DNA of 64,000 nt from an uncultured Gammaproteobacteria bacterium (GTDB lineage Bacteria > Pseudomonadota > Gammaproteobacteria > SZUA-229), in NCBI GenBank assembly GCA_963711255.1, contig CAVQDO010000023.1, positions 139,933 through 203,932 on the forward strand, in the 5' to 3' direction. The notes beneath the pieces are model-generated. The model saw only the letters and a program-made list of their open reading frames with translations. It was not told the origin of the DNA and searched no databases. Positions within the stretch are counted from its first letter, which is position 1. The number at the start of each line of letters is the position of its first letter. Positions 1 through 64,000 of the stretch are shown one piece after another. The translations under genes were made by a program, and so were the position numbers.

Positions 1-2906
1 GAAGTGCTGCTAACTTTTGTCGATAATGCGGCGATTGATGCTGAATCTGGCTGTTCATAAGAAAGGTGCTGGTAACATTTACCGTTGATATCCTCAATGC
101 CTGAGGGGACGGTTTCGAGATCCTGTAATCCGCTGGCAATTAACTGGTACCAGCTGTTTGCCTGTTTCCTGGTGCTCGCTATACCACTGATAAAAAGCTG
201 CTCACGGGCACGGGTTAGTGCAACATAGAGCAGATTTAATTCTTCGCGTGCCTGTTCATTAAGTTTTTCCTGCTGCAGCTTCTGCGTGATCTGATCGGTA
301 ATATCCTTGTTTAACTGTAATTGAAAATTAGTCGGCTGGTTTTCCTGTGCCGGCCACTTGACCAGGCTTGCATAGGCGTTTTTATTGCTGGTAGTACCAT
401 TACAGTCGGCAAGAAAAACCACGGGTGACTCCAGCCCTTTACTGCCATGGATGGTCAGCAGTCGGACACGGGATTCATCGCTTTGTGACAGTGGTTCTTC
501 CGGCGGGTTTTCAGAATAGCTTTTAAGGTGTGCTAAACGCTGCAGGAAACGCGAGATCCCCGGATAGCGGCCGCTGTCTGTTTCCAGTGACAGCTCCAGG
601 AACCGCTGGCAGTTTGAAGCGACTTTATGTTTGTTCTGTTTTTTATTGGCGGCGACATACCGGTTAATAATGTTGCCTTCAGAGAATATTTTATCCAGGC
701 AGTCATGTACCGGCAGCTGTTCGGCAAGCGCCTGCCAGCGAGGCAGCAGGGTAGCTGCCCGCTGCAGTGCCTTTCCTGTTTCAATGTCGGTAGCAGCGTT
801 GAGATGCAACAGGCGTTCGTACCAGTGTGAAGTGCTGTTTTTCTGTTCTGCTGTATGCCGGGCCAGCTGAATCAGGTCTTCATCGCTGGCGTTAAAAATC
901 GGCGACTTCAAAACCTGTGCCAGCATAAGATTATTAAACGGCGTAATCAGTGTGTTCAGCAGGCAGCTGAGATCCTGGATCTCGATGTTGTCCAGCAGGC
1001 CGCCTTTTTTATTACCGATGAAAGGGATGCCATACTGCTTTAATGCCTGCTGGTAAATATCAACATGGGTACGGTTGCGGGTTAGGATAAGTACATCCGA
1101 ATACTCCAGCGGTCTTACTTTTCCATTAACCGTGATTAGCGTGTTTTCATTTTTTAACTGCAGAATTTTTCCTGCAATGTAGTCCGCTTCACTATGTCTT
1201 AATGTTGTTACCGATACTTCCCTTGGCTGTGTCAGCGGGTTACGAAATGACTGTAATGCTGAAGTTGTATCCTCTGCGGCATTGTCAATTTCTTCCTGTG
1301 CAAATAAATCACAGAGAAAGACGCGTCCGGGTAATGTGCTCAGATGGGTATCATGCGTGGTAAAGCCGGACATGACAGTCTTGACTTCCTCTTGCTCAAA
1401 GACCTTATTAACACACTGGATGATGGCTGATGAAGAGCGGCGTGAAAAATCCAGCGGTGTTGGCTGTGCGTTAAGGTTGTCTGCCAGCCACTGGCTGGCC
1501 TGTGATTGCAGCGCAGGGTTAGCGCGTCGAAAACTGTAGATCGACTGTTTTTCATCACCGACCAGGAAAACACTGCGGGCCCGTTGTTCGGGGTTAGCCG
1601 CAATCTCCTGCAGAATGGGTGACAGCAGGTGCCATTGTGTCGGGTTTGTATCCTGAAACTCATCAATCAGCAAATGGTCGATACGCTGATCAATTTTGTA
1701 CTGTACCCAGTGTGCATTATCGGCATGTTGCAGCAGCTGGTAGCATTTCCATTCCAGGTCAGTGAAATCCAGCAAACGCATTTCTTTTTTCAACTGCTGA
1801 TAAATTTTTACATAGTGGTTGCCAGCAAAGTACCAGGCAGTATTAATCTTTAATATCAGCAGCCGTTTTAACTGTTCATTGACCTGCTGAATACTTGCAG
1901 AAATTTCATCGTGAAGTTCAATAAAACGGCAGGCATTGTCAGCGCCCAGTTTCTTTTCCAGGGTCGCATTGTACTGCCGCCCCTGGATTAACTTTTCACC
2001 GTCTTTTTTAATAAAGGCTGACTGGATCAGGTTAAATGTTTTATTGCTGTCGCTTTCATCTGCCAGGGCCAGTTCGATACTGTCGGCGTGTTTTTCGCTG
2101 GTCTTGTTCTTGATTTCGTATAACAGGTTGGCAAAAACCTTTAAATTAAGCCGGGTAGTATCATTTAAAAACAGGGTGACAGGCTTTGTATCGTCGCTCT
2201 CTGTATCTTGAGGCATTAATGCATCATCTATCTGTAAGGTTCGTGTTAATTGATCACAGGCGAAGCTAACGGCCTCTGCTTTGTGTGCGGTGTAAGCCCA
2301 CCAGTCACTGCGATGGTCTAAAAAACTGTCCAGCGCTGTCTGTGTGTTACCCGGGCCGTTGCAAAAATGCATGATTGTGTCCAGGGCATCGATTAATGGG
2401 CCTTTACCGCCGATGCCGGCTTCATCAAATAACAACTGCCAGGCCTGGCGTTGCAGCAGGCTGCTGTCTTCGATCAGCTCAAAGCCGGGCGGGATATCTG
2501 CCTCCAGCGGAAAGCGTGAGAGAATATCCTGGCAGAAAGAGTGAAATGTCTGGATCCGAATAGGGTAAAGGCTGTGCATCAGCTTTTCATACAGGCCGCG
2601 GGCAATACTTTTTGTGGCATCATCGTCGCGGCAGCCGATAATTTTCAGCTGCGTAGCCAGTTCTTCGCTATCGGCTGTCGCCATTTCGTATAGACGTTCA
2701 TGCAGGCGGATCTGCATTTCAGCCGCAGCTTTTCGGGTAAAGGTGAGTGCGATAATATTGCCCGCCTCAGCGCCGTCGATTAACAACCGGACAATTCGTG
2801 ATATCAGCAGCCAGGTCTTGCCGCTGCCCGCAGAAGCAGAAACAGTGGCATTTAATGCCGGATTGCAGGCATCCAGGCTATTATTATTTGGCTTCGGGGT
2901 AGACAT
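1..2906 (-). CDS. UvrD/Rep/AddA-family ATP-dependent DNA helicase (N-terminal ~968 codons; 3' end outside the window)
   Basis: This minus-strand frame is open from the ATG at 2906 to the window edge. It is absent from the ORF track, presumably because it has no in-window stop. Hand translation gives MSTPKPNNNSLDACNPALNATVSASAGSGKTWLLISRIVRLLIDGAEAGNIIALTFTRKAAAEM (helicase motif I, GSGKT). Near 170-240 it reads EQAREELNLLYVALTRAREQLFISG (motif VI). Confidence 0.8.
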   Translation of the reverse strand, partial: MSTPKPNNNSLDACNPALNATVSASAGSGKTWLLISRIVRLLIDGAEAGNIIALTFTRKAAAEMQIRLHERLYEMATADSEELATQLKIIGCRDDDATKSIARGLYEKLMHSLYPIRIQTFHSFCQDILSRFPLEADIPPGFELIEDSSLLQRQAWQLLFDEAGIGGKGPLIDALDTIMHFCNGPGNTQTALDSFLDHRSDWWAYTAHKAEAVSFACDQLTRTLQIDDALMPQDTESDDTKPVTLFLNDTTRLNLKVFANLLYEIKNKTSEKHADSIELALADESDSNKTFNLIQSAFIKKDGEKLIQGRQYNATLEKKLGADNACRFIELHDEISASIQQVNEQLKRLLILKINTAWYFAGNHYVKIYQQLKKEMRLLDFTDLEWKCYQLLQHADNAHWVQYKIDQRIDHLLIDEFQDTNPTQWHLLSPILQEIAANPEQRARSVFLVGDEKQSIYSFRRANPALQSQASQWLADNLNAQPTPLDFSRRSSSAIIQCVNKVFEQEEVKTVMSGFTTHDTHLSTLPGRVFLCDLFAQEEIDNAAEDTTSALQSFRNPLTQPREVSVTTLRHSEADYIAGKILQLKNENTLITVNGKVRPLEYSDVLILTRNRTHVDIYQQALKQYGIPFIGNKKGGLLDNIEIQDLSCLLNTLITPFNNLMLAQVLKSPIFNASDEDLIQLARHTAEQKNSTSHWYERLLHLNAATDIETGKALQRAATLLPRWQALAEQLPVHDCLDKIFSEGNIINRYVAANKKQNKHKVASNCQRFLELSLETDSGRYPGISRFLQRLAHLKSYSENPPEEPLSQSDESRVRLLTIHGSKGLESPVVFLADCNGTTSNKNAYASLVKWPAQENQPTNFQLQLNKDITDQITQKLQQEKLNEQAREELNLLYVALTRAREQLFISGIASTRKQANSWYQLIASGLQDLETVPSGIEDINGKCYQHLSYEQPDSASIAALSTKVSST

Positions 2907-3058
2907 GGTGGCAGTTTATAGTGACAATCTGTTTGCCTCAATGACTAATGTGTTTATCTATATTTATGAGGTGCCCATATAATTGTCAGGTGGTAAAGTA
3001 CGCCTGTTCAATTTTTGATTGAAACCCATATAACTCTAATAACCAGGGTGAGTAAATA

Positions 3059-4942
3059 ATGAGTAAATATGATGCCTCGTCAATCGAGGTATTAACAGGC
3101 CTTGAACCGGTTCAGAAGCGGCCGGGTATGTATACTGACACCAGTCGGCCCAATCACCTGGCTCAGGAAGTTATCGATAACAGTGTTGACGAAGCGATTG
3201 CAGGACACGCCAGCAAAATCGACGTGGTACTGTTTAAGGACGGCTCAGTCAGTGTTACCGATGATGGCCGTGGCATGCCGGTTGATATTCACCCTGAAGA
3301 AGGTATTCCGGGTGTTGAAGTAATTCTTACCCGCCTGCATGCGGGCGGCAAATTCTCCAATAAAAATTATGAGTTTTCCGGCGGTCTGCATGGCGTCGGT
3401 GTTTCAGTGGTTAATGCGCTATCGTCGAAAGTAATGGTTGAAGTGCGGCGCGATGCTACGGTTTATGAAATGGAGTTTCAACACGGCGCCAAGACCAAAA
3501 AACTCAAAAAGACCGGCACTGTCGGTAAACGCAATACCGGTACAAAAATACATTTCTGGCCGGAGAAGAAATATTTTGATTCGGCGGCATTCTCCATTCC
3601 CTCGTTAAAGCATGTTTTGCGCGCCAAGGCGGTGCTTTGTTCTGGCCTTGAAGTTAATTTTACTGAAGAAAAAACCGGTGAAAAACAAAGCTGGTATTAC
3701 GAGGGCGGACTGGCCGACTACCTGGGCGAAAACCTGTTTGAGCGTGAGTGTCTGCCGGCGGAGCCTTTTGTTGGCAGCATGTCCAGTAAAACCGAGGCGG
3801 TCGACTGGGCGCTGACCTGGCAGACGGAAGCGGGTGAATTAACGACTGAATCCTACGTTAACCTTATTCCTACTGCGCAGGGCGGCACCCATGTTAATGG
3901 TTTGCGTACCGGCCTGACTGAGGCGCTGCGTGAATTTTGCGAAATTCGCAGTTTACTGCCGCGTGGTGTCAAACTCAGCCCGGAGGATGTCTGGGACCGG
4001 GTCTGTTTTGTACTATCAGTGAAACTGGCTGACCCGCAGTTTTCCGGGCAGACCAAAGAACGCTTATCGTCACGTGAATGTGCCGCATTTGTTTCCGGTG
4101 TAGTTAAAGATGCGTTCAGCCTGTGGTTGAATCAGCATACCGAAGCCGGTGAATCGATTGCCATGCTGGCCATTGAAAATGCACAGAAACGTTTGCGCGC
4201 CGGTAAAAAGGTAATACGTAAAAAAGTTACCAGTGGTCCGGCCTTACCCGGAAAGCTGTCCGACTGCTCGTCACAGGATATTACCCGTTCTGAGTTGTTC
4301 CTGGTCGAAGGGGACTCGGCTGGAGGTAGTGCAAAGCAGGCACGGGATAGAGAATTTCAGGCCATTATGCCGTTGCGCGGAAAAATTCTTAATACCTGGG
4401 AAGTTGAACCTGACCAGGTACTGGCTTCGCAGGAAGTGCATGATATTTCCGTGGCGGTTGGTGTCGAACCCGGTTCATCGGATTTAAAAGATCTGCGTTA
4501 CGGGAAAATCTGCATACTGGCGGATGCTGATTCAGACGGCTACCATATTGCTACCTTGTTATGTGCTCTGTTTCTTAGGCATTTCAGGCCACTGGTTGAA
4601 GCCGGACATATTTATGTTGCCATGCCGCCGTTGTTTCGAATTGATGTAGCAAAAGAGGTTTTCTATGCACTGGATGAGCCTGAAAAGCAGGGCATATTGG
4701 ATCGTATCGAAGCAGAAAAAATACGCGGTAAAATATCTGTAACACGATTCAAAGGCCTGGGTGAGATGAACCCGCTGCAATTGCGTGTTACTACCCTGGC
4801 ACCGGATACCCGGCGGCTGGTGCAGTTAACCCTGGGCGAAGGCAGTAAGAGCCATTCAATGCTGGACATGCTTCTGGCGAAGAAGCGTGCCGGTGATAGA
4901 AAGGCGTGGCTGGAGACAAAAGGCGCGTTAGCCGAAGTCTAA
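3059..4942 (+). CDS. parE: DNA topoisomerase IV subunit B
   Basis: 627-aa ORF, colinear with E. coli ParE as I recall it (IEVLTGLEPVQKRPGMYTDTSRPNHLAQEVIDNSVDEA, GGLHGVG, EGDSAGGSAKQARDREFQAIMPLRGKILN, RFKGLGEMNP). The length fits ParE rather than GyrB (~800 aa). parC follows directly. Confidence 0.97.
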   Translation: MSKYDASSIEVLTGLEPVQKRPGMYTDTSRPNHLAQEVIDNSVDEAIAGHASKIDVVLFKDGSVSVTDDGRGMPVDIHPEEGIPGVEVILTRLHAGGKFSNKNYEFSGGLHGVGVSVVNALSSKVMVEVRRDATVYEMEFQHGAKTKKLKKTGTVGKRNTGTKIHFWPEKKYFDSAAFSIPSLKHVLRAKAVLCSGLEVNFTEEKTGEKQSWYYEGGLADYLGENLFERECLPAEPFVGSMSSKTEAVDWALTWQTEAGELTTESYVNLIPTAQGGTHVNGLRTGLTEALREFCEIRSLLPRGVKLSPEDVWDRVCFVLSVKLADPQFSGQTKERLSSRECAAFVSGVVKDAFSLWLNQHTEAGESIAMLAIENAQKRLRAGKKVIRKKVTSGPALPGKLSDCSSQDITRSELFLVEGDSAGGSAKQARDREFQAIMPLRGKILNTWEVEPDQVLASQEVHDISVAVGVEPGSSDLKDLRYGKICILADADSDGYHIATLLCALFLRHFRPLVEAGHIYVAMPPLFRIDVAKEVFYALDEPEKQGILDRIEAEKIRGKISVTRFKGLGEMNPLQLRVTTLAPDTRRLVQLTLGEGSKSHSMLDMLLAKKRAGDRKAWLETKGALAEV

Positions 4943-4949
4943 TAAAAAC

Positions 4950-5033
4950 AGTGAAAAATGAAAAAAGAAATGCGCAAAGCTAAAAACTATGCTGTTGCGT
5001 CGCTTTTTTGAATTTCATTTTTTATTTTTCACT
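4950..5033. repeat. Long imperfect AT-rich inverted repeat in the parE-parC spacer
   Basis: 4950-4959 (agtgaaaaat) pairs perfectly with 5024-5033 (atttttcact). Pairing continues inward with mismatches and G-U pairs for roughly 30 positions. Confidence 0.5.
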
Positions 5034-5069
5034 ATTGATTTTCCATTTATGAAGCGATAGTAAAATATT

Positions 5070-7319
5070 ATGAGTTCACAATCCGAATTAGAATTCGAAG
5101 GCATCGAAAAACTGCCACTCTCTGAATTCACGGAGCGAGCGTACCTCGATTACTCCATGTACGTTATTATGGATCGCGCTTTACCGTATATTGGTGATGG
5201 TCTGAAACCAGTGCAGCGACGCATCGTTTTTGCCATGTCTGAATTAGGCTTGAATGCCACCTCTAAACACAAAAAGTCAGCGCGTACCGTTGGTGATGTG
5301 CTGGGTAAATACCACCCGCATGGTGACAGTGCCTGTTACGAGGCGATGGTGTTGATGGCGCAGCCTTTTTCCTATCGTTATCCGCTGGTTGATGGTCAGG
5401 GTAACTGGGGTGCGCCGGATGACCCCAAGTCGTTTGCTGCAATGCGTTATACCGAATCGCGGTTAGCGCCATATTCCGAAGTATTATTGAATGAACTTGG
5501 CCAGGGCACTGTTGACTGGAAACCGAATTTTGATGGCACCATGGAAGAACCGGAAACGTTACCCGCACGTTTGCCTAATGTACTGTTAAATGGCGGCACC
5601 GGTATCGCCGTCGGTATGGCTACCGATATTCCGCCGCATAATTTAAAAGAAGTTGCCAGCGCCTGTGTACGTCTGCTGGAAAGCCCCAAATCCACCCTGG
5701 AAGATCTTTGTGAGCATATCCATGGCCCGGACTTTCCGACCGAAGCTGAAATTATTACGCCAAAAAAAGATATTCTTGAAATCTATCAGACAGGTCGCGG
5801 CGGTATTCGTCAGCGCGCCTGTTATGAAATGGAAGATGGCGCAATCATTGTTACGGCCTTGCCATACCAGGTGTCCGGTAACAAGATACTGGAGCAGATT
5901 GCGGCACAGATGATCGCGAAAAAACTTCCCATGGTGGAAGATTTACGCGATGAGTCTGATCATGAAAATCCAACACGCCTGGTTATTATGCCGCGTTCTA
6001 ACCGGGTTAATACGGAAGAGTTGATGGCGCATTTGTTTGCCACTACAGACCTTGAACGCAGTTACCGCGTCAACATGAATATGATCGGAATTGATGGCCG
6101 GCCACAGGTCAAGGACCTGCGTTCATTGTTAGTGGAATGGCTAAAGTTCAGAACGGTCACTGTACGCCGCCGGTTACAGTGGCGACTGGATAAAGTTAAT
6201 AATCGCCTGCATATACTGGATGCATTGTTAATTGCGTTTTTGAATATCGATGAAGTTATCGCAATTATTCGTGAAAATGACAAGCCGAAACCGGTGCTGA
6301 TGTCACGTTTTACTATTAGTGATATTCAGGCAGAAGCAATTCTTGATCTGAAATTGCGAAATTTGGCCAAACTCGAAGAAATGAAAATTCGAGGTGAGCA
6401 AAATGAACTGGAAGAAGAACGTAAAAAGCTTGAGCAGATTCTGGGCTCGGCAACCCGTCTGAAAACGCTAATTCGCAAGGAAATTATTGCCGATGCGGAA
6501 AAGTATGGTGATGACCGGCGTTCACCGATTGTTGAGCGTAGCGCGGCGCAGGCAATGGACGAAACAGCGTTGATTTCAACTGAAGCCATAACCGTTATTT
6601 TATCCAGCAAGGGCTGGGTGCGTTCGGGCAAAGGCCACGAGATCGATGCGGAAAAATTGAATTATAAAGCTGGCGATGGTTTTCTGTCATCGGCGCAGGG
6701 TAAATCAAACCAGATGGCGGTGTTCCTTGATTCCAGCGGCAGGGCCTATACCTTGCCGGCGCATAAACTGCCTTCGGCCAGGGGGCAGGGTGATCCCTTG
6801 AGCGGTTATTTCACGCCAACACCGGGCGCGCATTTTGTTGGTGTTGTGATCGGCGACCCCGATGAGCTGTATTTACTGTCCAGCAATTTTGGTTACGGTT
6901 TCGTGGTACGCCTGGGTGATATGCAGGCGAATGCTAAAAAGGGCAAGGCGATATTGAATGTCGGTAAACAGGCGATCGCGCTGCCCCCGGTCAGGGTGGG
7001 CGATGTCAGCAGTGATCAAATCGCAGCGGTGAGTTCTGCCGGGCACATGCTGGTGACACCGGTTGAGCATCTGCCGCAAATGGCAAGAGGCAAAGGCAAT
7101 AAAATTATAAATATACCTTCTAAATTGTTGAAAGCAGGCGAAGAAACGGTCGCTGCGATCACGGTTGTTGCTGACGGCGGTAAGCTGGTTGTGCATTCCG
7201 GTAAAAAGCATAAAACCATGAAGCAGGCTGAGCTTGATGATTACGCTGGTGAAAGAGGCCGCCGCGGCCTTAAACTTTCGCAGGGTTACCGTACTGTTGA
7301 TCGTTTAGAGCCTGAATAA
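5070..7319 (+). CDS. parC: DNA topoisomerase IV subunit A
   Basis: 749-aa ORF with [28 protein letters not shown], the AMRYTESRL active-site Tyr motif, and a ParC-type C-terminus ([17 protein letters not shown]). Confidence 0.97.
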
Positions 7320-7331
7320 TATTGAATTTTT

Positions 7332-7360
7332 CTTGAAATATCGTTTCAGTGTCTCCATAG
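7332..7360 (+). promoter_or_regulatory. Candidate sigma-32 (RpoH) heat-shock promoter upstream of htpX
   Basis: CTTGAAA (7332-7338), a 14-nt spacer, then CTCCATAG (7353-7360). The consensus is CTTGAAA-N13-14-CCCCATNT. htpX is a known heat-shock gene in E. coli. Confidence 0.45.
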
Positions 7361-7480
7361 TGTTAGCCACAGAGGCACGGTGCTGTAGAGGAACCAACTG
7401 GGCATTATTTTTAATAATTACTCAATGAGTTCTGCGTCACTGTGGTTAGAATTGTTTCGTTTTAATCATTGGAAAAACAT

Positions 7481-8365
7481 ATGAAACGCATAGCATTATT
7501 TATCATAACTAACCTGGCTGTGATAGCCGTATTGAGTATTGTTTTAAGCTTGCTGGGAATTGATTCGGTACTGGCTGAAAATGGTGTTGACCTTGATTTA
7601 CAGGCTTTGCTGATATTTTCTGCCGTCATTGGCATGACTGGTTCATTTATTTCTCTTGCCATGTCCAAATGGTCAGCGAAACATATGACCGGCGCCAAGG
7701 TTATTACTCAGCCGCAAAACAAAACCCAGCAATGGTTGCTGGAAACAGTAAAGCGACAGGCAGCACAGGCGGGTATTCAGATGCCTGAGGTAGCTATTTA
7801 TGACTCACCCGATGTGAATGCATTTGCTACCGGCATGAGCCGTAATAATGCACTGGTAGCGGTAAGCAGCGGTTTGATCGAACACATGAAAATGGACGAA
7901 GCCGAAGCGGTGCTGGCACACGAAGTGAGCCATGTCGCTAACGGTGATATGGTGACACTGGCGCTGATTCAGGGCGTGGTTAATACCTTTGTTATTTTTG
8001 CTTCACGTGTCGTCGGGCATATTATCGATCGCGTTATACTGAAAAATGAACGTGGCCATGGTATTGGTTACTTTGTTTCATCAATGATTGCACAGGTGGT
8101 TTTTGGTATTCTGGCGAGCGCCATTGTGATGTATTTTTCACGAGTGAGAGAATTCAAAGCCGATGCCGGTGCAGCTGAACTTGCCGGCAGTGAAAAGATG
8201 GTTGCTGCGTTGCAGCGCCTGCAGGCCATACATCAGCCATCCCGCTTGCCAGAACAGATGGCAGCGTTCGGTATTAACGGTGGTTTTGCTGAGGGCTTCA
8301 AGAAGTTATTTTTAAGTCATCCGCCACTGGAAGAACGTATAGCAGCGTTGCGGTCTGCTAGATAG
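7481..8365 (+). CDS. htpX: Zinc metalloprotease HtpX
   Basis: HExxH motif ([12 protein letters not shown]), hydrophobic segments, and an N-terminus [14 protein letters not shown] like E. coli HtpX. The track ORF starts at an upstream TTG (7469); I prefer the ATG at 7481. Confidence 0.92.
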
Positions 8366-8388
8366 TGGGTTAATTAAAAAAACTTTAA

Positions 8389-8495
8389 CCGCAGAGACGC
8401 GGAGGCGCAGAGGAAAACTAATTATTGTAATTTATTACGCCGCAGGCGCAATAAACCTTGATTTTATTTTTCTCTGCGCCTCCGCGTCTCTGCGG
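8389..8495. repeat. Nested palindromic extragenic element, copy 1 (REP/MITE-like)
   Basis: The arms ccgcagagacgcggaggcgcagag (8389-8412) and ctctgcgcctccgcgtctctgcgg (8472-8495) are perfect reverse complements (24 bp). The interior is AT-rich with an apical mini-hairpin cgcc-gca-ggcg. The same arms recur at 37612-37708. The element lies between the convergent htpX and FimX-like genes. Confidence 0.85.
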
Positions 8496-8531
8496 TAAAA
8501 AGGTTTCTAAAATTAAGTACAACAGAAAAGA

Positions 8532-10622
8532 CTAGCCAGACATTTCAGTGAAATCGTAATCCATTGTAGGCAATGGTTCCTGCAGGAAATGGCCCTGGAT
8601 AAAGTTAATGCCCATACCCCATAATAATGACAGGCTGGTGGCATCAGGCACGTGTTGTGCAATGGTGAATTTGCCTAACTCTGCCGCCTGTTCTGCAATA
8701 TTTTTAATTGATTCCTGGTTTTGAGGATTGTCTGACAGGTTGTCCATAAAGCTGCGTTCTATCCTGATATAGTCTGCATGGATATGACTAAGCAACTGGA
8801 AGGGATTGCTGCCTGAGCCAAAATCATCCAGCACAAAACCGCAGTTTAATTTCTTCAGGCCGTGTGAAAGTGTTTTGGTGTTTTTTAAATTTGTTACAGC
8901 ATCTGTTTCCTTAACGGCAAAGTTTAAGGTGTGCTCGGGAATCTGCTTTTCTTTTATCTGGTAACTTAGCCATTCAAACAGTGTCTGGTCCTTGATAGAA
9001 GGAGCCGACAATTTAATAAAGAAGCGCGTTTGTTTGTTGGCTTTTTTTCGAATGGCGTATTCCTGTATGGTTTTGTACAGTACCCAGCGATCGATAGCGA
9101 TAGCCATGCCAATGCGTTCTGCGGCAGGGATAAAGTCCTGCGGCATAATGAGTTCTTTACTTTCATCAGACTCCAGGCGGATGAAGACCTCGTAACGTTC
9201 GTTAGTATCTCCGTGCAGACTGACAATTGGCTGGTAATGCAGCTGGAATCTGTCATTTTTCAGTGCATCGGTGAGCTGTTCCTTGAACTTGGCATCAACT
9301 TCATGCCTTGTCAGTTCGCCTTTGTCAGGAACGTATGTGTGTATCTGGTTTGCGCCTTTCTCAATGGCGGCTGAAATGGCTTTTTCGGAACGCGCCAGGA
9401 TATCGTTATATTCGGGTGTGTCCGAACCAATAAGTGCAATACCAATGCAGCAAGTTGTATTTATGTGTGAATCATTAATGTCAGTTTCGAGTGCCGCCAG
9501 TGATTTTTGAAACTCTGTGGCATAGCTCTCAATGTTATCCTTGTTGTAGCCAATGGCGACGACTATAAAACTGTCATGCGTGTAGCGTGCGACAATATCA
9601 TCGTCGCGGATCACTTTGTTTAAGGCGCCCGCAGCTTCAACGATATACTGGTCTGCGCCGACAACACCAACTGAGTTTTTGATTTCATCAAAATTATCGA
9701 CATGTATTTCCATCAACGCAGCGGTATATTTTCCTGCTTCACAGTTTGCGATAACGGTTCCCAGTTTTTCAATGCAGTACTGCCTGTTGAATAAACCGGT
9801 TAACTGGTCTTTCTGGCTGAGTAATTTTAGCTGGCGTTCAAGTTCTTCTGAAGAAGCGTCTTCTTTGCGAATAATAATCTGAACACAGGGTTCACCATCA
9901 ATTTGAGCGGGTGAAAATTCCATCTCGCCTTTGAATTCAAGGCCGTCAGGTTTCCGTAGCGAGGTGCCAAGTTTTTCTATGCCGCCATCGCCATTAGTAT
10001 AATTCCGTAAAAATGACTTGAAATCATCGCGTCCGTCGATGGCCACCATGTCGAGAACAGGCATGCCCTCAAGATCATCAGATTCTTCAATTTCAAACAG
10101 GCTTAAATAGGACTGGTTTGAATAGACGTGCATGCCCTCATGTATGTAGGCAATAGCATCGCGAGAACTGTCGAGTAAAGCGTTGCATCTTCTTTCTGAT
10201 TCTTTGAACGCTTTATTCAGCGTGAATGTTTTTCTTGCGCTGACCAGGGCCTGGTGCTCTCGAGCGATGATTAGTATCAAATGTTCGATGTTAGTAAAGC
10301 AGGTGGCATCAACAGCGCCTGTTCGTATTGCATTAACCACATTCGGCTGTTCGGTTTTATTAACGGATATAACGCGGCAAATTTCTGATTTTTTATCTTT
10401 CCTGAGGCAATCGATGGTATCTTTGAGTGTAATTAACTCCATTCCTTCAAAGTAAATTACCAGGTCGGGTATCTGTGAGGCGATGGCTTTTAATAAGTCT
10501 TCGTCATCTTCTACACGAGTTGATCTTGCGGTGTATCCTGCTGCTCTTAATTTACTGATGATAACTTCTTCACTATCAAAGGAATCATCTATAACGATTA
10601 AGTTAATTATCTTTTCTTCCAC
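8532..10622 (-). CDS. FimX-like c-di-GMP signalling protein (receiver-like, PAS-like, degenerate GGDEF and degenerate EAL domains)
   Basis: 696 aa. The receiver-like N-terminus lacks Asp at the expected acceptor position (PDLVIYFEGM). The GGDEF-type domain opens with GLFNRQY but reads ARYTHDSFIVV where GG(D/E)EF is expected. The EAL-type domain (QLHYQPIV, YEVFIRL, DDFGSGSNPF, IRIERSF, QGHF) has AQHVPD in place of AEGVE. Confidence 0.75.
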   Translation of the reverse strand: MEEKIINLIVIDDSFDSEEVIISKLRAAGYTARSTRVEDDEDLLKAIASQIPDLVIYFEGMELITLKDTIDCLRKDKKSEICRVISVNKTEQPNVVNAIRTGAVDATCFTNIEHLILIIAREHQALVSARKTFTLNKAFKESERRCNALLDSSRDAIAYIHEGMHVYSNQSYLSLFEIEESDDLEGMPVLDMVAIDGRDDFKSFLRNYTNGDGGIEKLGTSLRKPDGLEFKGEMEFSPAQIDGEPCVQIIIRKEDASSEELERQLKLLSQKDQLTGLFNRQYCIEKLGTVIANCEAGKYTAALMEIHVDNFDEIKNSVGVVGADQYIVEAAGALNKVIRDDDIVARYTHDSFIVVAIGYNKDNIESYATEFQKSLAALETDINDSHINTTCCIGIALIGSDTPEYNDILARSEKAISAAIEKGANQIHTYVPDKGELTRHEVDAKFKEQLTDALKNDRFQLHYQPIVSLHGDTNERYEVFIRLESDESKELIMPQDFIPAAERIGMAIAIDRWVLYKTIQEYAIRKKANKQTRFFIKLSAPSIKDQTLFEWLSYQIKEKQIPEHTLNFAVKETDAVTNLKNTKTLSHGLKKLNCGFVLDDFGSGSNPFQLLSHIHADYIRIERSFMDNLSDNPQNQESIKNIAEQAAELGKFTIAQHVPDATSLSLLWGMGINFIQGHFLQEPLPTMDYDFTEMSG

Positions 10623-10663
10623 TTTTTTTGTCTCAGAAATTCTGGCGCGTTGAGCTCAGGAAT

Positions 10664-12496
10664 TTAAAGTGATGACCAGAGTTCATCAAAGTCATCTTTA
10701 TTTTTTGTCGCTTCTTCCTTTTTCGCCTGTTTTCTTATACGCTGATCTTCTTCAGTGTTTTTATAGGTGAATTGAGTGAATGAGCCCGTGTGTTCTCTAG
10801 TAGGGCCTAGAGTAACATTTAATTTGTTTTCCAGTATTTGAACGGTAAGTTTATCATTTGTTTTAAAAGCATGCGAAGGCAAGATAGTGCTCGAAGCCTG
10901 TTTCAGTGCCTTGATTCCGGGCAGCATCAGGCAATCGAACGGAATTTCGTCAGGGCGGTTGACTCGCTGGGCGGTGGCAGTAACAACTTTGGGTGATATT
11001 ACCTGTACGCCTATTTCGAGTCCGTTTTCCCGGGTAAACTGCATCCAGCGAATTACGCCTATACGCCATTCAAAATTATTCTTGGCATCAAATTCCTGCA
11101 ACGCAATAAGCTCACCAATCTGTGCTTTAGATGTTTCATCTGAATTCCATTGCAGGCGATAACCGCCGGCACTGATATTGACGATATCCCAGTGCGAATC
11201 GGTATTCTGCGGAGAGGTGAGCTGTTCTTCTTTTATAAACTGTTTTTCTTTTGTATAGGTTTCGGTTAAAACACGGCCCTGCGCAACCATGTCCCAGGAA
11301 TCATTTTCTTTGTCACCGATTTCTGTGTGTGTCATGTATCCCATGTTACGTTTGTCGCTTTCTGCGGTAATTGCTTCCAGGGTAAAATCCGGATCCTGTT
11401 TTGTAGATGTCGAGGTGCGAACAAATCCGGATTTGGTGTCGATATTCTCATCGTTTTTGTATGAATTCCGGATAGCTTTTGCAGATTGTTTTAAACCGAT
11501 GGCTACATTAATTTGGCCGTTTCGGTTTGCGCGAGAAAAGCGCCGTTTTGCATTTTCTGCCCATGAATTAACCAGTACATTCAGTGTTTCCAGCGGAATA
11601 GTGTCACCAACCGCAATTTTCTGTTTTTGTTGTGCCTGTTCGGCAATCAGTTGTTTCACATGTTCAACCAGTTTATTCGCGCTTAATATGCGAATAGTGG
11701 TTTTGCCGTCGAGATCGTTTTCGCATAAATAATCGGGTGCGGCATCTTCACTAACACGCATACAGAAAACCCGGTCAATTAATTTTTCTGATGCTTCGCG
11801 ATGCAGGCTTGCGTATTGCGACCAAGTATAAAGTTCTTTAAAAACGCGTTCACTGTCACTTTGTCTTAAAGCAATCGGGCGTGCCAGTGCGAACAGGATT
11901 ATCTGTTTATAACTGTTCTCGATGGTGTTTTTCTGCAGTGGGCATTCATCATCAATAATAGTGTTTCCGGTCAGCTTCTGGCTTTCCGCAAAAATATACA
12001 GTTGATGGAGGTCGTGCCAGAGTTTTTTCGGGCTGGGTGCGTAAACTTCAGATGAGCGAAGAAACATTTCAGATAAATATGATATGGCGCGGATTATCGC
12101 CATGCTTAGCGTTTTATCATCAATTTTTTTGTCTACCTGGTTAGCGGCTTCGTAGACGATGATTTCATAGCCGTATATCAGTTCCTGTAAAATGGACTGG
12201 TTTAAATTGACAATTTTCTGGCTTTTATCGGGCAGTGGTAATGTACGATTGATGAAATATTTTTTCAGATTATTAAATATGTTACGGGTCTGTTTGCGCA
12301 GCATTTCCAGGTTTTCCAGTCGATGTTTGTTAGGCATGGACTGACGATTCTGGTCGCGCAGTATCTGAAAAGTTTGCTTGGTTAACTCGCCCATATTTGC
12401 ATTGGGCAGTGCAGTCATCAACTTTTTGAACTTCCGAGGATTACTCGGTGTAGACTTTTCGGTCGGCGCAATTTGTTCTGGTATATTTAATTTCAT
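10664..12496 (-). CDS. Large PilZ-motif protein, FimW-like by position (putative c-di-GMP effector)
   Basis: 610 aa. It carries an RxxxR element (RRFSRANR) and a (D/N)xSxxG element (DIVNISAGGYRLQW) in the C-terminal half, although they are unusually far apart. It sits immediately downstream of the FimX-like gene on the same strand. Confidence 0.5.
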   Translation of the reverse strand: MKLNIPEQIAPTEKSTPSNPRKFKKLMTALPNANMGELTKQTFQILRDQNRQSMPNKHRLENLEMLRKQTRNIFNNLKKYFINRTLPLPDKSQKIVNLNQSILQELIYGYEIIVYEAANQVDKKIDDKTLSMAIIRAISYLSEMFLRSSEVYAPSPKKLWHDLHQLYIFAESQKLTGNTIIDDECPLQKNTIENSYKQIILFALARPIALRQSDSERVFKELYTWSQYASLHREASEKLIDRVFCMRVSEDAAPDYLCENDLDGKTTIRILSANKLVEHVKQLIAEQAQQKQKIAVGDTIPLETLNVLVNSWAENAKRRFSRANRNGQINVAIGLKQSAKAIRNSYKNDENIDTKSGFVRTSTSTKQDPDFTLEAITAESDKRNMGYMTHTEIGDKENDSWDMVAQGRVLTETYTKEKQFIKEEQLTSPQNTDSHWDIVNISAGGYRLQWNSDETSKAQIGELIALQEFDAKNNFEWRIGVIRWMQFTRENGLEIGVQVISPKVVTATAQRVNRPDEIPFDCLMLPGIKALKQASSTILPSHAFKTNDKLTVQILENKLNVTLGPTREHTGSFTQFTYKNTEEDQRIRKQAKKEEATKNKDDFDELWSSL

Positions 12497-12601
12497 TATT
12501 ACAGATATTTTTTATCGTTTATAAGCTGTTGTTCTTTATGTGGAAATCAACAACATAGTGCTTTATTTATAAATTAGCCCTGAATTTTATTTAAGTGTAG
12601 C

Positions 12602-13648
12602 TTAGATACTGAAAATTGCAGTTTTTGACTGTTTTCCTTCAATTTCCTGTACCAGCCTGGGTACCAGGTAGCCGGGCAGTTTCTGCTCCATTTCTTTTTT
12701 TATAGTGAGCGCTTGTTCCCGGCCGGTCTTGAAATGCATGGCGCCAGCCACCGGGTCGAGCAGGTGCAGGTAGTAAGGCAGGGTGTTGCATTCAAATAAT
12801 CGCCTGCTAAGTGCGACTAAACTCTCGGCATTGTCGTTTATACCTTTGAGCAGAACACTCTGATTTAGCAGGCAAATTCCTGCTTTGTGCAATAGCTGGA
12901 GTTTGTCGTATTCCGCATTTTTCAGTTCATTGGCGTGATTGCTGTGTATCACCATAACAACCTGAAATCTTGTTGTGCGTAATAATTCCAGCAATCCATG
13001 ATTAATACGGTCAGGTAACACAACCGGCAGGCGGGTATGGATTCTTAGTGTTTTGATGTGTTCAATGTCTTCAAGTCGGGCAATGAGAGCGCCTAGTTTG
13101 CTGTTATCCAGCACTAGCGGGTCGCCCCCGCTTAATATGATTTCATCAATCTCGGTATGGCTGGATAAATAATCAAGAACCCCCTGAAGCGCTTTTTGCG
13201 AATACGACGATTGTTGGTAGGGGTAATGTCGGCGGAAACAGTAACGGCAATGAATCGCGCAGGCGGCTGTGGTTATGAGTAAGGCGCGGCCATGATATTT
13301 GTGCAGCAGGCCCTGACCTGCCTGGGCATTGATGTCGCCGACAGGGTCGAGCAGCCCGGGCTGTTGAATTGTCGGCTGTTTCTCCAGAGCTAGCGGTAAT
13401 ACCTGCAGCAGTAAGGGGTCGTTGATATTGCCCGGTTCTATCTTGCTAATATAGGCATCGGTAGCCATACATTTAAATTCAGCTGCGAGATCTATGTGCT
13501 TTAGGTGCTGGCCAAGCTGAAGCCGGGTGAGCAGCGCTTCGGCAGACGTGGTTGCCTGTGACAGCTGTTTTTTCCAGCTCGATTCTGAGGTGTCAGGTGT
13601 CGAGCATGATAGCGAGCGCGTGTTAACTATTTTGGCGGGTAGTGACAT
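12602..13648 (-). CDS. epmB: EF-P beta-lysylation protein EpmB (lysine 2,3-aminomutase family, radical SAM)
   Basis: CAIHCRYCFRR CxxxCxxC cluster and a KamA/YjeK-like length (348 aa). Divergent from efp. Confidence 0.9.
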   Translation of the reverse strand: MSLPAKIVNTRSLSCSTPDTSESSWKKQLSQATTSAEALLTRLQLGQHLKHIDLAAEFKCMATDAYISKIEPGNINDPLLLQVLPLALEKQPTIQQPGLLDPVGDINAQAGQGLLHKYHGRALLITTAACAIHCRYCFRRHYPYQQSSYSQKALQGVLDYLSSHTEIDEIILSGGDPLVLDNSKLGALIARLEDIEHIKTLRIHTRLPVVLPDRINHGLLELLRTTRFQVVMVIHSNHANELKNAEYDKLQLLHKAGICLLNQSVLLKGINDNAESLVALSRRLFECNTLPYYLHLLDPVAGAMHFKTGREQALTIKKEMEQKLPGYLVPRLVQEIEGKQSKTAIFSI

Positions 13649-13732
13649 TCTGGGCGTGTGTTGTATATGTTATGAGGAATTCAGGGTAATATACCGCCAA
13701 ATTTAATTAGTACAGAAAGGCAAAAGTTTAAC

Positions 13733-14296
13733 ATGGCAACGTACAGTACAAACCAGTTTAAGAATGGCTTGAAAATCATCCTTGATAACGATCCCTGTTC
13801 CATTACTGAAAATAACGTGGTGAAACCGGGTAAAGGACAGGCATTTAATAAAGTTAAAGCAAAAAATCTGCGTACCGGCAGGATGCTTGAACGCACCTTT
13901 AAATCCACGGAGTCGGTTGAGGCCGCTGATGTCGATGAAATGAACGTGGAATACTTATACAGTGATGGTGAATACTGGCACTTCATGGAGCCAAGCAGTT
14001 TTGAACAGTACGCTGCCGATGCCGTTGCTGTTGGCGATGCGGTCAAATGGATAAAGGGTCAGGAAGTTTGTGTGATGACATTATGGGATGGATCGCCATT
14101 GAATATTGCGCCGCCAAACTTTGTTGAGCTGGCCGTTGCGCAAACCGATCCGGGTTTAAAAGGTGATACCGCGCAGGGTGCGACTAAACCGGCGACACTG
14201 GAGACGGGAACGGAAGTCAAAGTACCGCTGTTTATTGATGTAGGTGATATTTTAAAAATTGATACTCGTAATGGAGAGTATGTCTCCCGGGCCTGA
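13733..14296 (+). CDS. efp: Elongation factor P
   Basis: 187 aa, starting [15 protein letters not shown], with the VKPGKGQAF loop that carries the modified Lys. Confidence 0.97.
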
Positions 14297-15366
14297 TGTC
14301 GGAGCAGAATAAAGCCGTGATCGATGATAAGGCCGGTAATGATGTCATTGAGCAGGAAGGTATCAGCGACTGGCAGAGCAGGGCGGATTATGAAGTGCTG
14401 CTGGAAAGGGCCCTGATGTTAAAAAACATCAGGGCTTTTTTTGATGGCAAAGGGGTTATAGAAGTAGAAACACCGCTGCTGTCCCATAGCGCTACCACCG
14501 ATCCGCACCTGGAAAGTCTGTGGTCCCGTTTTGCTGAACAGAAATGTTATTTAAATACCTCGCCGGAATATGCCATGAAGCGTTTGCTGGCGCAATGGAA
14601 GCAGCCTGTCTACCAGGTCTGTAAGGCGTTTCGTGATGATGAGCTGGGAACAAATCATAATCCGGAATTCACTATGCTGGAATGGTATCGGCCGAACTTT
14701 AGTATGCAGCAGCTTATGGATGAACTTGCTGAACTGGTCGGCACATTGTGCCGCTTATCGTCTCTGTTTACGGGAGGCGTACCGGTGTTTGAGCGTCTGA
14801 GCTATCAGCAGGCATTCGAGAAATGCACGGGTATTAATCCTCACCGGGCAACGGCAACTGACTGCTATCAATTTGCGCTTTCAAATAATATTGAAATACC
14901 ACAGGGACTGGGTGATGGTTCTGCGCTCAAGGATGATGTTGATGAATGGCTGGACTGGCTGCTGCTGCAGTGCGTCTTTCCCACATTTTCGAAACAGGGT
15001 TTTACCTTTCTTTGTGATTACCCCGTCAGTCAGTGTGCGCTGGCAAAAATTGCAGATGCCGAGCCGCCATCCGGGGGAAGGGTTGCGAAACGCTTTGAAT
15101 TATTTTTTGGTGAAGTTGAGCTGGCTAACGGTTTTTATGAATTGACTGATGGCGAAGAGCAATTGCAGCGCTTTAAAAAGGAAAACAGTCTGCGACAGAA
15201 ATCGGGAGGAGCGGCTGCCACTATTGACGATAACTTTATTGCTGCTTTAGATTATGGTTTGCCGGATTGTTCTGGTGTGGCACTTGGGCTTGATCGTTTG
15301 TTGATGGTGCTGGCAAACCGAACACGGATAAACCAGGTGTTGTCATTTTCATGGGAAAATTGTTAA
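14296..15366 (+). CDS. epmA: EF-P--(R)-beta-lysine ligase EpmA (PoxA/GenX)
   Basis: Class II LysRS-like catalytic core without an anticodon domain (EVETPLL, FRDDELGTNHNPEFTMLEWY, GVALGLDRLLM). Its ATG overlaps the efp stop (TGATG). Confidence 0.9.
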   Translation: MSEQNKAVIDDKAGNDVIEQEGISDWQSRADYEVLLERALMLKNIRAFFDGKGVIEVETPLLSHSATTDPHLESLWSRFAEQKCYLNTSPEYAMKRLLAQWKQPVYQVCKAFRDDELGTNHNPEFTMLEWYRPNFSMQQLMDELAELVGTLCRLSSLFTGGVPVFERLSYQQAFEKCTGINPHRATATDCYQFALSNNIEIPQGLGDGSALKDDVDEWLDWLLLQCVFPTFSKQGFTFLCDYPVSQCALAKIADAEPPSGGRVAKRFELFFGEVELANGFYELTDGEEQLQRFKKENSLRQKSGGAAATIDDNFIAALDYGLPDCSGVALGLDRLLMVLANRTRINQVLSFSWENC

Positions 15367-15606
15367 CGGAAACCCACCACGTCACACTTGTTTAGCAGTT
15401 TTTGATATGACTTACATCAAAAAAACCTGCATATTTGTCAGATTTTATAATTAAATGCTAAAAAAAATAGTTTGTGATTTTTATTTATAGTGCCGAGTGT
15501 CGATAAGTTGCCGAAAAACCTTGCAATTTTCGTTGTCACAGGGCATTCTTGATTTTTATAACGTAACTCATTGTGCATGAGTGCGTTTACTCATTATTTT
15601 GCGTAA

Positions 15607-16776
15607 ATGAACATGAAGGTAGCTTTGAGCATGTCAAGAATAAGTCCAGTTAAATTCTATTTTTATCTTTCACTAACGCTCATTTCCGGTTGGTCAGCAC
15701 AGTTGCAGGCAGATAATGTAATTACGGTTGGTGTTGCTCCGCATGGTGGTTACGTCATTCTTGGTGGCAGTGTTATTCCGCTTAAAGAGGTTACTCTTTC
15801 AGCACAAATGCCGGGACGCATTGTAAGTATTGCCGGTGAAGAAGGTGATGTTTTTACTGCGGGTACTGAACTGGTAAAGATAAATGATGATGATCTGCAG
15901 GCAAAGAAAGTTGCTGCCGAAGCGCAGATAAGTTCAGCCCAGAATTCTATGCAGAATGCGCAGGTTCAATACAATCGTGAATTGTGGAACCCGCGCGTTT
16001 ATAACCCGCGTCCTATGGCGGGCATGGGCATGCCTTCAATGTTTGATGGTTTTTTTGATAATGGAGTCATGCCGGGTAGTAACAGCGGCAATAAAAGCAT
16101 TGAAAGACATGCTGATCTGGTTACACAGGGAACACAGGTTTCATCATCACGTTCACAGTTGACAGAGGCAGAATCTGCTTTACGTGCTATCAATGCAAAA
16201 TTGCGAGATACCAAATCGATAGCTCCTTTTGACGGCATTATCATGCAAAAAATGATCGAGATTGGTGATACCGTTCAGCCTGGGCAGCCGCTCATCGTTT
16301 TTTCATATTCAAAATTCTTGCGTATACAGGCGGAAGTGCCGGCCAGGTTGATGCCCGGTCTGCAGAAAGGCATGGTTGTTCCGGCCAGGCTTGATGTCGG
16401 TAATACACAGATTAATGCACGTGTTGCTCAAATCTCTCCGATAGCCGATAACAAACAGCATACCGTGACGGTAAAATTTGATTTGCCTGAAGGTGTTCCT
16501 GGTGGCGCAGGGATGTATGCCGAAGTTATGATACCTGATATCAATTCACCCACTCGTGCACTGCCTGTAATACCAAAATCTGCTATCAGTAAACGAGGCA
16601 GTTTGCCTTCGGTCCAGGTACTTGATGAAAACAATGTGCCCAAGATGCGTTTGATTCGCACGGGTATCGAAATAGGTAACGATACTGTCATCGTGCTTTC
16701 CGGTATCAAACCCGGGGAAAGAATTCTGACCAATAGCGAAGAACCTAAGCCACCAATGCCATGGGGTGGCCAGTAG
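15607..16776 (+). CDS. RND efflux periplasmic adaptor (membrane fusion protein, HlyD family)
   Basis: 389 aa with an N-terminal hydrophobic anchor or signal, lipoyl-hairpin-like halves (GRIVSIAGEEGDVFTAGTELVKIND and APFDGIIMQKMIEIGDTVQPGQPLIVF), and a coiled-coil middle. Confidence 0.85.
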   Translation: MNMKVALSMSRISPVKFYFYLSLTLISGWSAQLQADNVITVGVAPHGGYVILGGSVIPLKEVTLSAQMPGRIVSIAGEEGDVFTAGTELVKINDDDLQAKKVAAEAQISSAQNSMQNAQVQYNRELWNPRVYNPRPMAGMGMPSMFDGFFDNGVMPGSNSGNKSIERHADLVTQGTQVSSSRSQLTEAESALRAINAKLRDTKSIAPFDGIIMQKMIEIGDTVQPGQPLIVFSYSKFLRIQAEVPARLMPGLQKGMVVPARLDVGNTQINARVAQISPIADNKQHTVTVKFDLPEGVPGGAGMYAEVMIPDINSPTRALPVIPKSAISKRGSLPSVQVLDENNVPKMRLIRTGIEIGNDTVIVLSGIKPGERILTNSEEPKPPMPWGGQ

Positions 16777-16933
16777 CAAGGTATTGTTTTCACGTCAGAT
16801 AATTTTATCGTGCCCTGAAGAGTAAAGCGTTCAGAGTAGTAATGAGTTGTCTTGTGTGTTTTCCTCAGCTTCATGTTGAGTGTTAAATGATGAGCGTTAA
16901 ACAACAGCCAGATAATAGAGTGATTGTTAGAAA

Positions 16934-19900
16934 ATGACTGACCAATTGGATAAAGATCAAGATAAAGATAAAGATGAAGACCTGAAATGTGATGTTCCAC
17001 CATCGGCATCGATTGGCGGTAAAGATCTCGGTCTTGCCGGTAATATAGCAAAAACTTTTATTAATTCACCTGTGACTCCGATGTTGTTAATAGCAACACT
17101 GCTTATCGGAATTAGTGGTTTGATCTTCACGCCAAGACAGGAAGATCCGCAGATTTCTGTCCCTATGATAGATATCTTTGTTTCCTATCCAGGTACTTCT
17201 GCTTCGCAGGTAGAAAGTCTGGTAACCGACCCGCTAGAAAGGCTGATGGATGAAATTCCAGGCGTGCGTCATACTTTTTCTGCTACACAGCGCGGTAATG
17301 CTATCGTTACTGTGCAGTTTTACGTGGGTGAAGATCTCGGTGAATCCATTGTTAAAGTAAACGATAAAATTCGTTCGAACATGGACATGATGCCGCCCGA
17401 TGTTTTACGACCCCTGGTTAAACCGGTTGCGATTGATGATGTGCCAACTGTGGCGGTTACGCTATGGTCGAAAGAAGTTGATGATAGTACCCTGCGTATT
17501 CTTGGTAATGATGTGCTGCAGGAGCTTGGGCAGGTTGTAAATACCGGTAAAGGTTTTGTCGTTGCAGGGCGTGCTGATCAGATTCGGGTAGAGGTATTGC
17601 CTGAGCGACTGGCAGGCTACGGTATTAGTTTGCAGCAGGTGGCGGGTGCTATAACTGCGGCCAATTCGCAGCAAAATGTTGGCGCGGTTGAGGCTGGCAG
17701 TACTTCATTTACCGTGTACTCAGGTTCATTCTTGCGTACAGCTGCAGATATTGAGCGTCTGGTTGTAGGCATGAACCATGGGGCGCCCGTTTATATGCAG
17801 GATGTGGCTGAAGTGTTTCATGGCCCTGAAGACGCTAATAATATTTCTTCCTATTATGCAGGGCCGGCTTACGAAGGTATTGAGCGACCTACCGGAGATC
17901 CTGCGGTAACCATTGCGATAGCCAAAAAAGAAGGAGCAAATGGTGTAACCGTTTCAAAATCAATTTTGAAAAAACTGGAAGAATTAAAAGGCACTATCAT
18001 TCCAGATAACGTACATGTGGAGATCACGCGAGACTACGGCAAATCGGCCAATGATAAAGTTAACGAGTTGCTGAGTGCAATGTTCGAAGCGACCGCAGCT
18101 GTCGCGATATTATGTTTGATTGGTTTGGGTTTTCGAGCGGCTTTTGTAGTGGTAACCGTTATTCCTGTGGTTATCCTGATTACTATCTGGTGGGCGTGGA
18201 TGGTGGATTACACTATTGACCGCGTCAGTATGTTCGCATTGATTTTCTCTATTGGTATTCTGGTAGACGATGCCACCGTGGTGGTGGAAAATATCTTCAG
18301 GCATTGGCTCATTAAAGGGCGAACCACTCTCGCTGATGCGGTTGATGCAGTTCGTGAAGTGGGTAATCCAACTATTTTGGCGACCTTTACCATTATCGCC
18401 GCACTGTTGCCTATGGGCTGGGTGAGCGGCATGATGGGCCCCTATATGCGCCCGATTCCAGTGATGGGCGCGTCAGCCATGTTTTTCTCATTGATTGCAG
18501 CATTTATTTTTACGCCGTGGTTTGCGGTGCGCGTTCGTCCGCAGTTGGAGGCTTTGAAAAAAGCCGAGAAACGAGAAGAGAAAACTCGCAAATTTGTTGC
18601 CGCTCTTTATCGCCCTCTCATTATGCCGCTGGTAAACAGCCGCAGGCTTGGTATCTTTTTCCTGATTGGTATTATCTGTGTTACCGCGATGACAATGTTG
18701 TTATTTTACCCAACGCAGTGGGTCGCGGTGAAAATGTTGCCGTTTGATAACAAACCAGAATTCAGTGTCGTTATTAATATGCCGGAAGGAACAGCAATGC
18801 CGGTTACGGCTAACCTGGCCCATGAGCTGGCAACTGCAATTAACCAGATGCCGGAAGTAGAAGCGGTGCAGAGTTATGCGGGTACAGCACAGCCATTCAA
18901 CTTTAATGGCATGGTCAGGCACTATTATCTGCGAAAACAACCCTGGCATGGCGATTTACTGGTGATGTTGAAAGAGAAACATGAACGAGAGAAAAGCAGT
19001 CACCAGATAGCAGAAGAAGCGCGCGCTTTATTAACGCCCATAGCGCAACGCGCAGGTGGTCGTATAGCGATTGTTGAAATGCCTCCGGGTCCACCTGTAT
19101 TGCAAACCGTGGTGGCTGAAATTCATGGCCCAGACGCAAAGACGCGACGCGAAGTTGCCAGCAAAATGACAGAGTTTTTTGAAAAAGCCGGTGGTGTTGT
19201 GGATGTAGATAATTACATGAATGAGCCTTCCCAGCATTGGCGTTTCGAAGTGAATAAAGAAAAGGCGATCCGCCGTGGTGTTACTGTTGACAGCATCAAT
19301 GGAACATTGGCGATGGCAATGGGTGGTTTCAAACTGGGTGATGTGAAACGCGCCTCAGTAATAGAGCCTACTTATATTGTGATTCAGGTACCAATGGCAA
19401 CGCGTTCACAGGTTAATCAGCTAAGTAACTTGCCCATGGTGACTTCCGATGGGACTATTGCCCCTCTGGGTGAACTGGGTCGTTTTATGCTTGAGTCGAA
19501 TGAACCCATTATCTGGCACAAAGATTTGCGCGATGTTGAATTTGTTGTCGGTGAGATGGAGGGTCGTCTGGGTGCGCCGATTTACGGTATGTTCAATGTA
19601 GAAGAATTTACCGATCAGTACACCACGCCTGATGGTGTCATCATGGAAGGCATGCCAATGAACCTGATTGGTCCACCTGACAGTGACACAAATTCAGGCT
19701 TCGAGTGGACTGGCGAATGGACTGTAACTTATGAAACATTCCGTGACATGGGGATTGCATTCATGGCAGCCCTGATATTGATTTATGGTTTGATTGTCTG
19801 GGAGTTCCGTGATTTTGCACTGGCGGGCCTGATCATGTCGCCCATTCCGCTAACCATGATTGGTATCGTACCTGGACACTGGTTTCATGGCGCTGAATTT

Positions 19901-20545
19901 ACCGCTACATCGATGATCGGTATGATCGCGTTGGGTGGAATTATCGTGCGGCAATCGATTCTAATTGTCGAGTTTGTGAAGATTGAAGTAGCGAAAGGTG
20001 TTCCAGTTAAAGAAGCCGCTGTTAACGGTGCGGAAATACGTATGCGGCCGATTTTCATTACTTCACTGACCTTGATGGCAGGTGCTTTTGCTATCCTTGA
20101 CGATCCTATCTTTAACGGCATGGCGATAAGCCTGTTATGGGGCGCGGGTGTTGGCACCCTGATGGCCGTTATTGTCATCCCGATGGGTTGTATCAGCAGC
20201 CGTGAAAACTTCTATTATGAAACATCGGATTCAGGTGAACGGGTGATTAGTAGTAAATTTGAAGAAATTGAAGGGGTAAAACCTTATCTGAATAACCTGC
20301 CCGAAGCCGAGGCTGAATATAAAGTACCGCTTTGGATGCGTATTTACAGTATTATAGTCAGTATTGTCGGCTGGCTATTTGTTATTGGCCAGATGATATT
20401 TAATCTCCTGCGAATGCTGTTTGGTATGGTAGTCGGTATGTTTGGTTCTGATTCAGAACCGCCTTCACCGCCCGCATCAACACCGCCAGCATCAACGCCA
20501 CCGACTCCGGCCACCTCCAGCTCCGCCGGCATCGCCAGCTTCTGA
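16934..20545 (+). CDS. RND-superfamily efflux permease with an extra C-terminal hydrophobic helix and a Pro/Ser/Thr tail
   Basis: 1203 aa with AcrB/CzcA-type architecture: two large periplasmic loops, FSIGILVDDATVVVENIFRH and GGIIVRQSILIVEFV. After the last canonical TM comes an extra hydrophobic stretch (LWMRIYSIIVSIVGWLFVIGQMIFNLLRMLFGMVVGMF), then SEPPSPPASTPPASTPPTPATSSS. Confidence 0.88.
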   Translation: MTDQLDKDQDKDKDEDLKCDVPPSASIGGKDLGLAGNIAKTFINSPVTPMLLIATLLIGISGLIFTPRQEDPQISVPMIDIFVSYPGTSASQVESLVTDPLERLMDEIPGVRHTFSATQRGNAIVTVQFYVGEDLGESIVKVNDKIRSNMDMMPPDVLRPLVKPVAIDDVPTVAVTLWSKEVDDSTLRILGNDVLQELGQVVNTGKGFVVAGRADQIRVEVLPERLAGYGISLQQVAGAITAANSQQNVGAVEAGSTSFTVYSGSFLRTAADIERLVVGMNHGAPVYMQDVAEVFHGPEDANNISSYYAGPAYEGIERPTGDPAVTIAIAKKEGANGVTVSKSILKKLEELKGTIIPDNVHVEITRDYGKSANDKVNELLSAMFEATAAVAILCLIGLGFRAAFVVVTVIPVVILITIWWAWMVDYTIDRVSMFALIFSIGILVDDATVVVENIFRHWLIKGRTTLADAVDAVREVGNPTILATFTIIAALLPMGWVSGMMGPYMRPIPVMGASAMFFSLIAAFIFTPWFAVRVRPQLEALKKAEKREEKTRKFVAALYRPLIMPLVNSRRLGIFFLIGIICVTAMTMLLFYPTQWVAVKMLPFDNKPEFSVVINMPEGTAMPVTANLAHELATAINQMPEVEAVQSYAGTAQPFNFNGMVRHYYLRKQPWHGDLLVMLKEKHEREKSSHQIAEEARALLTPIAQRAGGRIAIVEMPPGPPVLQTVVAEIHGPDAKTRREVASKMTEFFEKAGGVVDVDNYMNEPSQHWRFEVNKEKAIRRGVTVDSINGTLAMAMGGFKLGDVKRASVIEPTYIVIQVPMATRSQVNQLSNLPMVTSDGTIAPLGELGRFMLESNEPIIWHKDLRDVEFVVGEMEGRLGAPIYGMFNVEEFTDQYTTPDGVIMEGMPMNLIGPPDSDTNSGFEWTGEWTVTYETFRDMGIAFMAALILIYGLIVWEFRDFALAGLIMSPIPLTMIGIVPGHWFHGAEFTATSMIGMIALGGIIVRQSILIVEFVKIEVAKGVPVKEAAVNGAEIRMRPIFITSLTLMAGAFAILDDPIFNGMAISLLWGAGVGTLMAVIVIPMGCISSRENFYYETSDSGERVISSKFEEIEGVKPYLNNLPEAEAEYKVPLWMRIYSIIVSIVGWLFVIGQMIFNLLRMLFGMVVGMFGSDSEPPSPPASTPPASTPPTPATSSSAGIASF

Positions 20546-21008
20546 GGTTGAGGATAAGCCGGAGAAAAAAATCACTAAAAAGTCTACAGTGACTAAAAAG
20601 AGTGCGGCTAAAAAAACAGTAGCAAAGAAAATAGCGAATAAACCAGTTGCGCCTGTAAAAAAAGCGCCTAAGAACGAGGTCCTTAAAAAAGCGGTTTCTG
20701 ATATTGAAGCGCCTGTAACGGCGGCACCTGAAAAAGCTGCTTCAGAAAAAGTCGTTCCAGAACAAGTAGTTCCAGAACAAGCTGCTCCGGAAAAAGTCGT
20801 TCCGGAAAAAGCTGCACCTGAGCAGAAAATGGTTGCCCAAAAGCCGGTTACTGTAAAGAAAGTGGCTAAGAAAAAGTCTACCACTAAAGTGGCGACTCAG
20901 GCAGCAGCTAAGCCGACGACGGTTAAAAAGATTGCTGTTAAGAAAGCACCATCGAAAAAATCACCACCAGCTGGTCGTCGCGGTATTCGATTGAAGGACG
21001 ATGGTTAA
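20442..21008 (+). CDS. Lys/Ala/Pro-rich low-complexity ORF (histone H1/TolA/TonB-spacer-like composition); start unresolved, possibly a frame-shifted continuation of the RND gene
   Basis: The frame is open from a TTG at 20442 inside the RND gene. There is no ATG or GTG near the RND stop, and the first in-frame ATG is at ~20829. The sequence reads KKSTVTKKSAAKKTVAKKIANKPVAPVKKAPK, then PEKAASEKVVPEQVVPEQAAPEKVVPEKAAPEQK. The next gene follows after 20 nt. Confidence 0.45.
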   Translation: MVLIQNRLHRPHQHRQHQRHRLRPPPAPPASPASEVEDKPEKKITKKSTVTKKSAAKKTVAKKIANKPVAPVKKAPKNEVLKKAVSDIEAPVTAAPEKAASEKVVPEQVVPEQAAPEKVVPEKAAPEQKMVAQKPVTVKKVAKKKSTTKVATQAAAKPTTVKKIAVKKAPSKKSPPAGRRGIRLKDDG

Positions 21009-21028
21009 ACCTAATAAGAGGTGTAATT

Positions 21029-21628
21029 ATGTTTTGTAACACTGGTATTGATTACGTCATAAAAGTGGCTGTAGCCGTTCTGTTGTCTCAATCATTGCTT
21101 GTATATGCAAAAGATCAGGCTATAAATGCCTCTGAACCAGTAGTGAACGCAGCACCTGAATCTAGCATTAAAGCCCGACAGCAAGTACGTGGCTTACCTC
21201 GGTGGCCTGAGCATCGGCGGTCACGCATGATGGCAGAGATGCCGCCACCACCACCATCAGGTCCTTATATGTCCTCAGCATTAAGTGGTTCTTCTATTGA
21301 AGGACTGTCATTTGATGATGATAAATCTGCAATGAAATTTGAACCTCCCGCTCAGCGGATGGAAGCATTTGGTCCAGATACTCCCTGGCCAGGTAACTCA
21401 AATTCACTTAATCGATGGGTGCCTGAAAAAGGCTATAACTATGTGCAGCCGGTTGTAAAAAAACAACCATACCCGGGTGTGCGATATGATTTTCCGGTAA
21501 ATTATACTGACGGGTATAACCGAGGTCCGGGTATGAACATGCCTGGTATGAGAGGATCTTATGTGCAAAGGCCTAACACTGCTCCACCGGGGTATAGTCG
21601 GGGATATAATGCCCCCGCACAGAGGTGA
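21029..21628 (+). CDS. Secreted Pro/Gly/Tyr/Asn/Met-rich hypothetical protein
   Basis: 199 aa with a signal-like N-terminus (VIKVAVAVLLSQSLLVYA) and an RBS agaggtg. Low-complexity C-terminal half (GYNRGPGMNMPGMRGSYVQRPNTAPPGYSRGYNAPAQR). Confidence 0.6.
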   Translation: MFCNTGIDYVIKVAVAVLLSQSLLVYAKDQAINASEPVVNAAPESSIKARQQVRGLPRWPEHRRSRMMAEMPPPPPSGPYMSSALSGSSIEGLSFDDDKSAMKFEPPAQRMEAFGPDTPWPGNSNSLNRWVPEKGYNYVQPVVKKQPYPGVRYDFPVNYTDGYNRGPGMNMPGMRGSYVQRPNTAPPGYSRGYNAPAQR

Positions 21629-21791
21629 ACCGGTGTTTATCCTTGCTAAGTTGATGATGGGAGCGATGTCTTCTGACAGAAACTGTACATAGAGGAACAC
21701 GACCAAATTTATAGATATTTAAAGCTGATAACTGTGCGATTTGGTAAAATGCATTGTCTGAGTATGTAATCGATTTTTCAGGATATGCTTA

Positions 21792-22565
21792 ATGCTGTTT
21801 CGGGTAATAAACAATATATTAACTTCAAGCCTGGTATATGGCTTTCTGATGCTTATGACTACAACTGCGCTGGCAGACAGTGAAGACTTTCAATTTTCCA
21901 GGCAGTTGGTAGCGGAGCAATCAAACCCATGGGCATTGCCTCAGGTTAAGGAAAAGAAACCTGGGTATAGGGGGGGGTATAACCAAAATAACCAGGCAGA
22001 TTCCAACCATGGTCAATATAGCGACACCCCATACCAGGGACGCCAGTATCAAAACCGTAACGGTGCAGGCCAAAGCCAGCGGAATAATTATTGGCAGCCC
22101 CGGGTGGATCGCTTTGTTACCCCGGAATTTCTAGAATCTTTGAAGCAGCAGCAAAAAATGCAACAGATTATGCCGGAAAATCGACAGAATCGTGAATATG
22201 AATATGGTCCACAAGGATCAATGCAGCGATCGCCAGAAGCAAGATTGCCAGGACTGAATGGCTCTGGTTATTCCATGTACGGCCCGTCATATGGAAAAGG
22301 TTCTGTCAATCCGCTGTACGATACCCCTGCTGCATCACCCTGGGGTGGTGGTGCCGATGTCTTGTACCAGGGAGAGTCGTTTCCGCTGGTTCCCAGTGAA
22401 GCGATAGGCGGGTTTGCACCAATGCATGTGCCTTCATTTGGTATCCAGCGCTACCCGGATAATTATTTTAATGAAACAAACGAAACAGATGTAGAACGAA
22501 TCAAAAAACCTAAAGAGAACAATGTCTTCAATCCATTTACGTTTTTGCCGGATGCTGGTTTGTAA
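21792..22565 (+). CDS. Secreted Gln/Asn/Gly/Tyr/Pro-rich hypothetical protein
   Basis: 257 aa with a signal-like N-terminus (LVYGFLMLMTTTALA/DS). Biased composition (PGYRGGYNQNNQADSNHGQYSDTPYQGRQYQNRNGAGQSQRNNYW). Confidence 0.6.
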   Translation: MLFRVINNILTSSLVYGFLMLMTTTALADSEDFQFSRQLVAEQSNPWALPQVKEKKPGYRGGYNQNNQADSNHGQYSDTPYQGRQYQNRNGAGQSQRNNYWQPRVDRFVTPEFLESLKQQQKMQQIMPENRQNREYEYGPQGSMQRSPEARLPGLNGSGYSMYGPSYGKGSVNPLYDTPAASPWGGGADVLYQGESFPLVPSEAIGGFAPMHVPSFGIQRYPDNYFNETNETDVERIKKPKENNVFNPFTFLPDAGL

Positions 22566-22713
22566 TTGCATTAAGCCATAGCGTCTATAGGTCAAAAAGC
22601 GTATAGTATGTAGTTGATAGATGTTATTTTAGATGACTAGATAGTTATCTGGTATTGAGTTACTCCCTCGATTCAGTACCAAAATTAACGAGGGTAGTAA
22701 TAGAGGTATTAAT

Positions 22714-23145
22714 ATGAAATCAGTGATAAAAATGGCTGTTTTAACTGCAGCATTAGGCTTTGCCTTAGCGCCTTTATCTGCAGCTGCAGACTTTGATATG
22801 CCATGGGACAATAACAATAACAGCAGCAATAACTGGAACAACAATAACCGATGGAACAATGATGGTTATGGATCAGGTTATGGTGATGGTTATGGTGATG
22901 GTTCTGGTGATATGGATGGCAGCTTTAACTTTGGTATGAGTGGTAAAGGAAGCGGCCGTGGTCGTGGTGATGCTCGTAACCAGTACTACGGTAACGGTAG
23001 TAACAACTGGGATAATCGTTGGGATAATAATAGCGGTTATTATAATAACCGCGGCTATGGACGTCCATATTATGGTCCAGGCCCAGGTTACGGCCCAGGT
23101 CCATATGCACAGCCACCTGCGCCACAGGCTGCACCTGCACAATAA
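22714..23145 (+). CDS. Small secreted Gly/Asn/Tyr/Trp-rich protein (structural or sulfur-globule-protein-like composition)
   Basis: 143 aa with a Sec signal MKSVIKMAVLTAALGFALAPLSAAA. By hand count the 118-aa mature part has 25 Gly, 22 Asn, 12 Tyr and 5 Trp. A strong terminator directly follows the stop. Confidence 0.7.
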   Translation: MKSVIKMAVLTAALGFALAPLSAAADFDMPWDNNNNSSNNWNNNNRWNNDGYGSGYGDGYGDGSGDMDGSFNFGMSGKGSGRGRGDARNQYYGNGSNNWDNRWDNNSGYYNNRGYGRPYYGPGPGYGPGPYAQPPAPQAAPAQ

Positions 23146-23163
23146 GCGGCGTTTAGTATAATG

Positions 23164-23192
23164 ACGGTGTCGCTCTGACACCGTTTTTTTTT
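23164..23192 (+). terminator. Rho-independent terminator after the Gly/Asn/Tyr-rich gene
   Basis: acggtgtc (23164-23171) and gacaccgt (23177-23184) form a perfect 8-bp stem with a 5-nt loop. A run of 9 T follows (23184-23192). Confidence 0.8.
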
Positions 23193-23203
23193 AATTGGTC
23201 GTC

Positions 23204-24004
23204 ATGAAAAAAATATACATCCTTATTGCATTAATTTATTCAGTTTATGCCGTGCCTTTGTGTGCAGCATCTTTTACAGCTGATGCTGTGCAAATACGTG
23301 GTGAAAGCGTCAGCCAGGCAAAAATGTACTGGCGTGATGGGAATGTGCGTTTTGAATACATCGAGGATGATGTAAAAATGGCGCAAATTTTTGATAACAG
23401 TAATAATAAAATTATCTGGTTAGATAATGAGAATAAATTGTATCTGGAAAAGGAAATGCCAGAGAGTGAAAAAGTCATTGCAGGTAGTAAATCGAAAAAA
23501 GGATCTACAAAACAAACAGATCCCTGCGGGCAGTTTGCTGGTGCCGAATGTGTTTTTCTAAAGAAAACAGAGATTAATGGCCGCGCTGCGGAAAAATGGT
23601 TGATTACACTAAATAGTAATGGACGAGATTTTCACGTTTTTCAGTGGATTGATTCTAAATATAAAAATATACTCAGACAGGAAAATTCTGATGGCTCCGG
23701 ACTGGAGGTAACACTGCTGGATAAGCAGGAGATAAATAACCGCAAGGTCAGAAAGCTGGCTATAGTTGCCTTTAGTGCCAGCGGCGAGCAGCAGAAGGGA
23801 ACGCAGTGGTATGATAATGAGCTGGATATTGTTGTCAGGCAGGAGTATCAGGATGACGTTATAGATGAGCTGCGCAATATTAAAGTTGGTAAAGTGAGCA
23901 AAAAGCTATTTACTGTACCTGAGGATTACGCATTATTTGATAGTACGATATATACCGAGCCAGTGGATGATGCGGCCGAGCTGGCAAGTAAGGATGCAGA
24001 ATAG
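23204..24004 (+). CDS. Exported hypothetical protein
   Basis: ORF with a signal-like N-terminus MKKIYILIALIYSVYAVPLCAASFTADA. I prefer the ATG at 23204 because the track start (TTG 23195) abuts the terminator T-run. I recognised no family motif. Confidence 0.65.
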   Translation: MKKIYILIALIYSVYAVPLCAASFTADAVQIRGESVSQAKMYWRDGNVRFEYIEDDVKMAQIFDNSNNKIIWLDNENKLYLEKEMPESEKVIAGSKSKKGSTKQTDPCGQFAGAECVFLKKTEINGRAAEKWLITLNSNGRDFHVFQWIDSKYKNILRQENSDGSGLEVTLLDKQEINNRKVRKLAIVAFSASGEQQKGTQWYDNELDIVVRQEYQDDVIDELRNIKVGKVSKKLFTVPEDYALFDSTIYTEPVDDAAELASKDAE

Positions 24005-24095
24005 AATTAATTAGTCAGCTGTTTGATTTAGATCATCAAGCAGTGACCTTGATAGCAATTACAATCATTGAATTAACATTGTCGGGCAATCGTTT

Positions 24096-24722
24096 ATGTT
24101 GACAGTCGTAGGGAATTTGAAAGGGGGTACTGGCAAAAGTACCGTGGCATTTAATCTTGCTGTATGGCTGGCGCATGATAAGACTGGCGTTAGAGCGTTT
24201 GACCTTGACCCGCAATGTACATTAGTTGATGTTTGTGAGGTTCGTGAAGAAGATGGTTACGAGCCGATGTTTGATGTTTCAACAGATGTAAACGAACTTG
24301 AAGAGCTCGCGTCTGATAAAAAGAACAGGCAGCCGATTATTGTTGATATGAGCGCCAGTAATATGCCGGCCATGGAAAAGGCAATATCACTAGCGAACCG
24401 GATTTTAATTCCGGTGCAGCCCAGTCAGGCGGATATCTGGTCGACGCAACGATTTTTAAAAATCATTGCCAACAGCTTAAATGGCAATACGCCTGAAGTT
24501 CTGGGTTTTATTAATCGAGCAGATACCCATATCGGTGTTCGTGAGACGGATGAGGCGGAGCAGGCGCTACAGATGTTGCAGGGAATTAAAGCAATGGATA
24601 TTCGTCTATATCAACGTACTGCTTACCGCCGTTCGTTTAGTGAAGGATTGGGTGTGTTTGAGCTGGACCCCATGGGGAAAGCTTCAAAAGAAATGAAAAT
24701 GCTGGCTACAATGCTGGATTAA
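24096..24722 (+). CDS. ParA/MinD-family (deviant Walker A) ATPase, short orphan type
   Basis: 208 aa with VVGNLKGGTGKSTVAFNLA (KGGxxGK[ST]). No parB or plasmid/partition context. Confidence 0.85.
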   Translation: MLTVVGNLKGGTGKSTVAFNLAVWLAHDKTGVRAFDLDPQCTLVDVCEVREEDGYEPMFDVSTDVNELEELASDKKNRQPIIVDMSASNMPAMEKAISLANRILIPVQPSQADIWSTQRFLKIIANSLNGNTPEVLGFINRADTHIGVRETDEAEQALQMLQGIKAMDIRLYQRTAYRRSFSEGLGVFELDPMGKASKEMKMLATMLD

Positions 24723-24806
24723 AACTGCATAGCAGAGTTTCATTACTGGCATGCTGCCAGTGTGGGAAGTGTTGTGTTTTAATATTATGGTATTTGAGGG
24801 AATGAG

Positions 24807-26120
24807 ATGAAAATTATTCGTTGGTTGCTAAGTCATACTATTCTTATCCTGTTAATAATCGCGGTTATTTATGGCTATATGTTCTGGGGAAACCTTGCTG
24901 GTGAAGACACGCCAGCAGGTAAAGCGCTTGCCTACCTTTCGAATGAATTTGTAGAAGTTGAAGAGTTTATAGCATCAGTCAAAGAGAAGCAGGCCGAGCG
25001 TAATCAGGACGATTCTATGGCTAGCGCGTCCGAAGCTGAGCAGCAAGCCGATATTGGCAGCGATACCGGGGGAGATGCCGGCGAAGATGTTGCCAGCGTT
25101 GTAGCTGCTGAAGAAGACCAGGCTGCAACGACAGGGATTGCTAATACAACGCTTGCCAGCACAGCGGCTGATTCGACAAATGGCAGCGAGCTGCAACAAC
25201 AGCCGGTCAATATTAGTTATAGCCATAATGACAGGCCGGTAACACAGAATTCGTCGGCTATTAGCGAAGCCGGGTCAATGCAGCAGGGTAAAGCCTCAGC
25301 TGCAGCAGCGACAGCCTTAACATCTGCCACATCAGAAAGTAGTATGAAAAGCAATGCTGGACAGAGCAAGGCTGTGCAGAGCAATGCTGAGATGAGTAAT
25401 GCCGAGCAGGGTAAAGCCTCAGCTGCAGTAGCGACAGCCTTAACATCTGCCACATCAGAAACTAGTATGAAAAGCAATGCTGGACAGAGCAAGGCTGTGC
25501 AGAGCAACGCTGAGATGAGTAATGCCGAGCAGGGTAAAGCCTCAGCTGCAGCAGCGACAGCCTTAACATCTGCCGCATCAGAAACTAGTATGAAGAACAA
25601 TGCTGGGCAGAGCAATGCTGAGATGAGTAATGCCGAGCAGGGAAATGCCGCGTCTGGGCGAGCTCCAGGTCCAGAAAAAACACAATCTGCACAGCTGCCG
25701 CCAAAGAAAGCCAGGCAGGCATCAGGAACCTTTGTTTCAGCGGAATTAGAGAAACAGCTTAATAAAGTTGATGAGAATGGTGTTCCCGTAAAGGCGTCGC
25801 TAGCTGAAAGTGAAGTCAGAGAAAGCTGGATTTTGGCGCGCAAATCGTTTTATCTGCGTAACTATAAGCTCTCAGAAAAAAGTTATCGCAATGTTATTGA
25901 AAATACCGACGATAATTATGATGCATACGGTGAGTTAGGAAATGTTTATTTTAACCAGGGAAAGAGGCGGGAAGCAGCAGCTGCTTACTATGAAGCCGCA
26001 GCTATCTTAGTGAGAAAAGGGCAGGTAAATCGCGCAAAAAGTTTGCTTGGTTTGTTGCGTAACCTGGATAAAACAAAAGCAGACGAATTGAAAAAATTAA
26101 TTGATTCGTCTTTATCTTAA
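24807..26120 (+). CDS. Bitopic membrane protein: N-terminal TM, acidic/Ser-Ala-Thr-Asn tandem repeats, C-terminal TPR-like domain
   Basis: 437 aa. TM segment WLLSHTILILLIIAVIYGYMFWG. About three copies of a 41-aa repeat (QGKASAAAATALTSATSESSMKSNAGQSKAVQSNAEMSNAE). TPR-like C-terminus (YGELGNVYFNQGKRREAAAAYYEAAAILVRKGQVNRA). Confidence 0.75.
   Translation: MKIIRWLLSHTILILLIIAVIYGYMFWGNLAGEDTPAGKALAYLSNEFVEVEEFIASVKEKQAERNQDDSMASASEAEQQADIGSDTGGDAGEDVASVVAAEEDQAATTGIANTTLASTAADSTNGSELQQQPVNISYSHNDRPVTQNSSAISEAGSMQQGKASAAAATALTSATSESSMKSNAGQSKAVQSNAEMSNAEQGKASAAVATALTSATSETSMKSNAGQSKAVQSNAEMSNAEQGKASAAAATALTSAASETSMKNNAGQSNAEMSNAEQGNAASGRAPGPEKTQSAQLPPKKARQASGTFVSAELEKQLNKVDENGVPVKASLAESEVRESWILARKSFYLRNYKLSEKSYRNVIENTDDNYDAYGELGNVYFNQGKRREAAAAYYEAAAILVRKGQVNRAKSLLGLLRNLDKTKADELKKLIDSSLS
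25284..25637 (+). repeat. In-frame tandem repeat, 123-bp unit, 2.9 copies
   Basis: Units start at 25284, 25407 and 25530. Units 1 and 2 differ at 3 of 123 nt by eye. Unit 3 carries a 15-nt deletion plus a few substitutions. Confidence 0.9.
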
Positions 26121-26150
26121 AAAGTTATAGATACAGTTAGGGGATTTTAT

Positions 26151-26741
26151 ATGTTTTATGCATTACGAAATTTATTCGCATTAGTTGGTTTTATTTCGAT
26201 TGTTGTTGCAATTTATGCAGCTGTAAAAATAGCACCAATGATGCAGGCTTTTGACGCGTTTGATGAGAAAGCCATCGATGTATACAGTGAGATGGTGACT
26301 AAAATCCTTGAAACGGGAAATACCGCTGAAGCAACAGTCTGGAAAGTTCAGGTTAACGAAGACCTGACCGCGAAAGATGTTGAAGAGACCATGAAGTTTG
26401 TCGCTAATGAGCACAACATCAAAAACGTGGGCGAGCTTCCGCTGTCTGGAGAGGTCGAAGCTATGTCGGGAGAGAAATCCCGTTTCTTTAAAATTTACAT
26501 GTTCTGTAATGCGTTAACAGCAGCACAGATGCTTGAGTACAGTGATGCTTATTCTGCTTATTTACCCTGCCGCGTCAGCATGGTTGAAGATAAAGAAGGC
26601 AAACTTTGGCTATACTCATTAAATATGGATGCCATGATTTATGGTGGTACACCTTTACCTGCAGATTTAAAAACAGAAGCTGAAGGTGTGAAGGAGATTA
26701 TCCTGGATATTATGAACAGGGGCGCTGAAGGCGATTTCTAA
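26151..26741 (+). CDS. Membrane-anchored DUF302-like protein
   Basis: 196 aa with an N-terminal TM (LFALVGFISIVVAIYAAVKI). The C-terminal part resembles DUF302 (FKIYMFCNALTAAQMLEYSDAYSAYLPCRVSMVEDKEGKLWLYSLN). Confidence 0.65.
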   Translation: MFYALRNLFALVGFISIVVAIYAAVKIAPMMQAFDAFDEKAIDVYSEMVTKILETGNTAEATVWKVQVNEDLTAKDVEETMKFVANEHNIKNVGELPLSGEVEAMSGEKSRFFKIYMFCNALTAAQMLEYSDAYSAYLPCRVSMVEDKEGKLWLYSLNMDAMIYGGTPLPADLKTEAEGVKEIILDIMNRGAEGDF

Positions 26742-26742
26742 G

Positions 26743-27951
26743 ATGACAACGAATAAAACGGTAGATGATAAATCTACTGACAAGCCGGATACCACTAAAG
26801 CTTCCACGGCTAAAAGTGACACAGCTGCTAAAAGTAAAAGCACTGCTAATAAAGCCAGTGAAACGACGGTTAAGAAAGAGTCGGCGACTGTCGCAGCTAA
26901 AAAAGATTCAGCTGCAGTAGCCGATAAGTCCGCAGCTAAAAAAGATTCAACTGCACAGAAAACTTCTGTGGCTAATGAAGATGTGATAAGCAAGACTACT
27001 GCCGCAACACAGAAGGCGGCTGCTTCAAAAGAATCTGATATGAAAGCGGCGGTGAAGAAGATTAGCGAACTGGATAAAATTGCCGCCGATAATGCGATTA
27101 AGTCAAAAAAAGGCGCCGAAGATTTAAAAGCACGTGCACATGAAGCCAGGTTACGCGCCCAGGAAAAGATACTTGAAAAGTCATACGTCAGTGATCCGCC
27201 AGAAGACCCGTTGGAACGTCTGGCTAATACCTTTGACAACAGTGCCAGGCGCTGGGAAATGGTGGTTTACCCGTCATTATTTGCCTTTGTACTGTTAGCA
27301 GGTTATGGCTTCTTCCTGATCTATCGACTAACGCATGATATTGCCGTATTGTCGCAATCCGTAACACATATGGCGGTTATTGTTTCTGATGCCATGCCGC
27401 GTATGACCAAGGATTTAAATTTGATGACCGGCAGTATTGATAATATGACGGGTAATATTGATGGTATGTCGACAGAAATCAGTTCGATGTCTGGCCAGAT
27501 GAACAGTCTGACGCCAATGAGTAAAAATATAAGTAGTATGACGCATAACATTGGCAGCATGAATCGTTCAGTATATGGCATGCAGCGTGATATCGGTGGC
27601 ATGAACCGTACCGTATCCAGTGGCCCGTTGGGTATGATGAACGATGTTATGCCGTTTAGTTCTTCATCGAATGTACCGCAACCTCTGGCACCATCGCCTG
27701 TGTGGCCGGCTTATAATCCAGCACCCTATAATTACGGGGCACCGAATATGCAAAACCAAAGGCAAAACCAGAGACCTGCGGCTAGAAGCACACCCAAGCC
27801 TGCTGCCAAGCCACAGCCTGTAGCAAAGCCAAAGGCTGTGGAAGAGGCAGAAGTAGCGTTAAAAAAAAAGCCGCTAAGTTCGTTGCCGCCACTCAATAGT
27901 AAACAGCTGTCTACCCCGCTAAAGAAATTTAGCAGTGAAGATTTGAAGTAA
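26743..27951 (+). CDS. Bitopic membrane protein with a Lys/Ala/Ser/Thr-rich N-half, Met-phased heptad repeats and a Pro-rich C-terminus
   Basis: 402 aa; the start is 1 nt after the upstream stop. TM segment WEMVVYPSLFAFVLLAGYGFFLIY. Ten heptads M-x3-(I/V/M/L)-x2: MTKDLNL MTGSIDN MTGNIDG MSTEISS MSGQMNS (LTP) MSKNISS MTHNIGS MNRSVYG MQRDIGG MNRTVSS. Confidence 0.7.
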   Translation: MTTNKTVDDKSTDKPDTTKASTAKSDTAAKSKSTANKASETTVKKESATVAAKKDSAAVADKSAAKKDSTAQKTSVANEDVISKTTAATQKAAASKESDMKAAVKKISELDKIAADNAIKSKKGAEDLKARAHEARLRAQEKILEKSYVSDPPEDPLERLANTFDNSARRWEMVVYPSLFAFVLLAGYGFFLIYRLTHDIAVLSQSVTHMAVIVSDAMPRMTKDLNLMTGSIDNMTGNIDGMSTEISSMSGQMNSLTPMSKNISSMTHNIGSMNRSVYGMQRDIGGMNRTVSSGPLGMMNDVMPFSSSSNVPQPLAPSPVWPAYNPAPYNYGAPNMQNQRQNQRPAARSTPKPAAKPQPVAKPKAVEEAEVALKKKPLSSLPPLNSKQLSTPLKKFSSEDLK

Positions 27952-28039
27952 AATGTAAATGTGCCTGCCGCTAGTGCAGGTGGCACTTAGAAAGTTATAA
28001 ACCTATCCATAATTTATTAAACAGCAGGTTCTATCAGCT

Positions 28040-29581
28040 ATGTTAAATCGCCCAGATAAGTCCATTCGAGAACGATTGACGAAACTGGAGACGCATTTAA
28101 ATAATGAAAATCCATTGTTACTTGACGTAGTTTCGCGATTCAAAAAGCTTGATACAGTGGCCTATAAAATGGGCCTTCTGGATACGCGGGAATCCTATGC
28201 CACTAGTATTCCGTGGTGGCCGCTGGTTTCCATTCTTGGGACATTCTCTGCCGGTAAATCTTCATTTATCAATAATTTCCTCGGTGATAAATTACAGCTG
28301 ACCGGCAACCAGGCAGTCGATGATAAATTCACGGTAGTAACATACAGCAACAGCAAAGAACATCGTGTATTACCTGGCGTGGCGTTAAATTCTGATCCGC
28401 GTTTTCCTTTTTACCAGATGAGTGATGAGATCGATAAGGTTTCTATTGGTGAGGGCAGGCGTATTGATGCTTATCTGCAAATGAAAACATCGCATTCAGA
28501 TAAATTAAGCGGCAAGATTATTATCGATTCTCCCGGCTTTGATGCAGACGAACAACGTAATGCGATATTGCGTTTAACCGACCATATCGTTGATCTGTCA
28601 GATTTAGTGCTGGTGTTTTTTGATGCGCGCCACCCGGAACCGGGCGCCATGCATGATACCCTGGATCACCTTGTTGGTAATACGATTATTCGCAGTGATT
28701 CTGAAAAGTTTTTATATATACTCAACCAGATCGACACTGCGGCGCAGGAAGACAACCCTGAAGCGGTGGTCGCATCATGGCAACGTGCACTGGCGGCTAA
28801 AGGATTAACGGCCGGGCGTTTTTATACTATTTATAATCAGGATGTGGCTGTACCAATCGAAGATGTGGCGGTGCGTCAGCGTTTTGAGAAAAAATGTGAA
28901 CAGGATAAATCGGCCATATTTGAGCGTATACACCAGGTTGAAGTTGAACGCTCTTATCGTATTGTGGGTGCACTTGAGACAATAGCCACAGATATTGAGA
29001 GCCAGGTGGTTCCCATGGTTAAAGAAGCCATGACGCAATGGTTGAAACTGGTATTGAAACTTGATGCGGCAGCAATTGTCCTCTTTGTTATTTTATTATT
29101 TGCCCTGTCCCAGGTTTTTGATGCCTGGGCGCTGTTCTCTTATGATTTTTCTGCTGATAGTATTGTTTCTTCTATCAAGTTAGGCTTAACCTTAATTGGG
29201 TTTATTATCGTGCATTTTTATGCGCGCAGTTTTGCGGCGAAACGCATTGCTAAGAAGCTGGTGAGTAAAATTGTTATTGATAAAAGTCTGGCGGGTAAGC
29301 ATCGCGAAGGTAATACTCTGGCAGGAAATATTAAACAGGCTTTCCTGAAAAACACACAGCCACTACGCAGTATTTTCAGGCCAATGCCGGTTGGCTGGTC
29401 TATGCGTTCAAAACGTGTTCTGGCAGAAGTCATTGCAGATTCCAGTGAACTGATACAGACAATGAATGATCGTTATACACGGCCTTCCGGTGAAGCAGCG
29501 CCGCAACCGGCCGCTGCAGAAAGTGATACTGCAGAGGTCGAAACCTTGAAGGCAGTCAAGTCTTCAAGTGAGATAGAATAA
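28040..29581 (+). CDS. Dynamin-family (bacterial dynamin-like) GTPase with a C-terminal membrane hairpin
   Basis: 513 aa. G1 is GTFSAGKSSFIN, G3 is IIDSPGFD, and G4-like is ILNQIDT. Two C-terminal hydrophobic segments (AAAIVLFVILLFALSQVF and LGLTLIGFIIVHFYA). Confidence 0.75.
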   Translation: MLNRPDKSIRERLTKLETHLNNENPLLLDVVSRFKKLDTVAYKMGLLDTRESYATSIPWWPLVSILGTFSAGKSSFINNFLGDKLQLTGNQAVDDKFTVVTYSNSKEHRVLPGVALNSDPRFPFYQMSDEIDKVSIGEGRRIDAYLQMKTSHSDKLSGKIIIDSPGFDADEQRNAILRLTDHIVDLSDLVLVFFDARHPEPGAMHDTLDHLVGNTIIRSDSEKFLYILNQIDTAAQEDNPEAVVASWQRALAAKGLTAGRFYTIYNQDVAVPIEDVAVRQRFEKKCEQDKSAIFERIHQVEVERSYRIVGALETIATDIESQVVPMVKEAMTQWLKLVLKLDAAAIVLFVILLFALSQVFDAWALFSYDFSADSIVSSIKLGLTLIGFIIVHFYARSFAAKRIAKKLVSKIVIDKSLAGKHREGNTLAGNIKQAFLKNTQPLRSIFRPMPVGWSMRSKRVLAEVIADSSELIQTMNDRYTRPSGEAAPQPAAAESDTAEVETLKAVKSSSEIE

Positions 29582-29586
29582 TACGG

Positions 29587-30438
29587 TCAACCAGGGTTCG
29601 CTGTTGCCAGGCACTGACCCAGTTTGATTTCTGCCTCAGCGGTGATGTTCTCATTGAGTTTCATTTGCCGGGTCGCTAATACAATAACGGTTGACCCGAG
29701 ATTAAAGCGGCCCATTTCTTCGCCGCGTTTAAGAATAATATTCCTGCCGCTATAATCAAACCGCTTGATGCTTTTTGCTTCGCTGGTGACCAGTCCATGC
29801 CAGACCGTTTCAGTTGCAGAAACATTGATTGCACCCACCAGTATTAATGCCATTGGCCCCTGTTCTGTTTCAAAATAGCAGACACAGCGCTCATTACGGG
29901 CAAACAGTCGTGGAATGTGATTGACCGTATACGGTGCCACACTAAACAGGCGGCCGGGAATATACTGCATATGCTGCAGTACGCCGGTAGCGGGCATGTG
30001 TATACGATGATAATCCCTGGGCGATAAATACAGGGTGGCAAATTTCCCGTTTTTGAAGGTTTCTTCCAGTTTTTTATCACCGCCAACCAGTTCCAGCAGA
30101 TTGTATTCATGACCTTTGGCCTGAAATATACGACCATTTTTGATGGTCTGTGCCTGGCTGACGGCGCCGTCGACCGGGCATATCCAGCTGTTTTCATCTT
30201 CCTCCAGCGGACGCAGTTCAGGTTTTAATGCACGGGTAAAAAATGCATTGAGTGATTCATAAGCGAACATATCTTCTTCAATCGCTTCATGCATTTTTAT
30301 CGGGTTTAAACGGGTATATATTTTAATAATTAAATTTTTAAGCGGTGGCCAGCTGATACGGGCACCCTTGAACATAAGCCAGCTTATTGCATGATGTGGG
30401 AGTATATAAAAAAGTGACGCTAACAGCTTTTGTTTCAT
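29587..30438 (-). CDS. psd: Phosphatidylserine decarboxylase proenzyme
   Basis: 283 aa with the LGST self-cleavage motif (FNLGSTVIVL) and a typical Psd length and N-terminus. Confidence 0.92.
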   Translation of the reverse strand: MKQKLLASLFYILPHHAISWLMFKGARISWPPLKNLIIKIYTRLNPIKMHEAIEEDMFAYESLNAFFTRALKPELRPLEEDENSWICPVDGAVSQAQTIKNGRIFQAKGHEYNLLELVGGDKKLEETFKNGKFATLYLSPRDYHRIHMPATGVLQHMQYIPGRLFSVAPYTVNHIPRLFARNERCVCYFETEQGPMALILVGAINVSATETVWHGLVTSEAKSIKRFDYSGRNIILKRGEEMGRFNLGSTVIVLATRQMKLNENITAEAEIKLGQCLATANPG

Positions 30439-30464
30439 CTGAGTTTGTTTCTTTTTAGCAGTAT

Positions 30465-30911
30465 TTAGAATTGTGATTTTTTAACAGGCACAGTGATAGT
30501 CTTGATCTGGCCGTTATTAATCGAAAGTTTTATAGTGACGTTGTCAGCGGCTTTTAAAGGTTTCTTCGGGTTGAACAGCATGAAGTGTTTGCCGCCTCGT
30601 TGCAGCTGAATGCTGCCGTTAGCCGGTATGGTCAGGCTACTATAACGAAACATCCTTGCCATGCCATCTTCGTGAACGGTTTCGTGGAATTCGATGCTGC
30701 TGTATAGTTCTGACTCAGCACGAATAATTTCTATTTCCTCAGAACCTGTATTTTTTATGGTCATATACGCCACCATGACCTTGCTTACAGGCGGTGCTTC
30801 CGCAATCCAGGCATCTTCTATAACCAGGCCGGTGGCACTGCTTTCATTGGCCGACAGCAGTGCAGGAAAAGCAAATATAAGAAATAATAGAGAAATAATG
30901 GATTTGATCAT
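30465..30911 (-). CDS. Periplasmic copper chaperone PCu(A)C (DUF461)
   Basis: Signal peptide, then AYMTIKNTG ... IEFHETVHEDGMARM ... GGKHFMLFN, matching the H(M)x10Mx21HxM-type copper site region. Confidence 0.8.
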   Translation of the reverse strand: MIKSIISLLFLIFAFPALLSANESSATGLVIEDAWIAEAPPVSKVMVAYMTIKNTGSEEIEIIRAESELYSSIEFHETVHEDGMARMFRYSSLTIPANGSIQLQRGGKHFMLFNPKKPLKAADNVTIKLSINNGQIKTITVPVKKSQF

Positions 30912-31005
30912 GACGGTTTCTGCGCGGGTATTTGGATACTGATTATAATCGCAATCTGGCGGGCATGGAAGTCACCAGAGCTTATTGATTATTGTGTACA
31001 ATGTA

Positions 31006-31944
31006 ATGATGATAGATAAACGTGAAATAGCCAATGATCTGATCACCATGCGTGACCTGATTCGTTGGGGAACCAGCCAGTTTAATGCGGCTGAGCTCAG
31101 CTTTGTTCAGGGTATGCCAAGTGCGATCGATGAGGCGGTTTACCTGTGTTTAAGCGCCTTGCATCTACCGCCAGATTTTAGCGAAGAATATTTTGACTGT
31201 GTACTGACCATGGATGAGCGCCTGCACGTGCTAAGTCTGTTTCAGCAGCGCATTGAGCTGCGTAAACCTTCAGCTTATATAACCAATGAAGCCTGGTTTG
31301 CCGGTTTGAGCTTTTATGTTGATGAAAGGGTGTTGATTCCGCGCTCACCGATCGCTGAACTGATACAGCAGCAATTTTCACCATGGCTGCAATCCATGCA
31401 GGTTAATAATATTCTGGATTTGTGTACCGGCAGCGGCTGTATTGCTATTGCCTGTGCCTATGCGTTTGAGATGGCGCATGTCGATGCCAGTGATATTTCA
31501 CCTGATGCCCTGGCGGTGGCAGAAATTAATCGACAGAATCATGGTCTGCAGGATCAGCTGACTTTGATTGAATCTGACCTGTTTGAATCGATCAGTAAAA
31601 AACCTTATGACATTATTGTGAGTAATCCGCCTTATGTGTCAACACAGGAAATGTCTGAGCTGGCGGACGAATTTGATCACGAGCCGGGGGAGCTGGCGCT
31701 GTCTGCAGGCGAATCTGGTATGGATATTGTGTTGCCGATGCTGCTCCAGGCAAGGGACTATTTGAGTGATGATGGTATCCTGGTCGTTGAGGTGGGTTAT
31801 TCGCAGCATTTACTGGAGCAGTTATTGCCCAGGGTGCCATTTTACTGGGTGGAATTTGAGTTTGGCGGCGACGGTGTGTTCGTGCTAACCGCGCAGCAGC
31901 TGGAAACTCATCAGGCTGACTTCGAGCGAGCGCTGAAGCCATAA
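31006..31944 (+). CDS. prmB: Ribosomal protein L3 N5-glutamine methyltransferase
   Basis: Colinear with E. coli PrmB as recalled (YVDERVLIPRSPIAELI, ILDLCTGSGCIAIACAYAF, VSNPPYV, GGDGVFVLT). The track start is TTG 30985; I prefer the ATG at 31006. Confidence 0.9.
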   Translation: MMIDKREIANDLITMRDLIRWGTSQFNAAELSFVQGMPSAIDEAVYLCLSALHLPPDFSEEYFDCVLTMDERLHVLSLFQQRIELRKPSAYITNEAWFAGLSFYVDERVLIPRSPIAELIQQQFSPWLQSMQVNNILDLCTGSGCIAIACAYAFEMAHVDASDISPDALAVAEINRQNHGLQDQLTLIESDLFESISKKPYDIIVSNPPYVSTQEMSELADEFDHEPGELALSAGESGMDIVLPMLLQARDYLSDDGILVVEVGYSQHLLEQLLPRVPFYWVEFEFGGDGVFVLTAQQLETHQADFERALKP

Positions 31945-32040
31945 AGATTTACATTATGGCTTGCGTGAAATATTCATAATCATAAGCTGATATGGCGTGT
32001 TAATATCGGTTTTCACAAGAACACTATTTAAGTTGATTAT

Positions 32041-33138
32041 ATGTCTGGAAATACAATAGGAAAATTATTCAGTTTAACCACGGCGGGTGAGTCGCACGGC
32101 GCCGGCCTGGTTGGCATAATTGATGGCTGCCCACCGGGAATTGAGTTAAGCGAAGAGGATTTGCAGATAGATCTGGATCGCCGTAAACCCGGAACTTCAC
32201 GTCACACCACGCAGCGCAGAGAAGACGATATAGTTAAAATTTATTCCGGCGTATTTGAAGGAAAAACAACAGGTACCAGTATTGGCCTTTTGATCGAAAA
32301 TACCGATCAGCGTTCGAAAGACTACGGTAATATTATGGACCGTTTCCGTCCTGGTCATGCCGATTATACCTACCAGCAAAAATACGGTATCCGCGATTAT
32401 CGCGGCGGTGGACGTTCTTCGGCGCGCGAAACTGCAATGCGGGTTGCCGGCGGCGGTATTGCCAAAAAATTTCTCAAAGACCGTTACGGAATAGAAATCT
32501 ACGGTTATATGTCTCAGCTGGGCCCGATAGCGATGCCGATGCTGGATAAAAACGAAATAAATAATAATGCCTTTTTCTGTGGTGATAGCGCGAAGGTTGG
32601 CGAACTTGAAAGCTATATGGATGCGCTCCGCAAAGAGGGTAACTCTGTTGGCGGAAAAATCACTGTGGTAGCGACAGGTGTTCCACCCGGTCTGGGCGAG
32701 CCTGTGTTTGATCGTCTGGATGCGGATATCGCACACGCCATGATGGGCATTAATGCCGCCAAGGGTGTTGAGATTGGTGATGGTTTTGGCTGTGTTGCAG
32801 CCAAGGGTACCGAGTTCCGCGATGAAATGTCGCCGGAAGGTTTTAAATCCAATCATGCCGGCGGCGTGCTCGGCGGTATTTCTTCGGGCCAGGATATTGT
32901 CGTGCATACCGCATTTAAACCAACGTCAAGTATTCGTCTTTCGGGTGATACCGTGGATGTAGAAGGTCACGCCATTGACGTTGTAACCCATGGTCGACAT
33001 GATCCCTGTGTCGCGATTCGTGCTACGCCTATTTGTGAAGCCATGCTGGCGATTGTTTTATGTGACCATTTATTGCGTCAGCGCGGACAGAATATGGACG
33101 TGCATTCACAAACACCGGTTATTCCATCGCATAGCTAG
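32041..33138 (+). CDS. aroC: Chorismate synthase
   Basis: 365 aa with [29 protein letters not shown] and [11 protein letters not shown]. Confidence 0.96.
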
Positions 33139-33185
33139 GCAGCCGTTAACAAGTTGTCTCTAACACTTTAATCGATGTTTAGGTA

Positions 33186-34334
33186 ATGGATAAAACAACC
33201 GGCATACCTTACTGGCGACTCAGCGGCTTTTATTTTTTCTATTTCGCTTCACTGGGTGTTCTGATTCCCTACTGGAGCCTGTATTTAAAATCGCTTGGTT
33301 ATAGCAGTTTTATTATAGGCGGGCTGGTCGCTATATTGCCGGCTACTAAACTGGTGGCACCCTATATCTGGGGCTGGCTTGCTGACCATACGCGCCGCTC
33401 GATGCTTATTATTCGGGCTGCCAGTGTGCTGGCATTACTGAGTTTTTCATTAGTGTTTGTCAGTCAGCAGCTCTGGTGGCTTACCTTTGCCATGGTGCTG
33501 TTCAGTTTTTTCTGGAATGCAACCTTGCCGCAATTTGAAGCCATGACGCTTAACCATCTGGGCAATGATAGTCATCGTTACAGTATGGTTCGATTATGGG
33601 GTTCGCTGGGTTTTATTGTTCTGGTGGTGATCATTGGTGATTTGCTGCAGCAATATGGCGCCGAAATAATACCGCTGGCCGTGTTAATAACCTTTGTTGT
33701 TATTGCGATAAGCAGTTTTATTGTACCGGAAAAACTCAATACGCCGCATACCGATCATTCGCCCATCTGGCACGTCATTAAACAGCCCAAAGTGCTGGCA
33801 TTTATCGTCGTTTGTTTTTTGATGTTATGCAGTCACGGGCCGTATTACACTTTTTATACTATTTACCTGGAAGAGCAGGGATACAGTTCGCACACTATAG
33901 GTGTGCTGTGGGCAGTGGGTGTGCTTGCGGAAGTGGTTATCTTTTTAATAATGCATCGTCTGCTGCCGTTTTTTGGTACGCGCAAGCTGCTGATTGTAAC
34001 CCTGGTTTTAACCACTATTCGCTGGTTAATGATTGGTTTTTTTGTTGATGACCTGTCTATGTTGTTTCTGGCACAGCTTATCCATGCTTTTTCCTTTGGT
34101 GTATTCCATGCTGTCGGCATAGCCCTGGTACATGATTACTTTACTGGCAGTCATCAGGGCAGGGGGCAGGCATTGTATTCCAGCGTCAGTTTTGGCGCCG
34201 GTGTTGCCGTGGGCAGTTTGATTAGCGGCATGGTCTGGGATTTATGGGGTGCGGGGGTGCTGTTTAGTTTTGCCTCCTGCTGTACTCTGCTGGCGCTGGC
34301 GATTGTGTGGAAGTTTGTCGAAGCGCCAGCCTGA
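33186..34334 (+). CDS. MFS transporter (HcaT/nucleoside-symporter-like subgroup)
   Basis: 382 aa, about 12 hydrophobic segments, N-terminus YWRLSGFYFFYFASLGVLIPYWSLYL. Confidence 0.75.
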   Translation: MDKTTGIPYWRLSGFYFFYFASLGVLIPYWSLYLKSLGYSSFIIGGLVAILPATKLVAPYIWGWLADHTRRSMLIIRAASVLALLSFSLVFVSQQLWWLTFAMVLFSFFWNATLPQFEAMTLNHLGNDSHRYSMVRLWGSLGFIVLVVIIGDLLQQYGAEIIPLAVLITFVVIAISSFIVPEKLNTPHTDHSPIWHVIKQPKVLAFIVVCFLMLCSHGPYYTFYTIYLEEQGYSSHTIGVLWAVGVLAEVVIFLIMHRLLPFFGTRKLLIVTLVLTTIRWLMIGFFVDDLSMLFLAQLIHAFSFGVFHAVGIALVHDYFTGSHQGRGQALYSSVSFGAGVAVGSLISGMVWDLWGAGVLFSFASCCTLLALAIVWKFVEAPA

Positions 34335-34335
34335 T

Positions 34336-35202
34336 TCAGCTTAAGTTTTTCAATGTTTTCAGCAGGGCGTTAGCTGGTCCGGATAAGGTTCTTGCAGCGT
34401 GCAGTAATACACCAAGGTGTCTTTCCATTTTTACTTTTTTAATATTCAATTGAGACAATGAATCGTCCATCATTGATTCTGGCAATATTCCCCAGCCCAG
34501 CCCGTTTTGTATCATGGCTTTAATGGTTTCCAGGTAATTGGATTCCATTATGATTTTAATATGCTCATCCAGCTGCAGTGCCTGGTCAATAATGTCTCGC
34601 GTATGCGTATTGTGAGACTGTAATAACACGCCGTGTTCTGATAATTGTGACCGCGTAACCGTCTTCTGCAATGCCAGGGGGTGATCAATGGCGGCGACAC
34701 ATAGCATACGATCAGTCCATACGGGTATAGTTGTTAATGGTAGTTCGATATTGTCCGGCAGCGTAATCAGTGCCAGTTCGATACGGCCTTTTAAAATTAA
34801 TTCGGCAGCCTGTTCTGAATCCATAAACTGAATGTCCAGTTCCACTTCTGGAAACTGCCGGGTGTATTGCCGCAGGGCAGGCGGTAATCGATGCAGCCCG
34901 ATATGATGACTGGTGCCAAATTTAAGGTGCCCGCTGACCTCGGTTCTCAGTGTGCTAATAATACGCCGGCTTTCATCCAGTTCGGCCAGAATGCGTCGGT
35001 AGCTTGGAATGATCGCTGCGCCCGCCTGGGTTAGCTGAATGTTTTTACCGAGGCGGTCGAACAGCTGGCAGTCAAGAGCAAGTTCAAGAGTTGAAATGCG
35101 TTTGCTGATGGCAGGCTGGGTAATAAACAGTTTATCTGCAGCGCGCGAAAAAGAGCCGGTTTCTGCCACCATCAAAAATGCTCGAATATTCTGAATGTCC
35201 AT
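34336..35202 (-). CDS. LysR-family transcriptional regulator (divergent from leuC)
   Basis: N-terminal wHTH (FSRAADKLFITQPAISKRISTLE) plus a LysR substrate-binding region; 288 aa. Confidence 0.9.
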   Translation of the reverse strand: MDIQNIRAFLMVAETGSFSRAADKLFITQPAISKRISTLELALDCQLFDRLGKNIQLTQAGAAIIPSYRRILAELDESRRIISTLRTEVSGHLKFGTSHHIGLHRLPPALRQYTRQFPEVELDIQFMDSEQAAELILKGRIELALITLPDNIELPLTTIPVWTDRMLCVAAIDHPLALQKTVTRSQLSEHGVLLQSHNTHTRDIIDQALQLDEHIKIIMESNYLETIKAMIQNGLGWGILPESMMDDSLSQLNIKKVKMERHLGVLLHAARTLSGPANALLKTLKNLS

Positions 35203-35359
35203 TGCTTCAGTATAATAGTGTTATAACTAAAAGTAATCAATAATATAAAAATTATGAATTTGTTTTATATTGAAATTAAGACTAATCTTGCTTCATTAAT
35301 AACAGCTATTCCTCGACGGCCCGTCGCTGAATGGTATATACGCCAGGAGGGATATCATA

Positions 35360-36772
35360 ATGAGTAGTGATATGAACAAGGCAAAAACACTTTACGATAA
35401 ATTATGGGATGACCATGTCGTGCGTGCTGAAGACGATGGTACGGCTTTACTGTATATCGATCGTCACCTGGTGCATGAAGTCACTTCGCCGCAGGCATTT
35501 GAAGGTTTGCGCCTGGCCGGTCGCAAGCCGTGGCGAATCAGTTCCATCGTTGCTGTGCCCGACCATAATGTACCGACAACTGATCGCAGTCAGGGCATTA
35601 CCGATCCAGTTGCAAGGTTACAGGTTGAAACCCTGGACAGTAACTGTGCTGAATTTGGTTTAACTGAATTTACTATGTCCGATGTACGCCAGGGTATTGT
35701 GCATGTTATCGGTCCGGAGCAGGGCGCGACGCTACCGGGTATGACGGTGGTGTGCGGCGATTCGCACACCTCAACACACGGTGCATTTGGTGCATTAGCG
35801 TTTGGTATCGGAACCTCCGAAGTAGAACATGTGCTGGCTACACAATGCTTAATGCAAAATAAAAGCATGAATATGCTGGTGTCTGTCGACGGTGAAGTGC
35901 GCCCCGGCGTGACAGCGAAAGATATCGTGTTGGCTATTATTGGTGAAATAGGAACCGCCGGTGGCACCGGTTATGCGATTGAATTTGGCGGTGATGCTAT
36001 TCGTGCTTTATCGATTGAGGGCCGCATGACTGTCTGTAATATGGCTATCGAAGCCGGTGCCAGGGCCGGTATGGTTGCTGTTGATCAAACCACCATAGAT
36101 TATGTTAAAGGCCGTCCTTTTTCTCCTGTTGGAGATGCCCTGCAGAAGGCAGAAGCCTACTGGTCAACTTTGCACAGTGACGCTGATGCCACTTTTGATA
36201 AAGTTGTACGCCTTAATGCGGCTGATATCAAACCGCAGGTGACCTGGGGAACTTCGCCGGAAATGGTGGTAGCTGTTGATGCTGTTGTACCTGACCCGGA
36301 CGCGGTCAGTGATAAAGTTAAAGCCGATGGCATGCGCAAGGCGCTTGCCTACATGGGGCTGAAAGCGGGAACGCCTATTACCGAAATCAAGCTTGATAAA
36401 GTATTTATTGGTTCCTGCACTAATTCACGTATTGAAGATTTGCGTCAGGCTGCACAGGTTGCAGCGGGCAGGAAGGTCGCAGCTAACGTAAAACTGGCGA
36501 TGGTTGTGCCGGGTTCCGGGCTGGTGAAAAAACAGGCAGAAAAGGAAGGACTGGATAAGATTTTTATTGAAGCTGGATTCGAATGGCGTGAGCCGGGCTG
36601 CTCCATGTGTCTTGCCATGAATGCGGATCGCCTGGAATCGGGTGAGCGCTGTGCCTCAACATCAAATCGTAATTTTGAGGGCAGGCAGGGACAGGGCGGT
36701 CGTACCCACCTGGTTAGCCCGGCTATGGCAGCAGCGGCTGCGGTGAACGGGCATTTTGTTGATATAGCGTGA
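35360..36772 (+). CDS. leuC: 3-isopropylmalate dehydratase large subunit
   Basis: 470 aa with aconitase-family Fe-S ligand motifs VCGDSHT, GSCTNSR and GCSMCLAMN. Confidence 0.96.
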
Positions 36773-36786
36773 TGAAGGTTCGAACA

Positions 36787-36963
36787 ATGAAATTTATAAA
36801 TCATTTAATCAATCATTTATTGGTCGTGTTGGTTAGCCTGTTTGTTTTAAGTGCATGCAGCAACACCTGGGAAGGCATTAAAAAAGATTCCAGTGAGGCT
36901 GGTAAAGCTATCGGCGAAGTAACAGAAGAAGCCGGAAAAACAATCAAAGAGGCAGCAGAATAA
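36787..36963 (+). CDS. Small lipoprotein, entericidin A/B-like
   Basis: 58 aa from ATG 36787. It has a lipobox (LSAC) followed by [10 protein letters not shown], as in entericidin-type lipoproteins. It is wedged between leuC and leuD, and its stop overlaps the leuD ATG (TAATG). Alternative starts are GTG 36769 and ATG 36772, which overlap the leuC stop. Confidence 0.55.
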
Positions 36964-37598
36964 TGCAGGCATTTACCCAGCACAGAGGAATAGTTGCGCC
37001 GTTAGATCGGCCAAATGTTGATACCGATGCGATTATTCCGAAACAGTTTTTAAAGTCGATTAAACGTTCCGGTTTCGGCCCCAACGCTTTTGATGACTGG
37101 CGCTATCTTGATGAGGGCGGCCCGGGAATCGATAATGACAGCCGGCGTCCTAACCCGGATTTCATATTAAATCAGCCGCCGTTTGACAAGTCGACTATTC
37201 TACTTGCTCGTGAGAACTTTGGTTGCGGTTCATCTCGTGAGCACGCGGTCTGGGCACTGGATGATTTCGGTTTCCGCGCTGTTATTGCAACGAGCTTTGC
37301 CGACATTTTTTATAACAACAGTTTTAAAAACGGCTTATTACCAATAGCGCTGGATGCCGGTATTGTCGACGAGCTGTTTAAACGGGTACAGGCTAATCAT
37401 GGTCTGGAAGTTTCAATCGACCTGGAAGCCCAGACAGTCAGCTGCGAAGGTGAAGTAGTTGCCAGTTTTGAAATCGACGAGTTTCGTAAACACTGTATGT
37501 TAAACGGTCTGGATGATATTGCACTGACTTTGCAGCACGCAGATGAAATTACTCAATATGAAGAGAGCAGGAAACAGTCTGCTCCGTGGTTGTTTTAG
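36963..37598 (+). CDS. leuD: 3-isopropylmalate dehydratase small subunit
   Basis: 211 aa with [14 protein letters not shown] and [13 protein letters not shown]. Confidence 0.95.
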
Positions 37599-37611
37599 AA
37601 AAGCATTTTTA

Positions 37612-37708
37612 CCGCAGAGACGCGGAGGCGCAGAGAAAAACTTTTTTATTTTTTGCTGCACCGCAGGTGCAACAAAAAAACTAACTCTGCGCCTCCGCGT
37701 CTCTGCGG
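37612..37708. repeat. Nested palindromic extragenic element, copy 2 (REP/MITE-like)
   Basis: The arms at 37612-37635 and 37685-37708 are identical to those of copy 1 and are perfect reverse complements. The interior differs but again has an apical hairpin tgcacc-gca-ggtgca flanked by T6/A6. It lies between leuD and leuB. Confidence 0.85.
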
Positions 37709-37790
37709 TAAATAATCTTTATATTTAGCTCGAGTTTACAAGTTGGCGTATAATACGCCCAATTTTATTGGTTTAATTTTAGAGAAAAAC

Positions 37791-38864
37791 ATGAGTTTGA
37801 AAATTGCAGTCATGCCAGGCGATGGCATTGGAATAGAAATTGTTGCTGAAGCAGTGAAAATTTTAAATCACTATAAAAGCAATGGCCGTCTCGACATCGA
37901 AATGAGCGAGGCGCCGGTTGGTGGTGCGGGTTATGATGCTGCGGGTAAACCGCTGCCGGATGAAACCCTGGCACTGGCAAGATCTTCCGACGCAATTTTA
38001 TTTGGCGCTATTGGCGGTCCTGAGTATGATGGCCTGGCGCGTGAGCTTCGTCCCGAGCGAGGCCTGCTGGCTCTGCGTTCCGAGCTGGAGCTTTTTGCGA
38101 ATTTACGTCCGGCGATTTTGTATCCGCAACTGGCTGGTGCCTCCTCGTTGAAAGCAGAGGTTGTCTCTGGTCTGGATATTATGATCGTTCGTGAGTTAAC
38201 CGGCGGTATATACTTTGGTGAGCCGCGCGGTATTGAAACGGATGCCAGTGGTGAACGTAAAGGATTTAATACACTGGTGTATAAAGAAAGTGAAATTGAT
38301 CGTATCAGCCGTGTCGCTTTTGATATTGCGATGAAACGTGGCAAACGTTTATGTTCGGTCGATAAGGCAAACGTTCTGGAAGTGTCAGAACTGTGGCGTG
38401 AAGTGGTTACACGCGTTGGCGGTGAATATCCTGAAGTTGAATTAAGCCATATGTATGTTGATAACGCGGCAATGCAGCTGGTGAAATGGCCCAAGCAGTT
38501 TGACGTTATGGTGACCAAGAACATGTTTGGCGATATATTATCCGATGCGGCAGCGATGCTGACCGGGTCTATTGGTATGTTGCCATCAGCATCACTGGAT
38601 GCAAATTCAAAAGGCATGTATGAACCGATTCATGGTTCGGCGCCTGATATTGCCGGTAAAGGTGTGGCGAACCCACTGGCAACGATTTTATCAGTGGCCA
38701 TGATGCTGCGTTACAGCCTGGACCATGCAGAGCTGGCGGATGAGATTGATGCAGCCGTCGGTAAAGTTTTAGATAAAGGCCTGCGTACAGCGGATATTAT
38801 GGCCGAAGGCTGTAAGCAAGTCGGTACCGAAGAAATGGGCGAAGCGGTATTGGCTGAACTGTAA
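37791..38864 (+). CDS. leuB: 3-isopropylmalate dehydrogenase
   Basis: [26 protein letters not shown] and [10 protein letters not shown]. The track ORF starts at an upstream TTG (37743) that overlaps a TATAAT box; I prefer the ATG at 37791. Confidence 0.95.
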
Positions 38865-38926
38865 GCACTGCAAAAGTCTGTGCCTCTGTGGTTGTATTTA
38901 TTAATATTTTTAAGTGAAATAAAGTT

Positions 38927-39949
38927 ATGAGTAAAACATACGATGTTGCAGTAGTTGGTGCCACCGGCGCTGTTGGCGAAACCATGTTATCAATACTGGC
39001 AGAGCGAAAGTTTCCTGTCGGCAAGGTTTATGCCCTGGCGAGCAGCCGTTCAGAAGGCAAGCGGGTTGAGTTCGGTGATAAAACTCTGGTGGTAGAAGAC
39101 CTGGATAAATTTGATTTTTCAAAAGCGCAAATTGGCCTGTTTTCTGCGGGCGCATCTATTTCCGAAAAGTATGCGCCTATTGCAGCAGCTGCGGGCTGTG
39201 TTGTCATTGATAATACTTCACAGTTTCGTTATGACGATGATATTCCTCTGATCGTACCGGAAGTAAACCCGCACGCAATTGCTGGCTATAAAGCGCGTGG
39301 TATCATAGCTAACCCTAACTGTTCAACCATTCAGATGCTGGTTGCGCTAAAGCCGATTTATGATGCTGTCGGTATTGAACGTATCAATGTTGCAACTTAC
39401 CAGGCTGTTTCCGGAACCGGTAAAGAAGCAATTGAAGAACTGGCAACACAGACAGTTAAACTGTTAAACGCAAAACCGATTGAATGTGAAGTTTATCCAA
39501 AACAGATCGCTTTTAATGTTTTGCCGCAAATTGATGTCTTCCTGGAAAATGGATACACCAAGGAAGAAATGAAGATGGTCTGGGAAACACGTAAGATTTT
39601 TGAGGATGACGCTATTATGGTTAATCCTACCGCTGTTCGTGTGCCCGTTTTTTACGGCCATTCAGAAGCGCTTCATATCGAAACAAAAGAAAAAATCACT
39701 GCAGAAAAGGCCACTGAATTATTATCCAGTGCACCGGGTGTTGTGGTACTGGATACGCGTGAGGATGGTGGTTATCCTACGGCGGTTACTGAAGGTGCAA
39801 ATAATGATGCATCTTACGTGGGTCGAATTCGTGAAGATATTTCGCATGAAAGAGGTCTGGATATGTGGGTGGTTGCAGACAACGTGCGTAAAGGGGCTGC
39901 ATTAAATAGCGTACAAATTGCTGAGATTTTGATAAAACAGTATTTATAA
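38927..39949 (+). CDS. asd: Aspartate-semialdehyde dehydrogenase
   Basis: 340 aa with VGATGAVG and the NPNCSTI active-site Cys. Confidence 0.95.
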   Translation: MSKTYDVAVVGATGAVGETMLSILAERKFPVGKVYALASSRSEGKRVEFGDKTLVVEDLDKFDFSKAQIGLFSAGASISEKYAPIAAAAGCVVIDNTSQFRYDDDIPLIVPEVNPHAIAGYKARGIIANPNCSTIQMLVALKPIYDAVGIERINVATYQAVSGTGKEAIEELATQTVKLLNAKPIECEVYPKQIAFNVLPQIDVFLENGYTKEEMKMVWETRKIFEDDAIMVNPTAVRVPVFYGHSEALHIETKEKITAEKATELLSSAPGVVVLDTREDGGYPTAVTEGANNDASYVGRIREDISHERGLDMWVVADNVRKGAALNSVQIAEILIKQYL

Positions 39950-40194
39950 CCTATAGTTATAACTGCACACTTAAAGTGTGTTGTTAACAATAAGAATAAG
40001 CATGACGCAGTTGTTGTTAAATTTGTTTATGACTTCGCTTTAATCGGTAGAAATATAAGGGATAAAGCGGACCCATAAAGATGTAGATATTTCTGCGTAT
40101 ATGACTGAAAAACAAGAATAAATCATGGTTAATACCTGTTGTGGATGTGTTTATACGTATACAGGTGGCAACGGGATGAATAGGGGACTCACCA

Positions 40195-43100
40195 GTGCGT
40201 AAATTGCCAGCTCGAAAACTGCTAGGGGCCGTTGTGGCCGCGGCATTATTAATACCTAGTTCAGGTTATACCCTTGGACTGGGTGAGATTGAAGTTAACT
40301 CGTCATTAAATCAGCAGCTCAATGCGGATATTGAATTATTGTCGGCATCGCCGGAAGATGCTGAAACAATTATCATTAAGCTGGCTTCACGAAAAGAATT
40401 TTTACGTGCTGGCATCGATCGACCGTACCTGCTGAATGATTTGCGTTTTAAGTCTGAAATCATTAATGGTGTCCCCTACATCAAAGTATCTTCAGCCAGT
40501 CCGATTCGTGAACCATTTTTAAATTTCCTGGTAGAAATTGACTGGCCTAATGGTCATTTATTACGCGAATACACGGTGCTGCTTGATCCGCCGGTTTTTA
40601 TGACGCAGCCTGCTGCCAGGGCGACAAGTTCTTCAGCAAATGAACAATCAGAGTCTCGGCCTTCTGCATCCGGTTCAAATAATGTTATCCCTGTTGCCGC
40701 ACCTGGTATGACGCTATCGCCGCGGCCGGCAGCGACGTCGCAATCGGCACCGGTTCGAGCAGCACCTATGCAGCCAGCGCCGGTAGCGCAGCAGCCTGTT
40801 ACCCAGTCTAACTGGATACCTGCCCCGGTTATGCAGCAGCAGGCTTCGATTAATCAACCTGCCGGAACATACAAAATTAATGAAGGCGATACTGCCTGGA
40901 GCCTTGCCGATGCAATGCGTCCGGATCAGAGTATCACTGTGCCACAAATGATGATTGCAATGCTGCGGACTAATCCGGAGTCTTTTATTGATGGCAACAT
41001 AAATGGCTTAAAGCGCGGTTATATATTACGTGTGCCGGATTATGATCAAATAAAATCAGTGAGCGCTCAGGAAGCGAATGAGCTGATGAAACAACAGGCT
41101 GCACTGTGGCGTCAGTACCAGCAATCTCAGTCTGGTGGTGAGCCTGCTTCCGCAATGGAGTCAGATGGATCACCTGCGGCTGATGCTGCTGCAAGCGGCG
41201 ACAAGGCGGTAAGAGAAGATGAAGCTTACCTTGAAATTGTCAGTGCAGGAACGGGTAGCTCGACACTGAGTGGAAAAGATCCGACACAAATGACTGCGCA
41301 GGAATTGCGCGCTGAACTGGCACTGGCGAGAGAGCGTGTTGAAACCGAGCTGGTTGAAAAAGAGGCGTTGCAGCAACGTGTAGAAATCCTTGAAAGCAAT
41401 GTCAATAAGATGAAAGGCATGCTTTCTATTGAAGATGCTGAACTGGCAGAAGTTGAATCCCTTGGGCAGCAGGAAGGGGTAATGCCTGCAGATGAACCTG
41501 TCGAGGCGATGCAGGGCGAAGCACCTGCTGAAGAAGCGGTCACGGAAGAAACTGTCACACAGGAATCTGATGAAGCTGTAGTTGAAGACGGGGCCGTAGA
41601 GGCAGAAGCGGACGGAGAAATTGATCCTGAAGCGCTCGAGTCTATGGCCGACGACGAGTTGTTAACAAAAGAAGTTGAAGCAGAAAGTACGCCAGAAAGT
41701 GCGGTCTTTACCGATGAAGTCGCTGATGCTGAATCTGCAGAAATGGCTGAGCCACTTGCCCAGGATATGCCGGCATCCGGTGATATCGTTACTGCCGAGC
41801 CTGAGGGCATTGCCAGTGAGCCGGCTGGTCCAGTAACACAATTACTCAATAACCCGATGATGCTTGCTGCCGCTGGTGGCGGCTTATTACTGCTAACTGC
41901 ATTAATCGGTCTGATTATTAAGCGCCGTAAGGCTGCCGGTGAAACGGCTGATACAGGTGTTGTTGGCGATTTCGATGATCTGGAAAGCCTCGCTGATGAT
42001 ATCGCAGGCGAAGCTGTGGATGACGCTGTTGAAGTGGAGAGTCTTGCTGGTGACAGTGACGCTGCTGCTGATTTTGATTCCGATGCGACAATGGTTCTGG
42101 ATCCAGGCGAAGACACCATTATCAGTAATGCGGAATCAATCGAAGAAGCCGAAGAAGAAGCCAGAGATGATGTCATTGCAGAGGCCGATGTCTATCTTGC
42201 TTATGGTATTTACCAGCAGGCTGAAGAATTATTAACCCAGGCTATTGAAGATAATCCGGATCGTGATGATTACCGGGTGAAACTGGCGGAAACGCATTAT
42301 GCCAGTAAAAATGCAGATGCCTTTACACAAACAGCAAATCAGCTTAAAAGCCGTGTTGAAAGTGATTCGGCAGTATGGAAGAAGGTCATGTCGATGGGGC
42401 AGGATTTATGTCCTGATATTCCAATGTTCCAGGGTGATATGGTTGGCGGTGTTGATGTTGATAACATCGCACCTGTTGCTCCAGAGATGGATTTTGACCT
42501 GGGTGTTGATGATGCGTCTGCCGATACCGGTGCGCATGACCTCGATCTGGAACTGGGTGATGAAGCGCTGGAATTACCGGAAATGGATGCTGCTACTGAA
42601 GCGCCTGACGAAGAAACTCCTGACCAGGAAACGGCCGCTGAACCTGTTGATGAACTTGAATTTGATTTAAGTGATGCCGGCGCCGTTGAAGAGCCAGCTG
42701 CTACTGAGGACGAGTTCTCTCTTGATATCGATGCTTCCGAGCTGGATATTGAAATTGAAGACGAGACCAGGCTTGATGCTACTGAAGATGAAGTGACTGA
42801 GGTTTCTGATGTCGATATTGATTTTGGTCTTGAAGACGATACTGCAGCGGAAGATACTGAAGAAGAGATTTCGCTGGATTTGACTACTCAAATGGAAGCG
42901 CTGGACCTTGATGATGGTGAAGCAGGTCTGGATTCTGCGCTTGCTGATCTGGAGCTGGATATTGAATCTGATGCAGCCACAGGGCAAGAAGCAGAAACTG
43001 AATCAGCACCCGAAGCAGAAACAATTGCCGCATCCAGCGATGACGAGGATGATGATTTTGATCTGTCCAGCCTCGATGATGTCGATGAAATTAGTACCAA

Positions 43101-43233
43101 GCTTGACCTGGCGCGTGCTTACCTTGATATGGGTGACCATGAAGGCACCAGGGGTATACTCGATGAAGTCATCGCTGAAGGCAATGATGAACAGAAGAAG
43201 GAAGCGAATGAGCTGATGGAAAAACTGGGTTAG
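40195..43233 (+). CDS. FimV/HubP-family protein (signal/anchor, LysM-like domain, TM, very acidic region, C-terminal FimV TPR-like motif)
   Basis: 1012 aa with a GTG start preceded by agggga. LysM-like YKINEGDTAWSLADAM, TM segment MMLAAAGGGLLLLTALIGLII, a long Asp/Glu-rich region, and a C-terminal ISTKLDLARAYLDMGDHEGTRGILDEVIAEG. Its position between asd and truA matches Pseudomonas fimV. Confidence 0.8.
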   Translation: MRKLPARKLLGAVVAAALLIPSSGYTLGLGEIEVNSSLNQQLNADIELLSASPEDAETIIIKLASRKEFLRAGIDRPYLLNDLRFKSEIINGVPYIKVSSASPIREPFLNFLVEIDWPNGHLLREYTVLLDPPVFMTQPAARATSSSANEQSESRPSASGSNNVIPVAAPGMTLSPRPAATSQSAPVRAAPMQPAPVAQQPVTQSNWIPAPVMQQQASINQPAGTYKINEGDTAWSLADAMRPDQSITVPQMMIAMLRTNPESFIDGNINGLKRGYILRVPDYDQIKSVSAQEANELMKQQAALWRQYQQSQSGGEPASAMESDGSPAADAAASGDKAVREDEAYLEIVSAGTGSSTLSGKDPTQMTAQELRAELALARERVETELVEKEALQQRVEILESNVNKMKGMLSIEDAELAEVESLGQQEGVMPADEPVEAMQGEAPAEEAVTEETVTQESDEAVVEDGAVEAEADGEIDPEALESMADDELLTKEVEAESTPESAVFTDEVADAESAEMAEPLAQDMPASGDIVTAEPEGIASEPAGPVTQLLNNPMMLAAAGGGLLLLTALIGLIIKRRKAAGETADTGVVGDFDDLESLADDIAGEAVDDAVEVESLAGDSDAAADFDSDATMVLDPGEDTIISNAESIEEAEEEARDDVIAEADVYLAYGIYQQAEELLTQAIEDNPDRDDYRVKLAETHYASKNADAFTQTANQLKSRVESDSAVWKKVMSMGQDLCPDIPMFQGDMVGGVDVDNIAPVAPEMDFDLGVDDASADTGAHDLDLELGDEALELPEMDAATEAPDEETPDQETAAEPVDELEFDLSDAGAVEEPAATEDEFSLDIDASELDIEIEDETRLDATEDEVTEVSDVDIDFGLEDDTAAEDTEEEISLDLTTQMEALDLDDGEAGLDSALADLELDIESDAATGQEAETESAPEAETIAASSDDEDDDFDLSSLDDVDEISTKLDLARAYLDMGDHEGTRGILDEVIAEGNDEQKKEANELMEKLG

Positions 43234-43282
43234 TTTAGACGCGGAAAGCAAAACCCTTTCGTTGAATTTCTGTAAAATAGTA

Positions 43283-43314
43283 AACGCCAGTCTGATTTCA
43301 GGCTGGCGTTTTTT
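43283..43314 (+). terminator. Rho-independent terminator after the fimV-like gene
   Basis: aacgccag (43283-43290) pairs with ctggcgtt (43303-43310). The stem extends 3 more pairs inward including one G-U, with loop gatttc and a T-run to 43314. Confidence 0.7.
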
Positions 43315-43334
43315 ATTGCAATAATGTTTTTTAT

Positions 43335-44169
43335 ATGACTACAGAAACAATCAAGCAGCAACAACCTCTTCCAGCCCCTGTATCGCAGAGAATAGCACTG
43401 GGTATTGAATACAATGGCAGTTTATTCAGTGGTTACCAGCTGCAGTCAGGAGAAACCCGTACCGTGCAGGGTGAACTGGAAAAGGCCATTTCAAAAGTAG
43501 CCAATGAAGCGGTGCGTTTAACCTGCGCCGGGCGTACTGATGCCGGTGTGCATGCTGCCGGGCAGGTGGTGCATTTTGATACCGCGGTTAAGCGCGAATT
43601 AAAAGCCTGGATGCTGGGCAGTAATACGAACCTACCGCGTGATATATCCGTTCACTGGGTGCGTGCGGTTAGTGATGATTTTAGTGCTCGCTTTAGTGCT
43701 GTCTCGCGAAGCTATCGTTATATTCTGTATAATCGCAAAGTGCGTTCGGCGATCTTTCAGCACAATGTTGCATGGTCATTTGAAGCGCTGAATGAAAAAC
43801 TAATGCATCAGGCTGCACAGTACCTGCTCGGCGAACATGATTTTTCTGCTTTTCGCTCGTCCAAATGCCAGGCTAATCATGCGATACGGGAAATGCAGAA
43901 TATTAGTGTTATGACGAAACGGCGACTATATAATGCTTGATATTAAAGGCAATGCCTTCCTGCATCACATGGTAAGAAATATCATGGGCAGCCTGCTGGT
44001 GATCGGGCGTGGTGAACAACCGGTTGAATGGATGCAGCAAATACTGCTGGGGAAAGACAGAAAACTGGCCGGAATGACAGCACAGGCCGCCGGATTGTAC
44101 CTGGTTAATGTAGAATACCCGGAACAGTTTGGTCTGCCTGCGAGCGGCAGTCTGCCTGAAATCGGTTAA
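43335..44169 (+). pseudogene. truA: tRNA pseudouridine(38-40) synthase TruA, interrupted by a single frame break
   Basis: ORF 43335-43940 (RIALGIEYNGSLFSGYQ, CAGRTDAGVHA) stops at [12 protein letters not shown]. The remainder ([26 protein letters not shown]) continues in the +1 frame to 44169. That second frame is open only from 43915, so the break lies in 43915-43937. Confidence 0.85.
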
Positions 44170-44182
44170 CAAAAGAATCTAT

Positions 44183-44809
44183 ATGCGAACACGTGTTAAA
44201 ATTTGTGGCATTACCCGTAGTGACGACGCCCAATGCTGCGTTGCCGAAGGTGCGGATGCGATTGGCCTGGTCTTTTATAAAAAAAGCCCGCGTTTTGTGA
44301 GTAATGATCTGGCGGCACAAATCAGCCGGACGATACCGGCTTTTGTTAGCAGGGTAGCCTTGTTTAAAGATGCAGATAAAGCTACAGTTCTATCAGTGTT
44401 GCAACAGGTTGAAATTGACCTGCTGCAGTTTCATGGCAGTGAAACTGCAGAATTTTGTGAACAGTTTGATCTTCCCTATATCAAAGCACTGGGTATGAAA
44501 GGCACGGAACAGGATGCCGCTTACCTGTTATCCGGTGCAAAAAACTATCGTTCTGCAAAAGCGCTATTACTGGATGGTCATGCGCCAGGTGAAGCTGGCG
44601 GAACCGGGGAGACCTTTGACTGGTCATCTATAAGTGAGATTGATAAAGCGATTATCCTGGCCGGAGGCCTGACGGTGGATAATGTGAAAAAAGCTATCGA
44701 GATAGTACGGCCTTATGCGGTAGATGTAAGCAGTGGTGTAGAAGCCGCTCCCGGAATAAAAGATAATGAAAAAGTCGCCGCCTTTATGCGGCAGGTTAAT
44801 GGCCAGTAG
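44183..44809 (+). CDS. trpF: Phosphoribosylanthranilate isomerase
   Basis: [12 protein letters not shown] start and about 208 aa. The track ORF extends upstream to 44129, overlapping truA. Confidence 0.9.
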
Positions 44810-44829
44810 AAGACTGGCAAAAAAGTGTT

Positions 44830-46089
44830 ATGACAAAATCAAACGAAAACTTAGAACAAACATCCTCTGAAACAGCAGCCCCGGAAGCCGTTGATTACGC
44901 GGCAATGCCCGATAAACACGGCCATTTTGGGGTTTATGGCGGCATATTTGCCTCAGAAACATTAATGCAGGCGCTCGATGAGTTACGCGATGCTTACGAC
45001 AAAGTAAAAACCGATGAGAGTTTTCAGAAACAGTTTGATGCTGACCTGGCGCAGTATGTTGGTCGCCCCAGCCCATTGTATTTTGCAGAACGATTAACCC
45101 AGGAAGCGGGCGGCGCGCAGATCTTTCTCAAACGTGAAGACCTGAATCATACCGGGGCACACAAAATAAACAACACCATCGGCCAGGGTCTGCTGGCTAA
45201 AATGATGGGTAAAAAACGTATTATTGCTGAAACCGGTGCAGGCCAGCATGGCGTCGCTTCGGCAACCGTGGCGGCACGTTTTGGTATGGAATGCGTTGTT
45301 TTTATGGGCGCCGAAGACATTGTACGACAGGCGCCGAATGTTTACCGGATGAAACTGCTTGGCGCTAAAGTGGTATCCGTGGAATCCGGTTCAAAAACAT
45401 TGAAAGACGCCTTAAATGAAGCCATGCGTGACTGGGTAACGAACGTTGATGATACCTTTTACATTATTGGTACAGTCGCAGGCCCGCATCCTTATCCAGC
45501 AATGGTTCGTGATTTTCAGGCAATTATCGGCCGTGAGGCAAAAGTTCAGATGCAGGAACAATGCGGCTGCTTACCGGATGCGCTGGTTGCCTGTGTCGGT
45601 GGTGGATCGAATGCGATAGGTCTGTTTCACCCCTTTCTTGCTGATGAGTCAGTGGCTATGTACGGTGTTGAAGCGGGCGGTTCCGGTATTGAAACCGGTA
45701 ATCATGCGGCGCCGTTATGTGCCGGCAAGCCGGGTGTACTGCATGGCAATCGCACCTACTTAATGGAAGATGGTGATGGCCAGATTATAGAAACACATTC
45801 GGTATCAGCCGGACTTGATTATCCCGGTGTCGGTCCTGAACACGCCTGGTTGAAAGATATAGGTCGGGTAACCTATGTGGCCATCAATGATGATGAAGCA
45901 CTGCGCGCATTCCATACCTTAACCCGTATGGAAGGCATTATTCCTGCGCTGGAATCCAGCCATGCAATTGCATACGGCATGAAACTGGCCGCGACCATGA
46001 AACCGGAGCAGCGCATTATTATTAACCTGTCCGGACGCGGCGACAAAGATATCAATACCATTGCCAAAATAGAAGGCATAGAGCTTTAG
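44830..46089 (+). CDS. trpB: Tryptophan synthase beta chain
   Basis: PLP-Lys motif HTGAHKINN, plus GGGSNAIG and [11 protein letters not shown]. The N-terminal start is uncertain (44830 or the ATG at 44905). Confidence 0.95.
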
Positions 46090-46099
46090 TGGAGTAAAT

Positions 46100-46921
46100 G
46101 TGAGTCGATTAGCACAACGGTTTGCTGAGTTAAAAGCTCAGTCAAAAAAAGCCTTAATTCCCTACGTGATGGCGTCAGATCCATCACCGGAAATTACCCT
46201 GCCATTAATGCACGCCATGGTTGAAGCCGGCGCTGATGTGATCGAGCTGGGCGTGCCTTTCTCGGATCCAATGGCTGATGGTCCGGTGATACAGGCAGCA
46301 GCGGAACGCTCGTTGGTGCACCATACCAGTTTGCATGATGTGTTTTCACTGGTAGAAGCATTTCGTCAATCGGATGATAAAACACCGATTATTGTTATGG
46401 GGTATCTGAACCCGATTGAAGTGATGGGCTATGAAAGTTTCGCTGAGCAGGCTGCTGCGGCTGGTATTGATGGTGTGATTACGGTTGATATGCCACCGGT
46501 TGAAGCGGGCAATTATGTGCCGGCACTCAAATCACAGGGTCTTGATCCGGTATTTTTACTGGCGCCAACCAGTACCACCGAACGTATTAAAACACTGGCG
46601 AAAGTTGCCAGCGGCTTTGTTTATTATGTATCACTGAAGGGTGTTACCGGTGCTGCGACTCTGGATATTGCCAGTGTTGAGAAGAAAGTCGCTGAAATTC
46701 GCCAGTTAATTGATCTGCCAATCGGGGTTGGTTTTGGTATCAGTGATGCCCAATCGGCGGCAAAAGTTGCGCAAACAGCGGATGCTGTTGTTGTCGGTAG
46801 TGTTATTGTGAAAAAAATGACCCTGAATGACGGGAAAACCGAGCAAGATAGGGCTATAATTATCAAGGAAATCAGTGATATACTATGCACTATGCGCAGC
46901 GCCATAGATGCAAATCAGTGA
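46100..46921 (+). CDS. trpA: Tryptophan synthase alpha chain
   Basis: 273 aa with a GTG start and ELGVPFSDPMADGPVIQ. Confidence 0.94.
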   Translation: MSRLAQRFAELKAQSKKALIPYVMASDPSPEITLPLMHAMVEAGADVIELGVPFSDPMADGPVIQAAAERSLVHHTSLHDVFSLVEAFRQSDDKTPIIVMGYLNPIEVMGYESFAEQAAAAGIDGVITVDMPPVEAGNYVPALKSQGLDPVFLLAPTSTTERIKTLAKVASGFVYYVSLKGVTGAATLDIASVEKKVAEIRQLIDLPIGVGFGISDAQSAAKVAQTADAVVVGSVIVKKMTLNDGKTEQDRAIIIKEISDILCTMRSAIDANQ

Positions 46922-47022
46922 TGCTAACGTATAAAAGCTGCGTAACTATTAATTATACAAAGATTTATTCAGAGATTTATTCAGAAAATTTTTGTATACA
47001 GAACTTTTGCAGGTATCGATAA

Positions 47023-47898
47023 ATGGCTTTGAGCTGGTTTGAAAAATTAATGCCCACAAGCATTAGAACCGATAGCAGCACTAAACGCGGTGTGCCTGAA
47101 GGTTTGTGGACAAAATGTACTTCCTGTAATGCCGTGTTATACCGGGCGGAACTGGAACGTAACCTGGATGTCTGTCCGAAGTGTAATCACCATATGCGGG
47201 TGTACGGTCGCAAGCGCCTGGAAATGTTTCTTGATGATTCACCGATGGAAGAAATAGGCGCTAACCTGGCTCCGTTTGACAAGTATAAATTTAAAGACAG
47301 TAAAAAATACAAAGACCGCTTGCTGCAGGCGCAAAAAAACACCGGCGAAAAAGATGCGCTGATAGTGTTAAAAGGCAAGGTAAAAGGCGTGCCTGTTGTA
47401 GCTGCTGCATTTGATTTCCGTTTTATGGGCGGTTCAATGGGTTCAGTTGTGGGTGAGCGTTTCCTTAGAGCTGCTACCGTCGCCCTGGAAGAAAAAATCC
47501 CATTTATCTGCTTTTCTGCTTCCGGCGGTGCCCGTATGCAGGAAGCATTATTTTCATTAATGCAAATGGCCAAGACCAGTGCGGTACTGGCGAAGCTGGC
47601 GAAAAATAAAATTCCTTATATCTCTGTATTAACCGATCCCACGATGGGCGGTGTATCTGCCAGCTTTGCCATGCTGGGTGATGTTCATATTGCAGAGCCT
47701 AAAGCACTCATTGGCTTTGCCGGGCCCCGTGTTATAGAACAGACTGTGCGTGAAAAGTTACCTGAAGGTTTCCAGCGCAGTGAGTTTTTGCTGGAACATG
47801 GTGCTATCGATATGGTTGTTGATCGCCGCGACCTGCGAGACCGTATCGCCAGCCTGGTGTTAATGCTATCCAATAAACCGGCCACGCAAACTCTTTAG
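47023..47898 (+). CDS. accD: Acetyl-CoA carboxylase carboxyltransferase beta subunit
   Basis: N-terminal Cys4 zinc ribbon (CTSCNAVLY...CPKCNHH) and [12 protein letters not shown]. Confidence 0.95.
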
Positions 47899-47984
47899 TC
47901 ACAATAGCGCTGTTTCCCGGTTAGTGCTGCTGCGACTGCTTCGCCAGCAGTTCTGGCTTATTGCGCTAATGCTAAGTCTTACTA

Positions 47985-49466
47985 ATGCGATTCGATAACC
48001 TTAATGACTGGCTTACCTGGCAGGAAAGTCTAAATCCTGTAGCAATAGATTTAGGTCTGGACAGGGTAGCTGAAGTGCTTTCTCAGGCAGGGCTGTCAAG
48101 CTCATTCAACTGTCCGCTAATTACCGTTGCAGGAACTAATGGTAAAGGTTCGGTGGTTGCTATGCTGGAGGCGATTGCACTTGAAGCCGGTTTAAAAGTC
48201 TGCAGTTATACTTCTCCGCATCTGTTTCATTACAACGAACGCATTAAAATTAATGGCCAGCCAGTTGCTGATAAGTTGCTGTGTGAAGCCTTTGAGCGCA
48301 TTGATCAGGCGCGTAAACTACCGAATAAAACCAGCGCATTGACTTATTTTGAATTTGGTACGCTGGCAGCAATTGATATTTTTTCCAGGCAGCAGGCTGA
48401 CCTGGTTATTCTTGAAGTTGGCCTTGGTGGTCGCCTTGATGCGGTTAATATTATGGATGCCGATGTCAGTGTCATTACATCACTGGCTATCGACCATATC
48501 GACTGGCTGGGCGATAACCGCGAGTCGATCGGTTTTGAAAAAGCCGGCATATTTCGCAGTGGAAAAACGGCAGTCTGCGGTGAACCGGATGTACCTGCCA
48601 GCGTGCTGGAACATGCAAATAAAATTCAATGCCCGTTACTGTGTGTGGGCCGTGATTTTAGCGTTAAGCGTAATTCGTCAGATTTACTGTGGAGCCTGAA
48701 AAGCCCGTACGCAGATTTATCCGCGTTGGCAGCACCTTGTCTGCAGGGCGATTTCCAGTATTTAAATGCGGCTACTGCTATTGTGGCTTTGCAGGCCCTG
48801 GCGAACGATGAAGTGAAGGCTAAATTGTTGCTGCAGGGAGCGCTATCCAGTGAGCGTCTGTCAGCCGCACTGCAGCAGATTAAGCTGACCGGACGTTTTC
48901 AGCAGCTTAACCTGATGCCAGCAGTTTATGTTGATGTCGCGCATAATCCACAGGCGGCACAGGCGCTGGCAGCACAGCTAGAGGACAGTGCCCGGGAAAA
49001 TAGTAAAACATGGGCAATCCTGGCGATGCTGGCGGATAAGGATACGATGGGGGTGTTGCTAGCGGTGTCTGCACATATCGATTACTGGTGTTTTGCCGGG
49101 CTGGAGAATGTGAGCCGTGGTCTGACTCTGGAAAAGTTACTGGAGAAGTTGCCGCAGGCTTTTTTTCATAGCGATTTGAATACAGCAACAAATCCGCAAA
49201 AACGGTGTAAAATAACGCAGCAAAACGCTGCTGGTACTAACATAATGCAGGCGCGGACAGTAGCCGAAGCCTGTCGACTGGTTATGCATAGAGCTGATAA
49301 AAATGACCGTGTTATTATTTTTGGTTCGTTCTACACGGTAGCACAGGCGATGAACTATTTTGCTGGCCTGGATTCTGATGAACGTACTGATAGTTGCACC
49401 AAAACAAGTCCTGAAACAGGCCCTGAAACAGGCCCTGGTTCGGCCAATAGCGAGCAAGTTAAATAA
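47985..49466 (+). CDS. folC: Bifunctional folylpolyglutamate synthase / dihydrofolate synthase, with extra C-terminal sequence
   Basis: GTNGKGS P-loop and Mur-ligase-like layout. At 493 aa it is longer than the ~420-430 aa I expect. It ends in TSPETGPETGPGSANSEQVK, encoded by a 12-nt tandem repeat at 49410-49438. Confidence 0.88.
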   Translation: MRFDNLNDWLTWQESLNPVAIDLGLDRVAEVLSQAGLSSSFNCPLITVAGTNGKGSVVAMLEAIALEAGLKVCSYTSPHLFHYNERIKINGQPVADKLLCEAFERIDQARKLPNKTSALTYFEFGTLAAIDIFSRQQADLVILEVGLGGRLDAVNIMDADVSVITSLAIDHIDWLGDNRESIGFEKAGIFRSGKTAVCGEPDVPASVLEHANKIQCPLLCVGRDFSVKRNSSDLLWSLKSPYADLSALAAPCLQGDFQYLNAATAIVALQALANDEVKAKLLLQGALSSERLSAALQQIKLTGRFQQLNLMPAVYVDVAHNPQAAQALAAQLEDSARENSKTWAILAMLADKDTMGVLLAVSAHIDYWCFAGLENVSRGLTLEKLLEKLPQAFFHSDLNTATNPQKRCKITQQNAAGTNIMQARTVAEACRLVMHRADKNDRVIIFGSFYTVAQAMNYFAGLDSDERTDSCTKTSPETGPETGPGSANSEQVK

Positions 49467-49490
49467 TGATGTTGTGGAGTCTATAAGTTA

Positions 49491-49994
49491 ATGGAAGCGC
49501 ACTTACAGCAGCGTATCGTTGGTGCTATTGTACTGGTGACATTGGGCGTTATTTTTATTCCGGCATTACTCGATGGTTCCGGTTACAGGTCCAGGCAGGT
49601 TCAGGATATTGAAATTAAAGATAAACCTGAATTTCCGCCATTATCACAGCAAAAGCTAAAACCGATTACTACTCCGCTGGAAACCATAAAAAACACGCAA
49701 AAAAAGGCGAGAGCGTCGGATACCCGGCAGCTTTCAAAAAAACCGATCAGGTCTTTTGCGCTGCAAGTTGGTACTTTTAGCAGCAATGAAAATGCAATCA
49801 CAATGCGCGATGAAATGATAGCAGCCGGGTATAACGCGTATGTTCATAAATCTGAAGCGACATCAAAAGCCAAAGCTAAAACCAGTTACAAAGTGAGAAT
49901 AGGCCCTGAGCTGGATCGCAGTGTACTTGACAGGCTAAAAGTCAAACTCAAAAAATCACATAAAATTGACGCTTATGTGGTCAACCACCAGTGA
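49491..49994 (+). CDS. SPOR-domain cell-division protein (DedD-like)
   Basis: N-terminal TM (IVGAIVLVTLGVIFIPALL) and a C-terminal SPOR-like segment (FALQVGTFSSNENAITMRDEMIAAGYNAYV...YKVRIGP). Its position between folC and cvpA matches E. coli and Pseudomonas. Confidence 0.75.
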   Translation: MEAHLQQRIVGAIVLVTLGVIFIPALLDGSGYRSRQVQDIEIKDKPEFPPLSQQKLKPITTPLETIKNTQKKARASDTRQLSKKPIRSFALQVGTFSSNENAITMRDEMIAAGYNAYVHKSEATSKAKAKTSYKVRIGPELDRSVLDRLKVKLKKSHKIDAYVVNHQ

Positions 49995-50094
49995 TTATGG
50001 TGCGAAACTATTTAATGCTTAAGGCATTTCATAGCATTTTCACATGCCAGACAAAAGCGTATAATGCCCCTTTAGAAAATCACATGAGATATTC

Positions 50095-50589
50095 ATGACA
50101 GTCATTGACGTAGTCGTAATTGTTGTTATTTTCCTGTCTGCTTTATTTAGTTTAATCAGGGGATTTGTAAAAGAAGCCATATCTTTAGCGTCCTGGATTA
50201 TTGCTATCTGGCTGGCGGCGACATTTGCTCCCCAATTAGCGGCTGCACTACCCAGTAGTATAGAATCGGAAGCCGTGCGTCAGGCAATTGGCTTTGGTGT
50301 CTTATTTGTACTCAGCCTGATGGTGGGCGCGGTAGTGAACATGCTGGTATCACAGGTCGTGAAAAAAACCGGGTTGTCCGGTGCAGATCGGGTATTCGGT
50401 ATTGTCTTCGGTGTCTTGCGTGGCGGTCTGATTATCATCGTTTTTGTTGTCATCGGTGGCATGACGCCTTTGCCCGATTCGGAATGGTGGCAGTCATCAA
50501 CATTATTACAATGGTTTGAAAGCGCGGCTATTGTTATTCAGGACTATATCCCCCAGGACCTGAATCTTTCTTATCAACCAGCACAGTAA
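50095..50589 (+). CDS. cvpA: CvpA-family membrane protein (colicin V production protein)
   Basis: 164 aa with 4 hydrophobic segments, located immediately upstream of purF. Confidence 0.85.
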   Translation: MTVIDVVVIVVIFLSALFSLIRGFVKEAISLASWIIAIWLAATFAPQLAAALPSSIESEAVRQAIGFGVLFVLSLMVGAVVNMLVSQVVKKTGLSGADRVFGIVFGVLRGGLIIIVFVVIGGMTPLPDSEWWQSSTLLQWFESAAIVIQDYIPQDLNLSYQPAQ

Positions 50590-50604
50590 AAAGAGAAACC
50601 TTCT

Positions 50605-52098
50605 ATGTGTGGTATTGCCGGTATTGTTGCGAAAAGCGCAGTAAATTTAGATTTATATGAATCCCTGTCTGTTATGCAGCACCGTGGCCAGGATGCGGCA
50701 GGAATAATGACCTGTGAGAATGGCCGATTTTATATGCGTAAAGGTAATGGACTGGTACGCGATGTATTCTATAAAAAACATATGGAGCGCTTACCGGGAA
50801 AAATGGGTATCGCCCATGCCCGCTACCCGACGGCAGGTACCTCTTCATCAGCCGAAGCACAGCCTCTATATGTGAATTCGCCCTATGGTATTGCACTGGC
50901 CCACAATGGAAACCTGACCAATGCTGAAGAGCTTAAGGAAGAACTTTTTCAGTCTGACCTGCGTCACCTGAATACTGACTCCGACACAGAAGCCCTGCTT
51001 AATATTCTTGCTCACGAATTACAGTTATGTGCGAAACCCGTCTTCGATCACGAAGATATATTTACTGCTGTGTCTGCGATTCATCGTCGCTGCCGTGGTG
51101 GATATGCTGTGGTTGCCATGGTTGTTGGTAAAGGTGTTCTTGCCGTCAGAGACCCTAACGGTATTCGTCCTTTAGTCTACGGTACACGGGAAACGAAGCA
51201 TGGCCTTGATTACATGGTAGCCTCGGAAAGCGTGGCATTGCAGGCGCAGGGGTTTGAGCTGGTACGTGATGTTGAGCCCGGTGAGGCGCTGTTTATTAGT
51301 GAGAGCGGTGAACTGTACACCAAGCAATGTGCGGAAAATCCACGACTGTCGCCCTGTATTTTTGAATATGTCTATTTTGCACGGCCCGATTCTATTATGG
51401 ACGGCGTTTCGGTCTACAAGTCACGCCTGCGTATGGGTAAAACACTGGTGCAAAAAATCTTACGTGAAAAACCGGATCATGACATCGATGTGGTCATTCC
51501 TATTCCCGATACCAGCCGAAGCACAGCGCTTGAGGTTGCCTACCATTTGAATGTGAAATACCGAGAAGGCTTTATTAAAAACCGCTACATTGGCCGTACA
51601 TTTATTATGCCAGGGCAAACAGAACGTAAAAAATCAGTACGCCAGAAATTAAACCCGATAGAACTGGAATTTGCCGGTAAAAATGTATTGCTGGTGGACG
51701 ACTCGATTGTGCGCGGTACTACATCAAAGCAAATTGTACAGATGGCCAGAGAAGCCGGCGCGAAAAAGGTTTATATGGCATCGGCAGCTCCACCGGTTCG
51801 TTACCCTAATGTTTATGGTATCGATATGGCCTCTCACTCAGAATTTGTTGCACACAACAGAACTGTTGAAGAAATTACCGCGGTTATCGGTGCGGACTGG
51901 CTGGTATACCAGGATCTTGAAGATCTGATGGCTGCGGTCAGCAAGGGTAATAAAAACATTAAAGAGTTTGATAGTTCCTGTTTTAATGGTAACTATGTAA
52001 CCAATGATATTGATGAGGCCTATTTTGAAAGGCTGTCAAATCAACGTAATGATTTCGCTAAAAAGGAAAAAAAACGCATCAAGGCCAGCAAGTTATAA
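50605..52098 (+). CDS. purF: Amidophosphoribosyltransferase
   Basis: MCGIAGIV N-terminal nucleophile and the PRTase motif [14 protein letters not shown]. Confidence 0.96.
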
Positions 52099-52144
52099 CA
52101 CCAGGTATAAGCCCAGGTATAACTAACAGGATAGCCGATGATGT

Positions 52145-52804
52145 TTACTCGGCTACGGTCAGACCCATAAACTGAGCGAGCAGGCCAAGGCCAAACAATA
52201 ACCAGATAATAGCGCCTGATATGATCAGGATATAATTCCACAGGCTGTATTTATAGTTTAAATACCCCAATATATCATTGTTAATTCGATTGACCGTTGC
52301 CTGCACTTTTAGCAATGGGTATGTGCTAAGAAAAAATAAAGCCAGCGATAGAATCATAATCGTACTGTTGTTAAAATTCATAACGCTGCTGGAAACACCC
52401 ATTATTCGATCCAGGATATAACTCAATACTATTGTGGCGACAAAAAAAGTAGCCAGGGCATTTGCATTGAACTGGTGTTTTTTATCAAGCTGAGACGCCT
52501 GCTGGTCAATTCTTTTAAAAAGTGAATGGGTGAAGAATATGGAAAAAATTGCCCTCGGCAGGGGATAAATCTTTTTATCCATTAAAGGCTGCTGCCGCTT
52601 CCAGTTCTGGTAAAACCAGTACACACCATAAAAACCAAAACTTAAAATATAAAGTGTAATAAGTTTACCCTCAGAAACCGGGAAAAAAGCCGTGCTGTCA
52701 TGCGAGCCGGGTTTTTGATTTTCAGGTGACTGAGCGCTAACGTGTTCGGCGTTTTCCGTATGGGGTTTGGTCTTTATTTCCTGATCGGTTTCAAACTGGC
52801 TCAT
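52145..52804 (-). CDS. Hypothetical multi-pass membrane protein (DUF4234-like N-terminal helix pair)
   Basis: 219 aa with LITLYILSFGFYGVYWFYQNWKRQ and several further hydrophobic segments. Convergent with purF. Confidence 0.55.
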   Translation of the reverse strand: MSQFETDQEIKTKPHTENAEHVSAQSPENQKPGSHDSTAFFPVSEGKLITLYILSFGFYGVYWFYQNWKRQQPLMDKKIYPLPRAIFSIFFTHSLFKRIDQQASQLDKKHQFNANALATFFVATIVLSYILDRIMGVSSSVMNFNNSTIMILSLALFFLSTYPLLKVQATVNRINNDILGYLNYKYSLWNYILIISGAIIWLLFGLGLLAQFMGLTVAE

Positions 52805-52948
52805 TATTGATTTCCTTTTGTAACGAATCGGATAATCTCTGTTGGTGGAAGTCTAGCCCAGTTTTCTGTATTAAGAAACTTGTGTATTATCTATTGATTA
52901 TGATTTGATCTGTGTGATACTAGCCTTTATCTTAATAACGGTGGCATT

Positions 52949-53431
52949 GTGAACTCGATAAAAATTAGTGTAAGCGAGCAAAAACTTGGCTTGTATGATG
53001 AGGCAGGCGAATTACTCAAGGAATACCCTGTGTCGACCTCGAAATATGGCACGGGTAATCAAAATGGAAGCGAGCAAACACCGCTTGGCCTGCATCGAAT
53101 CAAAGATAAGCTGGGTGGGGCAATGCCGGTTAACGAAGTTTTTATCGGACGTGTGCCGCACGGTAACCTGGATGAATGCATAGGGCGTGGCATTGATTTG
53201 CCGGATGACGTTATTATGAGCCGTATACTATGGCTGGAAGGAATGGAGCCCGGACATAATCAGGGTGGCTATGTTGATACATATCAGCGATATATCTATA
53301 TTCATGGAACCAATCATGAAGACAGTGTTGGCACACCAAGCTCAATTGGCTGTATACGAATGCGTAACCAGGATGTGGTCGACCTGTTTAGACTGGTTGA
53401 AACTGGTAGCGAAGTCCTTATCGAGGAATGA
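52949..53431 (+). CDS. L,D-transpeptidase (YkuD) domain protein
   Basis: HGTNHEDSVGTPSSIGCIRM catalytic His/Cys motif. GTG start and no obvious signal peptide. Confidence 0.8.
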   Translation: MNSIKISVSEQKLGLYDEAGELLKEYPVSTSKYGTGNQNGSEQTPLGLHRIKDKLGGAMPVNEVFIGRVPHGNLDECIGRGIDLPDDVIMSRILWLEGMEPGHNQGGYVDTYQRYIYIHGTNHEDSVGTPSSIGCIRMRNQDVVDLFRLVETGSEVLIEE

Positions 53432-53470
53432 GCTGAAAACATAGCAGATGGATTAATAACGAGATTTACC

Positions 53471-54655
53471 ATGAAGAAACAAAATAATTCTTATCAATTT
53501 GATACGCGTGCAATTCGTGATGGCCAGCAACGTACGCATGAAAACGAACACAGTGAGCCCATTTTTCTTACCTCAAGCTTTGTCTTTTCATCGGCGGCTG
53601 AGGCAGCGGCACGTTTTTCCGGTGAGCAGCCGGGTAATATCTACTCACGCTTTACTAATCCGACAGTGAGAACTTTTGAACAGCGGCTTGCTTCAATGGA
53701 AGGGGCAGAATGCTGTGTCGCAACGGCTTCAGGCATGTCTGCGATAACTGCAACAATAATTGGTTTATTAAAAACCGGCGATCATATCGTTTCTTCGCGC
53801 AGCATCTTTGGTTCGACTACGGTGTTATTAAATAACTACATCGCCAAGCTTGGCATTGAAACCACTTTTGTAGAGTTGGGTGATCTGGCTGCCTGGGAAA
53901 AAGCGATCAAGCCGGAGACAAAACTGCTGTTTCTGGAAACACCGTCCAACCCGCTAACCGAGCTGGTGGATATTGCAGCCCTGTCCACGATTGCCCATAA
54001 ACATGGCTGTTTGCTTGCTGTCGATAACTGTTTTTGCACGCCTGCGCTGCAACAACCGATTGCATTGGGTGCTGATATTGTTATTCATTCGGCTACCAAA
54101 TATATTGATGGCCAGGGGCGCTGCGTTGGTGGTGCTGTGTGTGGTACCAACGATGTGGTTGGTGACGGTGTCTATGGTTTTTTGCGTTCAGCCGGTCCAA
54201 CTATGAGTGCGTTTAATGCATGGGTGTTTTTGAAAGGTCTGGAAACATTGAGCCTGCGTATGAAGGCGCATTGTGCCGCGGCACTCGAACTCGCCCGCTG
54301 GTTAGAGCAGCAGACAGAAGTAAAAAGAGTTTATTATCCCGGCCTGGAAAGCCACCCTCAGCATGAACTGGCGAAAACACAGCAATCCGGTTTTGGTGGT
54401 TTACTGTCGTTTGAATTGCATGGTGGCAAGGAAGAGGGATGGCGCCTGATTGATGCCACAGAGTTGCTATCAATAACTGCAAACCTGGGTGATACCAAAT
54501 CGACAATTACACATCCTGCGACGACAACACACGGCCGCTTAAGTAAAGAACAGCTTGCCGAAGCAGGTATTTCGGATGGTCTGATCAGGATAGCTGTCGG
54601 GCTTGAAGACATTGAAGATATCAAGGCGGATATATTACGAGGCATGCGTAAGTAA
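53471..54655 (+). CDS. metZ: O-succinylhomoserine sulfhydrylase (Cys/Met-metabolism PLP enzyme)
   Basis: 394 aa with PLP-Lys motif HSATKYIDGQG. Its position downstream of purF matches Pseudomonas metZ. Assignment within the family rests on context. Confidence 0.8.
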   Translation: MKKQNNSYQFDTRAIRDGQQRTHENEHSEPIFLTSSFVFSSAAEAAARFSGEQPGNIYSRFTNPTVRTFEQRLASMEGAECCVATASGMSAITATIIGLLKTGDHIVSSRSIFGSTTVLLNNYIAKLGIETTFVELGDLAAWEKAIKPETKLLFLETPSNPLTELVDIAALSTIAHKHGCLLAVDNCFCTPALQQPIALGADIVIHSATKYIDGQGRCVGGAVCGTNDVVGDGVYGFLRSAGPTMSAFNAWVFLKGLETLSLRMKAHCAAALELARWLEQQTEVKRVYYPGLESHPQHELAKTQQSGFGGLLSFELHGGKEEGWRLIDATELLSITANLGDTKSTITHPATTTHGRLSKEQLAEAGISDGLIRIAVGLEDIEDIKADILRGMRK

Positions 54656-54727
54656 GCAGATCGCTCGCTGGTTTGAATTTCAGAGAAAAACTGTGAATTA
54701 TTGCGAGACAGATCTGTCACAGCGTCC

Positions 54728-55501
54728 ATGAAGACTTTTATTTGCCTGCTAGTTTGTTTGCTGCCATTTAATTTACTGGCACAGGAAACGACCAGGAATA
54801 CAGTCAGCAGTCCGCCGAACCGTGTCGCCTTACTGGAATTATATACATCAGAGGGCTGTAGCAGCTGCCCGCCCGCTGATAAATTTTTAACCAGGCTGAT
54901 GCAGTCTGGCATCAGTGATCAGAGGTTGATCCCAATGGCTTTTCATGTGACATACTGGGACTACATTGGCTGGCAGGATCGCTTTGCTAGTAAACAGTAC
55001 GATCAGCGACAACGGCAACTGGCGCAGAAAAATAACAGCAAAATGGTTTATACGCCGCAATTTGTGCTTGCCGGACAAGATTATAAAAGCTACTCGACAT
55101 TTAGTGATGATGTAAACAAACTGGTGATGCAGCGGGCAAGTGTTGATCTTGAACTGTCGACCTGGCCTGACGAAAAAAACACTGACCAGCTTGTGGTTAA
55201 ACTAAATTCTGACATGAGTCGCAGCCAGGTTAAACACTTAGCTTTGTATTTTGCTGTTATTGAAAATGACTTATCCAGCGATGTCAGCGACGGTGAAAAT
55301 GAAGGCGAGAAATTACACCATAATTACGTTGTTAGAGCATTGTTGGGGCCTTACCGGCAAATAAAAGCTGAAAATAGTTATGAAAGGAAACTGAACATAG
55401 CGTTACAGCCTGAATGGAAAAAAGCAGATATTAGTATCGTGGCTTTTGCTGAAAACCCGGATACGGGCGAAGTTTTACAGGCAGTCAGGCTAAAGTATTG
55501 A
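54728..55501 (+). CDS. DUF1223 domain protein (secreted, thioredoxin-like CxxC)
   Basis: Signal peptide MKTFICLLVCLLPFNLLA and LELYTSEGCSSCPPAD, typical of DUF1223. The track start at TTG 54701 is rejected. Confidence 0.78.
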   Translation: MKTFICLLVCLLPFNLLAQETTRNTVSSPPNRVALLELYTSEGCSSCPPADKFLTRLMQSGISDQRLIPMAFHVTYWDYIGWQDRFASKQYDQRQRQLAQKNNSKMVYTPQFVLAGQDYKSYSTFSDDVNKLVMQRASVDLELSTWPDEKNTDQLVVKLNSDMSRSQVKHLALYFAVIENDLSSDVSDGENEGEKLHHNYVVRALLGPYRQIKAENSYERKLNIALQPEWKKADISIVAFAENPDTGEVLQAVRLKY

Positions 55502-55560
55502 TCTCAATGATTAAAAATAACGGCCAATATTGAGAGCTAAAACTTTGTATGAGATAAAAA

Positions 55561-55785
55561 TCAGGGTTTTTTGTCCTTTTTTTTAGCAAAACCTAAAACA
55601 GCATAAATGGGGCAGAATGCCGCAATTCCTGATATTAAAGGTATCAGGCCAAACCAGCCCAGGTGCCAGAACCTCATATAGTCCAGCTCAAGAATTGATG
55701 TCTGTGGGCCAAACCATGCAAGGGCGATGAGTATTAGCCCGAAAAGAATTCTTACAATCTGACCAGCAGCATCAACATTACACAT
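55561..55785 (-). CDS. DUF2892 (YgaP C-terminal-like) small membrane protein
   Basis: 74 aa with MCNVDAAGQIVRILFGLILIAL and FCPIYAVLG. Paralogue of the next gene. Confidence 0.7.
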   Translation of the reverse strand: MCNVDAAGQIVRILFGLILIALAWFGPQTSILELDYMRFWHLGWFGLIPLISGIAAFCPIYAVLGFAKKKDKKP

Positions 55786-55873
55786 TAAAATTTACACTAC
55801 AGCTAAAAACAGTGAGATAAGTTTAATATAATTTGGCAATGTCGTCCCTGACATGTGTCCAAAATAGCGAATT

Positions 55874-56074
55874 TTATTTGCTATCGCAGGTTTTTAAACC
55901 AAACAGCACGTAAGCAGGACAGAATTTGAAAATTCCGGTTGCTAAAGGTATCAGGCCTATCCATCCCCATACAACATTTTGACCAATAACCTGCTCGCCG
56001 AAAAACACCAGGCTGATTAAAAGTAAACCCACAATAATTCGGGCGATTCGATCGATTCCACCAACGTTACACAT
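55874..56074 (-). CDS. DUF2892 small membrane protein
   Basis: 66 aa with MCNVGGIDRIARIIVGLLLISL and FCPAYVLFG. Confidence 0.7.
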   Translation of the reverse strand: MCNVGGIDRIARIIVGLLLISLVFFGEQVIGQNVVWGWIGLIPLATGIFKFCPAYVLFGLKTCDSK

Positions 56075-56348
56075 AAAAGACTCCGGTTAAATTAAATACA
56101 GGCTACATTATATTTTTTTCGCTTAATAACGTCAGTGACATTGTCACATACCAGGAGTTTTGCCACCGTCATTATAGTCAGGGGATTACAAAAAAAAATT
56201 ACATAATCGGCAGTGATGAAACCTTTTGTTACTCTCCTTCGTTAATACAGTTATAGATGCCATATCAAAATCACCCTTAGAGGTGTTTATCTGTACGCTT
56301 AGGAGCGTGGGTATGGCGGTTTTTTTAATGATTAACAGGAGAGATATA

Positions 56349-57803
56349 ATGGCTCACTTAACAACTAAGAAAGCTATGGCGGTAGCTATAGCGTTTTCTT
56401 TATCTGCTTGCAGCAGCAGTGATGGTATAGCACCGGAAGCGGCAGATCGTGTTTCCAGCGGTGTAATCACTGGTTTCGGAAGTATATTTGTAAATGGTGT
56501 TGAATTTGAAACAGATAGTGCAACAATTAACATTGATGGTGTTTCAGGAACGCAGGATGACCTTGCCATTGGTATGAAAGTTGATGTTGATGGCAACATA
56601 AATGCAGACGGGGTGACGGGTACTGCAAGTCATGTTGATTTTGATGAAGAATTGCAGGGCCCTGTTACCGGCATTAATGCCGGTGATGGCCAGACCAGGA
56701 GCTTTAGCGTTTTAGGTACTACGGTCATTATTGATGCCATAGGTACACGTTTTGATGATGAAGCAGGCTCTTTTAACTTTGATAGTATCGAAGATAATGA
56801 CAATGTTGAGATCAGTGGGTTTTTTGATGAAACGGGTTCGTTACAAGCTACTCGTGTAGAGCTGGAAGACGAGGATTTCAATGCCGACAGTATTGTTGAA
56901 GTCGAAGGTGTTATCAGTGGCTTAAGTGGTACAGATTTTATGCTGGGTAATCTTATTGTTGATGCATCCTCTGCGCAACTGGAAGATCTTGCTAACGGCC
57001 TGGTTGATGGTATAAAAGTAGAGGTGAAAGGCAGCTACGATGTTGCGAGCAATACATTAATTGCGACGAATGTTGAAGCTGAAGATGATGATCTGGAGGA
57101 CAGTGAAAACGAAATAGAAATTGAAGGCTTTGTTACAGATTATGTTTCAGATGCCAGCTTTAAAGTTGATGGCCACATGGTTAATGCATCTGGAGCCGAA
57201 AGAGAACCTGCTTCACTGGTTTTTGAAAATGGACTTCATGTTGAAGTTGAAGGTAATGTTGTTGATGGAGTGCTAGTGGCATCTGAGGTGAAAACACGTG
57301 CTGCAGAAGTTGAGGTGGCTGCACTTGTCACCGGTGTAAATGTGGAATCGTCAACCCTGACTCTGCGGCCAGTACCCGGGCAGCCGGAAGTTACAGTTAA
57401 AATTACAACAACGACAGAACTCGAGGATGACGTTAGTGATCTGGAGCCGTTCAATATTTCACATATACAGATTGATCATTTTCTTAAAGTAGAAGGCCAT
57501 ATCAATGATGCAGGAGAACTTGAAGCAAAAAGTGTTGAACGCAAAGATGCTGCTGACGAAGAAGTTTCCATCGAGGCAATAATAACCGCATTTGATAATG
57601 TCAGCGTTACTACTACTGTTACGGTTCTCGGTATTGATTTCCCCTATGTTGACGCAACTACGGAATTTGAAAAAGAAGGGGTTGCTGGTTATACATCAAC
57701 AGACTTTTTCAATGAAACCAGCGTGATCAACAGTACGGCAGTTATTTCTGTTGAAGATGAAAATGCTGATGGCATTGCGGACAAAATAGAACTGGAAGAC
57801 TAG
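56349..57803 (+). CDS. Acidic lipoprotein with repeated DUF5666-like beta domains
   Basis: I prefer ATG 56349 (RBS aggag) and a lipobox FSLSAC. Recurrent modules of the type G(V/F)I.....F.V.G..V (GVITGFGSIFVNGVEFETD; VEGVISGLSGTDFMLGNLIVDAS). Very Asp/Glu-rich. Confidence 0.7.
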   Translation: MAHLTTKKAMAVAIAFSLSACSSSDGIAPEAADRVSSGVITGFGSIFVNGVEFETDSATINIDGVSGTQDDLAIGMKVDVDGNINADGVTGTASHVDFDEELQGPVTGINAGDGQTRSFSVLGTTVIIDAIGTRFDDEAGSFNFDSIEDNDNVEISGFFDETGSLQATRVELEDEDFNADSIVEVEGVISGLSGTDFMLGNLIVDASSAQLEDLANGLVDGIKVEVKGSYDVASNTLIATNVEAEDDDLEDSENEIEIEGFVTDYVSDASFKVDGHMVNASGAEREPASLVFENGLHVEVEGNVVDGVLVASEVKTRAAEVEVAALVTGVNVESSTLTLRPVPGQPEVTVKITTTTELEDDVSDLEPFNISHIQIDHFLKVEGHINDAGELEAKSVERKDAADEEVSIEAIITAFDNVSVTTTVTVLGIDFPYVDATTEFEKEGVAGYTSTDFFNETSVINSTAVISVEDENADGIADKIELED

Positions 57804-57825
57804 AACAGCTTTATTCCTTTCTCTT

Positions 57826-57861
57826 CAGCTTTCACCTGTAGCCAACATCAGGTGAAAGCTG
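57826..57861 (+). terminator. Perfect 13-bp hairpin after the DUF5666 gene (terminator-like, no U-tract)
   Basis: cagctttcacctg (57826-57838) pairs with caggtgaaagctg (57849-57861), with a 10-nt loop. Confidence 0.5.
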
Positions 57862-58080
57862 CTATTCATTGATTACACAAATTTAGAAGCTGTGCAATGT
57901 TGAGCGTATGTTAAGCGCATTAGTACAAATATTAGCTGGAACTATTCCTATCTACTCATTATACTGGCAGGTGTCAGGAGCCGCATAACTGTAATAAACG
58001 GATAACTTACTATACATATTGTTTTTAGCATTTGCTAAGCAGCCTTTCTGGTTAAATTAAGTAATAAAGGATTAGGTGTA

Positions 58081-58332
58081 ATGAATACTGATACATCGCA
58101 GAAAACAGCGAAAGAGACAGGGAAAGAATCATCTTTGGAAGACAGCCAGAGTGAGGACCGTCGTTTGCAGGATGTTATTAAGTCGAAAGATCCCACACGA
58201 AAATTGAATCTTGATCGTCGGCAAAATAATAGTGAGCGGCGAACCACGGCTAACTCTTCGTATAATGGTCCTTCGCGGCGTTATACCATTGACAGGAGAA
58301 ATAATTATAAAGACCGTAGGTCTGAAAAATAA
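58081..58332 (+). CDS. Small basic hypothetical protein with repeated DRR/ERR motifs
   Basis: 83-aa ORF with RBS-like aggattaggtg. EDRRLQD, LDRRQNNSERR, SRRYTIDRRNNYKDRRSEK. No recognisable family, so coding status is uncertain. Confidence 0.4.
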   Translation: MNTDTSQKTAKETGKESSLEDSQSEDRRLQDVIKSKDPTRKLNLDRRQNNSERRTTANSSYNGPSRRYTIDRRNNYKDRRSEK

Positions 58333-58399
58333 TATCCAGTAAATTATGACGCCTGCTGTTTGATTTATTTATAAACAGCAAGCACTAAAAGTCGTGTGC

Positions 58400-59059
58400 T
58401 TATTTAGCGATATTCTGCAAAGCAGTTTTGTTAATGATGTCTATCTTGCCGCGATTAATATGAATATAACCTTTTGACTCCAGTTCTTTTAGCTGCCTGC
58501 TAATAACTTCACGTGCACTGCCCAGTTCTGCGGCAATATTCTGATGCGTTGAGCTCAAAGTGTTTTTATCATCGCAGCGATCGAGCAGATGTTTTGCCAG
58601 TCGCACATCCAGTTTGCCAAAGGCAACTTCTTCTACCAGTGTAATCAGGTCGCTGAGGTGTGAAGAAAATGCAGAAAATACCAGCGCTCGAAAATTTTCA
58701 GAATTTTTCATAGCCTCATTAAAAGGCTGCTCCGGGATGGCGAGGGCCTTTACGTCGGTTTCTGTCGTGCCTTCCGCCGGATAATTTTTATGGCCAAACA
58801 GGCAGGATGTGGTTAATACACAGGAGTCGCCCCTGGATAAGCGGTATAGTAAAATTTCGCGGCCATTTTCTGCACGGGTAAAGACTTTCACATGACCATC
58901 GAGCACGATGAGATAATTCGTACAGCTATCACCCTGGCGAAAGACGGTACTGCCGCGTTTCAGTTTGACGATGTTTGATGAATCGAGTAAACGACTAATA
59001 ATGTCATCGGCGGACTTTTCAATTTCGGGTAACAGCTCGCGCCAGTTATTTTCACTCAT
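58400..59059 (-). CDS. Crp/Fnr-family transcriptional regulator
   Basis: cNMP-binding-like fold (VFRQGDSCTNYLIVLDGHVKVF) plus a C-terminal HTH (THQNIAAELGSAREVISRQLKELE). There is no N-terminal Cys cluster, so it is not an Fnr-type O2 sensor. I prefer ATG 59059 over the longer track ORF (59134). Confidence 0.85.
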   Translation of the reverse strand: MSENNWRELLPEIEKSADDIISRLLDSSNIVKLKRGSTVFRQGDSCTNYLIVLDGHVKVFTRAENGREILLYRLSRGDSCVLTTSCLFGHKNYPAEGTTETDVKALAIPEQPFNEAMKNSENFRALVFSAFSSHLSDLITLVEEVAFGKLDVRLAKHLLDRCDDKNTLSSTHQNIAAELGSAREVISRQLKELESKGYIHINRGKIDIINKTALQNIAK

Positions 59060-59069
59060 ATTGTTTTGC

Positions 59070-59650
59070 CTAGGACTTGTACCAGTGATTACGCAGCGCG
59101 ATGAGTACTTTATTACTGTAGACCCTTGAGCCACGGCTGCCGTTATACCGGGCCAGTGCTTTATGCAGATCGCTGTTTTCCATGTCCAGATAATATTTCA
59201 ATATCGTGCAGCCCATACGAAGGTTGGTCTTCATGTCTGATCAGGTTGTCATCTGGATGGCCTATCTCATCCAGCCAGAAAGGCATAACCTGCATCATAC
59301 CCTGGGCGCCGGATTTTGAAATTGCATAACTGTCAAAATGACTTTCAACTTCTATCAGTGCCAGCACCAGTTCGGGCTGGAGTTTCTGCGCGAGTGGCTT
59401 CGTGGTGAACCTGCTTAAGCATGGCGATGCGGGTATTTTCATCTTTGACAAATTTTTCCAGGCGGCGAGACATGTCCAGTAGCCATACCTCGGCATGAAA
59501 GCGGTCGTCAAAACTTTCTGCTGAATTAATCGCTTCGCTTAATAGCTGCCGCAGCTTCGGGTCGATAGCCTGCGAATCAGCGTACGAATGAAAGGGTAAA
59601 ACCGTAGCTGTTACTATTATAAAAAGAAGTGTAATCAGATGTTTAATCAT
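59070..59650 (-). pseudogene. Lytic transglycosylase (Slt/SLT-domain) gene broken into three frames
   Basis: Frame A (59650-59345) encodes the signal peptide MIKHLITLLFIIVTATVLPFHSYA. Frame B encodes LQPELVLALIEVESHFDSYAISKSGAQGMMQVMPFW (catalytic ES motif). Frame C (hand translation) gives MKTNLRMGCTILKYYLDMENSDLHKALARYNGSRGSRVYSNKVLIALRNHWYKS* and ends at 59070. Confidence 0.8.
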
Positions 59651-59758
59651 GTATTAAATATACACAATAAAGCGCGTGAATGCTTTTAAATTACAAAAAA
59701 TAACGCCTGATCTAACGGCAGTGCCAGTTTTATGGCCTTATTACTGCCGTATGTGATA

Positions 59759-61462
59759 TTACTGCGCGTTAAGGAATGCAACGATTTCGTCGATAGCCAT
59801 ATCCTGGCTTTCTTCTTCATCGCGTTTTTTATATTCCACTTTATTTTCTTTCAAACCACGATCGCCGATGACGATACGATGTGGGATGCCGATCAGATCC
59901 AGATCTGCCAGCATGCCACCGAGCCTGGCTTTTTCATCATAGAGTAATACATCAAGTCCAGCTGCCGTCAGTTCATGATAAAGCTTTATTGCTGCTTTAC
60001 TGACATCTTCAGATTTTTGCATATTGATCGGTGCGATAGCGACATCAAATGGTGCCAGGCTGGCAGGCCAGATGATACCGTTATCATCATGATTCTGCTC
60101 TATGGCGGAAGCGACAATACGGCTGACACCTATACCATAACAGCCCATTGTCATAATGGTTGCTTTGCCGTTTTCATCCAGCACAGTGGCATTCATGGCT
60201 TCAGAATACTTGGTACCAAGCTGGAATATATGGCCCACTTCAATGCCGCGAACAATCGATAAAGTGCCTTTACCGTCAGGGCTGGCATCACCTTCGACAA
60301 TATTTCTTATGTCCGCTGCTTCAGCAACAGCGCAGTCGCGTTCCCAGTTGACGCCGGTCAGGTGTTTACCGTCCTGGTTGGCACCACAGACAAAATCGGC
60401 ACACTGTAAAGCAGAATAATCAGCAATAACTTTAATGCTTAAATTAACAGGGCCCAGCGAACCGGCAGAGCAGCCGGCAGCCTGTTTAATCTGTTCGTCA
60501 CTGGCAAAAGTTAGAGGTTCCGCCACCGCATCAAGGTGAGATGCTTTGATTTCATTCAGCTCATGATCACCGCGCAGTACCAGTGCGACCACGGTGTCTT
60601 CTTCACTGCCTTCAACCAGCAATGTTTTAAGGCATTGTGTGGCTGGCACCGATAAAAACCGGCTGACTTCTTCAATACTATGTTGATCGGGCGTGTCTAC
60701 CGTGGACATTTCTGCAGAAGCTTCAGGACGCGGCTCGGCGGGTGGCAGTGTCTCTGCTTTTTCTATATTGGCAGCGTAATTACTTTCAGAGGAAAATGCG
60801 ATGGCATCTTCACCGGAATCGGCCAGTACATGAAACTCGTGTGAGCTGTTACCACCAATTGAGCCGCTGTCAGCCATTACCGCGCGAAATTCCAGGCCCA
60901 TGCGTGTAAAAATACTGCTGTAGGTCTGGTACATCAGGTCATAGGTTTCCTGCAGGCTTTGCTGGTTACTGTGAAAGGAGTAGGCATCTTTCATCAGAAA
61001 TTCACGTGCCCGCATGACACCAAAGCGAGGACGTACTTCATCACGAAACTTGGTTTGAATCTGGTAATAGGTAACCGGCAGCTGTTTGTAACTGGAAAGT
61101 TCTTTACGTGCCATGTCGGTAATGATTTCTTCGTGCGTCGGGCCAAAACAAAACTCACGCTGATGGCGGTCAGTTAAGCGCAGCAGTTCGGGACCATATT
61201 GTTCCCAGCGTCCGGACTCCTGCCATAATTCACTTGGCTGAACGGCTGGCATAAGAACTTCCAGCGCACCGCAGCGGTCCATTTCCTGGCGAACAATGTT
61301 TTCAACCTTGCGCAACACACGCAGACCGAGCGGCAGCCAGGTGTAAAGCCCTGATGCCAGTTTCCTTATCAGGCCGGCACGCAGCATCAGCTGGTGGCTG
61401 CTAATCTCGGCGTCAGAAGGGGTTTCTTTTAAGGTTGTTAATTGAAATTTAGATAAATACAT
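59759..61462 (-). CDS. proS: Proline--tRNA ligase (bacterial type with editing insertion)
   Basis: [44 protein letters not shown]. Class II motifs. About 567 aa from ATG 61462; the track ORF extends to 61492. Confidence 0.96.
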
Positions 61463-61482
61463 AGTTTGGGATACTCGGTAGA

Positions 61483-63432
61483 ATGAGCGCATTTTACCAA
61501 CTAATGAGATTTATGCGACTGAGTTTTTCACATTACTGCCGTGTTTTGATTTTATGTGTTAGCGGCAGCGTGCAGCCATATACAGTCGGTGTTGCTTATG
61601 CCAGCGGCAGTGAACAGATTGAGGCAGCCATAGCCGATGCTGAACGTTTGCAGTTGGCGGAGCACGAAAGCTGGTTGTCACTATTGCACTATAAGCATGA
61701 AACCGTTCTGCGGCGCTTTATCAGCCAGGTGGATGATGCGGACTTCTTTCTGGCGGAGAATGGCAAAAGTGATGCCAGGGCCGAGTTGATAGCGGATATA
61801 AAGGCCTTTTTCCGCGGCCCTGAAAACAGGCATGCCCAGTGTCTTTTTCCTGCACGCTGGTGGTGGTTAAAGCAGCAGCTCGGCCTGCCTGATAGCCATG
61901 ATGTGCGCTGTCCGCTACTGGAATCATTCATGATTCGAGTTGCGCATCACCGCTTGTATCTGGTATTTCCGACCATGTACTTAAATAATCCCGGTTCGAC
62001 ATTTGGTCATACCTTTCTGCGATTTGATTCAGAAGATGAGTCGATCCTGCTTTCAGATACATTAAATTATGCTGCCCGTGTTGACCGCAGCGACAATATT
62101 ATCAGCTACGTAAGTAAAGGCCTGTTCGGTGGTTACCAGGGGATATTTCGCATGAAACCGTATTACAAAACGGTACAGGAATACAGCAATATTGAAAACC
62201 GTGACATATGGGAATACCGGCTGAATTTTACCGAGGCAGAAATACAGCAGCTGGTCAGGCATGTATGGGAAGTTAAAGCTGTCGACTTTGATTATTACTT
62301 TTTTAGAGAGAACTGTGCCTACCGCCTGCTGGCATTGCTCGATGTGGTGCGTCCCGGTATGCATCTGACAGGCAGTAATGCATTTCCTGTAAATGCCATA
62401 CCGGTAGATACTGTGCGCGCACTGGATGATGCCGGTGTCATTGAGTCCAGAAAGTTTCGCGCCTCGCTGGCATCACAGATTAATGCTGATTTCGATCAGC
62501 GCAGCCGCCAGCATGTTTCTTTAGTACTCGATATCCTTGCTGATGAAAACCTGGATAAAGAAGCAATTGATAATCGATTAAAGACTTTAGTTCAGGATTC
62601 GGAAAAGCTGGCAGTGTTGACGCAGAGTTACAATATCCTTCATTTTAGAGGAAGTTCTTCATCAGGCAGGGCGCAGCACCTGTTGCAGTTAATGAATGAT
62701 TACTCAGCAAGTGCGGCTGATAGTGCTGATGACAAAGAGGAGACTGAACTGACCTCACCTGAAAAAGGTCACAGGTCAGTGCGTTTTGCCGCCGGCTACG
62801 GCGAACAAAATAGTGCACAATATATCGATCTGAAATTTCGTCCTGCGTTTCATGATTTACTTGATGCGCCCCAGGGTTATATTGATGGTGCAGCAATTAA
62901 CGTATTTGATACACGTTTAAAATGGTTTACAGGAGATTCGAATGAAAGCAGGCTTAGACTGGAGAGCCTGAGTTTTTTTAATGTCACTTCGTTTAGTCCA
63001 TTAAGGCGCTGGAAAAAATCCTTATCGTGGACACTGGATTTCAGTTTTAATCGGCGACAGCTAAGTGAGACACATTCAGCAGGACAGTTCATGAGCCGTG
63101 CCGGAGCCGGCTTTAGTGTCAGGATGAATCAATTAACGCCGTTTATTTTACTGAACGCCGAATGGGATCTGTCTGCCCAATACGATAAGGGTTATAGCCT
63201 GTTTGCCGGGTTACAGGCCGGTCTGCATTTCAATTATGCAAGTAGTCAGTTTTTAATGAGTTATGAAAAGGCGAATGCTGTATCAGGATTTGATCTTGAG
63301 CATTCAAATTCAGAGGTACAGTGGCAATATAATTTGCAGGTTAATCACGCTGTTCGTGTCAGCTACAGGCGTACCGAATACGACTTTTTTACTGACGAGG
63401 ACTGGTCGCTAAACTACCACTACTACTTTTAA
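61483..63432 (+). CDS. DUF4105 (Lnb N-terminal periplasmic domain)-containing protein with a beta-rich C-terminal half
   Basis: [14 protein letters not shown] and [10 protein letters not shown] resemble DUF4105. The C-terminal third has alternating-hydrophobic, barrel-like sequence ending in ...YHYYF. The start is uncertain: 61483 lies only 20 nt from the divergent proS ATG, and 61513 ([19 protein letters not shown]) gives a better signal peptide. Confidence 0.72.
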
Positions 63433-63460
63433 ATAATGAAAATATAAATCTCACAATTTT

Positions 63461-63799
63461 TTAGAAGGTGCGTTCATCCCAGCCCCACATATGGCGTTCC
63501 GGGCTGGAAAACTCAATATATATTCGTGAGCTGCTGATATTGAGTTCGGTATTGATAAAACCGCATATTTTTGCTGAAAAGTCTGCCGTATTGTTTTCCG
63601 GCAAACCCAGGCTTTTTAATTTTACGTGGGCGGCGGCTTCGTTACTGCCAGCAAAAAGCAGGGTTTGCTCGTGCTGAACTTTTACCATAACGTAACTTTC
63701 AGGTTTGCCCAGCATATCAGCAGCAAGTTTTGAGGCGTTTTCAGCAAATGTAATGCTGTTATCGATGACGATGTTGGTAGTTATTTCTAAAAGTGGCAT
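63461..63799 (-). CDS. MIF / phenylpyruvate tautomerase-family protein
   Basis: 112 aa from ATG 63799. It starts MPLLEITTN (Pro-1 after Met removal) and carries GKPESYVMVKV, RIYIEF and GWDERTF. Confidence 0.78.
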   Translation of the reverse strand: MPLLEITTNIVIDNSITFAENASKLAADMLGKPESYVMVKVQHEQTLLFAGSNEAAAHVKLKSLGLPENNTADFSAKICGFINTELNISSSRIYIEFSSPERHMWGWDERTF

Positions 63800-63843
63800 A
63801 AGAATTTTTCCTTGCTGAATTAACGGCTGAATTAACGACCAAT

Positions 63844-64000
63844 CTAGCGACAATACTCACGTTGTTTCTTTTTTGCAGCAGAAAGACGTTGCTGACGCTG
63901 TTTCTCGCTGAGGAACACATATTCGCCTTTTTTAGAAATCTCCCGCATGCGTCCACGACTATTGATCGATGCAATATCACTTTTGGCCTCGTCACATAAG
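63844..64000 (-). CDS. C-terminal 51 codons of an unidentified protein (5' part outside the window)
   Basis: The frame is open from the window edge to TAG (63846-63844). Hand translation: LCDEAKSDIASINSRGRMREISKKGEYVFLSEKQRQQRLSAAKKKQREYCR*. I did not recognise a family. Confidence 0.3.
   Translation of the reverse strand, partial: LCDEAKSDIASINSRGRMREISKKGEYVFLSEKQRQQRLSAAKKKQREYCR

What the first reader, a model, noticed from the sequence alone, without database searches (positions are those of the whole stretch)
15607..29581. Candidate undescribed envelope or inclusion biogenesis and positioning cluster between epmA and psd
About 14 kb lies between two housekeeping blocks, all on the + strand, and only generic family labels can be assigned. 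In order it holds:
- an MFP plus RND pump with no outer-membrane factor gene
- a Lys/Ala/Pro-rich tail ORF
- three ORFs with signal-peptide-like N-termini and extreme composition (Pro/Gly/Tyr/Asn/Met; Gln/Asn/Gly/Tyr; Gly/Asn/Tyr/Trp)
- an exported 269-aa protein
- a short ParA/MinD-type ATPase (KGGTGKST)
- a TM, 41-aa-repeat and TPR protein
- a TM-anchored DUF302-like protein
- a bitopic protein with ten Met-phased heptads
- a dynamin-type GTPase with a C-terminal membrane hairpin

From 24096 to 29581 the spacers are only 84, 30, 1 and 88 nt, which fits an operon. A positioning ATPase, a TPR scaffold, a membrane-remodelling GTPase and secreted self-assembly-type proteins together are what one would expect for building or placing an envelope-associated structure or inclusion, such as sulfur-globule-like bodies or a cyst/sheath matrix. 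I know of no described system with this gene content. The functional reading is inference only.
Basis: partly seen in the sequence, partly recalled or inferred. Interest (0 to 1): 0.82.

Follow-up and report, generated by a model that had tools for sequence, protein, structure and literature searches.

The report
Sulfur-oxidizer pump–ParA–dynamin gene cluster
A ten-gene block conserved in many sulfur-oxidising bacteria, including tubeworm and clam symbionts, joins an unusual membrane pump, a sulfur-globule coat protein, a cargo-positioning ATPase and a dynamin-like protein, and may be undescribed machinery for building and distributing sulfur storage globules.

Summary
In detail: every ORF, spacer, repeat and motif is at the stated coordinates. 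There are two corrections.
- The Lys/Ala/Pro-rich ORF is not a gene. It is the frameshifted C-terminal tail of the RND pump, so there are ten products, not eleven.
- The Gly/Asn/Tyr ORF is a real sulfur globule protein (Pfam SGP, above threshold).

Of 54 loci with enough upstream DNA around a homologue of the dynamin-like gene, 44 carry at least three of the partner genes. They span uncultured Thiotrichales-like lineages, Sedimenticola, Ca. Endoriftia, Ca. Thiodiazotropha, Thiohalobacter and Chromatiales, while the flanking housekeeping genes differ.

New points:
- The exported 269-aa protein belongs to the DUF4412/LolA-like group.
- The Met-heptad protein is a DUF948-like coiled coil.
- The pump tail ends in a near-invariant RRGIRLK motif. 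That tail is missing exactly in the loci that lack ParA.

Best reading (about 0.4): a module that loads, anchors, spaces and wraps periplasmic sulfur globules. The function is inferred, not shown. No paper in the searchable library describes this cluster.

The parts
15607..16776 (+). Periplasmic adaptor (MFP) of the RND pump. Its alpha-hairpin tip carries a family-specific insertion, GGMG-P-x-[LM]-FDQMFT-like.
   Evidence: TIGR01730 RND_mfp scores 155 bits against a cut-off of 94.9, and HlyD_3/HlyD_D23 also match. The insertion is conserved in all 20 orthologues aligned.
16934..20545 (+). Divergent RND permease core, followed by an extra hydrophobic segment at about aa 1131-1168 and the start of a Pro-rich linker. 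The reading frame breaks near 20500-20512.
   Evidence: Pfam ACR_tran scores 465 bits. Every NCBIfam subfamily model scores below its cut-off (best 415 against 1250). Hydropathy is and the frameshift.
20442..21008 (+). Not a separate gene. This is the Lys/Ala/Pro-rich, histone-H1-like C-terminal tail of the RND pump, ending ...SPPAGRRGIRLKDDG. The real tail sequence starts at about 20511.
   Evidence: The tail is fused to the pump in L001, L005-L009, L018-L023, L029-L032, L045 and others. The RRGIRLK-type motif is present in 32 of 37 full-length orthologues. There is a weak HC2 hit.
21029..21628 (+). Exported low-complexity protein (Pro/Ser/Gly-rich, with Tyr/Asn/Met patches). It evolves fast and has homologues at the same cluster position in 17 of the 83 loci (L001-L035).
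   Evidence: It has a hydrophobic N-terminus and no Pfam or NCBIfam hit. Orthologues at 31-43% identity sit in the same position in 17 loci.
21792..22565 (+). Exported low-complexity protein (Gly/Gln/Pro/Asn/Tyr-rich), with homologues at the same cluster position in 14 of the 83 loci (L001-L021).
   Evidence: No family hit. Orthologues occur in 14 loci.
22714..23145 (+). Sulfur globule protein of the SgpA/B type: signal peptide, then a Gly/Asn/Tyr-rich mature part of about 12 kDa.
   Evidence: PF17228 SGP scores 34.2 bits against a cut-off of 26.7. 15 of 18 orthologues in the same cluster position match SGP, best E-value 5.9e-17.
23163..23185 (+). Terminator-like hairpin (10-bp stem followed by T9) directly after the sgp gene.
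   Evidence: This is a consensus match only.
23204..24004 (+). Periplasmic DUF4412/LolA-like protein with a conserved Cys pair. The ORF finder starts it at the TTG at 23195.
   Evidence: The window protein itself is sub-threshold (17.1 against 21.6). 12 of 16 family members hit DUF4412 (best 3.8e-10) and 2 hit LolA_like. The AF2 model is all-beta but poor (pLDDT 54). Foldseek top hits are LolA3, RseB and LolA-like, all weak. Cys108 and Cys116 are invariant.
24096..24722 (+). Small ParA/ParF-type P-loop ATPase with the deviant Walker A motif KGGTGKST.
   Evidence: CbiA scores 48 bits and AAA_31 45.7 bits, both above cut-off. NF041546 ParA_partition scores 130 bits, below its cut-off of 180. The best PDB sequence match is ParF of TP228.
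24807..26120 (+). Bitopic protein: N-terminal TM helix, acidic Ser/Ala-rich linker with 2.8 copies of a 41-aa repeat (DNA 25282-25620), and C-terminal TPR.
   Evidence: Several TPR models hit aa 348-400, all below their cut-offs. Repeat, TM helix. Homologues occur in 54 of 83 loci.
26151..26741 (+). TM-anchored DUF302 protein.
   Evidence: PF03625 scores 41.2 bits against a cut-off of 23. TM helix at 1-34. Homologues occur in 38 of 83 loci.
26743..27951 (+). Bitopic protein: Lys/Ala/Ser-rich N-terminal tail, a TM helix preceded by SARRWE, a Met/Asn/Ser heptad coiled coil (DUF948-like), a conserved ..GP.xxMNxxMP[WF] motif, and a lineage-specific Pro/Lys-rich extension.
   Evidence: 16 of 16 orthologues give weak DUF948 hits, best 7.6e-7. 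The profile matches antiparallel coiled coils and MCP signalling domains in the PDB. Homologues occur in 53 of 83 loci.
28040..29581 (+). Membrane-anchored dynamin-like GTPase: N-terminal helical hairpin, GTPase domain, long helices with a hydrophobic hairpin at about 333-394, and a conserved C-terminal region.
   Evidence: Dynamin_N scores 53.4 bits against a cut-off of 27. The motifs GTFSAGKS, DSPG and NQID are visible in the sequence. The AF2 model has pLDDT 61.6. Foldseek top hits are LeoA, IIGP1 and EHD4, all weak. The family is compact: 106 representatives at 50% identity with E<=1e-30 among 1.84 billion.

Best explanation
Window 15607-29581 is one vertically inherited, widely conserved gene cluster of sulfur-oxidising Gammaproteobacteria. 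I read it as a module that assembles, feeds, anchors and distributes periplasmic sulfur globules. Only the parts list and the synteny are shown; every step below is inferred.

Proposed mechanism:
1. A divergent RND pump and its adaptor work without an outer-membrane channel. The adaptor's hairpin tip, which normally docks the channel, carries a conserved Met-rich insertion instead.
2. The pump takes a very hydrophobic cargo from the outer leaflet of the inner membrane. The cargo is most plausibly zero-valent sulfur or polysulfane made by membrane-bound sulfide oxidation, or else a hydrophobic globule constituent. The pump hands it to the periplasm, with the DUF4412/LolA-like protein acting as carrier.
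3. The Sec-exported low-complexity proteins, one of them a real SgpA/B-type protein, form the globule coat or matrix.
4. Three membrane-anchored proteins tie the globule to the membrane: the TPR protein, the DUF302 protein and the Met-rich coiled-coil protein.
5. The pump's C-terminal module is a re-entrant hydrophobic hairpin, a Pro-rich linker and a histone-H1-like tail ending in RRGIRLK. It stays in the cytoplasm and is the partner of the ParF-like ATPase, which spaces the complexes along the nucleoid so that daughter cells inherit globules.
6. The hairpin-anchored dynamin-like GTPase shapes or repairs the inner membrane as globules swell in the periplasm.
For: Shown:
- The gene order MFP, RND, secreted low-complexity genes, DUF4412-like, ParA, TPR, DUF302, Met coiled coil, DLP recurs across families while the flanking genes change. 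In Sedimenticolaceae it is split into two divergent units. 44 of 54 loci with at least 9.6 kb of upstream DNA hold at least 3 partner genes.
- An SGP-family gene lies in the cluster just upstream of the DUF4412-like gene in 32 loci. 15 of 18 tested match PF17228.
- The named hosts are overwhelmingly sulfur oxidisers, many of which store globules: Sedimenticola, the Ridgeia/Riftia-type endosymbiont, Ca. Thiodiazotropha, a Solemya symbiont, Thiohalobacter, Thiogranum and Chromatiaceae.
- DUF302 genes sit in soxCD-less sox clusters elsewhere (PMC5037610).
- sgpD of Allochromatium vinosum lies next to a hydrophobe/amphiphile exporter gene, which is an RND-type pump (PMC10386293).
- The pump tail with RRGIRLK co-varies with ParA. 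32 tailed pumps all sit in loci with ParA. The 4 tail-less pumps are exactly the loci without ParA, and the one apparent exception is a frameshift.
- Both flanks of the extra hydrophobic segment are basic. This fits a re-entrant hairpin with a cytoplasmic tail.
- The adaptor hairpin-tip insertion is conserved in all 20 orthologues, and no outer-membrane factor gene is in any locus inspected.
- The DUF4412/LolA-like family carries a conserved Cys pair, which fits a periplasmic carrier of hydrophobic cargo.
Against: - There are no expression, localisation or genetic data for any gene here.
- Sedimenticolaceae clusters carry other secreted Pro/Arg/Tyr-rich proteins that do not match SGP, so the Sgp link is not universal.
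- SUP05 bacteria make globules and have sgp genes but no dynamin (PMC6509183). The module therefore cannot be generally required for globules.
- Some hosts are labelled Ectothiorhodospiraceae, a family that deposits sulfur outside the cell (PMC10386293).
- The tail/ParA co-variation rests on a single clade, so it is effectively one evolutionary event.
- Known ParA partners use N-terminal peptides, not C-terminal ones (PMC11407121).
- The topology of the pump tail is not established. If the extra segment is a single transmembrane pass, the tail is periplasmic and cannot touch ParA.
- Both structure models are of low confidence.
- In A. vinosum the gene that follows sgpD (Alvin_2516), which may or may not be the exporter, is not sulfide-regulated.
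Confidence: 0.4

Rival explanations
1. This is an envelope lipid or lipoprotein trafficking and membrane-maintenance module with no specific tie to sulfur storage. The channel-less RND pump plus a LolA-like periplasmic carrier would move a lipid or lipoprotein, as HpnN or MmpL3 with LprG-type carriers do. The dynamin-like protein would repair or remodel the inner membrane under stress, as DynA and IniA do. The sgp-type genes would be passengers.
For: The pump belongs to the RND superfamily but to no named subfamily. DUF4412/LolA-like hits are found across the carrier family. Sedimenticolaceae clusters lack SGP-family genes. The DLP also occurs alone in genomes without the partner genes: Granulosicoccus, Competibacteraceae and Magnetococcus. 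The roles of bacterial DLPs in membrane repair are from my own knowledge.
Against: This reading does not explain why exported Gly/Tyr- or Pro/Tyr-rich structural-type proteins always sit between the pump and the carrier gene. It does not explain why an SGP-family gene holds a fixed position in 32 loci. It also does not explain why the hosts are almost all sulfur oxidisers.
Confidence: 0.25
2. This is a soft-metal (Cu(I)/Ag(I)-type) or other toxicant efflux and sequestration system. Met-rich loops in the adaptor, in one secreted protein and in the Met-heptad protein would bind the metal, and the pump would clear the periplasm.
For: Met-rich motifs occur in the adaptor tip, in the protein at 21029-21628 and in the Met-heptad protein. 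CzcB/NccB and CusA/CzcA models give sub-threshold hits. A PCuAC/LpqE-like gene lies nearby at 30465-30911.
Against: The CusA/CzcA model scores 239 bits against a cut-off of 701, lower than the multidrug-type models. The Met spacing is heptad (a/e-type coiled coil), not an MxxM-type cluster. There is no CusF or CusC homologue. This reading does not explain ParA, the DLP, the SGP gene or the LolA-like protein. The LpqE-like gene is syntenic only in close relatives.
Confidence: 0.1
3. The cluster positions or builds a different envelope-spanning structure, such as a polar or lateral organelle, a matrix or amyloid-like surface layer, or a division-related apparatus. The low-complexity proteins would be its building blocks.
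For: The secreted proteins are Gln/Asn/Gly/Tyr-rich, as self-assembling proteins are. ParA-family ATPases position many kinds of cargo (PMC11407121).
Against: No pilus, secretin, amyloid-secretion or divisome gene is present in any locus. The one low-complexity protein that can be classified is a sulfur globule protein.
Confidence: 0.1
4. The genes are unrelated neighbours placed between two housekeeping blocks by chance.
For: A terminator-like hairpin follows the sgp gene, so there is more than one transcription unit.
Against: The partner genes stay together across orders while the flanks change, and they keep their order even when split into divergent units.
Confidence: 0.03

Closest known systems
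Sulfur globule envelope proteins SgpA/SgpB/SgpC/SgpD of Allochromatium vinosum (Pfam PF17228)
   Same: ORF 22714-23145 has a Sec-type signal peptide and a small Gly/Tyr-rich mature part, and it matches PF17228 above threshold. sgpD in A. vinosum also lies beside an RND-type exporter gene (PMC10386293).
   Different: Per PMC10386293, sgpD has its own promoter and terminator and appears to be a separate transcription unit. No linkage of sgp genes to ParA, DLP, LolA-like or DUF302 genes is reported there. Here the sgp gene is a fixed member of a ten-gene cluster.
ParA/MinD cargo-positioning systems (ParF-ParG of TP228, McdA-McdB for carboxysomes, PpfA/ParC for chemoreceptor arrays, PomXYZ)
   Same: This is a small ParF-like ATPase with a deviant Walker A motif. 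A candidate partner carries a conserved basic peptide on a flexible tail. The logic would be the same: spacing a bulky cargo over the nucleoid.
   Different: There is no ParB or centromere. The putative partner is the C-terminal tail of an RND pump, a membrane protein, and the motif is C-terminal rather than N-terminal. The cargo would lie in the periplasm. The 2024 review lists no such cargo (PMC11407121).
Bacterial dynamin-like proteins (LeoA, Nostoc BDLP, DynA, IniA) and EHD ATPases
   Same: It has a Dynamin_N GTPase domain and a helical stalk, and it inserts into the membrane through hydrophobic helices. The best fold matches are LeoA, IIGP1 and EHD4.
   Different: It is shorter (513 aa) and occurs as a single copy rather than a tandem pair. 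It forms a compact, slowly evolving family of its own, at least 50% identical across orders. Its G4 motif reads NQID. Its fixed partners are a pump and a ParA.
RND tripartite pumps (AcrAB-TolC, CusCBA) and channel-independent RND lipid exporters (HpnN; MmpL3 with LolA-like LprG-type carriers)
   Same: It has a 12-TM ACR_tran core with the TM4 Asp-Asp pair (VDDA) and a cognate adaptor. Like the lipid exporters, it has no outer-membrane factor and has a LolA-like periplasmic protein next door.
   Different: It scores below every NCBIfam subfamily cut-off. Its adaptor hairpin tip is replaced by a conserved Met-rich insertion. It has a unique C-terminal module: a hydrophobic hairpin, a Pro-rich linker, and a Lys/Ala tail ending in RRGIRLK.
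DUF302 genes inside soxCD-less sox clusters of Acidithiobacillia, Thiohalorhabdus and Thiobacillus
   Same: It is a DUF302 domain protein of about 190-200 aa in a sulfur-oxidation gene context.
   Different: Here it is TM-anchored and lies in a cluster without sox genes. Its function is unknown in both settings.

Membership tests
Sulfur globule protein family (PF17228), for ORF 22714-23145 | Match to the family HMM above the curated cut-off | tested here: met
   34.2 bits against 26.7. 15 of 18 positional orthologues match, best E-value 5.9e-17. The composition is biased, so scores may be somewhat inflated.
Sulfur globule protein family (PF17228), for ORF 22714-23145 | Sec signal peptide and a small Gly/Tyr-rich mature protein | tested here: met
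   The N-terminus is MKSVIKMAVLTAALGFALAPLSAAADF. Composition is Gly 18%, Asn 15%, Tyr 8%, in 143 aa. No dedicated signal-peptide predictor was available.
Sulfur globule protein family (PF17228), for ORF 22714-23145 | Location in the envelope of sulfur globules | not testable with these tools
   This needs globule proteomics or a fluorescent fusion.
Tripartite RND efflux pump (AcrAB-TolC or CusCBA type) | RND permease of the ACR_tran family with a cognate periplasmic adaptor | tested here: met
   ACR_tran scores 465 bits. RND_mfp scores 155 bits against 94.9.
Tripartite RND efflux pump (AcrAB-TolC or CusCBA type) | Membership of a named subfamily (HAE1 multidrug or HME metal) | tested here: not met
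   The best scores are 415 against 1250 (RND_permease_2) and 239 against 701 (CusA/CzcA).
Tripartite RND efflux pump (AcrAB-TolC or CusCBA type) | An outer-membrane factor partner, with an adaptor hairpin able to dock it | tested here: inconclusive
   No OMF gene is in the window cluster or in the related loci inspected. The hairpin tip carries a conserved insertion. An OMF encoded elsewhere in the genome cannot be excluded.
ParA/MinD positioning ATPase system | Deviant Walker A motif KGGxxK[ST] and the family fold | tested here: met
   The motif is KGGTGKST. CbiA and AAA_31 score above cut-off. The closest solved relative is ParF.
ParA/MinD positioning ATPase system | Equivalog-level match to plasmid or chromosome partition ParA, with an adjacent ParB-type partner | tested here: not met
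   NF041546 scores 130 bits against 180. No ParB-like gene is in any locus.
ParA/MinD positioning ATPase system | A partner protein whose basic peptide stimulates the ATPase and links it to the cargo | tested here: inconclusive
   The candidate is the RND tail ending in RRGIRLK. It is present in all 32 tailed pumps whose loci have ParA, and absent in the 4 loci without ParA. This is one clade and there is no biochemistry.
Bacterial dynamin-like proteins | Dynamin_N GTPase domain with G1 and G3 motifs | tested here: met
   53.4 bits against 27. GTFSAGKS, DSPG and the G4 variant NQID are in the sequence.
Bacterial dynamin-like proteins | Helical stalk with a membrane-inserting element, and fold similarity to solved DLPs | tested here: inconclusive
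   The AF2 model shows long helices and a hydrophobic hairpin, but mean pLDDT is 61.6. Foldseek top hits are LeoA, IIGP1 and EHD4 at E>=3.7e-3 and TM<=0.40.
Bacterial dynamin-like proteins | Nucleotide-dependent membrane remodelling | not testable with these tools
   This needs liposome assays.
DUF4412 / LolA-like periplasmic carriers, for ORF 23204-24004 | Match to DUF4412 or LolA_like HMMs | tested here: inconclusive
   The window protein scores 17.1 bits against 21.6. 12 of 16 family members hit DUF4412 (best 3.8e-10) and 2 hit LolA_like. The model is too poor for a firm fold match. The family profile finds nothing in PDB sequences.
Known anti-phage defence systems (including dynamin-type) | Match of any cluster protein to a PADLOC model | tested here: not met
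   No hit for 7 of 8 proteins. ParA gives only a 13.5-bit P-loop match.

The most novel reading that the evidence does not exclude
The cluster encodes a dedicated organelle-biogenesis and inheritance system for periplasmic sulfur globules. An RND pump would act as a sulfur loader rather than an efflux pump. Its cytoplasmic tail would make the pump the direct cargo-adaptor of a ParA ATPase, giving positioning across the membrane of a compartment that lies outside the cytoplasm. A dynamin-like GTPase would wrap the inner membrane around the growing globule.
Probability: 0.25. Interest if true: 0.9.

Novelty: new variant of a known kind. Interest (0 to 1): 0.74.

Why it matters
How sulfur bacteria move zero-valent sulfur into and out of globules is an old open question. 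So are how globules are nucleated, held at the membrane and shared between daughter cells. So far only the coat proteins (Sgp) are known.

This cluster offers ten concrete candidate genes. They are present in culturable Sedimenticola and in the best-studied chemosynthetic symbionts (Endoriftia, Thiodiazotropha), so the question becomes testable by deletion, tagging and globule proteomics.

Two points would matter beyond sulfur biology:
- A ParA-type ATPase whose partner may be the tail of an RND pump would add a new kind of cargo to the ParA/MinD family.
- A channel-less RND pump paired with a LolA-like protein and a single-copy dynamin-like protein would broaden what these families are thought to do in Gram-negative envelopes.

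Tried and rejected
- **Defence system.** PADLOC gave nothing for 8 cluster proteins.
- **Regulatory RNA or tRNA landmarks.** No Rfam match in 13000-31000 and no tRNA in the window.
- **Foreign island.** GC content and skew are like the rest of the window.
- **Structure route for the 269-aa protein.** AF2 on 25 close homologues gave pLDDT 54. Foldseek pointed weakly to LolA and RseB. A family profile against PDB sequences found nothing. The family assignment rests instead on DUF4412 hits in distant orthologues.
- **Structure route for the DLP.** The model had pLDDT 61.6 and gave only weak dynamin-superfamily matches.
[quoted passage not shown] I rejected this as the same system because their neighbours are NifX-like proteins, not a pump or a DLP.
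- **Neighbours of DLP genes that stand alone.** There is no conserved context shared with each other or with the cluster.
- **Copper-efflux reading.** Kept only as a minor rival.
- **Literature.** Searches combining sulfur globule with dynamin, efflux, RND, ParA and DUF302, and Allochromatium with dynamin, found no description of the cluster. Two of these searches were badly designed and returned only noise.
- **Whether A. vinosum, Beggiatoa or Thiothrix carry the cluster.** I could not test this, because the single genome-collection scan returned only the best 80 of more than 566 loci.

Full report
**1. What is in the sequence**

GC content across the stretch is 0.43-0.48, like the rest of the window, so nothing suggests a foreign island.

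Family scans gave the following.

| Gene | Result |
|---|---|
| MFP | RND_mfp 155 bits, above cut-off |
| RND | ACR_tran 465 bits; below every NCBIfam subfamily cut-off (best 415 against 1250; CusA/CzcA 239 against 701) |
| ORF 22714-23145 | Pfam SGP 'sulphur globule protein' 34.2 bits against 26.7 |
| 269-aa protein | weak DUF4412 |
| ParA | CbiA and AAA_31 above cut-off; ParA_partition 130 against 180 |
| TPR protein | several weak TPR hits at aa 348-400 |
| DUF302 protein | 41 bits against 23 |
| Met-heptad protein | nothing significant |
| DLP | Dynamin_N 53 bits against 27 |

- The 41-aa repeat is a 123-nt unit in 2.8 copies at 95% match.
- Met residues fall every seventh position, at 221-249 and 259-287.
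- Hydropathy shows N-terminal hydrophobic segments on the four exported proteins, single N-terminal TM helices on the TPR and DUF302 proteins, one TM helix at 173-197 in the Met-heptad protein, and a hydrophobic hairpin at 333-394 in the DLP.

**2. First correction: the Lys/Ala/Pro ORF is the pump's tail**

In relatives the pump is a single ORF of 1190-1440 aa. It consists of the RND core, an extra hydrophobic segment (YKTPLWMRIY...GW..VIGQMIFN...), a Pro-rich linker, and a Lys/Ala-rich tail that ends in ...RRGIRLK followed by a few acidic residues.

In the window the same sequence is read in two frames, which switch near 20500-20512. Locus L013 has a similar break. This may be an assembly error or a real mutation, and I could not decide which. 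Either way the cluster has ten products, not eleven.

**3.

The DLP has more than 5000 homologues in the protein collection. The closest come from uncultured marine and hydrothermal Gammaproteobacteria. A scan of one genome per species found relatives in at least 566 stretches, and the best 80 loci were fetched.

Both tblastn and iterated profile searches of the window proteins against these loci show the same partners next to the DLP. This holds not only in close relatives, where psd, prmB and aroC are also syntenic. It also holds in Sedimenticola, Thiohalobacter, Thiogranum, Thiohalomonadaceae, Chromatiales and MAGs labelled Ectothiorhodospiraceae, where the flanking genes differ.

Of 54 loci with at least 9.6 kb upstream of the DLP, 44 carry at least three partner genes and 9 carry none.

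In Sedimenticolaceae the MFP, RND, secreted-protein, DUF4412-like, ParA and DUF302 genes lie on the opposite strand, divergent from the DLP. This group includes the endosymbiont of the tubeworm Ridgeia and Ca. Thiodiazotropha endolucinida. The association survives this rearrangement, which argues for function rather than inertia.

DLP genes that stand alone occur in Granulosicoccus, Competibacteraceae, Magnetococcus and others. They share no conserved context.

The DLP family itself is compact. Only 106 representatives at 50% identity reach E<=1e-30 among 1.84 billion, and many of those are fragments. It also evolves slowly, staying at least 50% identical across orders.

**4. What the parts are**

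*Sulfur globule protein.* The orthologues in distant loci sit directly upstream of the DUF4412-like gene. They share a signal peptide ending ..SAxAWW, a GDGDFxMNFSGRGSGRGYGRGY core and a PYGAPYG-rich end. 15 of 18 match PF17228, best E-value 5.9e-17. A terminator-like hairpin follows the window gene. According to PMC10386293, sgpD of Allochromatium vinosum appears to be its own transcription unit.

*The other two low-complexity proteins.* They have homologues at this position in only 17 and 14 of the 83 loci (L001-L035) and evolve fast. Sedimenticolaceae have different Pro/Arg/Tyr-rich secreted proteins with YRFRP-like motifs at this position, and these match no family.

*The 269-aa protein.* Its family has an invariant Cys pair. 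12 of 16 diverse members hit DUF4412 (best 3.8e-10) and 2 hit LolA_like. The AF2 model is all-beta but poor, and Foldseek ranks LolA3, RseB and a LolA-like protein first. I take it as a LolA-like periplasmic protein with moderate confidence.

*The Met-heptad protein.* Its conserved core runs as follows: SARRWE, a TM helix (VVYPSLFAFILLAxYGFFLIY), Met/Asn/Ser heptads, then ..SGPMxFMNSFMPW. All 16 members give weak DUF948 hits. The profile matches antiparallel coiled coils and chemoreceptor signalling domains. The window version adds a Lys-rich N-terminal tail and a Pro/Lys-rich C-terminal extension.

*ParA.* It is closest to ParF of plasmid TP228 among solved structures.

*DLP.* The model has an N-terminal helical hairpin, a GTPase domain, long helices and the hydrophobic hairpin. 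Foldseek's first hits are LeoA, IIGP1 and EHD4, all weak.

*MFP.* The tip of its alpha-hairpin is where canonical adaptors meet the outer-membrane channel. Here it carries an insertion, GGMG[LMI]P[NS][LM]FDQMFT, conserved in all 20 orthologues. No outer-membrane factor gene is in any locus inspected.

**5. A link between the pump tail and ParA**

The RRGIRLK-type motif ends 32 of 37 full-length pumps. One of the other five is the frameshifted L013. The remaining four (L036, L038, L048, L067, a Thiohalobacter-like group) stop right after TM12 at about 1120 aa. They lack the extra hydrophobic segment, the linker and the tail. These four are exactly the loci in which ParA is missing, with the DUF4412-like and TPR genes abutting. 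Fisher's exact test gives p = 7.6e-5, but the four loci form one clade, so this counts as one event.

Both flanks of the extra hydrophobic segment are basic. By the positive-inside rule, which is established knowledge, this fits a re-entrant hairpin that leaves the tail in the cytoplasm, where ParA is. ParA-family ATPases are known to be driven by short basic peptides on flexible parts of partner proteins, usually N-terminal ones (PMC11407121). I therefore propose the pump tail as the ParA partner. This is inference.

**6. Link to sulfur**

Three independent lines point to periplasmic sulfur chemistry.
- The SGP gene sits inside the cluster.
- The named carriers are nearly all sulfur oxidisers, including globule-storing symbionts.
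- DUF302 genes lie within soxCD-less sox clusters in other sulfur oxidisers (PMC5037610).

In addition, sgpD of A. vinosum lies next to a hydrophobe/amphiphile exporter gene (PMC10386293). Globules in these bacteria are periplasmic and their coat proteins are Sec-exported (same paper). That matches the predicted location of most cluster products.

Points against:
- SUP05 bacteria have sgp genes and globules but no dynamin (PMC6509183).
- Sedimenticolaceae clusters have no SGP-family member.
- Some carrier MAGs are labelled Ectothiorhodospiraceae, a family that deposits sulfur outside the cell (PMC10386293).

**7. Mechanism proposed, and rivals**

Best reading, about 0.4: this is a sulfur-globule assembly, loading, anchoring and partitioning module.
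- The pump, the adaptor and the LolA-like protein move hydrophobic sulfur, or another hydrophobic constituent, from the membrane to the globule.
- The secreted proteins form the coat.
- The three bitopic proteins tether the globule to the membrane.
- ParA spaces the complexes through the pump tail.
- The DLP shapes the inner membrane around the globule.

Rivals:
- A lipid or lipoprotein trafficking and membrane-repair module with passenger sgp genes (0.25).
- Soft-metal efflux suggested by the Met-rich motifs (0.1).
- Some other envelope structure (0.1).
- Chance juxtaposition (0.03), which the synteny already contradicts.

None of the cluster proteins matches a known defence system.

**8. Comparison with what is known, and novelty**

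Every part belongs to, or resembles, a known family: Sgp, RND/MFP, LolA-like, ParA/ParF, TPR, DUF302, DUF948-like and dynamin-like. The combination is not described in any paper I could find. A 2024 review of ParA/MinD cargos lists chromosomes, plasmids, the divisome, microcompartments, flagella, chemoreceptor arrays and conjugation machinery. It lists no storage globules and no pumps.

I rate it a new variant of known kinds: a ParA-positioned cargo, and sulfur-globule genes with a new and much larger genetic context. I do not rate it categorically new, because no function has been shown.

**9. Limits**

- The genome scan kept only the best 80 loci, so I could not check Allochromatium, Beggiatoa or Thiothrix.
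- Both structure models are weak.
- Signal peptides and topology were judged from sequence and hydropathy only.
- Operon structure is untested.

Noticed in passing
window 20480-20545: A one-base frameshift in the Pro-rich linker splits the RND pump from its conserved tail. L013 (CAWBXM010000071.1) has a similar break in the same repetitive stretch, so these may be assembly errors in low-complexity DNA.
   Followed up: partly
L036, L038, L048, L067 (also L042, L082, L083): A Thiohalobacter-like group has the cluster without ParA. In the four loci with a full-length pump (L036, L038, L048, L067) the pump is about 1120 aa and lacks the extra hydrophobic segment and the RRGIRLK tail. The DUF4412-like and TPR genes are then directly adjacent. 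In L042, L082 and L083 the pump gene is cut off or missing, so its tail could not be checked.
   Followed up: yes
L029, L045, L084, L085 (Sedimenticolaceae, Chromatiaceae MAG): Instead of SGP-family genes, these clusters carry secreted Pro/Arg/Tyr/Phe-rich proteins of 150-435 aa with repeated YRFRP-like motifs and no Pfam match. A conserved 131-aa gene without a family precedes the MFP gene in L084 and L085.
   Followed up: partly
L043, L049, L050, L052, L053, L062, L069, L073, L078, L080: Close homologues of the DLP (51-55% identical) stand alone in Granulosicoccus, Competibacteraceae, Magnetococcus and other MAGs, with no shared neighbours.
   Followed up: partly
L056, L060, L061, L079, L081: In one subgroup the Met coiled-coil protein starts with a conserved basic peptide, MPIKRLY[HQ]KLT. 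This could be a second ParA-interacting peptide.
   Followed up: no
window 10664-12496 (-) and 8532-10622 (-): A 610-aa ORF with no NCBIfam match lies directly downstream of a GGDEF-EAL protein gene.
   Followed up: no
window 30465-30911 (-): An LpqE-like (PF04314) gene sits between psd and prmB. It is syntenic with the cluster in close relatives but absent from the loci of distant ones (L028 onward).
   Followed up: partly
window 56226-57803 (+): A 525-aa ORF has no NCBIfam match at E<=1e-10.
   Followed up: no
window 40195-43233 (+): A FimV/HubP-family polar landmark protein of 1012 aa is encoded about 10 kb downstream of the cluster.
   Followed up: no
literature: A. vinosum Alvin_1737-1741: [quoted passage not shown] This is a different gene set from the cluster studied here.
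   Followed up: partly

Follow-up and report, generated by a model that had tools for sequence, protein, structure and literature searches.

A tail-bearing RND permease gene split by one base, with a tail that is most likely cytoplasmic and a putative contact peptide for a ParF-like ParA ATPase

Background

Where does the RND permease gene starting at position 16934 end, and what is the low-complexity sequence behind its core for? The question is raised by a window of 64,000 nucleotides (the whole stretch of DNA analysed here) from an uncultured gammaproteobacterium, contig CAVQDO010000023.1, in which the permease frame stops soon after an additional hydrophobic segment, while a Lys-rich frame, shifted by one base, runs on behind it. 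HAE1-type RND permeases, such as TriC of TriABC, AcrB, MexB and MdtB/C, have in common with the window pump a core of 12 TM helices, two large periplasmic loops and a paired adaptor gene; in AcrB-type pumps the C-terminus of TM12 is cytoplasmic. The window pump differs from them by a C-terminal extension of 170-400 residues, composed of a helix, a disordered linker and an RRGIRLK tag, and by its clustering with sulfur-globule-like proteins, a ParA and a dynamin-like GTPase. This type of extension is found in no solved RND protein.

Results

RND core and adaptor

The features of the locus are listed in Table 1. The Pfam profile ACR_tran (PF00873) spans residues 38-1052 of the permease, its score being compared with a cutoff of 28 bits. 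TM12 (PMGC at residue 1083) is followed by about 48 acidic residues. The best solved relative is TriC (6vej), to which the core is aligned up to about residue 1095; PDB relatives can be aligned along the entire core. For the named HAE1, HME and MdtB/C equivalogs or subfamilies, all NCBIfam scores were below cutoff, the best being that of RND_permease_2, with 415 against 1250 bits. In nearly every orthologous locus with upstream sequence, the adaptor gene is the neighbour of the RND gene, and four proteins of the OEP/TolC family are encoded elsewhere in the genome. Secreted proteins resembling sulfur-globule coat proteins are encoded directly downstream of the pump.

Table 1. Features of the RND permease locus, in positions of the window.
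Feature	Position	Strand	Description
Membrane-fusion (periplasmic adaptor) protein, 389 aa	15607..16776	+	Pfam HlyD_3, HlyD_D23; NCBIfam RND_mfp, 155 bits
RND permease ORF as assembled	16934..20545	+	1203 aa; ACR_tran, 465 bits; last 11 codons (from about 20512) look like out-of-frame nonsense, TSSSAGIASF and stop
Extra hydrophobic/amphipathic helix	20327..20443	+	residues 1132-1170, PLWMRIY...GMVVGMF; PLWMRIYSIIVSIVGWLFVIGQMIFNLLRMLFGMVVGMF
Pro/Ser/Thr-rich linker, hypervariable	20444..20511	+	holds the 15-nt tandem repeat 20466-20496
Frameshift site	20509..20512	+	CCGGCC holds one base more than in any relative
Tail, +1 frame	20512..21008	+	disordered Lys/Ala/Val/Pro/Glu-rich linker (154 aa, net charge +24) and C-terminal tag; stop 21006-21008
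Conserved C-terminal tag RRGIRLK	20976..20996	+	within ...KKAPSKKSPPAGRRGIRLKDDG; R, R, G, I, R, K at least 90% conserved in alignment A1
ParA-like ATPase, 208 aa	24096..24722	+	deviant Walker A GNLKGGTGKST; about 3 kb downstream of the pump

Reading frames

Between 20442 and 21008 the +1 frame is open, with the sequence PPPAPPASPASEVEDKPEKK...KKAPSKKSPPAGRRGIRLKDDG, unbroken over 188 codons and with the tag retained. The extra hydrophobic helix, the Pro/Ser/Thr linker and this open frame, as described in the initial annotation, are all confirmed in the sequence. The frame contains two start candidates only, TTG at 20442 and GTG at 20589: the TTG, formerly taken for the sole one, is indeed present, but the GTG had been overlooked. 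Reading of the sequence revealed no Shine-Dalgarno-like motif before the GTG, and a scan of 20200-21200 found no promoter-like site. A second 15-nt tandem repeat, of 5.7 copies, lies within the tail at 20730-20815. The length and sequence of the Pro/Ser/Thr linker vary even among close relatives; this repeat-containing linker is broken in the window and in one other genome.

In at least 15 genomes of the same genus, pump, helix, linker and tail form one ORF of 1270-1397 aa, these orthologues being 84-91% identical to the window RND; removal of one base at 20511 turns the two frames into a single one of 1357 aa, matching the size of the orthologues (1348-1368 aa). The same architecture occurs in 81 database proteins of 1249-1412 aa, and in many other sulfur oxidisers too. 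The tail is colinear with those of the orthologues, and its last 22 residues are near-identical to the C-termini of dozens of full-length ones. Only one other split copy (L157) was met among the orthologues examined, and its split looks like another frameshift. A stand-alone tail protein was seen in none of the loci examined.

Alignment with the orthologous loci L002-L005 gives a net +1 at the frameshift site. Metagenome runs were searched for the genome itself, with best shares of 0.51 and 0.17, and contigs of close relatives were obtained from three unrelated runs, two of them at 97-100% identity over the stretch. All three restore the frame: one base is lacking at 20511 in the first (X1) and at 20509 in the third (X5), and five bases are added after 20510 in the second (X2). 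The X1 contig is about 99.5% identical to the window over 16 kb, the sole indel being the frameshift site. Because the contigs of the three relatives restore the frame at 20509-20511, the window has one extra base in CCGGCC, which may be either a real mutation or an assembly error. On these sequence comparisons, 16934-21008 is one gene, predicted to encode a tail-bearing RND permease of about 1357 aa and split in the assembly by one base.

The initial proposal that the two frames belong together, one base apart, is thus borne out by the orthologues and by the three environmental contigs, which are in frame at this very site; a two-frame layout with a real start and ribosome binding site for a separate gene, which would have spoken against it, was not seen in the orthologues. 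The elements that define the tail-bearing subfamily, i.e. helix, disordered linker and C-terminal tag, are all found at 20327-21005; its single ORF is interrupted in this assembly, the break being at 20509-20512. In annotation, the region should count as one gene, frameshifted or misassembled, rather than as a pump followed by an orphan basic ORF. Should the frameshift be real, the strain would make a transport-competent pump without tag, like naturally tail-less relatives.

Extra helix and topology of the tail

The helix (PLWMRIYSIIVSIVGWLFVIGQMIFNLLRMLFGMVVGMF) is followed by GSDSEPPSPPASTPPASTPPTPA. In the AlphaFold2 output for orthologue P0037, used for secondary structure and pLDDT, it appears as one continuous helix of 38 residues (pLDDT about 72); everything behind it, including the region equivalent to the tail, is disordered (pLDDT below 35), and the model contains no folded C-terminal domain. 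PLWM, Y and W are near-invariant in alignment A1. Polar or small residues (R, S, S, G, Q, N, R, G, G) form a stripe along the helix, recurring every 3-4 positions as read from the sequence, and the hydrophobic moment of the helix, 0.23-0.33, exceeds the 0.01-0.19 of the core TM helices. The best 19-residue segment, rated on a crude scale, has +0.8 kcal/mol in the window copy and from -2.0 to +1.7 across the genus, i.e. same-genus helices are as hydrophobic as true TM helices. The K/R residues before the helix and the acidic ones (GSDSE) after it fit a TM helix oriented N-in/C-out.

In other tag-bearing orthologues the segment is absent or amphipathic: the tag is kept in L059, which lacks any hydrophobic segment, and in L032, L033 and L052, where the segment is charged and amphipathic. 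Many tails also show basic clusters right behind the helix. All these proteins retain both tag and ParA. Since the tag persists in orthologues whose segment is amphipathic or missing, a cytoplasmic tail is most likely, as judged from sequence; the topology in this genus is read from its relatives, because the helix is TM-like here on the crude scale. Rather than crossing the membrane, the 38-residue helix is most likely embedded in the cytoplasmic leaflet, attached to it, or packed on the pump.

C-terminal tag

Only the C-terminal 7-20 residues of the tail are conserved, with a nearly invariant family-wide consensus, [KR]RGI[RKQ][LIV]K. The linker before them ranges between about 100 and 330 residues and is variable in length and charge: the net charge of the tail varies from -12 to +44 across the family, with acidic linkers in P0080-P0082, so that Lys richness is not conserved. 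No second protein carrying the tag at its C-terminus was found in the genome, where the tag is thus not a shared sorting signal; the only other RRGIRL is internal to an unrelated frame of 434 residues. In a class-wide search with a DNA pattern, 21 motif loci corresponded to RND C-termini and none to the C-terminus of a different type of protein. The pattern was degenerate: 7 of the 30 loci were noise (Ser codons, random sites), and another 2 were chance occurrences of RRGIRLK, matching the control rate.

The ParA-like ATPase

The gene product encoded about 3 kb downstream of the pump scores 130 bits with the NCBIfam model ParA_partition, under its cutoff of 180 bits, and its closest solved structures are those of ParF/TP228 ParA (4dzz and 5u1g). 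The association of ATPase and tag was evaluated on 33 orthologous loci whose downstream sequence extends for at least 7 kb: a ParA gene is nearby in all 22 tagged loci and in none of the 11 untagged ones. At least 5 changes of tag state fall on a tree of the RND core, with ParA adjacency concordant in 5 of 5 independent pairs, whereas the dynamin gene does not track the changes. With just 5 pairs, the sign test gives only p = 0.06. The genes for dynamin, TPR, orf269 and orf402 persist without tag and ParA, as in L037 and L061, where other cluster genes are kept (the dynamin-like one in both) and tag and ParA are both missing.

In a class-level sample of 301 evenly drawn genomes, a ParA orthologue was found in 44, at least 37 of which have a tagged RND (strict motif or variant). 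Six genomes, in which the RND first found was tail-less, contain a second, tagged RND adjoining their ParA; the supposed pairing of ParA orthologues with tail-less pumps was rejected, as each ParA neighbourhood holds a tagged paralogue. A frame of 1315 aa in G036, considered as a tailed pump without ParA, turned out to be a spurious open frame in GC-rich sequence, with no tag. Genomic coupling to a cognate ParA/MinD ATPase, a trait of partner proteins, was observed in these samples. An exception is G151, whose tagged RND cluster lacks the ParA gene and which has only a 37%-identical ParA-like gene elsewhere. Tag and ParA are both present, at non-adjacent positions, in G052 and G147.

Discussion

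With moderate confidence, the locus is interpreted as a split gene for a tail-bearing RND permease, whose cytoplasmic tail would end in a contact peptide for a ParF-like ParA. In the intact protein, a 12-TM core of the AcrB/TriC type, working with the adjacent adaptor, would be followed by a short structured acidic segment, the 38-residue helix, the disordered linker and the tag. The latter would contact the small ParF-like ATPase from the gene 3 kb downstream, acting as the basic disordered peptides of ParB, ParG, McdB and MinE do on their ATPases, and the length of the linker would allow contact between a pump fixed in the membrane and the ATPase on its matrix. In this way the pump might be spaced or positioned along the cell, perhaps together with the envelope and sulfur-globule proteins encoded nearby. 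Because the tag is almost confined to genomes with that ParA, the tail probably couples the pump to the cytoplasmic ParA-type ATPase, without spanning the periplasm. From this co-occurrence, on which the link rests, we infer a role of the tag as partner peptide of ParA.

ParG, the partner of ParF, acts via a flexible basic tail. More generally, ParB, ParG of TP228, McdB, MinE, PomX and TlpT carry a short, basic, disordered terminal peptide on the cargo or adaptor, and the genes of ParA/MinD partners usually adjoin that of the ATPase. The end of the window tail (KKAPSKKSPPAGRRGIRLKDDG) is likewise a short, positively charged terminal peptide in a disordered region. It differs in that it closes a polytopic membrane transporter at the C-terminus, instead of standing at the N-terminus of a soluble adaptor, and RRGIRLK is unlike the ParB motif of the same genome, KKKGLGRGLTALL. 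ParA/MinD partners are described to work via positively charged disordered terminal peptides, located at the N-terminus (bioRxiv 10.1101/2022.06.09.495121), unlike the C-terminal window tag.

The alternatives concern the partner of the tag, the side of the membrane and the way in which the two frames are joined. It is unlikely that the pump tail, though cytoplasmic, makes no contact with ParA and that the tag either has a different partner, be it nucleoid DNA, polyphosphate, the dynamin-like GTPase or the N-terminal portion of the 402-aa protein, or is a degradation or regulation signal, ParA co-occurring only because both serve one cellular structure. Such a view would accommodate a tag-ParA link made of co-occurrence only, the tag kept in G151 without a cluster ParA, the weak match of the Lys-rich linker to the histone-like HC2 profile and the C-terminal position of the tag, which known ParA partner peptides do not share. 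It is opposed by the joint gain or loss of tag and ParA in 5 of 5 cases, the dynamin, TPR, orf269 and orf402 genes persisting without them. The acidic linkers of P0080-P0082 are also against it: as Lys richness is not conserved, general binding of DNA or polyphosphate by the linker is not the conserved function. A tail outside the cytoplasm is very unlikely. The helix would then be a true 13th TM, and the tail a periplasmic spacer reaching the outer membrane, peptidoglycan or a sulfur-globule coat. TonB and TolA have Pro-rich, charged periplasmic spacers, and share with the window tail a hydrophobic anchor and, behind it, low-complexity sequence rich in Pro and in Lys/Glu/Ala. The TM-like score of the best 19-residue window within the genus, the charges flanking the helix, its prediction as a straight single helix without hairpin, and the secreted sulfur-globule-like proteins encoded directly downstream would also agree with this topology. 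However, the anchor of TonB and TolA is N-terminal and their C-terminal domain folded, whereas the window anchor follows a 12-TM protein and the tail ends in seven unfolded residues, the AlphaFold2 model offering no folded domain for a contact of the TonB/TolA type; some tag-bearing RND orthologues have no anchor at all, and where the segment is missing or charged and amphipathic the tail cannot sit outside the cytoplasm. The continuous polar stripe of the helix, its hydrophobic moment, the basic clusters behind it in many lineages and the co-occurrence of the tag with a cytoplasmic ATPase argue in the same direction. The original suggestion of a periplasm-spanning tail, replacing an outer-membrane factor, is accordingly not supported, also in view of the four OEP/TolC-family genes elsewhere in the genome.

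Hardly credible is the last alternative, in which ribosomes join the frames by a programmed +1 shift, or a histone-like gene of its own encodes the tail from TTG 20442 or GTG 20589. The +1 frame is intact across the overlap and, as we read the sequence, the stop context UUC UGA G would formally permit a +1 slip of the prfB type; yet neither a Shine-Dalgarno-like stimulator nor a good slippery codon was seen on reading 20442-20545, and nearly all relatives, including all three close environmental ones, are simply in frame. A programmed frameshift gene was rejected for this lack of a slippery site and of a conserved two-frame layout in relatives. As for a separate gene, a start at the TTG would add 25 nonsense residues (LVLIQNRLHRPHQHRQHQRHRLR), the scanned region holds no promoter-like site, no locus has the tail as a protein of its own, and the split of L157 looks like a frameshift. 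The tail does share a K/A/P/V-rich composition with Chlamydia Hc2, AlgP and the C-terminal domain of PhaF, and it matches Pfam HC2 (PF07382) with 27.3 bits (E = 4.7e-6), below the 40-bit threshold. In contrast to histone H1-like proteins, it is not encoded by a separate gene and its basic composition is not conserved (-12 to +44); with the HC2 score under cutoff as well, the idea of a histone-H1/AlgP-like protein, put forward in the initial annotation, was not upheld.

If the tag of the split permease does bind the ATPase, the cargos of ParA/MinD systems would extend to a polytopic transporter, with a partner peptide that is C-terminal and placed on the cargo itself. An RND pump that carries its own tag for a ParA/MinD ATPase is not known to us and was not met in literature searches, which also returned nothing specific to pump, tag or cluster, nothing linking RND pumps, ParA-like ATPases and sulfur oxidisers, and no searchable paper with RRGIRL as a protein motif. 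A more far-reaching proposal, of which we are rather doubtful, is that the tagged RND-adaptor complex may be a trans-envelope handle, by which the ParA-type ATPase would position periplasmic sulfur globules; the disordered tail would bridge inner membrane and ParA matrix, and the hypervariable linker would adjust how far the tail extends or uncouple the pump. If this were true, it would be a ParA/MinD system with a cargo beyond the membrane.

The result offers a concrete entry point to a conserved cluster, so far undescribed, in which the pump is accompanied by sulfur-globule-like proteins, ParA and a dynamin-like GTPase. About one seventh of the sampled genomes of the class have the ParA orthologue, and the tagged pump with it; among them are Chromatium okenii, Thiothrix, Thiomargarita, Sedimenticola and Candidatus Thiodiazotropha.

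A pump gene interrupted by one extra base

The RND permease ORF (listed with the other features in the table) matches ACR_tran (Pfam) with 465 bits over residues 38-1052; TriC (6vej) is the nearest solved structure, and the core alignment reaches about residue 1095. About 48 acidic residues follow TM12 (PMGC, residue 1083), then the hydrophobic segment, the stretch GSDSEPPSPPASTPPASTPPTPA and a nonsense-looking end, TSSSAGIASF-stop. The layout described in the initial annotation, an extra hydrophobic stretch, a linker and an open, out-of-frame Lys-rich continuation, was confirmed by the ORF ends, the open +1 frame and its start candidates, and a promoter scan returned no promoter-like site for the tail frame. 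The TTG reported as the sole candidate start is present, together with a GTG. The unusually charged cytoplasmic N-terminal extension of the pump is kept as MTDE[LF]DK[DN]Q within the genus.

Features of the window and of related sequences
Feature	Position	Details
RND permease ORF	16934-20545	1203 aa
N-terminal extension of the pump	16934-17040	MTDQLDKDQDKDKDEDLKCDVPP...
Hydrophobic segment	20327-20443	PLWMRIYSIIVSIVGWLFVIGQMIFNLLRMLFGMVVGMF; after the acidic stretch
+1 frame	20442-21008	open; reads PPPAPPASPASEVEDKPEKK...KKAPSKKSPPAGRRGIRLKDDG
Start candidates, +1 frame	20442; 20589	TTG; GTG; no others
Tandem 15-nt repeats	20466-20496; 20730-20815
Signal-peptide protein genes	21029-23145	three, successive
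Third of these genes	22714-23145
ParA-like ATPase gene	24096-24722	plus strand
Protein after ParA	24807-26120	TM helix, repeats, TPR-like
402-aa protein	26743-27951	bitopic
Chromosomal ParB	contig C35, about 208271	minus strand; starts MAAKKKGLGRGLTALL
Split pump and tail (L157)	G302:C6:301705-321704
Broken same-genus pump	G005:C44:58179-61752
Tagged pump, no ParA (L159)	G151:C1:440000-459999

That one base would fuse both frames was borne out: with one base deleted at 20511 the frame becomes 1357 aa long, and relatives carry the gene in frame. In a search of 30 related genomes, at least 15 of the same genus have the orthologous pump as a single open frame (1270-1397 aa). All these frames read in the order pump, helix, Pro-rich linker, Lys-rich tail, ...KKAPSKK..P.GRRGIRLKD[DE], so that comparison with orthologues, proposed as a check, places the Lys-rich part in frame with the pump. 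Pump and tail accordingly form one gene. A large protein database search returned 81 clusters of 1249-1412 aa sharing this layout, annotated simply as 'efflux RND permease' or 'AcrB'.

By alignment of the linker DNA with five relatives, the net +1 of the window was located at CCGGCC. Logan contigs over this site, from three unrelated metagenome runs, restore the frame in all three cases: X1 (sediment) has one base fewer at 20511 and is otherwise 100% identical over 20490-20641, X2 (sediment) has five additional bases after 20510, and X5 (microbial mat, a different study) has one base fewer at 20509. Across 16 kb of X1 there are a few substitutions per kilobase relative to the window, and the frameshift site is the sole indel. 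The frameshift is peculiar to this assembly. The extra base may have arisen recently by mutation, or it may be an assembly error, the linker being repeat-rich and strain-variable; any real mutation would be very recent, because the 188-codon +1 frame and the ParA gene are both intact.

Such breaks occur in these assemblies. At locus L157, in an assembly of 10 contigs, a second pump and tail are split: the RND ORF ends at 1152 aa, just past the helix, and a separate 100-codon frame downstream ends ...KKKASARRGIKLKPLDDE. A TGA and two overlapping hits mark a break near residue 295 in a same-genus orthologue, which points to indel or stop errors, or to pseudogenes, among related MAGs. The addition made by this window is a broken copy with its in-frame environmental relatives.

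Co-occurrence of the C-terminal tag and the ParA gene

The tail ends with a peptide, [KR]RGI[RKQ][LIV]K, hereafter the tag, which co-occurs with the ParA-like gene. Of 33 orthologous loci whose downstream sequence extends for 7 kb or more, 22/22 tagged ones have a ParA gene nearby and 0/11 untagged ones do. The dynamin-like gene is retained at the untagged loci L037 and L061, and at L037 orf269, TPR and orf402 are retained too; a whole-genome search found no ParA orthologue in either. Six genomes first yielded a tail-less paralogue; each also has a second, tagged pump directly beside ParA. In a maximum-likelihood phylogeny of 58 pump-core rows, the tag state changes at least 5 times; ParA adjacency changes with it in 5/5 independent pairs (sign test p = 0.06, the best possible with five), and dynamin adjacency does not track the tag.

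A ParA orthologue (E <= 1e-40) is present in 44 of 301 genomes drawn evenly over the class, and at least 37 of these 44 carry a tagged pump, the remaining cases being mostly at contig ends. The tagged pump usually lies 1-5 kb upstream of ParA, on the same strand; the tag reads RRGIRLK, with the variants HRGIRLK, KRGIRLK, RKGIRLK, RRGIQLK, RRGIKLK, WRGIRLN and RRGIRIK. Among the fetched loci, RRGIRLK is the pump C-terminus in 21 and ends no other kind of protein.

There are exceptions. At L159, a pump with a perfect RRGIRLK stands in a cluster lacking the ParA gene, where an orf269-like protein directly adjoins the TPR protein; the only ParA-like gene of that genome, 37% identical, is on another contig. 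The L159 TPR protein has a long (AAPET)n repeat. Genome G157 is incomplete, and in G052 and G147 tag and ParA are apart (81 kb in G147). Neither the tag as a protein motif nor a link of RND pumps with ParA-like ATPases in sulfur oxidisers was found in the searchable literature.

Architecture and location of the tail

In a 73-sequence protein alignment, the near-invariant positions after the core are Y, K, P, L, W, M and Y at the helix start, one W inside the helix, and P..K.....RRGIR.K at the C-terminal end. The region between helix and tag varies in length, and in net charge from +44 to -12. AlphaFold2, run with this alignment on residues 78-1277 of the orthologue P0037 (mean pLDDT 66), predicted one continuous helix of 38 residues for the hydrophobic segment (pLDDT about 72) and disorder for everything after it (pLDDT below 35). 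Same-genus orthologues L005 and L010 show long perfect (KPKAEA)n arrays in the tail linker, differing in copy number between species. The linker evolves by repeat expansion and contraction.

The histone-like protein suggested initially found no support, Pfam HC2 scoring 27 bits on the window tail, below its threshold of 40. Lys richness is a trait of some lineages and not a conserved function, since proteins P0080-P0082 have Ala/Pro/Glu-rich acidic linkers and still present the C-terminal RKRRGIRLKQDL. A separate histone-like gene or a programmed frameshift is, taken jointly, very improbable. A periplasmic TonB/TolA-like spacer, for which the helix would have to cross the membrane, keeps a small weight because the helix is highly hydrophobic in this genus: a crude sum of Hessa-scale values (best 19-residue window) gives -2.0 to +1.7 kcal/mol, versus -3.2 to +0.4 for core TM helices, and it would probably pass as a TM helix in a standard predictor. 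The absence of an adjacent outer-membrane factor gene is no argument for such a spacer, because the genome has four OEP-family genes in other places.

TM-like hydrophobicity holds within the genus; copies from the wider family speak against a membrane-spanning role. The hydrophobic segment is absent from L059, the copy of a Hydrogenovibrio MAG (+17.6), and is amphipathic, with K, R, D, E and N throughout, in L033 (+10.2), L032 (+6.9), L063, L060, L025 and L045. Chromatiaceae copies have E, R, D and K along one helical face, and many copies have basic clusters right after the helix (RRLLQRRRS, WRKSRKS, KPKKAKR); all these retain linker, tag and ParA neighbour. Since TM12 of AcrB-type pumps has its C-terminal end in the cytoplasm, we infer that the tails of L059 and of the amphipathic copies must be cytoplasmic, and the shared tag argues for the same compartment in all family members. 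Over all 38 residues of the window helix, every 3-4 positions there is a residue that is small or polar (R, S, S, G, Q, N, R, G, G), and its hydrophobic moment is 0.23-0.33 versus 0.01-0.19 for core TM helices; an in-plane or pump-packing helix would be a better fit than a membrane-spanning one, an indication and not proof. The periplasmic spacer is quite improbable, and a cytoplasmic tail with a partner other than ParA is unlikely.

A possible partnership with the ParA-like ATPase

The preferred reading is a cytoplasmic tail engaging the ParA-like ATPase. This ATPase carries the deviant Walker A signature lysine (GNLKGGTGKST), and ParF/TP228 ParA are its nearest solved structures. ParG, the partner of ParF, works via a flexible basic N-terminal tail. 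ParA/MinD partners are generally held to contact the ATPase by a positively charged, disordered terminal peptide, the remainder binding the cargo or being the cargo (bioRxiv 10.1101/2022.06.09.495121). The pump tail fits this logic, although its peptide is C-terminal and the cargo would be a polytopic transporter. For this reason it is proposed that the tag recruits or stimulates the ATPase, and that the disordered linker of 100-330 residues could let the membrane-embedded pump reach it; co-occurrence and architecture support this, while binding, ATPase stimulation and positioning are inferred. The chromosomal ParB of the same genome starts with a classical ParA-contact motif, MAAKKKGLGRGLTALL, distinct from the RRGIRLK of the pump. 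If the frameshift is real, the pump of this strain resembles L030 and L061, natural forms without a tail that end soon after the helix, and would probably still transport, uncoupled from ParA.

The surrounding gene cluster

Flanked by epmA and psd, the conserved cluster starts with the adaptor and the tailed pump, followed by three or four small secreted proteins rich in G, Y, N and P, the signal-peptide protein orf269 and the ParA-like ATPase of 208 aa. After these come a TM/acidic-repeat/TPR protein, DUF302, a bitopic protein of 402 aa and, last, a dynamin-like GTPase. Orthologues turned up in a scan of named genomes, among them Sedimenticola, a Thioalkalispiraceae MAG, Thiorhodococcus, Thiomargarita, Chromatium okenii, Candidatus Thiodiazotropha, Halochromatium, Thiofilum and Thiothrix. 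G, Y, N, P and Q abound in the three signal-peptide proteins of the window, and the third resembles sulfur-globule proteins in composition; in most orthologous loci, genes of this kind lie downstream of the pump. The protein encoded after ParA combines an N-terminal TM helix with Ser/Ala/Thr/Asn-rich repeats (about 280 residues) and a TPR-like C-terminus. It is conceivable that the N-terminus of the 402-aa protein is another ParA partner peptide; its gene is still present in loci without ParA. In this protein, a disordered N-terminus rich in Lys, Ala, Ser and Thr accompanies one TM helix and Met-rich heptads.

Follow-up and report, generated by a model that had tools for sequence, protein, structure and literature searches.

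An asparagine-rich SGP-family protein, probably a sulfur globule protein, and its conserved gene neighbourhood in an uncultured gammaproteobacterium

The sgp gene, its expression signals and its product

The window analysed here is a 64,000-nucleotide stretch of DNA from an uncultured Gammaproteobacteria bacterium. An open reading frame of 143 amino acids, referred to below as sgp, is present at 22714..23145 on the plus strand, and the following features were assigned in and around it.

22599..22615, plus strand: conserved upstream block GCGTATAGTATGTAGTT, with a -10-like hexamer TATAGT at 22602-22607 (alignment)
22660..22700, plus strand: 5'-UTR hairpin, TTACTCCCTCG (22660-22670) with CGAGGG-T-AGTAA (22689-22700) (alignment and folding)
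22703..22706, plus strand: Shine-Dalgarno sequence GAGG, 7 nt before the ATG (read from the sequence)
22714..22788, plus strand: Sec-type signal peptide of 25 amino acids, MKSVIKMAVLTAALGFALAPLSAAA, with an AxA cleavage motif and no lipobox Cys (read from the sequence)
22789..23145, plus strand: mature SGP-family chain of 118 amino acids and stop codon (PF17228 match, shuffle controls and pN/pS)
23163..23192, plus strand: intrinsic terminator with a 9-pair stem (8 Watson-Crick pairs and one G-U), a 5-nt loop and T9 (folding and conservation)

Comparison of the sgp ORF with its orthologues gave pN/pS values of 0.05-0.34. From the orthologue at locus L037 it differs at 52 sites, 45 of them third codon positions; the ORF is therefore not a chance one, and it is under purifying selection. 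Codon usage leans mildly towards optimal codons. A 12-nt tandem repeat of 4.3 copies (22860-22911) codes for the GYGD repeats of the protein. The minus-strand ORFs that overlap sgp matched nothing and are by-products of its repetitive codons.

The upstream block is near-invariant across four orthologous loci (L001, L002, L020 and L023) and is a putative promoter core. A convincing -35 element was not found for the TATAGT block, and a scan for the sigma-70 consensus gave no promoter upstream of sgp. A sigma-54-type site upstream of the gene was inspected by eye and rejected. The 5'-UTR hairpin sits directly 5' of the Shine-Dalgarno sequence; its 11 pairs were paired in five of five sequences, with three one-sided changes and no compensatory double changes. 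It forms part of the MFE fold of the window with a z-score of only -1.4, and RNAalifold favoured another, overlapping hairpin in the 5'-UTR, compensatory support being found for neither. As a search of the whole window at Rfam gathering thresholds matched no family, the hairpin is in no known RNA family; it is a candidate mRNA-stabilising or translation-control element.

According to the original prediction the gene has its own ribosome-binding site and a strong terminator with an 8-bp stem and T9, and both were found: GAGG at 22703-22706, 7 nt from the ATG, and 8 Watson-Crick pairs with one additional G-U pair, followed by T9. In the orthologues a purine-rich SD-like stretch occurs at the position of GAGG, but no aligned column is conserved there. 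The terminator stem (23163-23185) and T9 (23184-23192) gave a dG of -15.6 kcal/mol and a z-score of -2.6. The position of the terminator is kept in five orthologous loci (L001, L002, L020, L023 and L037), and a compensatory change is seen in the stem of the window, from GGTGCC/GGCACC to GGTGTC/GACACC. The suggestion that sgp is a monocistronic and probably highly expressed gene fits the conserved terminator, the conserved 5'-UTR hairpin and the mild bias towards optimal codons.

The predicted protein starts with a signal peptide, MKSVIKMAVLTAALGFALAPLSAAA, of the standard layout that had been claimed for it (a basic start, then a hydrophobic core, then the AxA motif), and its counterparts in SGP-family homologues align with it, the region of the cleavage site included. 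A recount of the mature chain reproduced the earlier figures of 25 Gly, 22 Asn and 12 Tyr (sum 59) with 5 Trp. The chain was likewise found to be free of Cys and almost free of aliphatic residues (Ile, Leu and Val are missing altogether, and Met and Ala occur 3 and 6 times), and the motifs quoted for it, NNNNSSNNWNNNNRWNN, GYGSGYGDGYGDGSGD and YYGPGPGYGPGPY, are all present. The mature chain is 12.9 kDa in size, with a pI of 4.5 and a GRAVY of -1.64, and consists of 21% Gly, 19% Asn, 10% Tyr and 17% Phe, Trp and Tyr combined. An Asn/Trp-rich N-terminal region is followed by a core that reads GYGxGYGDGYGDGSGD-MDGSFNFGMSG, then a GRGRG stretch, then NNWDNRWDNN, and by a Tyr/Gly/Pro tail that ends in PAPQAAPAQ; GYGD and NNWDNR are the repeats. 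AlphaFold gave no fold for the protein (mean pLDDT 46.5), and the chain is predicted to be disordered.

Family membership and comparison with characterised Sgp proteins

The original prediction had noted that this composition resembled that of sulfur globule proteins, and several lines of evidence agree with it. Pfam family PF17228 (SGP, sulphur globule protein) was matched over positions 2-87 of the 93 in the profile at 34.2 bits (E 4.7e-8), set against a curated gathering score of 26.7 bits, and the score was 34.3 bits when the signal peptide was left out. None of 10 controls, the reversed sequence and nine shuffles, matched PF17228 at E<=10. Against its homologues the real sequence scored 25-64 bits and shuffled sequences no higher than 5.4 bits, so that residue order matters for the homology. 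SGP was the sole Pfam family matched by the protein; nothing was matched in NCBIfam, and a PDB sequence search with the family profile gave nothing meaningful. In a six-frame translation of the 64-kb window there was one match to the SGP profile only. The Pfam margin is modest for the Asn-rich branch, because a close orthologue (L001) and a second locus (L010) lie just under the cut-off at 26.0 and 25.8 bits. The reading agrees further with the names of the homologues, some of which are annotated in their sources as 'Sulfur globule protein CV1' or 'sulfur globule family protein', and with the Beggiatoa Sgp, which falls under the same Pfam model.

SGP is a small, well-delimited family, with 370 representatives among 1.84 billion proteins and an ordered motif architecture common to 40 aligned members. 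A genome scan seeded with an alignment of four closer sequences identified 42 genomic loci, all in Gammaproteobacteria or unclassified Proteobacteria MAGs and with several copies per genome, for example at least three in MFD03551.bin.1.144 (L001, L027 and L036) and at least four in the Solemya velum symbiont. Wherever a host is named, it is a thiotrophic symbiont from the gills of Solemya or lucinids. In some homologues an OmpA_C peptidoglycan-binding domain is fused on, which locates the family in the periplasm, and certain members bear coiled-coil-like C-terminal extensions. Neither sox nor dsr, sqr or fcc genes were found in the 64-kb window, and no sulfur-oxidation genes within 10 kb of distant family members in the loci inspected, a result that is uninformative either way.

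The founding sulfur globule envelope proteins are Allochromatium vinosum SgpA (CV1, Alvin_1905) and SgpB (CV2, Alvin_0358), which belong to PF17228. Homology searches and cluster look-ups with the window protein returned no named A. vinosum protein. Like SgpA and SgpB, the window protein is small (about 10-13 kDa) and has a Sec signal, and is therefore periplasmic; like them, by description, it is Gly- and aromatic-rich, repetitive and without Cys. It also scores above the curated Pfam SGP threshold, and in its relatives several paralogues are seen per genome. The A. vinosum proteins have been described as extremely hydrophobic, whereas the window protein is strongly enriched in Asn and Asp (Asn 19%) and, with its low GRAVY, very hydrophilic. 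The family thereby gains a branch that is Asn-rich and hydrophilic, which bears on how disordered chains rich in Tyr, Trp and Arg wet and stabilise elemental sulfur. The hosts also differ, as the A. vinosum proteins come from Chromatiaceae and the window protein from a non-phototrophic uncultured sediment gammaproteobacterium.

Genetic evidence comes from Beggiatoa leptomitoformis D-402, in which disruption of the gene for ALG67575.1 abolishes both globules and lithotrophy (PMC7356093). ALG67575.1 scored 27.7 bits against PF17228. The family profile (A7) gave 0.7 bits with this protein, about 6 SD above its shuffles (-32.6 +/- 5.2), and 16.2 bits with the B. alba Sgp. Pairwise phmmer scores between the window protein and the Beggiatoa Sgps were negative after bias correction and not significant, and the link to Beggiatoa therefore holds at the profile and Pfam level only. 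The two proteins share a signal peptide, a Trp/Gly N-terminal region, a core (DGSGWGDFNMSMGGGGRG in Beggiatoa) and a Tyr/Gly/Pro/Ala tail, which in ALG67575.1 ends in PAPAAPEAK. In ALG67575.1 the tail is long and rich in Ala, Pro and Tyr, and neither the Asn runs nor the NNWDNR motif of the window protein are present.

The nearest named relatives, at 41-50% identity, are proteins of the Solemya velum and lucinid (Ca. Thiodiazotropha-type) gill symbionts. These have in common with the window protein the motifs D(W/F)DMP(F/W), NRWNNDGYG, GRGRG and GYNNWDNR and an APxAAP end. They differ from the window protein and the orthologues nearest to it (L037 and L001), in which the Asn runs are longer and GPGPGY repeats occur. 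Sgp proteins rank among the most abundant proteins of lucinid symbionts (PMC11171427). For relatives of the window protein, physical association with globules and induction by sulfide or thiosulfate are documented in the literature.

The gene is likely to encode a sulfur globule protein of the SgpA/SgpB type (PF17228), and its product is an ordinary member of the SGP family, a probable Asn-rich SgpA/B-type envelope protein of a known kind. We infer that the source organism oxidises sulfur and stores globules; as a marker, sgp flags this sediment gammaproteobacterium as a probable sulfur-storing thiotroph.

The conserved neighbourhood and other possible functions

The genes that surround sgp form a conserved cluster, which is apparently undescribed so far and represents a more valuable lead than sgp alone. 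Its other features are as follows.

15607-16776, plus strand: RND membrane-fusion protein (Pfam, NCBIfam)
16934-20545, plus strand: RND permease (Pfam, NCBIfam)
20442-21008, plus strand: Lys/Ala-rich, histone-H1-like C-terminal tail of the permease, in a shifted frame (orthologues carry the tail in frame)
21029-21628, plus strand: secreted low-complexity protein, 199 amino acids, Pro-rich, with a PPPPPSGPY motif (no Pfam or NCBIfam match)
21792-22565, plus strand: secreted low-complexity protein, 257 amino acids, rich in Gly, Gln, Pro, Asn and Tyr (no Pfam or NCBIfam match)
23204-24004, plus strand: secreted DUF4412-like protein (Pfam, NCBIfam)
24096-24722, plus strand: ParA-like ATPase with a deviant Walker A motif (Pfam, NCBIfam)
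24807-26120, plus strand: protein with TM, repeat and TPR regions (Pfam, NCBIfam)
26151-26741, plus strand: DUF302 protein (Pfam, NCBIfam)
26743-27951, plus strand: 402-amino-acid protein with no assigned family (module context)
28040-29581, plus strand: dynamin-like protein (Pfam, NCBIfam)

The frame of the RND permease switches at about 20500-20520. In four lineages the RND genes adjoin sgp and the module is retained as a whole, whereas the genes on either side of it vary from one lineage to another. The downstream gene order is kept in L001, L002, L020, L023 and L037, in L010, L011, L018 and L034, in L043/L044, and in L047. Identity of the ParA-like protein is 48-58% in the three diverged lineages, and that of the DUF4412 protein is 30% in L047. 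A PDB sequence search with the DUF4412-like protein gave nothing meaningful. In lucinid-type genomes sgp likewise lies between the RND pump and the ParA-like gene, but these loci are without the two low-complexity ORFs, DUF4412 and DUF302 of the window-type module. Both low-complexity neighbours are conserved at 32-46% identity in L001, L002, L020 and L023, and analogous ORFs occupy their positions in L047, one of them with a PPPPGPY motif. They were considered as SGP paralogues and rejected, as the SGP profile was not matched; their products are candidates for further envelope components.

The position of sgp beside an RND pump has a parallel in A. vinosum, where the gene for the secreted globule protein SgpD (Alvin_2515) adjoins a hydrophobic/amphiphilic (RND-type) exporter. 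SgpD itself is by description a larger and different protein that is almost restricted to Chromatiaceae, and the window protein is without a coiled-coil part. This parallel bears on the alternative that the SGP-family protein here is a general matrix protein of the periplasm or cell envelope, associated for example with peptidoglycan or with the RND pump, and does not coat globules. Such a role would fit the OmpA_C fusions of some family members, the location of sgp within a conserved RND-pump module without sulfur enzymes, the absence of sulfur-oxidation genes from the 64-kb window and the unusual hydrophilicity of the chain (GRAVY -1.64). However, since sgpD too lies beside an RND-type exporter, pump adjacency is no argument against a globule role; the named hosts of the family are all sulfur-storing thiotrophs, and genetic or proteomic work has demonstrated the function of family members in Beggiatoa and in symbionts. 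We consider a general matrix role unlikely.

The Asn-rich, aromatic, low-complexity composition also recalls amyloid-prone or prion-like sequences, and disorder is predicted for the monomer, as might be expected of a curli-like functional-amyloid or biofilm-matrix subunit at the cell surface, with its Asn/Gly/Tyr repeats as cross-beta fibres. This was judged very improbable, because neither a Curlin repeat nor any other amyloid family was matched (Pfam gave SGP only), csgB/E/F/G-like or fap-like secretion genes were absent among the window ORFs scanned, and the chain is without the regular, imperfect repeats of a length that curli would have. There is less still to be said for a Gly-rich secreted antimicrobial peptide of the microcin kind, exported by the adjacent MFP/RND proteins. 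The gene product is small, Gly-rich and secreted, and its gene lies directly downstream of the MFP-RND pair, but it has a Sec-type AxA signal in place of a double-glycine leader, it matches the SGP family, and neither an ABC/C39 exporter nor an immunity gene was found in the window; moreover it is a chromosomal orthologue across genera, under purifying selection and with several paralogues per genome, and this function is accordingly highly unlikely. Finally, the notion of a spurious ORF born of repetitive DNA, to which the 12-nt tandem repeat within the gene and the overlapping ORFs that low-complexity codon repeats yield in several frames lend themselves, was refuted by codon-level conservation (low pN/pS, with differences concentrated at third positions) and has practically no probability left, the signal peptide and terminator being conserved, an SD-like stretch standing at the RBS position of the orthologues, homologues numbering in the hundreds and nothing being matched by the other frames.

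Proposed globule coating and a possible biogenesis module

For a sulfur globule protein of the SgpA/SgpB type, assembly of the coat might proceed in four steps. The gene would be transcribed as a monocistronic, probably abundant and stable mRNA, with its 5' hairpin and strong terminator, and the precursor would be exported by Sec and cut after AAA. In the periplasm the 12 Tyr, 5 Trp, 3 Phe and 7 Arg residues could then act as 'stickers' through which the chains self-associate, with Gly, Asn, Ser, Asp and Pro as the spacers between them. The aromatics would adsorb to the hydrophobic surface of zero-valent sulfur, supplied by periplasmic oxidation of sulfide or thiosulfate, with the Asn/Asp-rich parts turned to water. 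The thin envelope so formed would keep the stored sulfur as discrete, re-usable globules, and the two adjacent secreted low-complexity proteins may join it.

To our knowledge, structural envelope proteins are the only sulfur globule components described, and we know of nothing on how globules are nucleated, sized or positioned. The envelope-spanning pump, the ParA-like ATPase and the dynamin-like protein linked to sgp are concrete candidates for these functions. It is conceivable, at rather long odds, that sgp is the structural core of an undescribed module for sulfur globule biogenesis and positioning. Such a module would comprise the MFP-RND pump with its histone-H1-like tail, three secreted low-complexity proteins including Sgp, the periplasmic DUF4412 protein, an orphan ParA-like ATPase, the membrane TPR protein, the DUF302 protein and a membrane-anchored dynamin-like protein. 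The cytoplasmic ParA and dynamin-like components might act on the membrane that surrounds periplasmic globules, by spacing or remodelling it, and the RND pump might bring in or take away a hydrophobic component.

Sgp proteins have been likened to keratin or plant-cell-wall proteins (PMC10386293), and the composition of the window protein, with its Gly, aromatics and repeats, matches that description. The Gly/Tyr-rich keratin-associated proteins and the glycine-rich plant cell-wall proteins are likewise repetitive, self-assembling structural proteins, but the likeness is an analogy without homology, as these proteins are eukaryotic, many are Cys-rich and their cellular setting is a different one. 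A faint KRTAP match (E 1.2) was observed with the reversed sequence of the window protein.

Assignment of Sgp to the SGP family

22714 to 23145, + strand: sgp open reading frame, 143 aa

A sulfur-globule-protein-like character had been proposed for the product of sgp from its composition, and an HMM search, as suggested in the original prediction, supported this reading. The Pfam-curated model PF17228 ('SGP, sulphur globule protein') matched Sgp over almost its full length at 34.2 bits, above the gathering score of 26.7. Since low-complexity proteins can match such models by composition alone, three controls were run. The mature protein without its signal peptide still scored 34.3 bits, the reversed protein and nine composition-matched shuffles gave no PF17228 match even at E<=10, and comparison with eight database homologues gave 25 to 64 bits, against a maximum of 5.4 bits for 100 shuffles. 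Judged by its sequence, Sgp is a formal member of PF17228 and a further member of the already known SGP family, of the type of SgpA and SgpB, the founding sulfur globule envelope proteins of Allochromatium vinosum.

A recount of the 118 aa mature chain (25 Gly, 22 Asn, 12 Tyr, 5 Trp, no Cys) was identical to the earlier one. Ile, Leu and Val are entirely absent; at 12.9 kDa, the chain has an acidic pI of 4.5 and, with a GRAVY of -1.64, is very hydrophilic. All qualitative hallmarks of SgpA/B-type proteins are present, but Sgp differs from them in being Asn-rich and hydrophilic, the A. vinosum proteins being compared by description only. Alignments showed that family members share, in this order, a signal peptide, an N-terminal region that is aromatic and rich in Asp/Asn (with the motif D(F/W)DMP(W/F) in the branch containing Sgp), an NRWNNDGYG motif, the core GDGSGD-x-DG-F-F-M, a GRGRG stretch, a GYNNWDNR motif and a Tyr/Gly/Pro tail with AP-x-AAP at its end. 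An exhaustive profile search of 1.84 billion proteins recovered 370 representatives (clusters at 50% identity), indicating a small and well delimited family, for which NCBIfam holds no model and to which no solved structure is related. AlphaFold, using a 40-sequence alignment, predicted Sgp to be disordered (mean pLDDT 46.5), with no secondary structure.

The GYGD units of Sgp are encoded by a 12-nt DNA repeat, and repeat insertions and deletions account for most of the variation among orthologues. That sgp is itself a by-product of repetitive DNA was ruled out by pN/pS values of 0.05 to 0.34 against five orthologues, by the excess of third codon positions among the differences from its orthologue at locus L037 (45 of 52), and by overlapping ORFs in other frames that match nothing.

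Relatives of Sgp and experimentally studied systems

No copy of the exact Sgp sequence was found in a collection of 15 billion proteins. A genome scan identified 42 homologous loci, often several in one genome, all from Gammaproteobacteria or unclassified Proteobacteria MAGs. The named hosts are gill symbionts of Solemya velum and S. elarraichensis and symbionts of lucinid clams (Lucinoma, Bathyaustriella), and the remaining sources are sediment, mud and vent MAGs. Of these loci L037 is nearest, with 94% aa identity in the part that aligns, and L001 follows with 88%; as no identical genome was found among the representatives searched, the species of the window is absent from those representatives. 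Public names of the relatives, for example 'Sulfur globule protein CV1' or 'sulfur globule family protein', are automated transfers and not evidence.

The experimental anchor is ALG67575.1 of Beggiatoa leptomitoformis D-402, whose sequence was taken from a paper supplement. Transposon disruption of its gene abolished sulfur globules and lithotrophic growth, and its product was detected by mass spectrometry and induced about tenfold by thiosulfate (PMC7356093). Against PF17228, ALG67575.1 scored 27.7 bits and the B. alba and Thioflexithrix proteins 22.7 and 21.4 bits. The family profile built here (A7), which holds none of these three sequences, gave 16.2 bits with the B. alba protein, 6.1 with that of Thioflexithrix and 0.7 with ALG67575.1, whereas shuffles in which the signal peptide was left intact scored about -31 +/- 5. 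Pairwise, Sgp and ALG67575.1 were not significantly similar once HMMER composition correction was applied, so the link is at the profile level only. Published work supports the role attributed to the family: lucinid symbionts contain Sgp proteins in high abundance (PMC11171427), and these proteins follow the storage of sulfur in the Riftia symbiont (PMC7787665) and in SUP05 (PMC6509183).

Fusion to the C-terminal peptidoglycan-binding domain of OmpA, seen in several metagenomic family members, is independent evidence for a periplasmic location of the family. Added C-terminal domains of this kind, AAQMKAAEVR-type repeats or Gln-rich coiled-coil-like tails occur in metagenomic proteins P0047, P0053, P0069 and P0076 and at loci L004, L017, L021, L030, L032, L034, L035, L038, L039, L040, L041 and L042, which suggests that some of the family anchor the coat of the globule to the cell wall or other structures. 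At locus L047 (10001 to 10489), the product switches past GYGGGWGG to an unrelated hydrophobic, Pro-rich C-terminus, probably through an assembly frameshift in the repetitive tail.

Gene neighbourhood of sgp

The window covers an unremarkable stretch of gammaproteobacterial chromosome (parE/parC, efp/epmA/epmB, leuCDB, asd, fimV, truA, trpFBA, accD, folC, dedD, cvpA, purF, proS), with no sulfur-oxidation genes within its 64 kb. Two of its ORFs, 10664 to 12496 (- strand, 610 aa) and 52145 to 52804 (- strand, 219 aa), matched no Pfam family at E<=1e-5. The cluster around sgp, here called the module, includes:

15607 to 16776, + strand: MFP, first gene of the module
16934 to 20545, + strand: RND permease, following the MFP gene
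21029 to 21628, + strand: secreted low-complexity protein, Pro-rich, PPPPPSGPY motif, no family assignment
21792 to 22565, + strand: secreted low-complexity protein, rich in Gly, Gln, Pro, Asn and Tyr, no family assignment
24096 to 24722, + strand: orphan ParA-like ATPase, deviant Walker A KGGTGKS, under the NCBIfam ParA_partition cut-off
28040 to 29581, + strand: dynamin-like protein

Downstream of sgp the order is a secreted DUF4412-like protein, the ParA-like ATPase, a TM/TPR protein, a DUF302 protein, a 402-aa protein without known function and the dynamin-like protein. Close relatives (L001, L002, L020, L023, L037) keep the module order. A reduced module is carried by L043 and L044 and by genomes of the lucinid-symbiont type (L010, L011, L018, L034), the latter with MFP, RND, ParA and dynamin-like proteins at about 47 to 66% identity. 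The L047 genome (55.8% GC) has the full module with a diverged, Gly/Trp-rich Sgp; its RND, ParA and DUF4412 proteins share 67%, 48% and 30% identity with those of the window. The flanking genes vary among lineages, so the module has been conserved as one block. In A. vinosum, sgpD, encoding a further globule protein, likewise adjoins an RND-type exporter. We consider it unlikely that the module is linked to sulfur globule biogenesis.

The ParA-like ATPase and dynamin-like protein always accompany the RND-sgp pair in four lineages. Close relatives retain the two low-complexity genes in their place between RND gene and sgp, and distant L047 has analogous ORFs at the same place, with a PPPPGPY motif and a GGYGGYGGY run; their products may be further globule-envelope proteins. 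Gene 24807 to 26120, whose product starts with a TM helix at the N-terminal side and carries a TPR at its C-terminus, contains a 123-nt tandem repeat (25282 to 25620, 2.8 copies, 95% matches) encoding 41-aa Ser/Ala/Asn-rich repeats, and the central region of the protein is poorly conserved among orthologues.

Expression signals, possible assembly and other observations

7 nt 5' of the ATG, + strand: Shine-Dalgarno GAGG of sgp
22599 to 22615, + strand: upstream conserved island GCGTATAGTATGTAGTT, containing -10-like TATAGT
22660 to 22700, + strand: 5'-UTR hairpin, 11 pairs, abutting the Shine-Dalgarno
Ending at 23192: terminator, 8 Watson-Crick pairs plus G-U, 5-nt loop, T9

The RBS and terminator predicted for sgp are both present, the 8-bp stem carrying in addition one G-U pair; the terminator position is kept in five loci, and the window shows a compensatory stem change. 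Alignment of the 148-nt upstream region with four orthologous loci revealed two conserved islands. In the 5'-UTR hairpin an anti-SD-like CUCCCUCG is paired with CGAGGG, immediately upstream of the real Shine-Dalgarno. This hairpin is paired in 5/5 sequences with three one-sided and no compensatory double changes, and is thus conserved and not proven by covariation; RNAalifold favoured an alternative, overlapping hairpin, and Rfam has no family for it. Codon usage of sgp favours GGT, CCA, CGT and AAC more than that of neighbouring genes, with Tyr codons off this trend. Taken together, these signals fit a monocistronic, well expressed gene and are not proof of one.

We infer that Sec would export the Sgp precursor, with cleavage after AAA, and that the disordered chain would self-assemble where sulfur meets water. 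Sgp has a sticker-and-spacer pattern of 20 aromatics and 7 Arg among Gly, Asn, Ser, Asp and Pro; its aromatics would contact hydrophobic sulfur and one another, and regions rich in Asn/Asp would maintain the wettability of the globule.

RND permease orthologues (1353 aa at L001, 1289 aa at L043) possess a Pro-rich linker, and their C-terminal tail, Lys/Ala-rich and histone-H1-like, ends in GRRGI(R/Q)LK. For an RND pump, a tail of this DNA-binding-like kind is already an unusual feature. In the window this tail (20442 to 21008) is in another frame than 16934 to 20545, the switch lying at about 20500 to 20520, so this copy is frameshifted: the sequencing may be at fault, or the gene is split or a pseudogene.

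Recurring neighbours of other sgp paralogues include a MlaA-sgp-X-aceE arrangement. A triple-receiver adenylate/guanylate cyclase adjoins paralogues in seven loci (L013, L017, L022, L029, L032, L033, L036) and a PAS-GGDEF-EAL protein in five (L004, L016, L017, L040, L042), signalling neighbours that hint at second-messenger control of sulfur storage.
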